NCBI GenBank assembly: GCA_047495785.1 | Contig: JBLDXI010000048.1 | Location: forward strand, 372,001-436,000 | DNA: 64,000 nucleotides | Direction: 5' to 3' | Origin: Lepidodermella squamata | Lineage: Eukaryota > Animalia > Gastrotricha | Shown here: positions 1 through 64,000 of the stretch, one piece after another | How the letters are laid out: every line of letters starts with the position of its first letter | Position numbering within the stretch: the stretch's first letter is position 1 | Notes under the pieces: model-generated | Told to the model about the DNA's origin: nothing | What the model saw: only the letters and a program-made list of their open reading frames with translations | Database searches by the model: none | Program-made: the position numbers and the translations under genes

Positions 1-2898
1 AGAATCAATTTTTCACACCTTGCCGCAATGCTCAAGGCCAACTGGTGGCTTGCGTACCAGCCCTGGACCCCCTAAAGTTCGGCAAGCTGTGCCCGGCTAA
101 TACGGTAAAAAAAGGACGAATTTTCAATATAAAATTGGAGCAAAGGATTTGAGGAATAGAGTCTACAAAAGTAGTGAAAAGGGATTAGAAAGAGATTTGC
201 TTTTGCTTTTTCAGGTTATGCGACATTTCAGCAACGACATTTAAGCAGCGAAAAATTCGACTTTTTATCAATCGATTTTTTCGCAATTTTTTTCTGCCGC
301 ACTGGCTTCTTCAAAAATATATTAAAAATCTGAAAATATTAAACGCCCTTAAGTTGCTTTATCCTTGGCTTTATCTATTAGCGATATAAAATGTGCAAGG
401 TCCAGTTCAATAATTAATTTTTCGAAATAATTTTTATAGATCGCCGGCGCTTACTACGAGGATTTTGCGAAGTGTGTCGACGGCCAGAGTAAGATTTAAT
501 TCATAAAATTGAATCTCATTTTGGGTTAAAAAAGCTGCATTATTCAAATAGTTAAAGTTCCGGTCGATGAGAAGCCGCACATTCGATGCTTTGATTCTTC
601 GACTCGGAAATTCACCGATTGCCGGCCGGTCAGTTCGGGGTGTTTTGCCGCTAACGAAACGGGCCAATACTCGCCATACTCGTTCATCAACAAAAATACG
701 TGCCTGAAATGGGTAAGTCACCGCTGGGAAAAAATCTGCATTATTTCTAGAATTCGAAGCTTGATCGTGTTCGAAATGCGGGCGAACTCCCGAATACAAG
801 CAACATTATCCATGATTTATTTTAGATTAAAAAGGGCAAAATTAACAAAAAAGTGTCGATCTCAAAATGATGTAGAAAATCAACAAAATAATCGATTTTC
901 AGAAACAGTTCAGCCACTGTTGTTTTGGGCTTCTCTATAAGTGTAATTTTCATTTGTCGAAGTCTAGGGTAAATAAGAAATAAGGAAAAAAACATTTGCA
1001 CGGCGTTAAATCATTGCTCTTTTTACTAACACTTGTTTTCACGCCTGTTTGTGCACACCCCTTATGGTTTTCGAATTTCTGGTCTTCACTAGAATCTAAA
1101 AAATTGTTTATCATGCCCAATCGATGGACCTTCATATTACGCTCATTTCGCACTATGAGCGGTCAGTTTACGAATTATACTTCATCCTATGGAGCCGATA
1201 TCGATTCCAAGTATCGATTTTACAAATCAGTGATTTTCCCGATATCAGCCGTCTTGGAACCCAACATTGATTATTTTTCTACGTAGCACCATGTAGCTAG
1301 AATAAAAAGCCTAGGATCAGGGAAGGCATCAGTATCGATCAAAAACCGAAAACGCCGAAATCTTAAGGAATCTTAAACATTTAGTGCTGGAACCTCATTT
1401 TTAGCGGTGGAAATATGTGGACCCGATAATCTCTGAGAATAGTCTATACACCTATTTGTTAACGTATTTCAGAGTGCTGTGAAATGTCTAAGAGCTGGTG
1501 AAAAGTTTTGCTACAGCCATTGCCCGCGCGACTCGCTTCGTGTAAGTTTCCTGCAATTATACCGAAATCGCAGTAACCTTTATCTATTTCTTTCAGCTGA
1601 AAGTGTTCTCGAACTCAAAGGCGTTTGCCATTAATTACAACAACTGCGTTACCGATGTGCCCGTTCCGGTAATTGCTTTGCTCTTTATATTCATCCTTAA
1701 TTATCACTAAGTATCTATCAAGAAAGGGCACCTAAATATAAAGATTGAACCTTTCTGTATCCTGTATCATAGCTGAGCTGCATGAATGGTGGTATTTACG
1801 TTTCGCTGACTGAGTCCTGTAAGTGCCCGAAAGGCACATCGGGCACGCTTTGCCAACTAGGTATTTTAGCCTTACTGATTGCGAATCAGACATTGCAGTT
1901 TGCTATCCCATAGGAACGCCTCTCATCGTTTGCGCAAACGGTGGTGTGCTGTACAACGAGACGTCTTGTAGCTGCCCGGTCGGGTGGATAGGCAACAACT
2001 GTGCAACGCCTGTCCCGCTCGTCAGCCCGACACCGGTCAGTTTCGCTCAAGGCTTAGCCTACTGCAAGGCTATCAACAAGGCGCCTGTGATGATTCTTGA
2101 CGGCGATGCTCTACAAACCGCTATCACCAATGCAGCCGGTAAAACCGTTTGGGTCGGAGCGATGGCTAGATTTTCTTGGGCTAACGGCTACGATGAGTTC
2201 AAGTTTTGGCCGAATTCCGATTGGGCCGATGGTTACCCAAAAGGAGACGGCGATTGTAAGTTTCAGCAAGGTCACAATGAAAGTATTAGCGAAATCTTTC
2301 TTCTTTTTGAATTCTTAAAACGCTTGACACAGGCCATATTCTTTTTTAACCATCAATTGTTCATTTTACAAATATCGATTTATCCTTCGATCTATTTTCC
2401 ATGTAACAGGTGTTGCAATAAGCGTCAAGTATAGGCGATTAATCGATGTGAACTGTAATAGTGGCTTCGGCTACATATGCGTCGATAGAACGCAGCAAAC
2501 GTCTCCGGCACGCAATTTCGATCAGGCTAAACAGTTTTGTTCAAGCAACAGTCACGCTGGCCTGCTGTACTATTTTGACCCCAACTCGTTGAATTACGCC
2601 AACTATGGAGCAGACGATGCGATACTTCTCGACGGAAGACGTAATTCTCTCAATCAATTCGCGTGGAGAATTTCAGCTTACCGCTTCAAGGATACGGACT
2701 CGTTTGCACCGTGGAAGCAAGGATTTCCGAAGATGGAGACAGCTCGGCAATGTAAAACCATGTTGAATCGAGGTCAAAACTATATATATTAATGCAATCT
2801 TTTGATTTTCAGGCGTCGCGATGGAGCCCACCGGCGAGATTTTCGATGCCAACTGCGCCGAAAAATACCCAATGCTTTGCGAATCTGGTTCAAATTAA
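1..2898 (+). CDS. EGF-repeat plus tandem C-type-lectin-like domain protein, 5'-partial
   Basis: GT-AG exons with consistent phases: <1-104, 1473-1541, 1597-1668, 1773-1860, 1914-2255, 2410-2751, 2813-2898. Two EGF motifs (CMNGG..CKCPKGTSGTLC; CANGG..CSCPVGWIGNNC) precede two CTL-like units (SFAQGLAYC..VWVG..W..GYP..C; NFDQAKQFC..W..GFP..C..DANC). Confidence 0.75.
399..1395. mobile_element. Degenerate non-autonomous DNA-transposon-like insertion in a lectin-gene intron
   Basis: About 1236-1395 is clearly homologous to about 39559-39741 (TTCCCG(G)ATATCAGCCGTCTT..GCATCAGTAT..AGTGCTGGAACCT). Only a weak inverted match (AGGTCCAG) marks the left end near 399, so that boundary is uncertain. Confidence 0.45.
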
Positions 2899-3160
2899 AT
2901 CGTATTACTAGAGACCTGTGAATTTTTGAAGCAATCTGCCGAAATCTGTTGGGGCTAAAGCCTCTGTCTCTGATTAAAGTGAACGTTGCAAGCAAAATAG
3001 GGAATGAATAAACCATAAATTGAGGGTACAAGCTATACAAAGCAAACTTTATTTTTCAAATTAAAATTTCGGTAACCCAATTTCATCATCCGGTCAAGCA
3101 AAAAAAATGTAAGCAATGATGACAGCAAGCAGTCAATTTTTCAAAATTGAGCTTTTTCAG

Positions 3161-3246
3161 GCGTCGCTGCTATGCCTTCCGATGGCAAAATTTTCGACGC
3201 CCATTAAAATTACCCGGTGCTCTGCGTGGAACTTAATTCATACTAG
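3161..3246 (+). pseudogene. Degenerate duplicate of the lectin gene's last exon
   Basis: TTTTTCAG|GCGTCGC is the same acceptor context as at 2813. It translates (C)VAAMPSDGKIFDAH*NYPVLC, versus CVAMEPTGEIFDANCAEKYPMLC in the intact exon. Confidence 0.7.
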
Positions 3247-4448
3247 ATACAGGATGTACTGTTTCTAAAATCTTGTACCTTGGACATTAATGATTTCATG
3301 AATTTTTCGAAAGAAGCCTGGAATTGATTGCCATAACACCAGCCACCGCTCAGGTGTTCTCCGTCGCCTTCTTTGTCGACAGAATACTGCCCTGTTGTTT
3401 TCTGTATTCAATATCTATTCTATTCTATATATCAAATCTACTGTAAAGGCCATACATTTCACAATTCAAGGGCAGCATATATAAGCCGTTTTTGTGATCG
3501 GTAATCTGTATACCTATCGTTGCTATGAGCGCTAATGATGTATTATGACTAGGAGACAACGTTACCTCAGTTGATTTGAATAAAAATAATGCGATTGGAT
3601 CATTCGATAATGGCAACACTACACACAGTACTGACGAGATGAGCAAGTTTCTGTCAAAGAATTGTAAACCATGCCGGAAAAGTAGCTGGGCAATTTTTGT
3701 CCGAAAGCTTCAACGAAGACCGAAAAATTGATCAATACGAGCGGTTCCACAAATCAAAAGGGTACCCCTGTGGAATTAATCTACGATAGTCAGGTGCCCG
3801 ATGGGTCTTAGGGTCCCCCTTTGGATTTTTCGCTGGAGCCCCGAGCAATCGTTGGGCAATTTCGCCTTATTCACGCCCGTTTAGGTGCTGACAGCCAGGA
3901 AAGGGGCTCGACCGTGGACCGTGGAATACATTTTCTGTCGAAAATCCACGCCGACGCCATGAAGTTCAAACTGACCAAAACCTATAGTCGGACTAGGAGG
4001 ATTAAACTGAGGATTAAACTGAAATTTGCAGTTGATTTTGGTCATTTTTCAGTCGATTAAACGTTGCATTGAGGAGCTTTTATTTGCCCGTAAGCGTTGC
4101 ATCGAATTCTGAGCCCAGTCGAGCGAGTCCAAATTAAAACGCCCTGATTTATGCTAACTCAAAGGCCTCGATAGACAATTTTTTCAGTAACGTGCTATGA
4201 CAGTAAATTTTTTCAACTTCGCAAATTTTATAATTGGAAATAATAAACTGCTCAGAACGGTCATCATTACTTTATTTTGCTCATAATTCGTAATTTACAA
4301 TCAATACGGCTGACTCTCACAAATAACATTATAAAAAAAGCCTCAATCTCTTGGTTCTACGATGAGACAGGGAGGAGAAACGAAAAATAACAAGGCACGG
4401 GGATTTTCAGACAGCAAAAAATAATAATCGGATATAATAGCGCGTTTT

Positions 4449-5627
4449 TCAAAGTCCAGGCGCAGCTAAAGCCTCAGCCATTGCGTTGAGAAACGCAGCC
4501 GCGGCCGAGTCGTCAATGCGGGCGCAATCGTAAGACAGCGTCACCGAGTAGAACGGCGCAAGAGTCGCGCCCTTCTTCCCGTCATTTCGCGGCACCAGCG
4601 CCAATGGAAGCTGCGTAACCGCCACAGCAGCAACCTGCGGCGGTTTTACAACTGCCGAAACGCGACGCAACACGCCAGCCGAGGCGTGAAAAGCTACGGA
4701 AACCGCGTTTCCACTCGCTTCTTGGCCCGAGGGCTTCTCGGCCTGCAGAAACGTTGCGACATCAACCACACTCATCGACAGGACTTTTCTCAACACGGCC
4801 TGGACCTCAGAGCCGTCTGGCTGTCTGAATGAAACTGCGATATCAGCGGCATTCAACTGTTCATTGCTCAAGTGGATTCGGGCTAAAACTTTAGCCGTTG
4901 TTTTCAGAAGAGTTGCGACTCGCAGATGGTGTAGGAAATTGGGCGGGCTCTGCTTTGATACAAGTGATTTAAGGACTGAATCGACGCGGGATAGGTTCAC
5001 GTCGATTGTTTGATAGGCGTGGGGAGCGGTGAATTTGGCAGTGGCTAGCAGTGAGCCGAGCTGTTTCTGGCTTGCGTTCAGTGCCAGGTCTGAGAATGGC
5101 GATGAGCCTGGGATAGCGCCGGGCTTCTGCTGTACTATCGAAGCAGCTGGTTTCAAGGCGGTTTGAGGTGTGGCTGCGGCGCCTGGTTTCAGACCAGAGG
5201 CAAGCGCGGCTAAGACATCGCTCTTCATCAAAGTTCCATGAGGTCCTAGAAACAGAAAAAAATTGTCAAAAATCACGAATCAGATTTTTGAGAGTTACAC
5301 TTTATCATGGAAAAATTCGCTAAAATATATGAGCAAAAAATTTTGGAACTCATTTATTCAAAAAATCTGAAACTTTTGAAAATATAATGCAAAAATTAGC
5401 GAAAGAATAAAAATCGGCATTTTTTCAGAAATGATTTCAATTTCAATTTTTCAATTTAAATGAAAATTTGAAAAATCGACAAAATTCAAGAAGTCTTCCC
5501 CAAGTTGTATTCTTTATTTATCGATAGATGAATTTAACAAAGAAATAGAATTACCTGTAGCTTTGATAAGCGTCGGGTTGAGGTTGTGCTGGTGGATGAG
5601 CAGACGAACGGCCGGACCGAACCGCAT
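4449..5627 (-). CDS. PDHX: Pyruvate dehydrogenase E3-binding protein (protein X)-like, lacking a lipoyl domain
   Basis: Exons 5627-5555 and 5245-4449. N-terminal E3-binding motif GPAVRLLIHQHNLNP..ATGPHGTLMKSDVL, then a 2-oxoacid dehydrogenase core fold with non-catalytic LSYDCARID in place of the E2 DHR motif. Confidence 0.75.
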
Positions 5628-6069
5628 GTTTCAAAGTTTCAAATCAGAAAATAACCTCAACCACCTAAAATTGAAACAAAAAATCAGTCATACTTCGAAA
5701 ATTGCGGTTTTACAGTATCCAATGACGTACAAGTAAGTGTGTATATGACACAAAGCGCCTAAATTCATTCGAAAGATACAGAAGAGAGAGAAATCATCAC
5801 GATGGTACTGACTATATATTTAGTTATTTACACCGTGATTGCTCATGACGATGCTTTGTTTTTATTTACTTCAAAATTCGTCCAAAGCGATTGAAGATTG
5901 ATATACAAGAATCAAACCCGAAGGACAACATTGTAAGATGATGATTGAGACAGGACGAAAAATTGTTGTACGCGTATGAAAAGAAGAAGAAGACGAAGAC
6001 AAAATGGGCAACCGCAACTACTTTTTCTGAGCAATTTTCGTGGTTATTTCATGTATTCACACCGATCGT

Positions 6070-8506
6070 TCAAGAATCGCTGGCGCTGCTTCGCGAATCG
6101 TCTTCGTTGGGCGCAACAGCCGCGGCGCCGTTGCCGTTGCGTGCCGGCGGCGAGGCGCTGCGAGACCGCGATCGACTCGAACGCGAGCCGCTGCGTGATC
6201 GGCTTCGAACCTTGCCGTTCGCCTCGCCGTTCGCCGCCTTGCCATTGCCGTTTTTGTTGCCGGGGCTGTGAGAGCGAGAGCGCGAACGCGAGCCACTCAG
6301 TGAGCGGCTGCGACTGCGCGAGGCCGAGCGGGATCGAGAGCGCGATCGTGATGCTTTAGCCGCTCCGTTCTTCGCGGCGGCTTTCGTTAGAATCAGCTTC
6401 GCGTCTTTGAACTCGGTTAGCGTCTCAAGAGCAGTGGCCACAGCTTTCTCGCTGTCGAACTCAACATACCTAGATAGAAAAACGAACAGGTATAGAAATA
6501 ATTTTTGATAATTCAGCCTAATTTGGCGGTATAAGCTTAAAAATAAGTATTGAGGGAGTTGTTCAACAAACAAATTTGAGATTTTACATTATTTAGCCTT
6601 AAATTAAGTACTCGGTTCAAAAAATAGATTTGCAATAAATTCTAATTTGGAAGATCTTGGTTGAACGAAATTTAAAAAAAATCGACTTTAACCTGAGAAA
6701 TCAAACGAAACAGCCCAGATTTAGGAATTTTCGAATAATTTTACATATTTTGCAAAAATACATCGAGTGGTCTTGAAACTCAGCCCGACCAAACATATCA
6801 AACTTCTAGACTACTCGATTGAAGTATTCAAGATGTTGTTGACTACTCTCCTTGTCGTAATTTTTCGAGACAGGATATCGTGTCGGAGCAAAGTTTAAAA
6901 GGAATTTTTTATCACGTCGCGATGTCGAAATAATTTTATAGTTGAGTAAATTTATCATGAAATTCCGAAAAATTTTAAAATAGTTGGACGAATCAAGTAT
7001 TCAATATTTAGTTCCGCTAAAACCAAGACCCGTTTTCGCATAACTGAATTTGAAAAAATTCAAAATATGGTCCAGCCGAGCTAGAAAGTAGCTTGAAAAT
7101 TGAAAAATCAATGAGCTTACCCTTTGCCATCGTCGTGAACTTCGCAACCAACAACCTTTCCAGCCGCACTCATGAACTCTTCCACTTCCTGAAAAACATG
7201 GATTGTTTAAAGGCAGGTCAGAAAATCATTTTAAAAAACATGAGCTGAACAAAACAAATCGGAAAAAAAATCAAATTAAATTCAGGCGTCGCTCGTTCCG
7301 CCGGAAAAGCGCGTCAGCTCGGTGGTTTCGGTGAAAATCGTACGAATGGAATGGAAAGGAAAGAATCGCACGGATTTGTCGAGTAAAAAGCGCCCAGAAG
7401 TCGAAAATCAATGGCGTACTTACATCATTAAAATCATCATCAATCACGGGCTAGTAGTAGTCTGTGCCAAATGTTGTTATCATCATCATGAACATCATGT
7501 TTACTTACGTAGAACATCAAAGCCGCACGTTAGGACAGCGCTGGTACGTACGAATTTGGATTTTTACGTTTACGCACGAACATGCACGAGTGTAGTGGTA
7601 GTGGTAGTGGTCATGGCGGTGGCACGACTTTGGCATCAAATCGCGAGCGAGCGAGCGAAACGAAACGAACGCGTTAGGCCACCAAAATCATCATCATCCA
7701 TAACGGACGCAAGGCAGACGAGAATTTAGCTTTTCAAGGAAAATCAATCAAAAATAATCAAAATTTTTCGAATTTCTCAAAAAATAGCTTTGTTTCTAGA
7801 AGATTTTTTACGAATGAAATTTATTTAAATTTTATATCACAGATGTACATTTGATTGAAAGAAACGAAAAAAAATTGGTCAAAAATCGAGCGCCAAGTGA
7901 TTGGTTGTTCCGCTCAACTTGTTCTCAGCTGAATTTACTTTGACATTTAGCTATAAATGAAATTTTCAGTCATCTTACCTTGCGACCAGCATCGGCCGGC
8001 AAATTTTCAATATCGACGCGGTAGATCTTAGCCGGAGAGCGGGTCGCTGATTTCTTTGAATCCTTGCGAGCCGAGGTCGATCGACTACGAGTTCGGTGGC
8101 GGGCGGGTGGCGAATCGCGACGGCGGGGTGACCGGGATCGGGAGCGGGAACGAGACTTGGACCGGCGGCGATCGCGGCGACCACGGGACCGAGATCGGGA
8201 CCTGGAGCGGGAACGGCGGCCTCCCCTGCGACCGCCGAAGCGTTCGCGCTCGACGACACGACGCGGTGGTCCCTTAGCATGCTCGATAGTCACGCGTTCG
8301 CCACACATTTCCTTCCCATTCATATCGTGGACGGCGTCATCCGCATCACGAGCGTCGTCGAACTCGACGAATCCGTAACCGTTTTTCAGCTGAATGTCGA
8401 TGATGCGACCGTAGGACTTGAAAAACTTCATCACATCTCGCTCCTGAGCTCGATGGGGGAGACGCCCGACATAAACACGGGCTCTTATGTTATGGCGACT
8501 AGTCAT
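6070..8506 (-). CDS. Serine/arginine-rich splicing factor of the SRSF4/5/6 (B52/SRp55) class
   Basis: Exons 8506-7979, 7188-7121, 6469-6070. RRM1 (RVYVGRL..YGRI..LKNGYGFVEFDD.RDADDAV), an RS tract, a second RRM (YRVDIENL..GYVEF) and a C-terminal RS tract. Confidence 0.9.
7424..7627 (-). other. Two candidate stop-containing (poison) cassette exons in SR-gene intron 1: 7627-7509 and 7461-7424
   Basis: Each has a CCTAAC branch point (7678-7673; 7534-7529), an AG acceptor (7629-7628; 7463-7462), a GTAAGT donor (7508; 7423) and an in-frame TGA. Confidence 0.65.
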
Positions 8507-8672
8507 CTTAAAATACCCTAAAAATTACAGAAAATATTTAGCAAATTTCACTTTAATAATTACTATTATAATAAACAAAATCAAAGAGCAGCAGCCGCAC
8601 CAGGAATGGCAGACAGAGAAAAAGCAGATTAAATTGGATAATTAAGACACACAATTGCGGTTTGCAGAAGAC

Positions 8673-9797
8673 CTAGAAAAACTTTTTGTGGAGAATGCGA
8701 GCACCTTCGGAATCATATTCCTTTTTCGAAACCCACATGCGTTTGAAAGTGTCCAGCGAGGCCAAAATTGACCCGCCCATCCACGTCGAGTACAACCGTT
8801 CAGCGGGCGCGGAAATTTTGATTTTAATATCCTTAGGCGCCAACTTTTTCACCTCGCCTAAAATTCGTTCGCCGAATCCTTTCAGTAGAGTGCAACCTCC
8901 TGATAAAATAATGTTTGAATACAGCACCTTTCGCAGTTCAAGATCAGCGCGTTGAATGCCGAAAGTTAGCAACTCGTGAATTCCAGGCGATTCATCACCG
9001 ATGAGATCAGGGCGGAAGAGAACTTCCGGAGCGCGGAAACGGCTCATACCTAACTCGAATTGACTGCCGTCGGGCAGGGTATAGGCCATCTTCTCCGGCG
9101 GATTGATTTCGTCCTTTTGAATGTTCGAAGATACAAAGCAGGCGCGCTCTTTGATTTGACGCACAACCTCAAATTCGGCACTGGTTTTAAAATGACGCGC
9201 CTCTTTTCTTAACAGGAGACGCAGATAGTTAGTCACGTCACGCCCGGCAATATCAGCCCGCTGAATGCTGTGAGTGAGGGCATAGCCCTCGTAGATTGGC
9301 ACGGCATGAGTGACACCATCACCACTGTCTAAAACAATGCCTGTTGTTCGACCAGTTGAATACAAGCTGAGAACAGCTTGAATTGACATGAAAAGAGCCG
9401 GCGTTCCGAATGTTTCAAAGAAAATCTGAGCAGCGCGCTCGCGATTGCGAGCCGGGTTCAGTGGAGCTTCGGTGAGCAGAACCGGATGCTCTTCCGGTTT
9501 GATGTACATTTGATCTTTGGAGCAAAGCAGGAAGTGCCAAATGCGTTCCATGTCGTCCCAATCAGTGACGATTCCATGTTCCATCGGATAATTTATTCTA
9601 AGCAAGCCGCGGTGCTCCTCTGCACGTGGTCCAATGAAAGTGTCACCTTCGAGTCCGCCGGCCATGACACGGACGTGTTTGGGTCGACCAACGTAGTTTG
9701 GAAAGATATACTTAGGTATTTGGTCACCAGCAAAGCCTGCTTTGATCATGCCTGACCCGTTGTCCAGTACAATGGGCTGATTAGCGAGGACATCCAT
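8673..9797 (-). CDS. ACTR1: Centractin / actin-related protein 1 (dynactin Arp1), intronless CDS
   Basis: 374 aa with Arp1 signatures [36 protein letters not shown] and [25 protein letters not shown]. Confidence 0.95.
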
Positions 9798-9913
9798 GTT
9801 TCCTCAAAAATAATACTGTCAAATTGTCTAGATGAAGCCACGAAAAACCCAACGCAATTAATACTTAAACAAAGATATGGCTATGGGACTAGCAGTAGCA
9901 ACACTTCGAAATT

Positions 9914-10861
9914 CTGAAAGAGAACTCGCAATGCAAGCCAATTAATTACAAATCGAAGGATGAAGATGACCGCGGATCACGTTTCACTCTTTTATTACGC
10001 TTTATTCTTGTATAGCGTCTTAACCTGACTACGAAAGCCAAGCGCCATTGCTATTAACTACCAGAAACGCCCAAGGCGAAAAATTCCCAGTCATACGTAA
10101 GACGCCAAGAGCAAGGTAAAATGCGAAATTCGATAATGCAGGGGAAGTGACCTCCTATCGTTCTTCACCCCTCAAGGGTTTACGGACGGCGGTTGGTGAG
10201 AATGTCGCGAGAGAAAGATCGAGGTAAGCGGTAGGCGGCGAGCGTTTCGGCAAGCCCAAACCCCCATCAATCAATCAAAGTGCCATCTGCAGCCTCAGAT
10301 TTTCATTAATTTATGACCCATTTAAAAATAAAACTCTTGTGGTAGAAAATTTCCCTATTTTATAGATGTTATATCAAGGTTTGCATTTAAATTTTTTATA
10401 ACGATTCATTTCTTTTATACAGGGTTAGTACAGTTCCAGTTTGGAGTGGGACTTCAAGCGGGTCATCGTTCTCACCTGTGACGCTGAGTTCGCGGGGTTC
10501 ATCGACGCCTTAGTTCATCCGTAGGCGCAGGGCGCAAGAAAGAAAACTTTTCTTTTGCATGTTTCTCTCGCTTAACCGCTTTATTACTTTCGAAGTAAGT
10601 AGCTTGTTCGTTATCAGTTTACTGACAATGCAATCTACGATTGGCTACGAGCATTTCTTAGCCGAGGATACAAGCATCAGTAGGAATCGAGCGTTTTACT
10701 CTAGGCTTTAGGTTCTGACATTAGATAGCTATGAAGTTTTGAGGTTTCTGCTGACTCCCATTCGCCTGAGGAATTCCTCAAGAATTTAGAATTGGTCTTC
10801 TTTCAAAAATCCTGCCGCCTGTTGATATTGAAATTACTATTAGTATTTTCATTTTTTGTAG
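9914..10861. promoter_or_regulatory. Divergent promoter region with cis-spliced 5'UTR exons of ACTR1 and TMEM259
   Basis: The two genes are head-to-head. Minus-strand donor GTATGA at 10096 pairs with acceptor 9915-9914. Plus-strand donors GTAAGC (10224) and GTAAGT (10595) pair with acceptors at 10422 and 10861. Both start sites are inferred near 10100-10220. Confidence 0.55.
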
Positions 10862-10927
10862 CGTGTCGCAATCTTGGTATTTACTAGACATTGATTACGT
10901 ATTTCGGCAAGTTGTGCTATCTTCCTC

Positions 10928-12621
<1,694 letters not shown>

Positions 12622-13176
12622 TTAAGTTATACTGGAAAAAATCGCGCATGTGCCAGGCTAATATCTCTCACTCTCTCCTGTTACGTTTTTTTCGTATAAT
12701 TTCGGAAAAATATTTGAATATTTTATAAGAAATGACGAGAACCAGTTTTTTGTTCTTTCCATCCCTGATTTTTTTGGACTGAAATATGTGCGCAAGACAC
12801 TCAGATTGTTGCTTCAATGATAAATGGAAGCTACTTGACTTGCAAGTCTCTCATTCCCGGAATACAGCAGCAACTCAAATTGAAGTGTGGAATTTCTTCC
12901 GTTACGTCAGCTATTAAAACGATGTAGATATGTCGTGGGAAAAAATAATTCGACTAAAATATATGGTGAAAAACTGTTCGTTGTTCATGTCGTTTAATCG
13001 TTGTTGTTTTATATGTCGTTGCCGTCTTCTTCTTCTCCTGTACAGCAAATGAAAAACCGGGCCGGAAAAACGGCCCTTCATTGACTATATTGATGGAAAA
13101 TTCGAGGAAAGATGAATAAATTTTCGCTATTTTTTCTACGGAATTTATGATTTTTTGTAATTTTTTAGGATTTGAA

Positions 13177-13937
13177 ATGTCATTTTTTGCTCCTGAGGTG
13201 CGTGTTCGCAATGCAAACGGGCGAAATCTTGCTGAATATCTCAATGAAACATTCTTCAAACTTCGAGGGTTAGCTTTTATTGTTTTATTATTCGATTCAT
13301 AAATTTTTATATTTTTTAGAAGTGTTGTTGAGGTTACTGTCGTAGCCCGGAAAGATCTGCCTAATAATGTAGCAGAAGAAGCGATGAAACTAGTCGAAGA
13401 AAATATGCGAGAACTCTACGAGTCGTCTTCATGGGGCTGGGATCGACCGAAAAAATTGGCCGAATTAACCGATGATACGGCCAGATTTCTACTCGTTCAA
13501 GAATCGGAATCAAAACGACTAGTCGCTTTTGCTCATTTTCGCTTCGAACTCGAAGGCTCGCAAGCTGTTTTATATTGGTAAGCAAATTATTTCGATTTTT
13601 TTTTAAACGGAAACGGCTCGAAATTTATTTGAGCGCCAAATTCTGAATTTTTGTAAATTTTTCATTATTTTTATTTCTCAGTTATGAGCTGCAAGTTTCG
13701 AGGCAATTTCAACGAGGCGGTCTTGGTAGCTATATTCTGAAAAGTCTCGAATTGATCGCACTGAAGGCTCAAATGGACAAGATATTGCTCACAGTATTTC
13801 CGCATAATACGGCGGCTGTTTCGTTTTATACGAAAAAACTCGGCTTCCACGTCGATGAATCGTCGCCGTGGCAAATCGGCGAACGCGGCGCTAAATACTA
13901 CATTCTATCACTTGAGTTGCAAAATTCCTACTTCTAA
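13177..13937 (+). CDS. NAA40: N-alpha-acetyltransferase 40 (NatD, GNAT family)
   Basis: Exons 13177-13268, 13320-13577, 13682-13937. Motifs NMRELYESSSWGW, VAFAHFRF, VLYCYELQ, QRGGLG and LTVFPHN..A..FY. Confidence 0.9.
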
Positions 13938-14231
13938 CCTCATCTTTGTTTCGATCGAAAAAATCTCAAATTAATTGTTTCGAGCTTGTCCCAATTCGTT
14001 CCTGTGTTAACGCGTCGAATGATCTGGAATTATTTGAGCAACATTTTACAGCGTTCTGTGGTGATATTTATCCGGCTTTTCTCCTCTAATTTTTCACATG
14101 CCAACGAAAAAATTTCGACACTTATCTCTTGTTTAGTTTCATTCTGGTCTTATTTGCAAGATCCCGAAGGGACGTTAAAAATTTATTAAAATTTTTTGTT
14201 GAACTAAATTTTTGTTTTATTTTAGATTTTA

Positions 14232-17200
14232 ATGAGTTTATTTCCGGCCTATTCCGGGCTAAGTAAACCCGATGAGACTCGAATTGAACAATTTGATGCG
14301 ACTGCAGTTGGAAATTCTGGTCAAACAGCAATAGATTGGCTGAAAAATGACAGTTTCACCATTCCAGTCCCGAAGAAAGAAGTTGTAGCCATCTCTTCAG
14401 ATTCAGAGTCCAGCATTGGCGTGGAGGAAGTGATTGATCTGGCCGATTCAGATGAAGAAATTCCGCGAAAGCTACTCAAGCGAGACGAGGCTGAAGTTCA
14501 AGCGAAAAATGCTGGAATTTCGGGTCAAAAAGCTCCACTAGGCGCGTTATTCCTTGAAGATATATCGATTGCTAGTCTGAAATCAGCGGATAAACCTGTT
14601 CCATTTCGAATCGACCGTGCTTCGAATCACTCATTAGTCAAATATGGATCGATTTTCGACGGCCACTTATCGCGATATTACAATATATCACCTCAATTTG
14701 CGCTGTCAAATTCGAAAAAGGGCGAGTTGATGTACCGTAAAAAAGAGCAAATTCTGGCGAAAAATGACAAGAAAAAAGCGCAAAAGGCGAAGGAGAAGCG
14801 GTATTTCGACCGAAATCAACTGCGAAAATTGATGAAAATTCAAGACGTGACGGCTCGAATTCGAAAATCGCCAATATCGATTTTGGACCTGCCTCCTGTG
14901 TTGAGATTACGGCCAATTCACGACGATTTGCCGACGAAAACTTCGACTGAAAACCTCGATTTACCGTACGATGAGTTGAAAAAGGCGTCGATTCGTCAGA
15001 AAACTGAAGATTTCAACAAAAGACTAGGCTTCGAACCCCAAAATGTTCAGCTATGGCTTGATTTCGTCGATTTTCAGAACGATTTGTCAAAATTTGGCGA
15101 TCAAATGACTGAATCGGCGTTGCAAGAGAAAAAGCTGGCAATTTTAGACCGCGCTTTGTCGCAAAATCCGGGAAATGTGCGGTTGCTGGTTGAAAAAATT
15201 AAATTGAAGGGAAATTCAATGGCTAATCAAGACGCCGTGGCTGAGGAGTGGCGGAATATCGCTTTCGTTCATCCGAACAATGCGGATGTGTGGTGGGAAT
15301 GCATTATGGCGCATTGCCGGCGGTTTGCTGGTTTCTCGTTCGATAAGCTAATGATGACTTTCTCGAGGTGTCTAAGTACGATTTCAAATATTTTGGATGG
15401 CACAATCAAATCGCATAAAGCTGGGCCAAATCTGGAGGAACAAATGATATGTAAGTCATTCAATTGAATTTTGAAAAAATCAACGCGGTTTCGCAAAATT
15501 TAAAAGTTTATGTAAAATGTAAACTTTCGATGAATTTTAACAAATTAGCCCACAATTTTTAATTTTCCGGCTTAAATTATTTATTTCTTACGAAGATTGA
15601 GGTTAATCCGCGCGTTTTTCTTGAATTTTAGACATTTTTGTCGCTCTGGTCTACATGTTGCGAGAAGCTGGTTTCACAGAACGAGCCGTCCTGCTGTTCC
15701 AGTGCCAAATCGAACTGACCTATTTCGCACCCCAGCCTGTTCAATCGATGCCTAGAACTCAAGCTATCGACGAGTTGGAGCTGTATTTCAGCTCAAATGC
15801 CTCGCTGTTCGGCCTTCGAAACGCCTGCGGCTGGTCGAAATGGAACCCAGCACTCATAAACGACCCGAAAGACCGAACTGAAAACCAAAATTTCGTATCA
15901 AATCTTGAGATGGAAGACGAAATCGATCGATTAGTTATCGAAAAATCGCCCCAGGGTAGTTCAAGGTCGATGATTTGGGCGTATCTTGAAGAGTCTCGAA
16001 CAGCTCGCCGAATTCTACCGCTACCTGAAAATTCGCCTCATACCGACGATCCGGAACGGCAGGTGGTTTTCGACGATATTTCGCGATTCCTGATCAAAAT
16101 CGCCGCGCCCGAGAATAAATATCGAATTTTGCTGCTGTTTTTCGAATTCTTCGGCCTGGATATTGCGAACCCGTTGGATACATATCTGAAAAATGACGCG
16201 TTTTCAACAAGTTTCACGTGCCGATCGATGAATTTTGACTCAGATTCGAGGCCGAAGTTGGTCCAATATGATCGTGGCTTATTTCGAGAAATCGTCAACA
16301 ATTCATTCAACCAAATCGCCGGAATTTTGAACGAACCATTTCGAACTCATTTGATTTGTTGCTACGTGAAAAATGAGATAAAATCATGTGTATCAGAGGA
16401 AACTCCCAGCAATTTCGACTTGAGGTCGAAACGCGTGAAAAATCTCATTCGCGACGTGTTGAAAGAGCCGGCTAATCGCAATAATCTCGCAATTTGGGCG
16501 TTATGCAGCGAGGCCGAGTTGAAATTGGGCAAAAACTTGAATTCCGCCCTAAAAATGGCTGAAACGGCGATTTCAATGTCGCATCAATTGAAGCTGTACG
16601 CAAGTTGGGGCGCCCTCTGCCATTTGGCGAGTCAAACTGCGTATTTCACGTTCATGAAATCTGCGCCTGAGCCTGGTTGTATCGAAGTTTCGCGCGTTGT
16701 GGACGATGCGAATGTGGACGATCCAGGGGCGACTCGGTCGGTTTTGAAGCTGTTGGCGTCGTGTTTGCTGCGAAGAGCTATCAGCGGTGATATTGGCGAT
16801 GTTGATCAAGTAAGTTGCACACCTATTTATTTTAGTTGAAAGATGAAAGGAGAAAGGAGGCTTTTAAAAATCATAATCGAACGAAAAGGAAATTGAAACA
16901 TTAGAGATCAGAAGTTGAAAATGTAACCATGATGACATTACCTTGTGAGTAGCCTTTGGCTTTTGTCAAAAATTTCGCCAATCCCCACTTTTCACTTATT
17001 TTCGGTCAAATAGAAACAAGTTACTTGTTACACTAGGTTAATGCTTCAGAAGAAAACGGTTCTCGGCGCCAAACGGCCTGTTACCGTGACCTGGTCGTCT
17101 AAAATTGTCAAAAAAAGTTGAGAAATATTTTTATTTTTATGCGTGTGACCACTAATTTAATTTTATTCAAAATTCATTCTTCTATCCCTTAACCTCTTAG

Positions 17201-18082
17201 GTCAAAGCTGAAGTTGACCAGCAACTGGTGCCATTTTTGAAATTCTCGAACATCCCGGGCAACGATGACCAGCAGCCAGAACAACACCTAATGCCGGTGC
17301 AGCCGCTGATTTGCCAAGTCGCCGAATGCTACGCCCTATTCACGTACCTCGTATCTCGTTTGAGAAACGAAAACTCCCTGCCAAGTGCCGATTTAGTCCT
17401 AACATCCTTACTGAATCAAGTCGATGTTGTAGCGAAGTCGAAATCTTCGCTGAATCCTTACTCGACGGTGCGGAGATTTTTGGAACAAGTCACGCTACGT
17501 CTTCACTGGTCGCGCATTTCAATCGCAAATTTCGACTATCGAACGAGCATAAAATCGATAACTCACCTGAGAGAGATCGTTCTGATTGCTTTGAACGATT
17601 TCCCGTCTAACCCGGCGTTTTTACAAGGCCTAATCGCTATCCGAGAGCCGGCGTTCATGTCGTCGAGTTTCGTCAAATTCACGCGATCTATGTCGCATAA
17701 AATCAACCAACCCAGCGCTTGGCTAGCGATTTTAACGGCTTTAATCGCTAAAATAGACCCAAGCTCGATTGGTTGTGCTGAAAATATGATTCGGTCTTAC
17801 TTCGAAAAATCGCTAGTTTCACCCAATTCGCTGAGAAGTTGCGTTATCTGGGCGTTTTACATCGCATTCGAGTCGAAAATCGGGTCGAAAAAGCTGGAAA
17901 ATGTGCTGTTTCGAGCGTTGCAAGCTTGCCCCTGGGCTAAAGAGATGTATATGGCACTGGCGAGGACGCAGACCAGTCAAGCGAAACTGCAGGACGCCGT
18001 TGATATGGTTGTTGAAAAGGGCTTGAGACTGTGTACTCTGGTCGATGAACTGGACACGTTTCCCGGTGTGCCAAACTGGTGA
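14232..18082 (+). CDS. NRDE2: Nuclear exosome regulator NRDE2
   Basis: Exons 14232-15450, 15632-16809, 17201-18082. Motifs MSLFPAY, DWLKNDSF, P.NVQLWLDFVDFQ, EKKLAILDRAL, EAGFTERA, DDPERQVVFDDI, RALQACPWAK and EKGLRL. Confidence 0.92.
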
Positions 18083-18469
18083 AAAAGTTGCTAACAAAGT
18101 GATACTAAAACGATTCATCATTGGAATGCGATGTTTTCTAGCCAAAAAGCTTCAAAAAATCCAAGTATTCCCTAATTTTCAACCCATTCAACCCTTGGGT
18201 TAAAATAAATTTTAAAATCAAATTAAATTTTGAATAATGCACAGAATTCCACCGAATTTCCTAATTTGTGGAGAAATTGAGAAAAATGTGATTTTTCTAA
18301 GCTTTTTCGCTAGAAATTCGCAAATTTTTACACCTCATTTTATACCTTTAAAAAAATATTTAAAAAATTAATTGCTCAATTTCTTTTGAATTTATCTATT
18401 TATTTTCCAATAGAATTTTAATCTTAATTGTTGTGATTGATATTTGTTGATTTTTCAATCGATCGAATT

Positions 18470-21400
18470 ATGAGTGAAATTGGAATAATTCGCGAGAATG
18501 ATTTCGTCCTCATCGAATGCAACAACATCCACGTATTTCTGGATCGCGTCTACTCGAGTCGTAAAATCAAAATCCACCACGCGAAATTCAGTGCCGCAAA
18601 AGTTGTCGGCCTGCGATTCGGCACGCTGCTAGAAGTTGTCGATAGTGAAATTCACGAAATTAAGGAGCAACACTTTCACAATCTCGCATTTCACGGTATG
18701 GATGGCGAGGATGAAACGACCTCGGCCAACAACCCCTGCGAAATTGCGGGCGATAATCGAAATTTAATTGAAAATCCTGAAAATCAAAAATTGACTGAAG
18801 ACGAAATTAAAGAGCTGAAACGGACTGGGTTTAAAGGTTCTGAGGTCGTGTCGCGATTGGTTGAAAATTCTTCGACCTTCAAAGAAAAAACAGTTTTTTC
18901 AAAGGAAAAATATTTGAAGCGGAAACACAAGAAACACCGAATTATCATTCGATTGCTCAAGCCATCTGTGAGAAATTTGATGGATTGGATGGCCCAGAGG
19001 GGCAAGCAGCGAATCGGTGGGCTGAGTTCTGACATTCTAGCCGGAATTATGTGCCATGGCAATGTTTCTCACGGCGGTCGGTTCATTGTTTTCGACAACT
19101 GCGGCGGCCTGGTGCTGCTGTCTATGGTCAGTCGAATGGCTGGAGGCGGGCAGATTTTCGATCTTCACACGTCAACGCAGCCGACGCGTGAGGTGTTTCG
19201 CAAAATTTTCGACGCGATTCAGTTACCAGAGTCGGATTACGGCATTATCGAGTCGTTTCCGATGCAGTACAGCGAGAGTGTGGCTCAGACTGAGTTTTTG
19301 GACCTGCCCTGCGTGCCTGGGGATGACAGTTCGGGCGTGATTGTTGGCAAAAATGACAGTCCGACGGAGGTTGCGGAGAAGTTGGAGCGAAGAAAAGCGC
19401 GGTTTGAGAAACTGAAATCGCTCTGGACCGTTTTGAAAGAAGGCAATTTTGACGGGTGAGTGAAAATTTTCCGGATTATATTATAGCTAACTATCAATCA
19501 ATTATTATCCTGAGCTTAGAATTTGAAATTTATTCGAAATTATAATTTTTCGTCGTAATCCTGAGCCTCTTTAAAACATTTCTGATAGTTTTTCGGTTGT
19601 AAATTCTCGATTAGAAGGCAGAACGACTAGAACGATTGGAAGCTTTTTGAACATGGCCGATATTAGTTGTTACATAAACTAATTAAGTTGCATAAAGTAC
19701 AGTCACAATACTTGCAAAAGCTGAATTTCGGTATGAATTCCATATACCGTGCCGAGTAGTTGGAACATTCGGCGAACAACTCGGGAAACGTCGGAATTGA
19801 GCGATTTCTCGACAGTATCCGAGCCAGTATCCGACAGGAAAAGAGCTCATTCCTCACCAGGCGAAGTAAATAGAATTGAAAGAACAGTAAATTGAACTAA
19901 TGAGTAATGGAGTTACCGTGTTGAAAGAAGGAAATTTTGACGGGTGAGTGAAAATTTTCCGGATTGTATTATAGCTAACTATCAACCACTATCCTGCGCT
20001 TAGAGTTCTCAATTTATGCGAAATGCTAATTTTTCGTCGTAATTCTTGACCTCTTCAAAACTTTTCAGATAGATATAATGACCTCATTTAGGGTTAGGCC
20101 TTTACTATTACAGTGCCCACGCCACTGACCTGACATTATTTTCGGGCAGTACGGTAATTTAAAGGAACAGAAAGTATAAGGGGTCGGAAAAGTTCCAAAT
20201 GCCATGAGTTTCGCAATTTAAATTGCCTCAGAGATCCTGTATTGTATAAAAAAAAACGCAGAGAAATTTGTCAAAACCGGTAATTATTGCCCGTGGAAAC
20301 GATCTTCTTCCATCCAAGCTCTGATGCAAATTTAAACAGGGTGACCGATTCGTGGTCCGCTTTGCGAGTTTTATATAGCTCCACGATATCGTTTGTCTTC
20401 GTCAACGAAACACGATTCTTCGTCTTTGCGATTCTGCTGTTCGTTATCAGCCGTGTCATTGAGACGCAGATTCTTCTTGAATACACGAGCCACCTGACGT
20501 TTTTCAGCCGGTTACAAGTTAATTTCACACAAATTTTGCGCAAAGGCAACCCGATCAGATGATGCATCACTTCTTGTGCCGAGTAGTCGCGGTCGCCGAC
20601 GAATTTTCGGAACATTCGGCGAACAACTCGGGAAACGTCGGAATTGAGCGATTTCTCGACAGCCAGTATCTGGTCGAATAGTAGACATAATTTCTCCCTT
20701 CGAAACGTAACCAACGAGATAGCGAATGATTCCGTTGATGTCGAAGATGGGATAAGGGTATGAATTGCCGCGCCCCGCGAACGATATCAAGGGGTTCTAA
20801 TTGTTGGTCAAGCTGTCGTTTCTTCGAGGTTCAAATTGCCACCGACAGCGCTTATTTTCATACTTGCGAAGAGTCTCAAAACTCGCGGAAAATTGAAACG
20901 GCAAATTAAAGGTTAAAAAATATATAAAAAACTTACTGGACTTACTGTAACTGAACTTACTGTAACTGAACTGAACTGAACTGTACTGAACTTACTGTAA
21001 GAAGTGAATGGACGATGACGATACGCCTAGTCAGTCGCGGTCGATAGTCGATCATTCACTGGATGAGAATGATGAGATGTTCGGGATTTCTTCTTGGAAC
21101 CTTCGTTATCGTCGTCGCTTGATTCAAACGCGGTTCGTTTGGCCTGGGTAAGGGCTTTGATAGCAAGTCTGAAAGGCTGGCCTTCTGATGTAAACCTAGT
21201 AGGTTCAGCCGCCTCATGAGAATCACGTGATCTGAAACCGTTGTCATATATTGACCTGGCGACTCGTAGCAAGTGCTCTACGCCGTATGGGGGGTAAATA
21301 AATAAAATAGGACAGAATACGCTGGCTGTAGCATTTTCTGCCGGCGTGGTCCTTGCCAAGCTTGGAAATATTCGGCGATTGTTTTCGAAATCGGGGCCAG

Positions 21401-22169
21401 GCTTCGAATCATCAAAGACAAGTAAGGAATTATCATATGAAAAGCTAATGGCCTCTAATGGCATCAGCCATTCGCTCATCCGTAGGGAGGCGTTTGGACT
21501 TGGACTCCTGCGTCACATTTCGAACTTAACGCCGTCGCAACGAAGAACTAATTAAGGTTCATTTTCAGAATTTTGGGCCTCAGGGCGATATTTTTTCAAT
21601 GTATTCTGAATACAAGCTGATCAGCTCATCATCAAGAGTGACGTAGCGAAAGCACTCATGGAGTTATGCTATTAGAGATATTTGAGATCTTTGAAGCCTA
21701 TAAGAAATTATCGAGCGGCAATCAATCTTCTGTGAGAAGTACGGACCAACTTTTCCTGGATACTTATTCGATTTGCACTTCGAAATGATCGAACCATAAA
21801 TCCACGTTGAACATATTGATAATCACTGAAAATTAGTGTTATTATTATTTAGTAAAATCGATTAATTCTGTTTCTTCGCCCAAAGTTAGGCTGATAATCG
21901 CGACAAGAAACAACCCGCTACCCGTGCTGCAAGCCTATTTCGACTGCGTCGCCCACAGCCGGCCTATCGTTGTGTTCCATCAGAGCCGCGAGCTGCTCGC
22001 GCCCTGTTTCACGTGGCTAGTCAACACGGGCCGATGCGTTATGGCCTCGATGGTTTCGAATCTGTGCCGCGAAATGCAGGTCCTACCCGGCCGTACTCAC
22101 CCTGTGATAATGATGCCCGGGCCTTCGGGTTACATTCTATACGGCACTAAGGCCGAGCGTCATAAATAA
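18470..22169 (+). CDS. TRMT6: tRNA m1A58 methyltransferase non-catalytic subunit
   Basis: Exons 18470-19455 and 21890-22169 (GG|G junction). Motifs DNRNL..NQKLT..EI, LVENS.TF.EKT.FSKEKYLKRK.KK and MQVLPGRTHP..GYIL.G. Confidence 0.92.
19427..20072 (+). repeat. Diverged direct duplication of about 160 bp (19427-19588 and 19915-20072) spanning the TRMT6 exon-1 end and 5' splice site
   Basis: Both copies read TTGAAAGAAGG(C/A)AATTTTGACGG|GTGAGTGAAAATTTTCCGGATT..ATAGCTAACTATCAA..TTTTCGTCGTAAT. Confidence 0.9.
20271..20880 (-). mobile_element. Decayed Helitron-type Rep/helicase fragment in the TRMT6 intron
   Basis: Frameshifted translation DSLTNN*NPLI..GN..PIF..IIRYLVGYVSKGE..RKFVGDRDYSAQEVMHHLIGLPL matches the conserved post-Rep region of Helitron proteins. 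A partial second copy lies at about 19749-19815. Confidence 0.75.
20933..21000. repeat. Short tandem array of ACTGTA/ACTGA/ACTT units next to the Helitron fragment
   Basis: TTACTGTAACTGAACTTACTGTAACTGAACTGAACTGAACTGTACTGAACTTACTGTAA. Confidence 0.8.
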
Positions 22170-22537
22170 AATCAAAGAGTTGTGTAGAGAAAATATGCCT
22201 CGAGAAAATTGATAGTCATTTCTAAATGCGAGAAAATGGCTTGAAAAATGATAGAAAATGACCAAAATCTCTTTAAAATTTTCATAAAATAAAAATTTCG
22301 AAATTCTGTAATTTGGAAATAAATTGTCAATTTTGAAGGGAAATTTCATTTTTCAGCCATTATTATTGCAAACCGTCTCAAATAATTCCATCAAAAATAT
22401 GAAGAAAAAAATGAAAAAATCCATTTGAATTTGATAGCCTAATTTTAAATTAATTTTTTCTTCTTTGTATAGATGGTCGGGTAATTTTTTTACGTATTTG
22501 TTATAATTTATTTGTGACCTATCATCGCTCTTCGCCA

Positions 22538-25500
22538 ATGTCGTTCCCATTCGAAATCGACCCTCAATCGCCGTTTGTCGAGCGGTACCGCGGCACGTTG
22601 CAACCGGCTATATTCGAGCTACTCGACCGCCTTCAATCACAGGGTGTTTCATCGAAACTGCTCCTCGACTACGGCGCGGCTGCTTTCATCGAACTTGTGC
22701 TATTCGATTTCATTCTCAAAGTGTGCGGCCGCGTGAAACCGGCCAGTGCCGATGATTTATCGTCGTATATTGTGCTAAATTTTCCCGATCCGCTTCGCAT
22801 GCGATATGCTGAGTCGGTTATCGAGCTGTTCTCAACCGCGACGAGTTCCAGCACTAATTCCAGTGCGACTACGTTTTTCAGCCGCAAAATCAGTCTATCT
22901 TCGTCCTCGAGTTCGAGTAGTGCGAATTCGGCCCTGGTGCTACCGGTTGATAAAATTCAGCGAATGTTAGCCAAAGACGTACTGCCGCCGCGGGTTAATC
23001 GGCCAGTTGCTGAATTTCTAGCCGCACTGCTACAGGTTTGCTGACATTTTTTCAGAAATATTACAACAGGGAAATTGAGAAACCATCAAAGATTCAGCCT
23101 ATTCAAGAATTTGGTCGAGACCTAGCAAATCGGAAGGAAGACCCAAAAATAATTTGGTTTCAATTGCTATAGAGAGAAGTTAATAGTACTAGTATTATGA
23201 TATTTACAGCTCGAGGTTTGCGACTTGAGAAAGTTGGACATATAAATAATTTGAATCAAAACATGACAAATTGAGGCGTTTTTACAGCCACGAGTCTCCG
23301 TTAATTGGTACTGTTAGCGACGTTTCGAGCCCATCTTCAGGCTAAACGGGGTATCTACAGTAACAAAAGCATGGTGAAAATTTAGTTGAGCCGTGAGCTC
23401 ATGCAAAGAAGCGCTATAAGCTTGAGAAATTCTATAGCCGTTACCTGATAATGCCGGCCCTTTCTGATGAATCTGATAAAAACACAAAGCTCATTTTCAA
23501 TTGCCACTTTCTTCTTCTATATCTCTCCGATATTCTCAATCCGTTAATTCGTTAGAGGCGTCGAGCCACCCCACACCCCACCCCCGCGTGTTGTACGCCG
23601 TGCCATCGGCTTCAGGCAGCTTTGTACCAGCTTCGGGCAGCTTTGGAAAGCGCACGATAATGGGTGTTATTAAGTTTTCTATGGCGGTCGACGCCGTCGA
23701 GCTGACAGCAGTGGTGTTCAGAAGTTGCCCCAGTTCCACAGCGTTGTCGTTGCCACCCTGGCGATGTGGTATGCACCGGTAGCAGCAGCAGTGAAGGCAG
23801 CACCGGAAAGCAAGCCGGCTAAAAATTGCTCCATATAAATTAACAATAAAGCCTATTCAAATAAGGAATGGAAATATTAGCCATGTTATTAATAAGGTGC
23901 CTGCCAGAATGATGGGTGATTTTTTCAACACTGAAGAGGAAAATTTCCAAACGATGAACAAAAATGATAAGACTGAAGTTATTAGGCCCAGGCAGCCTCC
24001 TGGTTTGCGATCAATGGGCCGAGAAAAATAAGCACCAGGGCGGCAACAGTCATGACCAAATTCTGTAACGAGAGTTGAGCGTGATGGTTGCAAACTGCCA
24101 TATAGCTATGACAACTGAACGATTCTCAAGAGTTTCTTTGATTTCTAGGGTTAACAAATTGTTGAACAAAACATGGGACGAAATGTTCAGCAAATCGGGA
24201 CTGTCATTTTAAGGCTCCACTGCACAGTCGAGTTTTTAGGTTACAGTCGTTGTTGACAGCATCTGTACTACGCGTTTCGTAGCTCCGGCTTCCGTTAGTT
24301 GGATCGTAGTGGGCACGTTTGTGCTCGCGCGATCGGACGTTACGCCAAGATTGGACACAATCTGCGGCGACGGCGTACTGACTGTTATGCTATAGCGATA
24401 ACAGACATCGAAATTATTTAGCGCTGCTTCAAAAGGGTCCATTGCGATGACTTGTGATCCATTAAAAACATCCAGTGTTCGAGCCGACAGGTAGTATAGA
24501 TCCTCGATAAATTGGGTTGTAAAGTTCGCGCATCTTTCGGCTATAATACGATCATCGGTGAGATCAGGCTTGTTCACTGTAATTGTCATTAGCGGCCGAA
24601 AAACCACCTTAAAATTATAAATTCAAGTTTCTCCATCGACGTCACGTCGATTCAGTAGAAGTTCCGGACACACAACACTTTGATAATTAGATGGCAGTAT
24701 CAGAGATCAGCCAGAGAAGCATTTTCCACGTGTAGAGGCCGATATATAGATCGGTTAAAAAGTCGGTTAAAATTAACAGCGTATCGATCTCTACGACAAA
24801 GAAGACGTTTTGTCGCACACCAGACGGCTAAGCCAGTAGCGTTTTATTAGTGTGCCGCCGAAATACATGCGCAAAAACAGAGTGGTAGGAAATAGGAAAT
24901 AGGAATATCAAAATTCAGAATTAGTTGATTAATTTTCTACCGAGTCCACAATGCAATCCTGATGAAACTCAGTGAAATGTTGAATATGAATAAATTGCTG
25001 TATACTGCTTATTTTTCGTTGCAAACAAAAGCAACGAAAGCAACGCAACTAAAAGAACTAAGGACATGATCATTCGAGCAAAACTACCATCCTCTTTCAG
25101 CCGGAGACTTGTTTAAAGGAGTCTTTAAAGAGGGCCGCGTCTCCTGTCTGAATTTCTGGGCTGCGTTGAGACAAGCAAAGCCGATATCCTGGTCAGCCAA
25201 TGAATAGAACAGACTAGACCGATTACTTCACCGTCGAAAACGCGGCATTAGTAAATGCAAATGAGAAGAGCGATTTTTGAGTCATGACAATGAAATTTGT
25301 TTGTAACATTTTTGGCACAACTTATTACACCTGAACAAACGCTGGCCCGAGCAACCTAAGTGTAGAAGGTTCTGAGAGTAAACGCTAGGAAAGATATTAA
25401 GATATTAAGATAAGATATTAAGAAAGATAAGTGTTAACCTGTCTAACCGCAGGGTTACTTGGAATGAGATCGGATCTGATTTACATCGAATTTATTTTTG

Positions 25501-28500
25501 TTAACCAACAAAAACAGCGCATTTTTCAAAATTCGGCTTCAACCGCAACACATTACACAACTTTGATTTTAATATTTTAATTTTTAATATCTAGGTAATT
25601 GTCTCGGATATTTTGGTATTCGCGCGGCGATACGTTATCGAACTCGCCGTTGAGGTGATTGGCGAATCTGAGGTAAAAACGGCGATATCAGCCGATCGGT
25701 GTTTCCTGTCTATTTTCGCGAGTGCCGACAGCGCGGCGTTGATTCAAGGCAAATCACGATCGCAGTCGGAAGATGACACGTCGCCGGAGAATTTGCTGTT
25801 GAACGAGGACAACTCATCCGTGGTATCAATACCGACGATTGGCCCGAGCACGCTATGCGACACGATTTCTATGGTCACAGTGACTCCGGGACAAGGTTTG
25901 AAAATAATCATTAATTAGTTGCGTTTTTAATCTGAAAATTGAATTTTCATTTGAATCCTAAATTCTAGCGAGAGAATATAATCAACTCTATTTGAACCAT
26001 TTCGGTTCATTTTATCTGCTGGACTTTAGTAAAGCATGAGAGAATACTTCGGAAAGTGTTGTAGACTGATAGTACACACAGCAGAGCTGATGAAAAGCGC
26101 AGAATATAATAGATCCGGATTTATATTCGATCCCGGGAACTCCTGACCGGGGAGACCGAGCCGGAGACCCTAATCTGGTGCTTTCTTGAGGTGTTACGTT
26201 CATAGAAGAATCTGAGCTAAGGAGCCACTACTAGCCTGATTGAATCACTCGTTACGAGCGGAAACGATGGACGACGCGAACCGTCTACCATGCCCGGATA
26301 GTATCACGTCAAACTCACTTACACGATAACCACTTTTATCACGGAACGTTTGATAAATTGAGAATTGTAATGATCAAACGCGGAGTAATTATAAAGCCAA
26401 GTCGCGACGGGTCAAGTCATTTTCAGGTGCGTCTTCGGCAAGAACCCAATGTGAGATTGGCAATAATTGGATTCATGCGAAAATAACTGACATTTAAACG
26501 CAATGAAAAAAGTTTCGGCATATTGACCATCGACCATCCTGGTCATTAAAATCAACGATCCTGGTCAACGATGGCAAAGCGTTGGCCAGATCTCGATCAA
26601 TGATTTGCTCAGCTTTTGAAATTCGGCCAACTTGGTGCTTTCAACCAGACTTTTGTTGAACATATTCCAGAGTGTGAGAAAAAGCTTTTCAACCGTTTTT
26701 AGATATGAAAAATACGCTTTAGGGTGTAAACACCGAATCCTTGAATCCTTGAAAATAGGTAGAATTGACTTTTTAATTCTGCTTGTTAATATTTATTCCT
26801 TACCTTTGCTTACGGAAAGAGTTTTCGCGTTCACGGCGAAATTATGATTTACGAGATCTAACAAGAGAGGAAAACTGTTGACCACTTCGATAAATTTGGT
26901 TTTATTGAATTTTGAGATCAACGTTTTTTTGAGATTGAAAATCCGGATTCTCCATAATGTTCCTTATTTTATTTTTTAGGTCAATGTCAATCGTATGAAC
27001 CGCAGTTGGACTACGCTGAACAAGTCCGCCGGCTGTACACGGAAGAAAACACGAACGTGCGCGATCTTCACACAACAATCCGGCTGTTCAAACAGCCAAT
27101 CAGCGTCATCGCAAATGACCCGAAATCGATCGAAGCAATATTCGGCAACATCGACGAAGTGCTAGCCGCAGCCGATACCGTGCTATCGACCCTTGAAGAC
27201 ACGATCGAAGCCGCTGAAGAGTCGAATACGCCGCTGATAGGCGAAGCCCTGCTCGAGCTTGCGGGCGAGGCTGTTCTAGACGCGTATCGAACCTATGCCG
27301 AGACAGTGCTATCGCCAGCCTCGCTGAATTTACTCTTGAGTTTTCTGGCTAAATCCGAAAATTACCAGCGATTAGAAGTTGGGTCGAATTTCAGCAACCG
27401 AATTCGAAATTACGCGGATTGTTGCCGGTATGTGCTGCCGAAGCTGCTCATACGGCCGTTGCAGCATGTTTGGCAGTTTTTCGACCATTTGGAGAAATTG
27501 AGTTCAGAAGAGCCGGCGGAGGGTGTTCAAAACACGCCGGAAGATCGAAATCTCCTGCATCAAGCTATTTCAGTGCTACACCCACTTCGGGCTAGGCTCA
27601 ATCCTTACCAGAAAATTTTGCAGCGACCCCGCAAAAAAACGAGGCAAGAAGCGTTGGAAGAAGTTGCGAAATTGGGTAAGCAGCTGGAATCGTGGAGCAG
27701 GGACAAGCCGTTGGAGAATTGTTGTACGGAGCTCGTGCATGAGGGTCCGGTTTTCAAGCACCATGCCGATAGGTCGCGACGCCCGCCGTCTGAGCGCTAT
27801 GTGCTGCTGTTTGATACGTTGCTGCTGTTGTGTAAACGCTCGCCGGTTACGGGTGGGTCTGGGTCGATTTCGCGCTCGGGCATCGCGCGGCTTAGTTCAA
27901 TTTCCGGAGCTTCGGCTACGCCGGCCAATCTGGGTTATACATACAAGGTAAGAGAATACATTTGGTCTATTTCACTTGCTCGTGGGAAACAGCGTTTTTG
28001 TTGGAAAATTCCGGTTTTATTTTTAGCGCATAACGAAAAGTGTTAAAATTATTTCAGCTGGTGGATAAGGACCGAAAGAAGTCAATTATCGAATTTATAA
28101 ATTGCTGAAAATTGAAGGGATTATTTTTTAGAATATTTCTCTTTGCTGTAACGGCAATCGCATGCCTAACAAATCTGAAGTGTCAACTGGAAATTTTCGC
28201 TTGAAAGATAAAGCGCGTTGAAAGAAACATCCGTATCATTTTTCAGGTGAAAGGCATTGATAGGAAGTTGAGAGTATTGTTAGAATGTATCAACGCAGGT
28301 TTTAGCATTCGCAGTGATGCCAATCGCATGACTGTCGCGTTGGATTCTTCGTAATCCTTTCCTTTTTCCCTTTCCTGATTGTTCCCGAGCACTACTAGCC
28401 GAATTTTATATCGGTCAACTTTTCCTTCGAGGTCGAATTTCTTCGTGCAAATAATTCGCTTCAGGCAGATCGGGCATTTTCCTTAGATAACGTACGAAAT

Positions 28501-31500
28501 TAGTTGTCAAGATGGCGGTCGACGCCGTCGAACTGCCAAAACATTCAAGTCATAATAACGCACTAGGTAAGATATAATGAAGGTTTCTCTTGATACATTT
28601 AGCATTAGCATACGAGGTGAACAATGAAAATGTCCGTAAACACAGCTTAGCAAAAAGATCTTCAATCCAGCCTAAAGTCAAAGTGTTGTTCAGTAGTCCC
28701 AGCTCTACGGCGTCTTCGTGGCTAGCCTGGCGATAGCGCGATATTATGTGGTATGCGCCGGGGCAGCAGCCGTGAAGGCTACTCCGGCTAAAAACTTTCA
28801 GCTTCTCGGCGTTCGAGGTAACATTTCAGGAGTTCGAAGGCGCTATAAAATCGATGCGAAAAAACTCTGAAAATGAATCCGCGGGTAATATAGATCAGAG
28901 TTGTCCACGGGCCGGGCCGGGTTTGGGCGGGTACGGGTTTGGTTTCCAAAACCCGTCCTCGAGGATTTCTTTACTATTGTTTTCGGTAAGTTTGACAGTT
29001 GGATTTCAAGTTATTCCCATAGCAACATTTTGGTCTTTTATCTTCAATTGCCAATTGCCAGTAAAAATTAAGTCTCTTTGAGAAGTTTTTGAGAAACGAG
29101 AAGGAAGAAGGAATAAGAATTTCGTGGGGTTTATCTTTTATACGGGCCGGGCAGGGCCGGGCTGGGTTTCGAGATATTCACTGGCGGGTCGGGCCTCGAT
29201 TTTTCGACCCGTGGACAACTCGGATATAGATAGTAGATAGATGCCAATCGGCATACCAGTAAACAATTAAGTATCGTCTCGTGTCCATGTAGAGCGCGCA
29301 TCTAGATACCAATGATGATGATGAAAATAATAATACCAAATCGATCCAACAAGTTCAAACCAGAACTGAAATGGAATGGTGAACGGTGGTGAAATGGAAC
29401 CACCTGTAGACGTTGAGGGTGCATGTTGAAGTGATTTAGCGTGTTGTTGCATGCTGCGAGTGGACGTTCGGATGCCCGAATCAAAACAAGATATTCAAAT
29501 TTTCATTCTTATTTAATTCGTTGAGTCTTCTTCTTCTTCATCATCGTTCACAGCGGCTTTGGCTTCACTGCGGCTTCGACTTCTACTTCGTAGCGGCTGT
29601 CTTCAGACGAGTGTTTTCCGCCGGGGTGTTTAGCCTCCAGCCGCCATGTCGATCACCGTTGAGTTCAGTACAGCCGCGTTAGTAACCGCCGAAATGTTGA
29701 AGCGATTCAGCAGTGGCTCGGCCGATTCATTCATCTCGGCGTAACGGGCTGCGACCGCTGCAGCCGCCAGATCGGCGACGGCTTTAGCGCCCGCCCACAC
29801 ACCTTCGGTTTGCCAGATGAACGATGAACCCACCACAAGTTACGAAAGAGAACAAGAGGGAAGCGTAGACAATTTAAAGCCAAAGCATCAATAGCGGGCT
29901 TTATAGCTTTATAGTAGATGGATAAGCGGTTGAATGACTTTAAAAATTGCCAGATATCGCACGTATAATTAAGTTGATGGTCAAATTCTAAAATGGAATG
30001 GTGAAAGTATGCAGTTATCACAGCGTAAAAATGGAAGATTTGATGCGCTTTGCTGAGTTTTTTTATCAAGCTGGAAATTGTGATAGTTCAGCCCTGATAG
30101 TCTAGCTTTAGAATTCAACTGCACCAAAAAGTATAGTTGAATTGCGATAGAATGAATGCATAAGTAACGCATGTTAGCGATTTTACAAGGTGTCGCAAGC
30201 AAATATTTTCATTGAAACTGATGGACAAAGATGAAAAAGCGTTGCATTCTTACCCTGAAACCACCTGTAGCCGGTAGATCATGACGTTGATGGTGCACGC
30301 TGCGATGTTCGGATGCCTGAAGTAAAACAGAAAAAAACAAGTAAATCACGCCGCATCTTTTTTAATCTCATGCTCGTCAGCCCTACTCGGCGCATTCATT
30401 TCGGCGTTGTTTTTGGTGCAGTTTTCGCCCGCGTGTTGGCGGCTCGGGGATTGGGGGAAACTTGTTTTGTTCGCCGCCCCTCGCACCACCGCCCCTCGAA
30501 AATGTAAGGCCAGAGAGCATAAAATTAGCGGTTGTCTATTGTTTTGTCACGAAAATTTCAAAAAATATTAATTTCGACTTAGAGAAAAATATTCGATTTT
30601 GCTTAATTTTTATATAAACATTTTTTAATTAAAGTTTAATGCTTTTTTCGATTTTCAGGTTAAAGAAAAACTGACGCTGCGAAATGCGAACGTTCGCCTG
30701 GTCGATCTCGCCGACTGTGCCGAGTACGCGAATGCGTTTCAAATCGAAAACTACTCGATATCCGAATCGTCGTCCGGCTCATCCGCCTCGCCAACCGCAA
30801 TGACAGACTCAACGTCAGACACGATATCGCTCGCCTCATCCGTATCCTCTTCATCAACTATGAACTCGCTGCTGTCAGTCGGCCATTCAAAGGGCTCGTT
30901 TATCCTGCTAACTTCGTCTCAACACGAAAAACAACAATGGCTATACAATTTGCTGTGGCTGTTATCGAAACCTTCGATCGACCGAGTTTTAGACACAATT
31001 TTGAACGAACCGCTGAATTTACAGCTCATCCCGAGCAGCTACAAATTTTCCGAGCCTGACAGCCGGGAAAATATTATTTTCGACGAAATTTCACCGGAAA
31101 ATGGCGCGGTTTCAGTGTCATTCAACGGCCCGCCGGTCATTAAAGGCGCGACGCTGATAAAACTCATCGAACGGCTGACTTATCACGATTATTCTGATAC
31201 GAAATTTATGAAAGCGTTCGCGACGACGTACCGCTCGTTTTGTAAACCGCGTGATTTACTCCGGTTGCTCATCGACCGGTTCAACGTGCCGGAATTTGTC
31301 AATTCCAGCGAGCAGGAGTCGGTGTCGCAGGGCTTTTTCGAGTCGGACGATGAGCGGCGGCAGATAGCCGAGATTCGCAAATTTCGCAAGGAATACGTCA
31401 AACCAGTGCAATTCAGGTAAGAAGGGGTTCATTTACGTGAGAATTGATTCAAATGACAGATTTGAATGATCTTTAAGATTGAAAAATTTAGAGAAATATT

Positions 31501-34500
31501 TTAGCCTTCAGCAAATTATTCCTTACCCGGCATTGTCTGAACTCCTATTATTTAGATTATTTGCAAGCCACTAGAGCTATTACAAGTGAGGAACGCACAC
31601 ATTGACAGCATAATAAAATTAGTTGAATTAATTCAAAACAAATTGCGGAAAGCTTTGCGTTTTTGCGCCTCGGCGAACTCGACGAGCTGCTTCTGCAGCA
31701 TCCGAGTTGATTTCGAAGTTTGACGATCCTGAAACCTGCAATACAGGCCCGGCCTTTCAGCTCGACTTGGGAGTGATGGGCGGCCTGGGCCACTCAGCGA
31801 AACGATGATGACGATGGTGGAATGAATGCAGGGGCCTTGCTGGGCCTTGCTGGGCGGGTTCGCAGTCTTCTTCTCATCGCTTTCGGACACAGCCTTATGG
31901 CTCTCGGACCAATTCCGGAGTTGGAGCGAGTTCATAGAACCGTCAAGCCGCACATTTGAACCGAATTCCTTCATTCATTCATCAATATGATAAAGGAGAG
32001 ATATAAGAGGCAGAGATTTACATACACGCATATGAAATATTGCATATTTTTTACACTTTGCGTGAGGCTCTAAAGCACGGAAATTCGCGATTCGCTAGTT
32101 AGCAGTAACAGCATATTGGCGAAGCATAGTACATTGTTACCGTGGTAGTAATATTCACCAAGGCGTAGAGCGACGTATCTTCACTCGATTTTCGTTTTCG
32201 TGAGGCATTGGCCGCTAATGCTGCTGCCTGCCGAGCTGCAAACTGGTGTTGTTGATATGCCCGAGCAGCAGGCTCTAGCTGGAAAATCATATCATTCAAG
32301 AGCTACTTGAGTCCGCGGCACCTTTGGTTGATCTCCGATAGTATGGTCAGCTGGCCGACCAGTATATCTATTGCTGGCTTCGTTTGTTACATTAATCTAC
32401 AGAAAACAAGGTGAACAAGTGAAATGTTTGTAAACTCGGCCCGATAACATTTCCTGCCAATTTATAACCGCCGCCATATTCTTGATGTTTATAGGCCGAG
32501 TCGGCTTGTAGCGAAATTCGGTATTTTCCCATCTCGCACCGATGTACGCGGTCGATGGGACGGTGGCCATGGAAATCGACGTGATCGACGTTATAGAGAT
32601 GACAAGCCTCTTCGAATAATGGGCTTGGACCAGCCCTTCACGACATATATTTGGTTGAAGAGGTCATATCTTCGGCGCTTAGATTTCAGCTTTGATACTG
32701 ATAGCGGGCTGTTCAACGAGTTTGGTAGTAATGAGAAAGAAGGGATTCATAAATGCCTGAAATCATTCTTGTCAAATCCTCAACCTTTTGGGACTAGGAC
32801 GGTTTTAATGCCATCAGATCCTCGAGATATTTCCCAACGTGCAAATGCCTCGCGTTCAATCGAAATGCAAGCAGGAGGTCATCGTCATCACCAATTATGA
32901 CAAAATGATCCCCGTCGTGCCAAAACAGGCCGTGGTCATCGGCCTTGAAAATGTTTCGAAAAACTATAGATTTTCGCTTTTAAAAGAGCTGAAGGACTCT
33001 CTACAGAACTATTCATTTTAATACAGCGTCCCTAATTTGACTCGCCTTAGGTAACTTTCACGGCTGAGGAAAAGCCATTACAGGAGATCACCTAAAATTC
33101 CGAAAACAATCGAAAAATGTGCATAATGGTTTGCAATGGCTTGAAATTACTCCAATTTATAATAGAATATTTTGATATTTCAAAAATGGTTAAATATTAA
33201 TTGAAAAATTATCTTTTTAGAGTGCTCAATTTCATCCGCCACTGGATTTTGAATCACTCCTATGATTTTTCGGACGACCCGCAACTGCGCCAAGACCTCG
33301 TCGACTTCATCAAAGCCATCCGAGCGCCTCACCTGCGCCGATGGGTCTCACGCCTGTTGTCGCACATCGAGAAAATCGGCGAAGAAGCGACGACCCGGCT
33401 CGTTGTTTTCGACGAAGATCCGCCGGCGATTTTGTACCATTTGAAAGACCGCCCCCTCGGCCTCATGACCATGCACCCTGCGGAACTGGCCCGGCAAGTC
33501 ACTTTGCTAGAATTCGCGGCCTACTCGAAAATTCGCCCATGCGAGCTCATCGCAACCGCCTGGACAAAAGCGGCGAAATACGAAAATTCGCCCAACGTCA
33601 TGAAGGCGATTGAATTTCACAATGAACTGACGTTTTGGCTCGAGCGGAATATAGTCGAGACGAAAAATTTAGAGGAGCGGGTTGCGGTGTGCGAGCGGAT
33701 CGCGGATATTCTAGCCGAATTTCGCCGGCTGAACAATTTCAGCGGGCAATTCTGCGTTGCCTCGACGTTTTCGTCCGGCTGTGTCGGCCGGCTGGCGTTG
33801 ACGAAGGAGGCGATTGCGAAGGAGAAGTGGGCGCTGATCGAGGAGGCGATGGCCCTGGGCGAGAATCATAACCGCATCTATGCGCAGAAGTTGCGGATGT
33901 GCAACCCGCCGTGCGTGCCTTTTCTCGGCATGTGGCTGTCACGGCTGTTGCACGTCGACGAGGGAAATCGGGATTATCTCACTGATAAAGGTAAGCTTTT
34001 CAAATGGAGGAATAAAATAAATTAAAATAAAATTGAATTAAAAAATTTGAAATTTGAAATTTGCAAAATTAATAAAATATTCAATTATTTAAAAAAATAT
34101 TTAAAAATTAAGTTTCCTTGATTAATTGTAGTTTTTATAATATTTGATGAATTCATTTTTTTAGGTGCTGAGAAGCCGGTGATAAATTTCACGAAATGGC
34201 GGCGAACTGCTGATTTTGTGACGGAGATTCAACAGTACCAGAACACGCCGTACAACTTGGAGGTCGAGCCGGAGATTTGTGCGTTTTTCGAGCGGTTGGA
34301 CGCGCGAGGCGACCGGGAAATGTCGCGCGATGATTTCGATGAGTTGCTGTACCAATTGTCGTATGAAATTGAACCAAGGCAGAGGGGTAACCCGAGCAGT
34401 CCGCCGGTTTTCCCGCGCAAATTCGACTTTCCACTCGCTGCCCCACCGGCGATTTCAGGTATGAACTTCTATCATTAGCAAATGGCAAGAATTAAACAAA

Positions 34501-35375
34501 TTCCTTCAAACTCGAATTCCAAACTTGTTTGGCAAATTCTCAAAATTATTTTTTATAATATTTGCTGAAATTATCAGATTTGAATTTTTAAAATTTTTAT
34601 ACACAACAATTTTATATTCACATTTTCGACTTTTTGGTTGGCTGTAAAAAAACTAGAAAAAATAATTTCTCGCTTTGATTTTTTAGCCGTTCAAGCCGCA
34701 GCCGCGACAAACGGCCGCCGGGCGAGTCGAGACACGCTGGCGAGTAACAGCTCGAACACGAGCAGCAACTCGAACCTGGCGAACCCAGTGAAAGCCCCGG
34801 GCAGTGCTACGCGCCGGGCCGCTCGAGCCGTGCCGTTAGTCCTCGCACCGGCCGCGTCTTTCAACCACCAAGACCACGACTCGTCGACCGACTCGCGCGG
34901 GCCATCGTCCGCCAGCTCGCTGCCCAGCACCCCCAGCACATTCCCGACTCCGCCCTCCTCGGCCTCCATCGGCCATTTGCAACACTTTTTCGCGCAACTG
35001 CCGCCGTCAAATCCGTCGGGGCAAATCCCGCCGCCGTTACCGCCGAGACCGGCCGACCACGCCGGGGCGAGTTCTCTGCTACCACCACCGCCGCCGGGTC
35101 TACCTTCAAGGCCACTACCCTCGCCCTCGTTTTCGACAAATTCGGGCTCCAGCGGTTATTCAAGCTCGAGCGCTAGTTCGAATGCCCCGCCGGCCTTACC
35201 CCCGCGATCTCTACCGCCGCTCCCACCGTATTCTGCCTCCACTAGCGGCCCGACTTCAGCGGGTCCCAGCACCGGGCCCGGGGTGGGCGTCACCCGGTTC
35301 GAGTACCCGACACCGCCCCAGGCTTCGTCGCACCGCCGCCGCCGCCATCTCGTGAGGGCTCGCAGTGATGACTAA
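22538..35375 (+). CDS. SOS: Son of sevenless Ras GEF (histone fold, DH, PH, REM, CDC25, proline-rich tail)
   Basis: Exons 22538-23035, 25595-25895, 26980-27947, 30659-31416, 33221-33990, 34165-34458, 34687-35375; all phases are consistent. Motifs IKGATLIKLIERLTYH, TTYRSFCKP, PVQFRVLN, HPAELARQVTLLEF, NPPCVPFLG, INFTKWRR..EIQQYQNTPY and PxxPPR. Confidence 0.95.
23314..23345 (-). ncRNA. Minimal type I hammerhead ribozyme-like motif of the Penelope-element kind
   Basis: Minus strand UUAGC-CUGAAGA-UGGGCUC-GAAA-C-GUC-GCUAA: both core boxes, a GUC cleavage triplet, a 5-bp stem I and palindromic ACGU in place of stem III. Confidence 0.6.
23500..24609 (-). pseudogene. Degenerate antisense coding fragments of unknown family inside SOS intron 1
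   Basis: Acceptor-led 123-aa ORF at 24607-24236, and a second acceptor near 23819 followed by a Cys-rich then AVELGQLLN..SSTASTAI reading. A related segment lies at about 28500-28790. Confidence 0.4.
24955..24985 (+). ncRNA. Degenerate hammerhead-like motif
   Basis: CUGAUGA-AACUCAGU-GAAA-U-GUU with an imperfect stem I (AAUC/GAAU), followed by AATAAA. Confidence 0.3.
28896..29223. mobile_element. hAT-type MITE
   Basis: TIRs CAGAGTTGTCCACGGG and CCCGTGGACAACTCGG, 8-bp TSD ATATAGAT (28888-28895, 29224-29231) and subterminal CGGGC repeats. Confidence 0.88.
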
Positions 35376-36684
35376 CAAATAAAAACTAAACAATCTCGAT
35401 TTTATATATTTCACGTTTTCGCTGAAAATTCATGCTCATGTAAAAACTCGGTTTTAACAACCCTTGAAATGCCCCACAAAAATTGAGTTGAAATTGTTGA
35501 AACTTTGGAAATTCAATAATGAAAAGGTTGAAATTTCCTCAGTATTTGTGAGGCATTTTCGTGTTTTAAAGATTGTATTCGGCCAAAGCGTTTTATGGGT
35601 CAATTTTCCCGATTTTTCTCGATTAATTTATCGTGAATTTTGCAATGTTGCGATGATTTTTTCCCGATTATCATATATTATGGATACTACTACTGCTTCC
35701 GTTGAACTGTGCGGTATTTTCGTCTTCCCGGATCGGGATTTTTCCCATTTTTGAATGTGAAAAATTGACGTGTGATTTTTCTCGCGGTTGTTGATTACGT
35801 GTGGCTTATTCCTGGTTCATTTGCTGGTATAATATTTGATGTTCGGGTGCGTTTATTATGGGTCGATGAACTGAAAAAACTCGGATGATTTTACTAATAT
35901 TGACTAAATTATGATAAAGCTATAAAACTAAATGGTGACTGCTGTTACATATTATATTGATGCATGTGTTTTTTGCGTATTTTTTCTGCTCGCTGTGCTG
36001 AAATCGCGTAATTCTCTGCTGATTTGAAACAATAAAAATGAGCTTCCTATCGTTGCTGAAATCTATAAACAGTTATACAAGATGAAACGTGTTTCGTGTT
36101 ATTTGAGAATAAATTCGAAGAAACTTTGGTTTTAACTGCTTGTATTATTCAACTTTGTGTTCTCTAGGCCTTTTGTTGTTTGATTCAAATGATAGCGATG
36201 TACCAGCTCGGGCTTAACAGTTGAAATGGGATAACTCCTGTGGCGTTCTCAAGCTGTATCTGATCGATAAAAACGAGGTATTGCTATAATTTTAATTATT
36301 GAAGCAAAATGAGTACAACTAAATTCTTCAGAGGCCAAGACGCAAATAATTCACTCAATCCTTTAATTCACGAAGTATATTCAGGAAAAATGATGAATGG
36401 AGAAGGTAGTTTTGCGACGACGAGGCATTTTATTCGGCCAATCACAGCAAGAAAGGAAAATTGTTTGCAACAAGGACGTATAGAACCTCTTATACTCAGT
36501 ACTTGCCATCTCAATTTTGTTTGGTTCCGAGTTTACATGAGAAACCTCTGCTCAGCGATTTTATCGTTAACTGTGAATGTCATGAAACGGGCAATTAATT
36601 ACGCAGTGGTCCGACTTGAACTGAGCGGTAGGGGGCGAGAAAACATCTGGTTAAAAAATTACAAGTTTTTTTCAACTGGCATCT

Positions 36685-37470
36685 TCAACAAAATGTGTCA
36701 AGGCAGTGAAACACGATGAGCCTGCGAAACTTTCGCCTCAGAATCGCTCGCCCCTGACGTGCAAGAAACACGTAGCAATTAAATTTCATTCCGTAAAATT
36801 GGCTCACCAACGCCGTTTTTCGCACCCATCGAAACACGCCATCCATTGCAAGAGCAACCCACTTCTGTTGTAAGCACTCGTCGGTGAAGCCCGCTGTGTG
36901 AATAACCTCCAACAAGAGGAAGAAAGGGCGTGTAAATCAGATCCACGTCACATCCATGAAAAACTTGGAACCAATCAAATGACTTGATATACTAGTTATT
37001 GAACGAATCATAGTCTACTGCTGATAAATTGAAGACAGCATTCAGAGTGTCTACCGAATTATGTATAATTCTGACAAAGGTCGTTGTGGCCAGCCAGGCA
37101 GGACCGTAAACTCATTTCGGAAATCCGAGGCAGCGATAAGCCATGCAGCGACTGGGCGAAAACAGAATCGTGTTCGTACTCGTTAAGTTTGATAGACGCC
37201 GCAATAGCAAGCGGCACCAGATTTTCCATGATTTTTTCAGTGAATGAATCATCAAAACGTACAGAAATTCACAGCCGTTATAGAGCTAATGTCACCGACT
37301 TGAAACGAAGGTTCAGAAACGAAGCCGCAAGATCGTTAAATATGACTACATGATCTCTGTCATCGTTGAAGTCTACAATCACAGATTCGGCAATCGGTAG
37401 ATACGTAGGTAGCGAAAACACATCGGACCAACTCGAAAGAGGGTTTCGTCCATCGCCATAATTGTTATAT
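36685..37470 (-). pseudogene. Decayed coding sequence of unknown family between SOS and ACTR10
   Basis: About 135 protein-like codons (YNNYGDGRNPLSSWSDVFSLP..RFKSVTLAL*RL*ISVRF..LSLPRISEMSLRSC) with two in-frame stops, plus the ORF at 36915-36685. Confidence 0.35.
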
Positions 37471-37704
37471 CAAGACTAATTGCGAAGTTATTGTTTTTAG
37501 GTCACTGTAAATGTGGACGATTTCTGGCTGTGCGCAATGAACTGTGCGTTTGTCGAGCTGCTTTCTCAACCTATGACTATTGTTCAGTGACTCCCATTTT
37601 TTGTGATTTTTCAATTATTTTGGTGTCAAATAAAATGCTATGCAATAATTCTACCTGATGAGCTATTCTGTTTTCCATTTTAGACTTTGTTTTGCGATCA
37701 AGTT

Positions 37705-40700
37705 ATGTCAGTTATCACTTCGTCGACCGGTTCCAGTTCCGGTTCGGTGATTGGCGGTACGACGTTCGGCTCATCTTCATTGACTTCAGACCTGAGCTCG
37801 CGCCTGAGAACATTCAGTTTCTCCGAGAAAACTACCGTTGTCATCGAGCTCGGTTATCGATTTACCAAGTTTGCTTTCCAATTGTCAAGCGAAGGCTTAA
37901 ATAACGTTTGTTATTTTTATTTCCAGGGTCGGATTTGCAGGTGAAGCGAAGCCTCGAAGCGTGTTTCCGACTAAAGTTGTCTCCCCAACCGGCGGTCAGA
38001 TTGAAAATGCCAAAAATGTGAGCAATTTCATTTTCCTGCTCATTATTAAAACAAAATAAATCTGAAAGTAGTCTATAAATGCACATACAACCGAACTAAC
38101 GCTGAAGAACTGTCATTTTCTCAATTTTGATTAATGCAAAGTCTGGTGTTTAAATGCATATAAACCCCTTGAACCCCTTAAAAGCACACTGGTTTAGCGC
38201 GGGGTTCCTGCTCTCTGTCGAAGTTGTAGGTTTTGCCAACCTCAAAGTGTTGTGTTTGCTAGCAGCTGCCTTAGAATAGTTGGAGCTGAAGGTAAATTCT
38301 CCAACGAGAGAGCAGCTTTCGTACCGGTGAGCGACGTGAGATAACTAATCGGATGAGCGAATGGGCGCGATGTCAGCTTTGTCCATGACCTGGTGAGCTT
38401 GCATCAGCGAATTCGCGAGAGCAGGCAGATTATGTTCCAGTAGAGCGTATAGCGTAGCGGCTAAATTTGCTTTAAGTTTGATTCGAGACCATTGCTTGCT
38501 GACGGGTAGAGTGCCGCGGTTAAAACTTTAGTGCCGGCCCGAACCCGGTCCATCAGAGGACATGATCCGGAACTAACCGCTCTGAAAACGAAACGAAAAT
38601 AGCCGCATTTATTTCACTTTTTATTGGGCCTCTCAACTCTCAATAATTCATCTCATAGCTCATAGCTAAAACGTTGATCATTCCCGCAAGAAAACGAAGC
38701 TTGAAATGAACGATCAAATGAAAGATCAAAAACTTGTTTTTTTACTAACAACCCCCGTGCGCATTCCCTTTCATTCAAGGCATGAGTTTCATTTACGTTT
38801 TCATTCATTTATTTTCGGTCAACCGCCGGGTTTGGCCACGGCGGCCCAGCCCGCCGCGGTTATAACCGGCCTGGCGATTAACTACGGGCCAACGGTTAAA
38901 TTTTGGCCCGTGGCATCTCTACTGACGGGTAGAAGGGAGAAGGCCTGATACCACCGCGTGATTCTCGTTTTTGAAGAATTCGATAAACGCAGCAGCATGC
39001 TTATTTCTCTAATGCGAAAGGTTCCCAGTAACCTTGAACTCGGAATGCGAACAAGCCAACTTGCAGCGCATTTAACCCTTAGCCGCCGGCGCAATGACGT
39101 GTTAACTCGAGCACCTTTCAGAAAATCCCAGAAAATCAAGAAGAGGCTAAAATCAAATTCTGAGTCGGCAGAAAGTCTTACATTTAGCCTTAGATTGAAA
39201 GCCGAACCTCTTTTTCAGAAGAAATTTACCTGGGTTGCCGTTGCTATGACGTGTTAACGCGTTTTCATGACGTGTTAACAAGTCATTTAAAATTTTTCTC
39301 ACAATTTTCGACCTGGTCAGAATGGCTTTGAAAATTTGGATTTTCGGGGAGTGCTTGTTTCTTGCTATTGATTTATCATAATTTATGACGCAACAATGGG
39401 TTCGATAGCCCAAATCCTCCGACCACGGTGAATTTTCTCCGGAATTAACGCGTGTACACGTCTTTGGCGGCTAAGGGTTAAGTTGGACACAATACACCTG
39501 TACAGTTTGGGCCGTCTCGCCGCGCCTGGGGAAGGGGCAATATGAAAGTGGCATATGCTTTCCCGGATATCAGCCGTCTTTGAACCCAAAATGAATAGTT
39601 TTCTAATTAGCTTTTAAAGCAACATGTAGCTAAAATGAATAATCCCAGGTTGGAGCCCGGCATCAGTATTCATCAATAAACGAAAAAGCCGAAATATATA
39701 AGAAAGAGTGGGGAAAATGAGGTGCTATAGTGCTGGAACCTTTTAAGATTTGTTTCTCCATTTAAAACTGTGCTGTTTCGCTTAGATTTTGGACATTGAC
39801 AACGAAGCACAGCTGCGGTTTGTGCTGATCGATTTCATCAACCACCTGTTCATCCGCCACATTCTGCTGACGCCTAAAGACAAAACCGTCATCATCTCAG
39901 AGCCGCTATTCCTCCCGCTATGGTTCAGAAAAATGCTACTCAGCGTCCTGTTCACCGACATCCAAGTCGCGTCAGTTTTCGTCGCACCAGGCCCGTTGTT
40001 CTCACTTTTCGGCCTCGGCTGGCGGTCAGGCCTTGTCGTAGACTGCGACGCGTTTGAAACCAGCGTAATCCCAGTCTACGAAAATGTCGCCCTGATCAAA
40101 TCAGTCGAATCAGCCGCAATCGGTTACCGCCAAATCGTCGATAACCTACGGTCAGATCTAGTCGAAAACCACAACTGGCCGCGGGCTGAACTCGACGATT
40201 CAGTCATGGATGACGTAATTTCGAAGACCCATTGCTTTATCGATAGATTCGACCGGGCGAAATTGAGGAAGGAGGGCAAAGAACCGAGCCCGAAAGCTGG
40301 GGATTCGACTTACCAATCGTCCTTTGGCGGAAGATCGGCGCCTTTGGTTGTACCCGGGTCGGTTCGGGAAAGTTTGGGCGAGGCACTTTTTGTCCCAGAT
40401 TCTGACACTGGGTCGATAACCCAACTGATTCTAAACGCCTTAGATCGGTGCCCGATTGATGCTCGGAAAATTCTAGCCGATCGCATTGTTCTAGTCGGAA
40501 GTGTTGTGGCATTGCCAGGTTTCGGTAATCGGTTATGTGCCGAACTGGAGAGTGCGGTTAAAACCGGCGAGATCAACGGGCGCCGGCTGCCGGCTAGCGT
40601 GACCAGCCTGAAGTCGTTCAAATGCGCCCTGTCGCCTGTTCCAAGTGAAAATTTAACGTGGTTTGGCGCGGCTGTGTTCGGTTTTCTCGAGATCGCGACT

Positions 40701-40877
40701 CAGCGGACCATAACTAGGGATAAGTATTTTTCGGAGATTCGCCTGCATGGCGAAGGGGCGCAGTTTTTCTGTAGTAAGGTGCTCACTGCGGATTGGCTGA
40801 CTACGCCGTCGCTGATCCCGGCGGCGCCTGGTCAAGAGAATTTGGCGCCCACTGATCCGAACATTTCGACATGCTAA
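37705..40877 (+). CDS. ACTR10: Actin-related protein 10 (dynactin Arp11)
   Basis: Exons 37705-37868, 37927-38017, 39786-40877. Motifs EKTTVVIELGYRFTKVGFAGEAKPR, FIRHILLTPKDK.VII.E, CPIDARK.LA and WFGAAVFG. Confidence 0.9.
38507..38921. mobile_element. hAT-type MITE in the ACTR10 intron
   Basis: TIRs TAGAGTGCCGCGG and CCGTGGCATCTCTA, 8-bp TSD CTGACGGG (38499-38506, 38922-38929). Confidence 0.85.
39018..39742. mobile_element. Degenerate TIR element of the same family as about 399-1395, hosting a nested MITE
   Basis: Termini AAGGTTCCCAG and CTGGAACCTT with TTAA on the right flank. The right-hand 180 bp are homologous to 1236-1395. Confidence 0.5.
39076..39477. mobile_element. piggyBac-type MITE
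   Basis: TTAA-CCCTTAGCCGCC ... GGCGGCTAAGGG-TTAA: a 12-bp perfect TIR with TTAA TSD. Confidence 0.88.
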
Positions 40878-41292
40878 TGTGCTATTACATTTATTGTGTG
40901 CTTCCAAGGTTTCTGGTCTTATATTATCATTATTGCTTTTCTCATTAAATTGTATGAACAAAATAAAATTCACATTTTACGTTCTGTTTAGCCTTTTTTG
41001 GTTTCCTTAGCTCATGAAGCTCAGAGCGCAGACAAGACTTCCGTGAATAGGGCGAAAGCTGGCTGCAGTTTGTCCCGCTATGCTCGCCAGGATAGAACTA
41101 AACCTGCCATCTAGAGCCTAGAAAAATTCGTTGATTGCCGGCTGATATTCCCGACAGCATGGTCTTTTTATTAAGTCGTCCATTGAGAAAGTCCTTTAAT
41201 TCCATCAAGGTACAAAACGATATTAAAACATGCACAGGTTTGCAGCTATTTACGATTGATTCAGGGACTGGTCACTAGTCTTTGTGGGTTCG

Positions 41293-41340
41293 GTTGCGCT
41301 CATAGAGAGCAGAAGTGCTTCTGTTCTCTATGGTTGCGCT
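41293..41340. mobile_element. P-element-type excision footprint
   Basis: 8-bp direct repeats GTTGCGCT flank a 32-bp near-palindrome CATAGAGAGCAGAAG-TG-CTTCTGTTCTCTATG. Confidence 0.7.
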
Positions 41341-41569
41341 ACTATGGGAAATAGGGAAATATTATGCCACAAGTTATCGAAGTTTTCCCATGTTTTTGCT
41401 GTTTCCCCAATCGGCACGATCGCATGACTAGCCACCATTGACTAGGCCTGATTTTAGACTGACTACTTATGTAACTGTCGCCACATGAGCTTGTTTTGCA
41501 TTGTGAAGAGAGATTTGCAAAATGCAAACATTACAAGTCGGCGAAAATGAAACGAACATGGCTAACAAC

Positions 41570-41640
41570 CAGAATCGTAATCATTAATTAGCACAGAATA
41601 TACGCCTATAAAAGAGATGGTTTCGATTCAAATCAATACC
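41570..41640 (+). promoter_or_regulatory. TATA core promoter of SDR copy 1, conserved in copy 2 at about 48217-48290
   Basis: CAGAATCGTAATC..TAATTAGC..GCCTATAAAAGAGATGGTT is shared by both copies. TATAAAA lies at 41607-41613 and 48253-48259. Confidence 0.75.
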
Positions 41641-41702
41641 AACACTTTTTCGCACAGTTTCGATCTCAATTTAAACATTTATTTCTCTTACTAACGACAG
41701 AA

Positions 41703-42994
41703 ATGGAGGTGAGTATTTTGGTTATAATCAGGCTATTTATCATGTCCGTTTCTCCATCTTCTCCAGACTATCCAGAAAATTCTTCATCCCATGTCGCTGT
41801 TCCAAGGCGAACGAGTGGTTGTGGTCACCGGCGCTGACGAAGGCATCGGCTACGCCGTGGTCAAAAGCCTGTTGAAATCGAATCCCAACTGGACCGTCTA
41901 CTTGACATCTCGCGACGCCGACCGCGGCCAAGCTGCGGTGAGCCGCCTACATGAAGAAATCACGCTGACAGCCAAGTACCACCAGCTTGACATCGAAGAT
42001 CCGGAAAGCATCAGGCGATTCCGTGACCACATCCGCGAGAACCACAAGCACGGCATCCACATTCTGGTGAACAATGCTGGAAATTACCCGAACTTCCTCT
42101 CGCAAGAATCGGAAAGAAGCTCAACTGGAATGTCGAGTGCAACCGAGCATCACGTCGAGCCTGAAGTTCGCGAGGCTGGCTCGGACACAGGCGATCGTCG
42201 TCGCGATGAGGAGAAGAAGGAGCAACGCCAAGAAAAAGAAGAAGTCAAGTTTCGTTTCGACCGCGAGGCCTTCAAGTCTATCATCGAGAACAACTACTTC
42301 AGCACGTTGCGAGTTTGCCGCGAGCTGTTCCCGTTGTTAGGCGACAATTCGTCGGTGATTTTTGTCGGATCTCGACTGGCTAATCTTGCGTTCATGGCGA
42401 CTAAGGAAGACAAGCAACGACTATTACGCGGCTGTACCCGAGTCGAGGACTGCTCGAAGGTATTTTTAATCATCAAAATTCGAAGAAGAAATTGAAACTG
42501 CACCGAGAACATCGCTCATTTTAAAATTTCGTTTCCCTTTTCTTCAAGTTCACTCACCCCACGTTCTGCATATTTTTTAGTTGATGGAAGACCTGATGAA
42601 CTCTGATCCCGAGAAGCTGTACAACCCTGAAGACCCGAACGACAGCCGCGCATGGCTCTCCAAGTCGCCCGATACCGAACTCATCCCCAACTACAAACTA
42701 GGCGCTGTCTATCCGTGGGCAATGGCCAAGCTGGGTCTAGCCATCATCTGCCGTCTCTACCAGCTGCAGTTCGATGCCGAGAAGGTCGATCAGAACGTTC
42801 ATGTCGTCACGTGTTGCCCAGGCCTTGTCAAGACTGACCTGAACCCGATGGGCGTTCGATCGCCCGAGCAAGGGGCCGACACGATTGTCTGGTGCGCCGA
42901 ACAGCCGAAAGACACGCCCATTCGAGGCGTTGTTTGCGGTGATCGCAAAATGCTCGACCCGTTCGTTCTCCCCGAAGGCTCAACAATTTTCTGA
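41703..42994 (+). CDS. Carbonyl reductase-like short-chain dehydrogenase/reductase with an atypical active site
   Basis: Exons 41703-41708 (ATG GAG), 41767-42459, 42581-42994. Motifs TGADEGIG, YHQLDI, ILVNNAG, CCPGLVKTD and SPEQGADT. The YxxxK position reads WAMAK. Confidence 0.85.
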
Positions 42995-43614
42995 AAATCT
43001 CACGATCCATCAATTTTCTTTTCGTGCCAATCAAAGTTTCTGACTTCACACTATCATGCTTTTCATTACAAATTATTGCTGTGGATCAATCTTGAAACAA
43101 ATAAAACTTGTTTGCAACCATGCAGTAACCCATAATTCTTTATCTCATGTTGAGCGTGTTTTGTATATATATATACCGGAATATAAAGGACTCCCTACCA
43201 TTTCTTTTAGAAACCCTCTTTCCAATTCAGGGCCTCTCTTTTATTCAGGGTCTCTTTTGGAACCCATTTTGCATCTCGCAATACTGAGCCAAATCTGAGT
43301 AGGATGAAATTGCAACGAGAGTCATCGGGAGAAAACGATTTTGTCGCCTGTTTACTTCAGGATTTATACGACAAAATCACTGTCGTGACCGAATGTCATT
43401 ATTAATATATTGGCGACGGCTCGCTTGAAACTCACAATAGATGCAACTGCTTAATTACTGTAAAGCCGAAACGCAAGTGGTGACGCAGCGATTCTTGGTA
43501 TGCAATGTTTAGTAAATTACAGAGATTAGCGTTTGTAATAACTTCATCACGCAAAGTGTCATCGGTACAACCAGACAGTCTTTTAGCTATCGATTCGAAG
43601 GCCTAGTATTCAGC

Positions 43615-46600
43615 TTACAGCTTAGCGTAGCATGAACTGGGAGAGTCATAGGTGATGCTGTCGTAGAGCTTTTCGCCTGGAGAAAAGCAGCCAACTGTTG
43701 TGCGACGGCAGTCAACGAAGCCTCCCTTGGAGGCTGTGGCACATCGAACATACTTCTGAAATATAACAGAAAATTGTGAAATTTCGATTGAGGTAACTTA
43801 AAGAGTAAACAACCATGCCGCTTTCATGCTGGCAGGAAAGTAAGTTGCGCCCGAAGTAGCGATACCCGTTGAAGACTTCAGATGGGAGACTCTGTGCAAT
43901 AAAATAAATTCATTAGTCAGTTGCCAAATGCTGCCAGAACTTTTAGGCTACCCAAAATTAGCTAATAATTGCTAATTCTTGCAAGGTTAGGCCTAAGCTT
44001 GTCTGGCTAATTTCTGCATTTAGATAATAAGTAAAGTCATTAATCATTTGGTAATTTACTAACCGGGTCTTCGTTAGGCTTGTTGCACTTCATGTCACCA
44101 GCGATGCAACGGTTGCTGAGTGCACACTTTCGAGCAGTCTGCATCAGAAAGATGAACGATGAACATATTGCTAACAAGTTAATCGCATTGAATACCCCTT
44201 GATTGCAGTCTTTGAAGTTGTCAAGTTTGGCGGAGCCTTTAAACGTGGTTTCATCAGTCGAGCAGTTTTTGGAACAACCTCGGAACCAACCAGTCGAGGT
44301 CTTCACGCAGCGTACCAAAATTGTAACCGGAGCTGGTGGCGTAGGGAAGCCGGCTTTATAAAAATGAGCAATATATTGACTGATAACTGGATACTACATA
44401 CTGAACGTAAAATCTACCCAAGAATTACTAACAGCTCAAACTAAACAGCTTAAAGAAGATGTTCTAACCTACGTATCACATTTCACTCAGTCCCTATAGT
44501 CCGACCTCCGATCTCATTCCTAAGCTAATTAAGCATGAGTTTGGAGTAGACATCTTTTACGATTTTTGTCGCTAATTTTTCACCTAATTGATCGCCGCTA
44601 GTGATTAAAATCTTGTAAAATAACCCGGATTGAATCTAGTGCATAAATCCTAACATATGCACCTTGAGAAATGGATAAATTGAGATTAATTCGGTATAAG
44701 CCCAAATGATGACTACTCGCTGCTCGCGAAAGATCCGCCGAATAGTGTGAAAACTTCTCATCTTAGGAAAGCATTTTGTTCTAGTAAATCGTCAAACATG
44801 CTTTGTTAGCTTAGTCAACTAATCTAACAAAACCCAAACTTCTTGTGACTCAATTCTTAAACCTATTCAATTCAGAGAGAAAACTCACGGATCAGGGAAA
44901 TGTCACAAGACTCCGTAGTATTTGCGGCTACGAAGCAGTAAGGCCCACTCGCTTGCGACGTCGGATTACGACAGTAATTCTGCAAATCCTCCAGCTTTCC
45001 CCTCGGATACGCCAATGGATCGTAGAGATCGACAGCAGCAGGCCACGGTTGACAAGAGGCACCCGATTTCGTGACAGCTTTCGTGCCTTCATAGTCGTAC
45101 CCACTTGGGGTTAGGCGAAACTCCTTATCGTCGACCCCAGCACACTTGCCGTAGATGTAGAGACGGAATCCTTTACCAGGCGTGGGCGAGTTCGATTTGA
45201 AATAAATAACAGCTGTTGTATCGTTTGTATCGTAGATGCGACCGCTGCTGACACCGTAGTTACAGATGCGGAAATAGGGCTGCGTACCATCGACCACAGT
45301 GCGAAATTCAACGTAGTCGTAGCAGAACTCATCACGCGTCGAAAGGCCGCCTGAAAAGAGGTTAGGTAATAACAAAAGAGGAAAGCCTTATGGTCAAATA
45401 TTAGTTACCTCCCACGAATCCATATACAAGATTAGGCTTGCCGTCGAATCCAAAAACAAGACCGGGCTGTATTTTGGTAAACAATGCAGATATTATTATA
45501 AATAACTCAAGATCTCTGAAATATAGATAGACCTATTCATAGCATCCATTATGTCTCGCCCGTCTCAAGTCCTAACTCCGAACCTATCATATGTTTACAC
45601 GTACACAATTATTATAATTGATTTATCCTATATTACCACGTCAAGCTCTTTTCGTCGCAGCTAAAATGACGACTGTTATGACTTCCATCACTCTATAAAT
45701 CTGGAGTTGACGAAAGTAGTAAAAGACGCTTACCTTGGATGAGATGATTCTCCAAGAACAGATACTGCCCTGAGGATAGAAGTTCGGATAGCCGGGCGTT
45801 TCGATGTAGGCAACGTTGCATGACGAAATATTAACAACGCCACCGCATGTTTCCTGGGGCTTGAACGGCGGCAAATCTGCGCACAACGGGCCGCCGAAAC
45901 CAGGGGGGCACAGGCATTGATTGCAAACTCTCGGGTCTTGATAGCCACCACCTTGGCAGCTTGGTACCGGGATACCACCGCAAACTTGTGCTAATAATAA
46001 TGATAGAAATTTAGAGACCAGATTAGATCTAAAGACTTATTTTCACCTGAGCAGTCGTATCTTAGATTCAGCAATTTCAGATCATTGAAGGAGATGAATG
46101 GCGAGTTCATGGCTCCGATAAAGCGCAAATCTTTTGGTACGATAACCCACTGATCCGGGGAAGCCGAAAACGCTGTTGGGTGGTACATTTCAGATGAAGC
46201 GTAGTCGAAAGGCACGCCCATAGCATCGTACTGTTCGTGATTTCTAGTATCCTCTATTATGAATTTGGTACGTCTGATGCTGTTCAAGGAAAGAAATGTT
46301 TAGAGTAAGAATCCTGAATCAAGAGAAAGTCATCCGATTAATACATAAATCACATAAATGACTAAAATACATTTTTTGAAATATAACCAATTTTATTTTC
46401 TTGAGCTGATACTTGGTTCCGTCGTCGAAAATGAATAGGAGCAGTGACAAATTTAGCCACTTCTCACAAACAGCCGGTTACCTGTTGTTGTAGAAGAAAT
46501 CAAGATAGCTCTCCGCGTCTAGTCGCCATACATTAGGTATCTGAAAGAAATCTGAAGGAGGAGAGTTTTTGCATTAATCTCTTTCACTTACAACACTAAG

Positions 46601-47712
46601 ACTAGCCATGAGCGCGCCTGCTACGACCTATAAAGACAACAAATCAAGGCTGAGCTTGAATTCGTTTGGTGAACCTTACAAACTCGTTTGGAGCTGATGC
46701 TTCCTGAGGTTGCATGCCGTCATTTCCAAGGTTACTTCCGTAAGTACTGAAGAAAATCACTGTCATTTGTTTTTGGCATTTCAGATTTAAGATGAAAATT
46801 TACTCAAAGAGCAAAGCTAATCCGGGGTTGGGCTCGACTGATGTTTCAGTAAATGTGAGACATGTCGAACGTTGGATCAGGTTAAAAGCGGCCTTCCAGG
46901 TATTTAGAAGAGCTACGGCTGCAAGGAAATCACAGTTGTCAAGAGAGATCATCGTTTCAAATTTAATACGTAAAGGATTCGAAATATAATGAACCTTATG
47001 TTTTCTGCTTAAATTGACTTGCCTAAAGCTGTTGCTAAATTTACTGAGAAACAGCTATTTTGGTTAAATTTCCATTTTTTGTGAAATCAAAAAACAGCAA
47101 TATTTAATAGCCTAAGAACTCCTGTCGAATTCTGTATTTACCAATTTAAAAAAAAATCACCTAGCTGGGAAAATTGGGAAAACCCTTGAAGTGGCCACAA
47201 TTAGTGCGGGGTGATCTTGAATAATATTGTGAGGTAAAAAATTGCGAAGAAGGCAGCTCCAGCAGACGTCCCACAAAAAAACAGTACGTAAGGTCAACTA
47301 CATAATTGATATAAGCACAGACTTAGAGGGAGGAAGCAGTCAAGAAGAGACTAAATAAAAATATTATTATTACTATTATTATTATTTATTATATTATTAC
47401 GAAAATTTGCCGAATCAACTACAAAGTAGCTGATATTCAACGCCCACAATTTAACGCCATCAGAGGCCTTTGCTTGTAAAACCGGGTCACCAGTATCGCC
47501 AGGCGATTTTTGAATTGTTGGAACTCCGGGAAATGAGTCATTGAACTATACCAAGAGAATAACGTTAATAGCAATAATGCGTTATGGGGATGAGCTATTA
47601 CAACATGAAGCATGTCAGCGTTGGACTCATCTCGATCGATTTGGTCTGCCGGTAACCCTGCGACAACGACAGAAATTATGTGCAAAGCACAGCAAGCAAA
47701 CTTCAAATCCAT
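43615..47712 (-). CDS. Secreted astacin-like/EGF/CUB/kringle protein lacking zinc ligands
   Basis: Exons 47712-47602, 47545-47401, 46918-46804, 46746-46680, 46627-46592, 46540-46482, 46279-46047, 45990-45734, 45466-45409, 45350-44889, 44353-44064, 43891-43814, 43755-43615. Signal peptide, STCLTF, PFDYASSEMY..AFS, CQGGGYQDP..CLCPPGFGGPLC, CUB (ETPGYP..YP..CSW; CYDYVE) and kringle (YEGT..TKSG..CQPW..NYCRNP). The 3' end is uncertain. Confidence 0.7.
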
Positions 47713-48347
47713 AGCGATAAAAAATCAAAATAAGAATCGGGAAAATGGAAAAAATAAAGCGTTTTCCAAGTGTATGATCCACGCGTGGCGCGAATCAACA
47801 GGGCACGCACGCCTTTGAAACAAAAGGTGTTTTTTCCGTTATTGTGAGCGGACGAGCGTCTCGTAAATAATATTGTTGTTATATCCGAATTAGAATTATT
47901 GCGACAATAGCTAAGATGCCAGAGGATTCCAGTCTTTTGGTCCGTGATGGATTCAAGTCGCCGATCCCTGAAAATAAATTGCACGACTATCCGGAACTTG
48001 CGGATCCATCAAGTTGGCTAAGATCACTCCAAAATTCGGAAAAGCCATTTCAGATCGCGGTTGGTGGGAAGAGTAACTTGGTGATTGTTACTTAACAATC
48101 TGTGTACTATGCTAAAAGTGCGCAGCGATCAACTGGAAGGTTGCCTATTCGATATTAGTAAATCCAAATCACAAATAAATGAATTACAAGATCGACTTTC
48201 GAAATTGCTGGAACACAGAATCGTAATCGCTAATTAGCGCTGAATTTCTGCCTATAAAAGAGATGGTTGCGATTCAAATCAGCATCAACACATTTTTCGC
48301 ACAGTTTTGATCTCAATTTCAACTTTCTACTATTTTCATAACGACAA

Positions 48348-49583
48348 ATGGAGGTGGGTATTTCCGTTGTTTTCTATCTCGTTCTGATGTGTTTTCCTGC
48401 CTTCGTCAGACAATCCAGAAAATTCTTCATCCCATGTCGCTGTTCCAAGGCGAACGAGTGGTTGTGGTCACCGGCGCTGACGAAGGCATCGGCTACGCCG
48501 TGGTCAAAAGCCTGCTGAAATCGAATCCCAACTGGACCGTCTACTTGACATCTCGCGACGCCGAAGACATGAAGAAATCACGCTGACAGCCAAGTACCAC
48601 CAGCTTGACATCGAAGATCCCGAAAGCATCTGCCGATTCCGTGACCACATCCGCGCGAACCACAAGCACGGCATCCACATTCTGGTGAACAACGCTGGAA
48701 TGTACCCGAATTTCCTCTCACAAGAATTCGAAAGAAGCTCAACTGGAATTTCGAGTGCAACCGAGCGTCACGTCGAGCCAGAAGTTCGAGAGGCTGGTTC
48801 CGACACTGGCAATCGTCGTCACGATGAGGAGAAGAAGGAGCAACGCCAAGAAAAAGAAGAAGTCAAGTTCCGTTTCGACCGAGAGTCCTTCAAGTCTATC
48901 ATCGAGAACAACTACTTCAGCACGTTGCGAGTTTGCCGCGAGCTGTTCCCGTTGTTAGGCGACAATTCGTCGGTGATTTTCGTCGGGTCTCGCCTGGCGA
49001 ATCTTGCTTTCATGGCTACTAAGGAAGACAAGCAAAGGCTGTTACGGGGCTGTACCCGTGTCGAGGACTGCTCGAAGGTAATTTCGATTTTCGATTATCC
49101 CCATTTTCTTCGGGATTTTTTGCTGCATTGTATAACTAACTCTGCCAACTCTGCTTTTTCTTTCTGTAGTTAATGGAGGACCTGATGAATTCCGATCCTG
49201 AGAAGCTTTACAATCCTGAAGACCCGAACGACAGCCGCGCATGGCTGGCCAAGTCGCCCGATGCCGAACTCATCCCCAACTACAAACTAGGCGCTGTCTA
49301 CCCGTGGGCGATGGCCAAGCTCGGTCTAGCCATCATCTGCCGTCTGTATCAGCTGCAGTTCGATGCCGAGAAGGTCGACCAAAACGTGCACGTTGTCACT
49401 TGCTGCCCGGGCCTTGTCAAGACTGACCTGAATCCGATGGGCGTTCGATCGCCCGAGCAAGGCGCCGACACGATTGTCTGGTGCGCCGAGCAGCCGAAAG
49501 ATACGCCCATTCGAGGCGTCGTGTGCGGCGATCGCAAGATGCTCGATCCGTTCGTTCTCCCCGAAGGTTCAACCATTTTCTAA
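48348..49583 (+). pseudogene. Frameshifted duplicate of the SDR gene
   Basis: Same three-exon structure (48348-48353, 48410-49077, 49170-49583). 28 nt of copy 1 are replaced by AAG at 48564-48566 (net -25), giving TGA at 48584-48586. Confidence 0.8.
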
Positions 49584-50127
49584 AAATATCAAACGCTTCC
49601 TTTTTCTTTACGTGCAAATCACAGTTTCTTATTTCACACAGTCATACTTTTCTTTGCCGATTATTGCACATTGGGGAACAATCTTGAAACGAATAAAATT
49701 TGTTTGCAGCCATATTGTGTGTTGTTCGAATTTCTGTTGCATTGCCGGCGACCAAGGCTGCAGATGTGAAGGGGTAAACAATTTCATTTTGAACTGGACG
49801 TCCGTCTTATATGCCCCCTTATACTAAAATGGTTACATTGCTACATCAGATGCCGCCTTACTTGCGCTCAGCTGTCATTTAATTACCGCATTTACCGGAA
49901 TATATTATTTTCGCACTGTTTCACCTCATTTTCTGGGCGACGGGTACATTTCTTTTAGAGATCCATGATTATTGATTCCAACTAAAATTGCTTGCACCGC
50001 AACATTAAAGACGCACTCGACCAATCGATAACAATGCTTAACATCTTTATTATAAAAGACACGGCTGTAGTATATATCTTCTTGCATTCAATATTCAACC
50101 ACACTTTGATGCTGGGTGACGTTTTTG

Positions 50128-53100
50128 ATGGCTGAAGATTTCGTGCCGGAAACTCGTAAGTTTGACCGCATCACTCAACAACGTTTTAACAATTCGCCTT
50201 AATAAGGAGCGGTATGGGAACTTACCTTAGAAACTGCTCCGGATTCACCACCATGCCAACATCCAGTTGTAGTTGTTCTATGTGGCTACAACGGTGATGA
50301 CGAACCCGGTCAACTTCTTGCAACTCCACTAAGCGGTCAACCACCATTTCAGCCTGGCCAGTCTGATGTATTCAGCATTTACGTAGACCCGAACGCTCTG
50401 GGCGAAATCTTTAAACTTCGCTTTGGTTTCACAGCAGAGGTCGAGGCCGTGCAATGGAAGCTGAAATCCGTTAAATTGACGAATCCTGAGAGTCAAGAGT
50501 CGTTTCTAGGGGAGTGCAATCTGACACTAACGAGATCAGAGTCTGAAGATCCGTGGCAAGAAGCACCGGTTTCAAGACCTGAATTCCAACCTTTCGCGGT
50601 GATTCATTATCAAGTTTACATTCATTCTGCAGCAGATTCTGGGCAAATGGATTGTGGTGTGGATGCTATAATTTATGGGTAAACGTCTCGATTTCCTATC
50701 ATTGCATTCTTGACTTCATATTCTTATCAGCGAATATGGCAATACTGGTCGAAGAAGTCTGAGAAATTCGACAAATCACAGATTTCAACCCGGTCAAGTA
50801 GATGTGTTCACCATACCAGCAGTTCAACTCGGCCAGATTATAAATGTGCGAATTATCAATGATTGCTCAGGGACTCAGCGATCTTGGAAGTTGGACAACG
50901 TTGTCGTTAAGGAATCAGCCGAAGCAGAATTAGGCTGGGATTTTCCGTGTGGCAAATATTTCGACCCGGCTCTGGATGACTGCCAATGTGACCGGTTGCT
51001 ACCCGACAAAGCTTTACCGGAGGCAGAAGCTGCGCTGGAACAGCCGGCCGATGGGACTAACATCGTGACCTACGACATTGAATTACATACAGATAATCGA
51101 GAAGGGCTTTTCGATGAAGATGTCACCATAAATCTAGCAATCAATGGCGTCGATGGCCGAACGACCGGGGAGTGGAATTTCATCAACACCGCAACCAACG
51201 GTCCTTTAACCATTGCTAGAGGCGATGTTTTAAAATTCCAACTCCCAGCACCCGACATTGGGGTGATAGAGGGTGTTTCCTTCGTCCATAACAAGCCCGG
51301 TAAAGAAGCTATGGATTTTGTGAGGAAAATCGTGATAACACCCCAGATTGAGGGGGCTGTGCCTTACAGAGTGACCTATGAAGAGGACCCTTTTGCTTCT
51401 CCTGAGCCTGAAGCAGAGCCGGAACCAGTTCCGACGGTGAAGCCTGTCGAAGTTCTTCAGCCTCAATACGAGCAAGCTGAAATTCCTCAAAATTTCAAAC
51501 AGCCCGACCCTGCGCCATCTACGAGTCAACCGGGCCCTGTGTCATCTCAAGACATTGAGAATCTATGGAAGACATATCAGCAAAACATACCTAGCGATCC
51601 AAATAAGTCAATCTCCATGGGGTTTTTTGTTGTTGACGACAAGGCCTCGGAATTTTCAATCACCTTTGATAGACAGGGTGGCGTGAAACCTCCTATTCAA
51701 GGGTTCACGTACCCTCCACCACCTCCTTTACCCCCTCAGGGGATCCCACCGCCATTTTACCCGTATCCTTACCCCTACCCCTTTCCTCCCCCAACTCAGC
51801 AATACCCTCCTCAACCTCCTCAACAGCAGAAAGAGCAAGAACCTGAGCCGGAACCCCCGAAACCGCCTAAATTCATCTATAACGTCGAATTGCATACCGG
51901 CAACAGGAAAGGCTTGTTTCGTAGCGATGACGTGATAGCGAAAATAGTGCTATGCGGCACAAAGGGAGCTACAGCTCGGCAATCAGTCATTAATGACACT
52001 CATGGCCTCTTACCTGGCGAAGTAATACTAGCTCAAGTCGAGTCGTCGTATGATATCGGCGAGATAACGAGCTGCCAGTTTCTGCATAACAAGCCAGGAG
52101 CCCAAGCTACGGATTTTCTATCAGCAATCATTGTTCGGCCAACACATAGTGACGAAGAGTACGTGTTCGAGTATAACGAGCCGACTCCGACGCCAATTCC
52201 AGAACCAACGCCCGAACCTGAGCCAGAACCCGAGGTGCCAAAAATCGACCCCAGGGAATGGTTCATATCTTGGACTAATTGGGACTCACAGCCTAAAGAT
52301 CAAGTCCAGATTAGTGTAATCATAGTCGGCTCGGATGGGGAGTCTCAGCCATTTTACCTGGACGTAAATTTGGCTCCAGGTGACAGCACTAGGCATCTAC
52401 TGGTTCTGAAAGAAGACATTGGATCGATTAAACGGGTAGATTTTAACATCATTTTCTAACTTCTTATCAATTTCCTTGTTACCCAGCTTAAATTTGGTCA
52501 CGGTCCGAACGTTTCAGGTGACCATCCGTGGCACGTCAAAGAGGTTCGACTCCTTCATCATGCAACCGGGAAGCTTCACACCTTTCAAATGGGACCTCCG
52601 CCAGCACCAAAGCCGAAATCAAAGTACAAAGTCGAGATTTACATGGGCCAGCCTCCGAAACCAATCAATCCCAACATTGAAGTGTATATCAAGTTCAAAA
52701 ACGAGGGCGGGAGTAGCGTTTCCAGCAAATGTTGGCTTGCTCAGTCGACCAATAATTCAATAAGGTTTCGAGCAGGCCAGACCGACACTTTTATTGTGGA
52801 ATGTGAGGAAGATGTTGGCGATGTTGCAAATATCGTTTTTGGAGGTTCGAATGAGGTCGAACTCGCGGTGTTTCGAAATTCTGTTGTTCGAGCGATAGTT
52901 ACTCCACTGCATTGGAAGGAACCGAGAGACTTCGTTTTCAACTTCAGACCCGACCCATTAGCGGCTAAGATTCAGGAACCAGTCTTGCCTCCAGTAAAAA
53001 GTTAGTCGCGAAATATATTTATAGCTTTTGTGATTATTTTTGTCGCAGAATCGTCTTGCCTTATCAAGATTCGAACTGGTAATGTCCCGATCTCTACAAC

Positions 53101-54742
53101 CCAAGCAGCCTTAAGTCTCCAGTTATGCGGAACCTTGAAAACTGGCCAACCAGTAATCCTGAAACAAGCTTCAGGTTTTGTCCCGGATCAAGTTCACCAA
53201 TTCAAAACTGAGATTGAGGATGTTAAAGACGTATTCAAGATTCGAATGGGATTCGAAGATTTCGCTAAAACTCCTACACTATTTGTTGACCAAGTTGGAA
53301 TTGAAATCCTGAATGGGAAAAAGTATCTCTTCGACGTTAACAATTGGATTTGGTAGGTTTCTCTTCTCTTATTACTGCAAAGCTTTACTTCAATTTTTTA
53401 GGGCAAGCCCCAAGCATGATGGTTTCCGAGAATTTCTTCTAACTAACAAAAATCCGCCCCTTGAGATGCCTGTAATCAAGTATCAGATCGCTGTATGGAC
53501 TGGATCTACCGGCCTAGATGAAGCCGAGAGCCCTGTCAACATCTTCATCGAACTCATCGGGCTTATTGGCGATACAGGAAAGCGAAGACTAGCCAATTCA
53601 AAATGCCGAATCAACAAGTTCTACCCAAGCCAGATGGACCTATTCGATTTGGAAGCAATTGATATCGGTGACGTGAAGAAAGCTGTGGTCACTTTGGAGT
53701 CCAAAGACGAAGATGTAAAATGGGCGTTAAACAAAATAATGGTCCAAACTCACCCTGTGATGGGCGATGAGTTTGTCTTCGAATGTGGCGGCAAAATACT
53801 GGACCCAGTCAGCGCTAAATCGATTTCTTTCAACTTAACCACGAAAAATCCTGCACTTAGAAAACCACTCAAGCCGAAAGCAGGGGATTATGTAATGATT
53901 GTCTCGACTGGAATGGACCAATCCATGGCGTGCAATTCCTTGGTATCTCTGACCCTTTTCGGCGAGAAGGGATCAACCCCACTTATGTCGATAGTTGACC
54001 CAGTTGCGGAAATAACGACTAGCAAGAAAAAATTCCAACCGCCACCTCCATTTCGAGCGACAGCAGTCGATACATTCGCGGTCAACTTCCCAGTCGATCA
54101 AATAGGAGGGTCGGTCGTCAAAGCACGCCTCGAGCATAACAACCTAGGAACTCAACGGCATTGGTTCGTTGATAAGTTTACGCTTCAAAGTCTAGCGAAA
54201 CCTCGAGAAAGTACCTTACATTTCGAGGTTGGTCGTTGGTTGTCGGATTCAAAAGAAGACGGCGAGATTGTTCGAGAAGTTTCGGCGAGTTATTTCGGCA
54301 AAATCACTGCTAATTCTCTACAGTACGAAATAAGCTTGTTTCTCGGGCCAAAAACGAGCCGCGACATGCCGCCGCACATGAATGTGTATTGCACGCTATT
54401 TGGCCGGGGTGCGTTCAATTCTGGGAAGCGAGGCCTGAGAAAAACAGTTGGAGGTACCCCATTTTTCGTTCCTGACGCTTGTAGTCGGTTTAGCATTACG
54501 GCTGTTGGTGTTGGCGAGGTGACGCATTTGGTTTTGAGCCACGATGCTGCGGAGATGGATTACTATATCGAGGTTAACGCCGTGACTGTGGCCTGGGAAG
54601 GCGGCCAGATTGGGCGAACTGATTTTGCGGTTAACAAGTGAGTTTTTATCTAAAATGGCTGGCTGCCAATCATTTCTTCTGTGTTTTCAGGCTATTGGTA
54701 AAAACTGACATCAGCAGAGATGCGGAGTTATCAATTCGATGA
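50128..54742 (+). CDS. Multi-PLAT/LH2-domain protein, LOXHD1-like paralog 1
   Basis: TATAAAA at 50051. Exons 50128-50155, 50207-50678, 50731-52435, 52487-53000, 53049-53352, 53402-54637, 54691-54742. Repeated PLAT motifs (G..GDTGKRRL..F...QMDLF.LEAIDIG; FPCGKYF; GRWLS..EDGEIVRE). Confidence 0.8.
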
Positions 54743-55231
54743 TTTCCTGGTTGCCAAATAAAGCCTACAAAGAAATGCATTTTTTCTCCTACAAAAGAAG
54801 TTGGAAATTGAGGTTCATTATTTCTCATTTCGTTGAACCTTTATTCGGCCCTGCCAACAAGTAAAGCAAAAAAGATATGGTAGGTACAGCCTCGGGATGC
54901 GAAGGATTGGAATAGCCTAGGAATATAACTTGAGAGGATTTATCTGAAATCAAGCCACTTTTCATGCTCAATCGATGTTTGAGCAGCTCACTTGTCCGCT
55001 CTGTGTTTTTGTTACGTCAAACTTTCGACCTGTCGACTCTCAGACAGGTAGCAGAATTTATCGTGGGAATGATCAATGCGCTTAAATTATCCAAATAATG
55101 TTTGAGGAAATACGTGTTCTTCCCTAAGCTAATCAGACTAAGATTAGCTTTCAACACCCACTCCCATCTTTATTTCTAATGAGGGGTGTATCTTCGTGAC
55201 CCTCATCTTTCTTTTAATTCCTGTTTCAGCT

Positions 55232-57484
55232 ATGATTTCAACATGCCTCGTACTCATGCTGACAATTGCAATCCTAAATGAATCTCATGCAGTTAATAAA
55301 ACCTTTCGAATCCAGCTTTTCCATGTCATTACAGAAATCGGCTACGATCCCAGGCAGGTTCAGGCTCTGAGAAGCTCCGCGGAATATGTCGTCAATATTG
55401 CAAACTCCCGTTCAGATTTACTTCCAAACTATCACCTTGAAGTCGAAAGATACGAAGAATTTTTCGGAAATAACGCAGTACAAGGCTTTATAAACCACCG
55501 AAGGCAGAACGGCACTCAACTGCCATTGATTATCGGACCCAATCTATCAAACGGCTGCAAATCTCTAGGAAGAATTCTCCACTACTTCGATTCTATTGCT
55601 ATCAGCATATTTTGCGGAGCACCGTTTCTGACAGATCGGAAATTGTATCCAAACTTATACTTGTCCCAGGGCAGCATAAAAACGGCTGTAGCTTCAAATT
55701 TAGCTTTTATGAAGAATGTCGGAAAGTGGACACAATTCGCTATTATCGCTCAATCAAATTCAGCTTTTGATGTGCCACACGCTTACTTCTTACAAGAAAG
55801 AGCTTTGATCGAAGGACTTAAAGTTCCTTATTTTGACATGATTACAGAGGCAACCCCCGAGACAATTTCGTATCTGAAAAGCTCACGGCTGAGAGTTATT
55901 TACGTAGCAATCGGCCAGCCTGTAATTCTGACTCAATTTCTTTGCGAGGCCTATCGAGCTGGATTGAAAGGGCCTAGGTACGTCTTCATGCTTTCAACTA
56001 CAGTCGTTACAACTGCCAGTTCACCAGTCTGCTCGGGAAATATGCTTGTTGAGCAATTCAAGCAATCCATTTTCTACGGCTCGATATCAAAACCGCTTAA
56101 TTCCACCTGGATCACAGATTTAGGTGATACTGGAGACGATTTTGACAAATTCCTAAATGGCAAAGGTCTATCGATGAGTGACGACCTATTTTTCGCCTAT
56201 CTAATCCGTGATACATTTTCTACAGCTATAGTCACGCTGAACAAAACCGAAGAAATTTTGAGGCGGGATTACAATCTTACTCTCCTAGACTACAGTGCAA
56301 GTCCAAAACTCGTGATTGATGCAGTAAGGAGGGCGCTGCATTCAACAGAGTTCAACGGTGTAAGAATTGGAAAAACTTCGTATAACAAGGATGGCCAATT
56401 GATGGGCAATGTTATAGTGTTGAGTCAATATAACGGCGGCTTTTTAAGACGAATGACGGTGCAGCAATTAACTAAAAGTGACTCCGACGAATTCGACCTG
56501 AGAAATTTCAGATTAGACCTAGTTTCGCCCATATCGTGGGTGCTTGGCACACCGCCAAGGGACAAGGCGCAGGTTGAGCGGATAAACCTGAAGCTATCTC
56601 GATCTTTTTCGATCAGCATTTGGACTCTTGCAAGTCTCATATCAGCTTTTCAGTTTCTAGGCGTAGGATTCATCGTACGAAGCGAAGCTCAATCCACATA
56701 TTTTAAGTTAACGAAGGTGTTTGGATTGTTAGGCTGCTATCTCTTGAATTCGTCATCAATTTCTTTCTCAATAGATAGAGAAATCGGAAGCGAGCTTCTC
56801 GCGAATTGCTCATATTTTCTTTTGATATCAGGAGCCGCAGTGTCGCTGTTGATTTCGCCCTGCCGAGTCATCGCTATACAGCTTTTCGTCTCTAGAATTC
56901 CCAGGCCTGAAACGTCTCTTGCAGATATTTTCAGTAATCAAAGAAGAAGCTCAAAGAAACGAAGCAACTTGGACCCGCTGATAATTGGCCTTAGCAATAA
57001 ATTCGCCTTAAAACTTGCTTGTATTACTGCTCTAGGATTAATTTCATTCGCAATTGCTTGGATTTCCACACGAAAATTTCAATGCTATGAAAGCCCAATG
57101 TCCTACCCGATCTACGACGAGACTTTAGATACGGTTTACGAGTACTATCACATCAAGTGCAGCGATAGCCCTCAAACATCTTCAATTGGCTGGGCACTAC
57201 TTGGAATTGCGGGAGTTTTCCTAGAGCTGCTTCAAATTCTAGGTTTGGCAAAATTTTACCAATTGAAGCATAGTCGGATTGCTGGCATCCCTGAGTATAC
57301 CCTTATTCTCCTTGGAGCTATCTGTGGAGTGACTCTGCTGCCAGCTGGAGTGTTGATTCAATTGGTACTAGCGGGGAACAGTATCAGCCAGAATATTGCG
57401 TTGGCTCTAATAAGCTTGCTGCAATCGAGCGTGTTTTCTGCACTATGGATCCTACCAACTTTCTTTTCGAAGTTAAGATTCTAA
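55232..57484 (+). CDS. Intronless class C (GABA-B-like) GPCR: Venus flytrap domain plus 7TM, no C-terminal tail
   Basis: Signal peptide, NSRSDLLPNYHL, IIGP..S, LTDRKLYPNL, LCEAYRAGLKGPRYVF, F.GV.., WVLGTPPRD and seven hydrophobic segments. No cysteine-rich domain. Confidence 0.85.
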   Translation: MISTCLVLMLTIAILNESHAVNKTFRIQLFHVITEIGYDPRQVQALRSSAEYVVNIANSRSDLLPNYHLEVERYEEFFGNNAVQGFINHRRQNGTQLPLIIGPNLSNGCKSLGRILHYFDSIAISIFCGAPFLTDRKLYPNLYLSQGSIKTAVASNLAFMKNVGKWTQFAIIAQSNSAFDVPHAYFLQERALIEGLKVPYFDMITEATPETISYLKSSRLRVIYVAIGQPVILTQFLCEAYRAGLKGPRYVFMLSTTVVTTASSPVCSGNMLVEQFKQSIFYGSISKPLNSTWITDLGDTGDDFDKFLNGKGLSMSDDLFFAYLIRDTFSTAIVTLNKTEEILRRDYNLTLLDYSASPKLVIDAVRRALHSTEFNGVRIGKTSYNKDGQLMGNVIVLSQYNGGFLRRMTVQQLTKSDSDEFDLRNFRLDLVSPISWVLGTPPRDKAQVERINLKLSRSFSISIWTLASLISAFQFLGVGFIVRSEAQSTYFKLTKVFGLLGCYLLNSSSISFSIDREIGSELLANCSYFLLISGAAVSLLISPCRVIAIQLFVSRIPRPETSLADIFSNQRRSSKKRSNLDPLIIGLSNKFALKLACITALGLISFAIAWISTRKFQCYESPMSYPIYDETLDTVYEYYHIKCSDSPQTSSIGWALLGIAGVFLELLQILGLAKFYQLKHSRIAGIPEYTLILLGAICGVTLLPAGVLIQLVLAGNSISQNIALALISLLQSSVFSALWILPTFFSKLRF

Positions 57485-57974
57485 GACTAGTGATGCCTTG
57501 GGATAAGCCGTATTTTTGTCGTTCATAAGAGTAAAACTCTTTTGCCGATTTATGTACTGCAACTGCTTTTCGGTCATTTTCCAGATTTTCCGCTAAATCG
57601 TATCGACCATGATCATTATCACCTGAGTGCATCGATCGTAATTTGGCGCTTAAAGCTAGAACTCTCACAAGTGAAAAAACCCGCAGATGTAGTGTTGTGG
57701 TGATGCGTGCATTATCGGAGAATTGACTAATCAATACATGCTGGTCATTCATTATTCAACAATACGCTCAAACAGATACAAACGTGAACATCCAAGACAC
57801 ATCAAAAATTTTCGGCGTAATACGTGACCACACACTATTATTTCAAGTGCATTGAATTTTCGATTCCATTTGGCGCGTATTTTTCAAAAAACTTGGCTTT
57901 GAATGTACAAACACTCTGTTACCCAATATTTTCAATCGAGCTATTTAATCGTTCAGTAGCAATAAGTGAACGCT

Positions 57975-60900
57975 ATGGACTTCAAAATTGCTTACGAAAC
58001 AAAAGGGAAGGACCCGCGTGAGATTGAGAAGATAATACGAAACGCGCTCGAAGAAGTTGCTTCACAGACGAATCTGATCAAGCCAAAGGACATCAAAATC
58101 GCCCCGCCTAAGCTGAATCGTAAGTTTAAGATTGAACATTGAACGTTTTTAATTTATTCGCTAATTTCTCGAATCTAATTCGTGTGGAATGTTGTCCTTG
58201 GATAATTGTTTCCATGTGTAGGTAATTCTCCTCTAAATATGGATAAACCTAATTTTAGTTTAGGAGCGGTATTGTAAAAAAGTGTCGATGAGGCACTCAG
58301 GGATTCCACGCAACTTCAATTTTTAATCAAGCTAAGATCAACTAAGGATAATATTTTAATAAATCTTATATTTAATTCGCGCGTCAATCAAACCTATATC
58401 TAAGTCCAATCAAAACTAGGCCAATAAGCTTTTCATATCAATCAAGCTAAACTCTGGTTCTAGATTACCCCATTTTTCAGGCGATTCGTTCTAAGAGTAC
58501 TTTAGGTGCACTTCACTTTCATCTGTTAAAGGCGATTCACAAACTCGTGTTTTCCACAGTGTCAAAATGGGAGCTACACCTTGAAACCGCCCCCGATTCG
58601 CCACCCCTGACATGTCCAGTTGTCGTTACTATTTGCGGTGTCAAAAAAGACGACGACCCCGATAACTTGACGCAACCTAAAAGTGGAGGCAAGCCGTTTC
58701 AACCCGGCCAGGTTGACGTGTTCGAGCTGAACATTGACAAGGACATTGGTGATATATTCAAAATTCGCTTCAGCTTCCCTGAAAATGTCGAACGTGCTCA
58801 GTGGAAAATGAAATGGATGAAGCTGTTTCATCCAAGAGATAAGGATGTCTTTCAGACCGATTGCAATTTGGAACTAGAGAAGACCAAAACTCGAGAGCCA
58901 ACCAGTGAAGTGTTCATTGTTTGGCCTGATTATCCACTTCTGCCTTTGGTCAACTACATAGTTGAGGTCTATACTCATGAAAAATCTGGACCAATGAATT
59001 GCGGGGCAAAAATTCATATCACGGGGTATCTATTAAAATTTAGGACTTTTGATCCATTTCGATTTTCATCTCAATTTTAGAGAGTATGGCAACTCCGGAA
59101 TTCGAAAGTTGCTGAATGACAACAAAACTCGGTTCCAAGCTGGTACCATGGAAGAATTCGTGCTTCCCATAATCAAACTGGGTGAAGTTAAGAAAATTCG
59201 GCTCGTCAACGATTTGAAAGGAGACAAAAATCACTGGCGTGTCGATAAGGTGATCGTGAAAATGCCTGATTCCGACAACGAGTGGACCTTTCCCTGTGGC
59301 AAGTATTTCTCGCCTGAAAAGGGTGACAAAAACCCTGATAAATTGGTTCTACCTGGCGACGAGCCCGAAGAGAAAGAGAAGAAGGACAAGCCGAAAAAAG
59401 AAGAAAAGACGAAGGAAGAGCCGGTAAAAGAAAAAGAACCAGAGCCGAAGAAAGAAAAGGAGAAAGAGAAGGAAAAGGAAAAGGAAAAAGAAAAGCCGAA
59501 GGAAGAACCAAAGAAAGAGCCGAAAAAAGACGACCCGCCGCCGGTGGAGAAGAAAGATATTCCAAGTAAGATACTTAACATAACAATTTACCCTTCATGT
59601 CCCAACATTTTTCTATCTTAAGAAAACACTTGGCTGCTATGGTGGGAAAATCGCAAAAATCAGCAAGAATTCCAAGCAATGCCGCTCGCCTTTGTTGTAG
59701 TTGGCGAGAAGGCATCAACCGACGAAATCAACGTTGAAATGGACCTGAAACCTGGCGAAAGTGACAAGCGAAAAATCAAATTCGATCCAGACAAAATCGG
59801 CCCTATCGACAAAGTTCGCTTCAAGCCAAGCGAACAGGCTAAAACGAAAGGCCTCAAGTGGGAAATTGCGAAATTGCACTTGAAACACCTTGCGACGGAA
59901 GAAATTCACACGTTTGAATTTCAGAAGCCAATTGTATACAAGCAGGGCGATACAACGGTTGAGGTATCGGAAAAGGGGCTACCTATCAGTATTTACGAGG
60001 TCGAATTTCATACGGCAGATAGGGATGGCCTATTTAGCGACGATGTTCGCGCTAAACTTCTTGTTCGGGGCGAATCAGGGGACACAGGTGAGCGGACCCT
60101 AGTCAACGCCCAGGTTGATGGGAAACTGAAACTAAAGCAAGGCGAGATTGTTAGATGTCAGATCGAGGGCGTAGATATCGGTGAGATCAAAGGCGTGACC
60201 TTTAAACACAACCAGCCAGGCAAAACTACCGCCGATTTCGTGCAAAAAATAGTCGTCCGAAATATGAGCAGTAAAAAAGCTGCTGCATACGAAATTACCT
60301 TCGATCGCGAAACGAAGCAAGACAAGCCAAAACCCGATGCCCCGGATAAATTGTGGTCTCTCTGGTGGGAGAATCGAGCTGAGCAAAAGCCGTACCAAGG
60401 TGTTAACTTAGCCTTTGTTGTAGTCGGAGAGAATGAGGAAACTAAGGACTTTGAATTTAACTGCGATTTGAACCCTGGGGAATCCTCCGATCGGAAGAAG
60501 TTGTTATTCGAGCCAGCCAAAGTGGGAGCTATAGTCAAGGTTCGGATCAAATTTCAAGACGATGTAGCTCGAAAGACGAAATGGGACATTGCCAAGCTTC
60601 ATTTACTTCACGTTCGAACTGCTCAGCTTCACACTTTCGAGTTTCCAAAGGCCCATTCGAAAAAGCTGGGCGATTCAACCTTCGAGGCTTCTGCTCGAGG
60701 CGATCCTATTTCGATCTACGAGGTCGAGCTACATACTGAAGATCGCGAGGCCCTCTTCACCCCTGATTTGAAGGCCAAAGTCCTAATCAGAGGATCTAAG
60801 GGTGATACCGGAGAAAGAACAGCGGTAAACGCGAAATCAGATGGACCTTTAAAAATTCGGAAGGGCGAGGTGTTGAAGTTCGATGTTGAGGGCGTTGATA

Positions 60901-63900
60901 TTGGCAAGATTAAGGCGGTTGTTTTCACGCATAATCTGACTGGTGGCAAGGAAACAGCTGATTTCGTACAGAAAATTGTGGTTAGGCCGACGCATAAACC
61001 GGATGCTGAGTATGTCATCGAGTTCAATCGGGACAAAGACTATCCTCGTAAGTTAAAATCTCACTTATAGCTACAATATTTCACTACAACTTATTAACAA
61101 TACTAGCCAATCTATGGAATTTATGGTGGGAAAATCGCGATACGCAAGAGGTTTTCAAGAAAGTCGGCCTTGCTTTTACTGTCGTCGGAGAAAATGGAAA
61201 CTCAGATGCTTTCGAGTTCGACGACATCACGCTGAAACCAGGCGAGGCGAAAAAGCGAGAAATCGAATTTGACGTTGGCGAAACTGGACCCATTGAAAAG
61301 GTTCGAATCAAGTTTGCAGACGCTGTTAAATACCGAACGAAATGGGACATTTCAAAACTGCATCTTCATCATTTGTTGTCAAATGAAAAGCATACATTCG
61401 AGTTCGAAAAAGCTGCCGAGAAGAAACCTGGCTCGGATGGGACTTTCGAAATTTCGAACAGAGGCGTACCAATAACCATCCATAGTGTCGAGCTGCATTT
61501 AGGCGACCGAACTGGAATGATTTCCGACGAAATAATTGCAAAGGTTATCATTCGCGGGAAATTAGGCGACACTGGTAAACGAACGGTTGTCAACTACAAA
61601 GAGCCAGATTTCAAGAAACCAAAGCCTGAAGATGTGCTGAAGTTCGAAATTGAAGGTGTTGATGTCGGTGAGGTGAAAAGTGTTCAGTTCATTCACAACA
61701 AGCCGGGCGAGACCGCGGGATTCTTTCTTCAAAAAATCGTGGTCCGACCTCTTCACAAGCCGAAGACGGAGTATGTTTTCGAGTATGAGCGAAATAAAAT
61801 GGGACCTTCAGTTACGGTTGAAAAAGTGGCCGCGGATAAGGATGCGGATCCTCGAGAGTGGATAATGTCATGGACCAATAATGCAGATCAACCTAAGGAT
61901 GAGTTGCAAATCAGTTTGGTGCTGTTCGGCGAGCGAGGTGAGACAGCGCCGTATTATTTGGATATCGAACTGGCACCCGGTGTGAGTAAGGACTATCCAA
62001 TGATCATCAAGGAAGACCTTGGCGAACTGCAGAAGGTAGGCTACTTTCAATTTTTCATTCCCAAGGTATAGGCTTGGGAATAGGATAAGCAACGACATCA
62101 GGAATGGGATTGAATGAAACATTGTCATGGTTGAAAAATGAAAACAGAAGTATAAAACCAAGAGAACATAAATGTTGGGTCATCAGATGCACAGAAGGAT
62201 AATTTCGAGAACTAACCTACGCTTGGATTTGATAAAATGCGATTTATCTTTCATAGCTCCGATTCGGTCATGGTCCCAAAACCTCTGGAAATGTAAGTTT
62301 TACCTCTAAAATTTACCGATTTCCTAACCTGTTTTCGTTCATAAGCATCCCTGGAAAGTTCAAGAAGTACGGCTGAAACACGTTTTGAGTGGAACACTTC
62401 ACCGATTCGCAATGGGCGCTGCTCCTAAAGCTCCATCAGCGGAACCACGATACCGCGTCGAAGTCTATATGCGAAAAGCAGCTTCAGACATCGGCGCCCG
62501 AGCAGCAATCTACATTAAACTCAAGGGCGAGAGAGTTATCACTGACAAATGCTGGCTAAATACATCCCTCAACAATCCTGTGAGATTTAAACCCGGTCAA
62601 ATGGATGTGTTCGAAATCGACGACGCACCAGATTGTGGTGATGTCAAGAACATAACTTTTGGAGGGCCGAATGAAGACGTGGTCGCGGCGTTGCGAAGTT
62701 TCATCAACAAAGTCATCGTTGTTCCGCTACATTGGCCGAAACGGAAGGAGTTTGTCTTCACATTCAAGTAAGTTTCACAATCATATCAGTTTCACATATT
62801 TCGATAAATTATCGATAATTGTCACTATTTTTTCTTACAGCACTGATGCTCAATCTGCCACTACAGCTCCAAGTAGGCTAAATTTCATTCCTTATATGGC
62901 TTTATCATCCAACCTTCCTTTCAACTTATCCAGAACGTACTTGGGTTGTCAAAATACGAACGGGAAACTTTGCTATGTCAGCAACCCAAACACCCCTCGG
63001 CCTTCAGATATGCGGCCGAAAAACAAGCAGCGTAGTAACACTCAAACAAGCGAATGGATTCGTTCCGAAACAAGTCCATCAATTCAAGGCCGAGATTGAA
63101 GACATCGATGAGGTGGACCTTTCGATACATATCCGGCATGGATAAAAATTTACTTATATACATTTAGGTATTCAAAATACGAGTTGGTTTCGAGGACTGG
63201 TCCCAAAAGCCCACATTATTCATAGAAGAGATCATCCTAGAAATGCTGAATGGACCTCAATACTCGTGTACTGTTAACGAATGGGTATGGGCTGGGGTTA
63301 GGCAAGACGGCTGGCGCGAATTTCTCATTAAAAAAGCGAAACAACAGCTCAAATGTCACAAATACCAAGTTGCGACTTGGACTGGTCCGATGGGCGTTGA
63401 CAAAACCGAAAAGCCTGCTCATATCTTCTTGGAAATGTTCGGATCCTTGGGCGACACTGGTAAGAGAAGATTGGCGAACTCGAAGTGTCACGTGAAAAAA
63501 TTCGCCCCTAATCAAATGGACCTGTTCGATATTGAAGCGATCGATATAGGAGATATCAAGAAAGTAATCCTAACTATGCAGTCGAAGGATTCAAACGCGA
63601 AATGGCATGCGTCGAGAATCCTAGTTCAGGCCCATCCGTTGGGAGGGGAGGAGTTTATCTTCGATTGCAATCGTCTCCTAGACCCGTTGTCCAATAAAAC
63701 AGCCACATTCCCTGTCACCCTTAAAAACCCTGGGAAACCCTTTGATAACGCTGGTAAGGATGATTATTTGGTCTTTGTGACTACGGGCCCAGAGTTTGAA
63801 ATGAGCATCAATACCGGGGTGATTTTGACCCTTTTTGGGGAGAAGGCGCCTCTTCCTCCAGTCACCCTGATGAAACCGAACTCAGCTATCGGCCCAGGGG

Positions 63901-64000
63901 GTAAAAAAGGCGCGCCAACTGTTACATTCCGCCCTGGAGCGGTTGATTCTTTCCCAATTAAAGTGCCAATGGATCAAATTGGGTCCCTGCTAAAGGCTAG
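57975..64000 (+). CDS. Multi-PLAT/LH2-domain protein, LOXHD1-like paralog 2, 3'-partial
   Basis: Exons 57975-58119, 58561-59025, 59081-59565, 59623-61047, 61107-62035, 62257-62292, 62346-62767, 62841-62872, 62934-63112, 63168->64000. Collinear with paralog 1 (WELxLETAPDSPP; DPREW.SWTN; GDTGKRRLANSKC). Confidence 0.8.

What the first reader, a model, noticed from the sequence alone, without database searches (positions are those of the whole stretch)
4449..40877. Candidate bidirectional pair of SL trans-spliced operons: nine housekeeping genes from one promoter region
Seen: three minus-strand and six plus-strand genes diverge from about 10.1-10.2 kb. The first gene on each side has paired cis-spliced 5'UTR introns. 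Each downstream gene instead starts shortly after a polypyrimidine-AG with no convincing upstream donor. Acceptor-to-ATG distances are SR gene 8518 (11 nt), PDHX 5665 (37 nt), NAA40 13168 (8 nt), NRDE2 14225 (6 nt), TRMT6 18413 (56 nt), SOS 22472 (65 nt) and ACTR10 37683 (21 nt). ACTR1 stop to SR-gene ATG is under 170 nt of mostly AT-rich DNA. Known: this layout marks operons resolved by SL trans-splicing in nematodes, tunicates and flatworms. Inference: polycistronic transcription here, in contrast to the TATA-containing genes right of 41 kb.
Basis: partly seen in the sequence, partly recalled or inferred. Interest (0 to 1): 0.8.

Follow-up and report, generated by a model that had tools for sequence, protein, structure and literature searches.

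The report
Conserved back-to-back operon-like gene clusters
Eight or nine unrelated housekeeping genes of a tiny invertebrate (probably a gastrotrich) run outwards in two tightly packed files from one shared gap. Three upstream messages end only 19-30 bases before the next gene's splice-acceptor signal, and a distant relative keeps the gene order, so they are probably operons cut apart by a pasted-on leader, but I did not see the leader here.

Summary
Observation confirmed. All seven acceptor coordinates are exact T-rich ...TAG sites 6-65 nt before start codons, and the relative begins its orthologous proteins the same way. The genes are an E2/E3BP-like gene, an SR factor and ACTR1 (minus strand), then membralin, NAA40, NRDE2, TRMT6, SOS and ACTR10 (plus strand).

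New evidence:
1. RNA contigs give real poly(A) tails for ACTR1 at 8537 and membralin at 13143. These lie 19 and 25 nt before the SR and NAA40 acceptors. The NAA40 contig ends 30 nt before the NRDE2 acceptor.
2. A distant relative (TRMT6 54%, NRDE2 about 45% amino-acid identity, non-coding DNA not alignable) keeps order and orientation of eight genes. Synteny stops at the cluster's left end.

Limits:
- No contig reached any acceptor from downstream, so no leader, no precursor and no 5'UTR intron was seen here.
- ACTR10 lies 2.3 kb of unassigned DNA after the SOS stop, so it is the weakest member.

The operon reading is partly supported: about 0.6 for the core, about 0.3 for all nine genes from one promoter region. 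The scan had already reported leader trans-splicing and similar clusters on other DNA of this genome. I did not re-test those notes. I found no paper on this for gastrotrichs. It is a new member of a known kind.

The parts
4449..5627 (-). E2/E3BP-like ('PDHX') coding region. Exons are 5627-5555 and 5245-4449. It starts at the E3-binding domain and has no lipoyl domain.
   Evidence: Pfam 2-oxoacid_dh. PDB matches to DLAT and PDHX. The orthologue in the relative carries E3_binding and begins at the matching place: the exon-1 match starts at the window ATG, 5627. Splice sites read.
5665..5666 (-). Predicted acceptor (AG) 37 nt before the PDHX-like ATG. The nearest upstream AATAAA is at 5866, about 200 nt away.
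   Evidence: No RNA was laid here.
6070..8506 (-). SR splicing-factor gene: RRM1 plus RS in exon 1 (8506 to about 7975), a second RRM-like exon at about 7187-7117, and a last exon with an RS tail ending at 6070.
   Evidence: Pfam RRM_1. Sequence reading. Matches to the relative at 8426-8262 and 7190-7116.
8518..8519 (-). Predicted acceptor (AG) 11 nt before the SR ATG.
   Evidence: It lies 19 nt after the ACTR1 poly(A) site.
8537..8557 (-). ACTR1 3' end: ATTAAA at 8557-8552 and the poly(A) addition site at 8537.
   Evidence: The X1 contig ends at 8537 with an untemplated run of 19 T on the + strand. Hexamer.
8673..9797 (-). ACTR1 (centractin) coding region, a single exon of 374 aa. It is the first gene of the minus-strand file.
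   Evidence: Pfam Actin 1.9e-125. 95% identical to the relative's orthologue. RNA contigs in X1 and X3.
9798..10927 (.). Divergent gap between the ACTR1 and membralin start codons, the presumed shared promoter region. It holds candidate 5'UTR exons and introns. T-rich AGs lie at 9803 (5 nt before the ACTR1 ATG) and about 10861 (66 nt before the membralin ATG).
   Evidence: No RNA joints and almost no RNA depth here. No sequence conservation with the relative's 630-nt gap.
10928..12621 (+). Membralin (TMEM259) coding region, the first gene of the plus-strand file. Introns are 12016-12068 and 12409-12465.
   Evidence: Pfam Membralin. Both introns appear as GT..AG joints in X1 and X3. Stop at 12619.
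13115..13143 (+). Membralin 3' end: AATAAA at 13115 and the poly(A) site at 13143.
   Evidence: The X3 contig ends at 13143 with 22 untemplated A. The X1 contig ends at 13105 followed by a cDNA-synthesis oligo.
13167..13937 (+). NAA40: acceptor AG at 13167-13168, ATG at 13177, stop at 13935. One intron, about 13577-13680, is confirmed.
   Evidence: Joint 13576>13681. NAA40 identity through the relative's orthologue against PDB 4u9v. Orthologous exons at 54-79% identity.
14185..14208 (+). NAA40 3' end region: ATTAAA at 14185, and the RNA contig ends at 14195 (another piece ends at 14208).
   Evidence: No poly(A) tail was captured here, so the exact site is inferred.
14224..18082 (+). NRDE2: acceptor AG at 14224-14225, ATG at 14232, stop at 18080.
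   Evidence: Pfam NRDE-2 on two exons. Orthologue at 41-57% identity..
18412..22169 (+). TRMT6 (Gcd10p family): acceptor AG at 18412-18413, ATG at 18470, a 2.4-kb intron (19457-21887) and stop at 22167.
   Evidence: Pfam Gcd10p. Orthologue P0001 at 54% identity. AATAAA/ATTAAA at 18204/18222, about 190-210 nt before the acceptor.
22471..35375 (+). SOS (Ras/Rac exchange factor): acceptor AG at 22471-22472, ATG at 22538, many exons with 1-2.6 kb introns, stop at 35373.
   Evidence: Pfam RhoGEF, RasGEF_N, RasGEF. Best named hit is 'Son of sevenless 1'. Collinear with the relative's nearly intron-free ORF.
35376..37682 (+). Unassigned 2.3 kb between SOS and ACTR10, with AATAAA at 35378, 36031, 36108 and 37629. 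The last lies 54 nt before the ACTR10 acceptor, the same spacing as at the tight junctions.
   Evidence: Its ORFs have no Pfam match. There is only a weak Tc1/mariner-like lead for ORF 36309-36716.
37682..40877 (+). ACTR10 (Arp11-like): acceptor AG at 37682-37683, ATG at 37705, last exon 39789-40877. The 1.8-kb intron holds a small inverted-repeat element.
   Evidence: Pfam Actin. Orthologue P0002 at 57% identity..

Best explanation
The locus is a deeply conserved pair of divergent, operon-like gene files in a compact invertebrate genome. Notes from this scan, which I did not check, name the gastrotrich Lepidodermella squamata.

Proposed mechanism:
1. RNA polymerase II starts in the 1.1-kb gap between ACTR1 and membralin and reads outwards in both directions.
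2. Each upstream message is cleaved and polyadenylated about 20 nt after an AATAAA or ATTAAA.
3. A short capped leader made elsewhere in the genome is trans-spliced onto the T-rich TAG acceptor that follows, giving the downstream message its 5' end.

Shown here:
- The exact acceptors.
- The real 3' ends of ACTR1, membralin and (less exactly) NAA40, 19-30 nt before the next acceptor.
- Conservation of eight genes' order and orientation.

Inferred: use of the acceptors for trans-splicing, joint transcription, and a single shared promoter region.

The core I commit to is ACTR1>SR and membralin>NAA40>NRDE2. The E3BP-like gene, TRMT6 and SOS probably belong (PAS-to-acceptor gaps of about 150-210 nt). 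ACTR10 may be a separate unit, or may follow an unannotated transcript.
For: - Acceptor coordinates and quality.
- Composite signal-acceptor-ATG motif, 7 observed against 2.0 +/- 1.5 in shuffles.
- Untemplated poly(A) at 8537 and 13143, and a contig end at 14195: these lie 19, 25 and 30 nt before the acceptors at 8518, 13168 and 14225, and 24-37 nt before the next ATG.
- Signal-to-acceptor spacing of 39, 53, 40 and 54 nt at four junctions.
- The relative's contigs L001/L002/L003 keep E3BP-like<SR<ACTR1 | membralin>NAA40>NRDE2>TRMT6>SOS, with stop-to-ATG gaps of 105-560 nt. Non-coding DNA is not alignable.
- Synteny ends at the cluster's left boundary.
- The relative begins its orthologous proteins the same way, and T-rich AGs precede the start codons there too.
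- Leads only, not re-tested: scan notes s1-374120, s1-374127 and s1-421510 report a leader at such sites elsewhere in this genome.
Against: - No leader was seen.
- No contig bridges an intercistronic gap, so no precursor was seen.
- The T-rich stretch after a poly(A) site could be a cleavage downstream element followed by a chance AG.
- Three junctions have 150-210 nt, and one has up to 2.3 kb, in which a promoter could sit.
- Conserved order can also reflect shared regulation without joint transcription.
Confidence: 0.6

Rival explanations
1. Each gene has its own promoter, embedded in or overlapping the 3' end of the gene before it. Transcripts may or may not be trans-spliced. The cluster is kept together by overlapping regulatory DNA or by chance. 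The T-rich AGs next to poly(A) sites are cleavage downstream elements.
For: - No precursor and no leader was seen.
- There is room of 150-210 nt at three junctions and 2.3 kb before ACTR10.
- U-rich elements after cleavage sites are a general feature of polyadenylation (established knowledge).
- Genes right of 41 kb have TATA-type promoters, so the genome does use ordinary promoters.
Against: - At three junctions only 24-37 nt separate the upstream mRNA end from the next ATG. A start site there would need all its promoter elements inside the upstream 3'UTR.
- The acceptors at TRMT6, SOS and the E3BP-like gene lie far from any poly(A) signal, yet are as strong as the others.
- Eight-gene collinearity survives saturation of the non-coding DNA.
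Confidence: 0.22
2. There is one primary transcript per side, resolved by ordinary cis-splicing. A shared non-coding first exon from the central region is joined alternatively to the acceptor of ACTR1, SR or the E3BP-like gene (and likewise on the other side). This resembles the ChAT/VAChT type of nested locus and needs no leader.
For: - Candidate donors exist in the central region at 10225 and 10597 on the + strand and about 10026 and 9864-9870 on the - strand.
- The acceptors have no donor nearby.
- No leader was seen.
Against: - No such joint appears in either RNA run, although three ordinary introns in the same stretch are recovered.
- Each upstream gene has its own poly(A) site just before the next acceptor, which fits cleavage plus trans-splicing better than exon skipping.
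- Scan notes report a leader elsewhere in this genome (not tested).
Confidence: 0.08
3. A mixed picture. Only the tight pairs (ACTR1>SR, membralin>NAA40>NRDE2) are operons. TRMT6, SOS, the E3BP-like gene and ACTR10 are independent, possibly trans-spliced, units that stay adjacent.
For: The spacing falls into two classes: 39-54 nt from signal to acceptor at the tight junctions, against 150-210 nt or more at the others. ACTR10 lies 2.3 kb after SOS.
Against: The relative has much shorter gaps at the 'loose' junctions: NRDE2 stop to TRMT6 ATG is 105 nt and TRMT6 stop to SOS ATG is 203 nt. They could therefore be operon junctions that expanded in this genome.
Confidence: 0.1

Closest known systems
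Caenorhabditis elegans operons (SL2-type, and the rarer 'SL1-type' with no spacer)
   Same: Same-strand housekeeping genes, with upstream 3'-end formation just before a T-rich trans-splice acceptor placed a few bases before the ATG. Clusters of up to eight genes whose order is conserved. The 19-30 nt from poly(A) site to acceptor lies between the SL1-type (adjacent sites) and the usual spacer of about 100 nt (my knowledge of Blumenthal's work, not re-read here).
   Different: No leader was seen here, and nothing tells whether a specialised downstream leader (SL2-like) exists. The spacers are shorter than the nematode norm. The animal is not a nematode.
Tunicate operons (Ciona, Oikopleura) and flatworm polycistrons (Schistosoma)
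   Same: Very short or absent intercistronic spacers, a single type of leader used for both operon and non-operon genes, and a mostly housekeeping gene content (my knowledge). By published phylogenomics cited in PMC6468455, gastrotrichs are the proposed sister group of flatworms.
   Different: Membership in the same evolutionary origin is untested. The leader sequence and the SL RNA gene were not examined here.
Bidirectional promoters of animal housekeeping genes
   Same: Two first genes (ACTR1, membralin) diverge across 1.1 kb (630 nt in the relative), and this arrangement is conserved.
   Different: Here each arm may drive a whole file of genes. Promoter activity and start sites are unknown, and no sequence motif is conserved between the two species.

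Membership tests
Spliced-leader-resolved operon | Two or more same-strand genes with short intercistronic distances | tested here: met
   Stop-to-ATG gaps are 166 nt (ACTR1>SR), 442 (SR>E3BP-like), 555 (membralin>NAA40), 294 (NAA40>NRDE2), 387 (NRDE2>TRMT6) and 368 (TRMT6>SOS). The mRNA-end-to-ATG distance is 24-37 nt at three junctions. SOS>ACTR10 is 2.3 kb and does not meet the feature.
Spliced-leader-resolved operon | Downstream mRNAs begin with a common non-genomic leader joined at the acceptor | tested here: inconclusive
No contig of either RNA run reached 8518, 13168 or 14225, and no loose end lies at those places.
Spliced-leader-resolved operon | Upstream gene's cleavage and polyadenylation site lies just upstream of the downstream trans-splice site | tested here: met
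   Poly(A) tails at 8537 and 13143 and a contig end at 14195 lie 19, 25 and 30 nt before the acceptors.
Spliced-leader-resolved operon | A polycistronic precursor spans the intercistronic region | tested here: inconclusive
   No contig bridges any gap. Assembled contigs drop rare species, so absence proves nothing.
Spliced-leader-resolved operon | SL RNA genes (leader, donor, Sm site) exist in the genome | not testable with these tools
   There are none in this window: Rfam gave 0 hits. Only the window is readable. Scan notes s1-393973, s1-384353 and s1-407453 report such genes elsewhere; I did not check them.
Spliced-leader-resolved operon | Downstream genes lack their own capped transcription start | not testable with these tools
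   This needs CAGE or cap-selected reads. The contigs cannot show starts.
Spliced-leader-resolved operon | Cluster kept intact in evolution (supportive, not defining) | tested here: met
   Eight genes are collinear and co-oriented in a relative with 30-95% amino-acid identity and saturated non-coding DNA. Synteny ends at the left boundary.
Bidirectional promoter pair | Divergent first genes less than about 1 kb apart that share regulatory DNA | tested here: inconclusive
   The ATG-to-ATG distance is 1131 nt here and about 630 nt in the relative. Start sites and sharing are unknown.

The most novel reading that the evidence does not exclude
Gastrotrichs have true spliced-leader operons. This locus is a pair of divergent operons that has stayed intact across a deep split within the group. 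Only 19-30 nt separate the poly(A) site from the trans-splice site, which implies tightly coupled cleavage and trans-splicing. Gastrotrichs are the proposed sister group of flatworms, so this would make it directly testable whether leader trans-splicing and operons were inherited from a common ancestor of the two phyla or arose separately.
Probability: 0.5. Interest if true: 0.62.

Novelty: new member of a known kind. Interest (0 to 1): 0.5.

Why it matters
Animal operons resolved by leader trans-splicing are known from a handful of phyla, and how often they arose is an open question. I found no paper linking gastrotrichs with spliced leaders, trans-splicing or operons. The Lepidodermella squamata genome paper mentions none of them.

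This window offers a clean test case: mapped 3' ends, exact candidate trans-splice sites, and an orthologous cluster in a distant relative. A few RT-PCRs or one long-read cDNA run could settle the matter.

The practical consequence concerns annotation. Gene predictors that expect one promoter per gene will mis-join or truncate such genes.

Tried and rejected
- Exact look-up of the ACTR1 product in public assemblies: not on record.
- Word searches with the TRMT6, ACTR10 and SOS exons, hoping for RNA-derived proteins of the same species whose contigs would show 5' ends. They returned only one metagenomic relative and generic SOS homologues, so there was no route to the leader.
- Two scans of JGI metagenome contigs with membralin and TRMT6 alignments: no relative found.
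- Alignment A2 was built on rough coordinates and was not used.
- The relative's ACTR10 contig starts inside exon 2, and its SOS contig ends inside the RasGEF region, so SOS>ACTR10 adjacency could not be tested.
- Rfam and tRNA scans of the window: nothing.
- Alignment of the central promoter region with the relative: only chance-level words.
- A strict search for short introns gave too few cases for an acceptor weight matrix. I used a pyrimidine-count criterion instead.
- The bacterial-type promoter/terminator scan is irrelevant for this organism.
- ORFs in 35.4-37.7 kb and in the large introns: no Pfam family. There is only a weak Tc1/mariner-like Atlas lead, and no convincing terminal inverted repeats around it.
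- A further composite site at 54789 (-) heads only a 36-codon ORF, so I dropped it.


Full report
**What is there**

The window is compact animal DNA: GC about 0.43, introns of about 50-100 nt and T-rich acceptors. From a 1.1-kb gap at 9798-10927 two gene files run outwards.

- Minus strand: ACTR1 (single exon, 8673-9797), an SR splicing factor (6070-8506) and an E2/E3BP-like 'PDHX' (4449-5627).

The identities rest on Pfam, matches to solved structures and a named SOS hit. To the left of the E3BP-like gene the next ORFs lie on the other strand. To the right of ACTR10 comes a short-chain dehydrogenase gene with a TATAAAAG box about 95 nt before its ATG.

**Checking the observation**

Every one of the seven acceptor coordinates is exact.

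Such strong AGs occur about 88 times per strand in the window, so about 9% of random 70-nt stretches hold one.

I also counted a stricter composite: a poly(A) signal, then a strong acceptor 20-75 nt later, then an ATG that opens a frame.

**RNA evidence**

Only one run search and one read-laying were allowed. I laid three runs on 8350-14349 so as to cover three acceptors, both first genes and the central gap.

X1 and X3 are RNA. They show three GT..AG joints (12015>12069, 12408>12466, 13576>13681) and untemplated tails. X2 looks like the genomic source. The useful results are the 3' ends:

| Upstream gene | 3' end seen | Next acceptor | Distance |
|---|---|---|---|
| ACTR1 | 8537, 19 untemplated T on the + strand | SR, 8518 | 19 nt |
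| Membralin | 13143, 22 untemplated A | NAA40, 13168 | 25 nt |
| NAA40 | contig stops at 14195, no tail captured | NRDE2, 14225 | 30 nt |

The signal hexamers lie 39, 53 and 40 nt before those acceptors. An AATAAA at 37629 lies 54 nt before the ACTR10 acceptor.

So at three junctions only 24-37 nt separate the end of one message from the next start codon.

The data did not give any 5' end. No contig reached an acceptor from downstream, and no loose end lies at 8518, 13168 or 14225. No contig bridges a gap. No joint was seen in 9800-10930, where X1 depth is 0-3.

The library is poor in 5' ends. The first 50 nt of the ACTR1 coding region and the first 180 nt of NAA40 are also missing. It also contains inverted chimeras (the 'opposite strands' joints). 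These absences therefore say little.

**Comparison with a relative**

A word search with the TRMT6 exon found one relative at 54% identity in two ENA metagenome assemblies. Its 27-kb contig carries E3BP-like < SR < ACTR1 | membralin > NAA40 > NRDE2 > TRMT6 > SOS, in the same order and orientation.

Amino-acid identities from tblastn:

| Gene | Identity (%) |
|---|---|
| ACTR1 | 95 |
| Membralin | 62-84 |
| NAA40 | 54-79 |
| NRDE2 | 41-57 |
| TRMT6 | 54-71 |
| SOS | 48-65 |
| E3BP-like | 30-54 |

- Non-coding DNA cannot be aligned, and intron positions differ. The relative's SOS is almost intron-free, whereas this window has 1-2.6 kb introns there.
- The orthologous proteins begin the same way (for example MSLFPAY for NRDE2 and MSF for SOS). 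T-rich AGs lie 0-60 nt before most of the relative's start codons. The candidates before its E3BP-like gene (about 85 nt upstream) and before TRMT6 are weaker.
- Beyond the E3BP-like gene, the relative's next 8 kb (GBP genes and others) has no counterpart in the window, so synteny stops at the cluster boundary.
- The right-hand end could not be tested. The relative's contig ends inside SOS, and its ACTR10 lies on a 3.9-kb contig that starts inside exon 2.

**Weak points of the nine-gene reading**

1. SOS stops at 35373 with an AATAAA five bases later. The ACTR10 acceptor is 2.3 kb further on. The DNA between has no recognisable gene, only a weak transposase-like lead. ACTR10 may still follow some transcript that ends at about 37650, given the signal at 37629, but its link to SOS is unproven.
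2. At the E3BP-like gene, TRMT6 and SOS the nearest poly(A) signals lie about 150-210 nt before the acceptors, which is enough for a small promoter. The relative's gaps there are shorter: 105 nt from the NRDE2 stop to the TRMT6 ATG.
3. A U-rich stretch right after a cleavage site is also a normal polyadenylation element, so the three tightest 'acceptors' are not independent evidence.
4. The 5'UTR introns proposed for the first genes are plausible on sequence. The donors are at 10225 and 10597 with acceptors at 10423 and 10861. A similar GTAAGG donor and acceptor exist in the relative. They have no RNA support. ACTR1 in both species has an acceptor 0-5 nt before its ATG, which could equally take a leader.

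**Most likely mechanism**

Polymerase starts in the central gap and reads both ways. Each message is cleaved about 20 nt after its signal. The downstream RNA is rescued by trans-splicing of a capped leader onto the T-rich TAG that follows within 19-30 nt.

I put this at about 0.6 for the core (ACTR1>SR; membralin>NAA40>NRDE2, with TRMT6, SOS and the E3BP-like gene probably included). I put it at about 0.3 for all nine genes from one promoter region. The rivals are own promoters embedded in upstream 3' ends (0.22), a mixed picture (0.10), and alternative cis-splicing from shared first exons (0.08).

**Relation to earlier notes of this scan**

Other agents reported, on other pieces of the same genome, a leader of about 30-33 nt at predicted acceptors. 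In one case it lay 28 nt after an upstream poly(A) site (s1-374127). They also reported SL RNA genes in the rDNA spacer, and they named the animal as probably Lepidodermella squamata. I could not re-test these, so I treat them as leads.

My spacing of 19-30 nt matches theirs. Like s1-368352 and s1-411497, I found conserved order but no leader. The window's GC of about 0.43 equals the 43% published for L. squamata (PMC11660948), which is only circumstantial.

**Literature**

No paper in the held library joins gastrotrichs with spliced leaders or trans-splicing; the one hit is an unrelated Euglenozoa review. The L. squamata genome paper contains none of the words operon, trans-splicing, spliced leader or intron.

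Spliced models were searched exon by exon, by reference. 

Noticed in passing
window 4449-5627 (-); L003 11653-12615: The E3BP/'PDHX'-like protein starts directly with the E3-binding domain and has no lipoyl domain in either species. The catalytic-site motif reads DCARIDD, with Cys where active E2 enzymes have His. It looks like a truncated, non-catalytic core subunit.
   Followed up: partly
window 8537-8605 (-); L003 9737-9780: The ACTR1 3'UTR shares two exact 13-mers (TGGTGCGGCTGCT and GTGAAATTTGCTA) and CTTTGATTTT with the relative, although all other non-coding DNA is saturated. Their order differs between the species. In this window the second 13-mer ends at the poly(A) site. It may be a regulatory or processing element.
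   Followed up: partly
window 19427-19588 and 19915-20072: The end of TRMT6 exon 1, its splice donor and the start of the intron are duplicated 490 nt downstream at 85% identity, inside the 2.4-kb intron. A further exact 54-nt repeat lies at 19762-19815 / 20609-20662. Possible explanations are an alternative donor or a footprint of an insertion.
   Followed up: no
window 39072-39481: A 410-nt element with perfect 16-nt terminal inverted repeats, TTAACCCTTAGCCGCC, sits in the ACTR10 intron. The outer TTAA followed by CCCTT resembles piggyBac-type ends, so it is probably a miniature DNA transposon.
   Followed up: partly
window 35376-37682: 2.3 kb between SOS and ACTR10 has no recognisable gene. 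ORF 36309-36716 gives only a weak Tc1/mariner-like Atlas lead. An AATAAA at 37629 sits 54 nt before the ACTR10 acceptor, as if an unannotated transcript ended there.
   Followed up: partly
window 22538-33710 vs L001 11433-14475: SOS is almost intron-free in the relative (one 2.4-kb ORF), but in this window the same stretch is split by introns of 1-2.6 kb. The SR gene likewise has two introns of 700-800 nt here against about 270 nt in the relative. Either this genome gained or expanded introns, or the relative lost them.
   Followed up: no
window 41570-43121 and 48216-49713: Two short-chain dehydrogenase genes are tandem paralogues at 84% DNA identity. The first has a TATAAAAG box about 95 nt before its ATG and no upstream acceptor, unlike the cluster genes.
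   Followed up: no
window 8673-9797 and 37705-40877: Both actin-related subunits of dynactin (ACTR1/Arp1 and ACTR10/Arp11) lie in the same locus on opposite arms. This may be co-regulation of partners or a coincidence.
   Followed up: no
window 8350-8431, 9869-9959, 14208-14307 (run X1): Several contigs of RNA run X1 switch strand or continue as the reverse complement of nearby sequence. These are inverted chimeras of the library or assembly, so 'opposite strands' joints in this run should not be read as biology.
   Followed up: no
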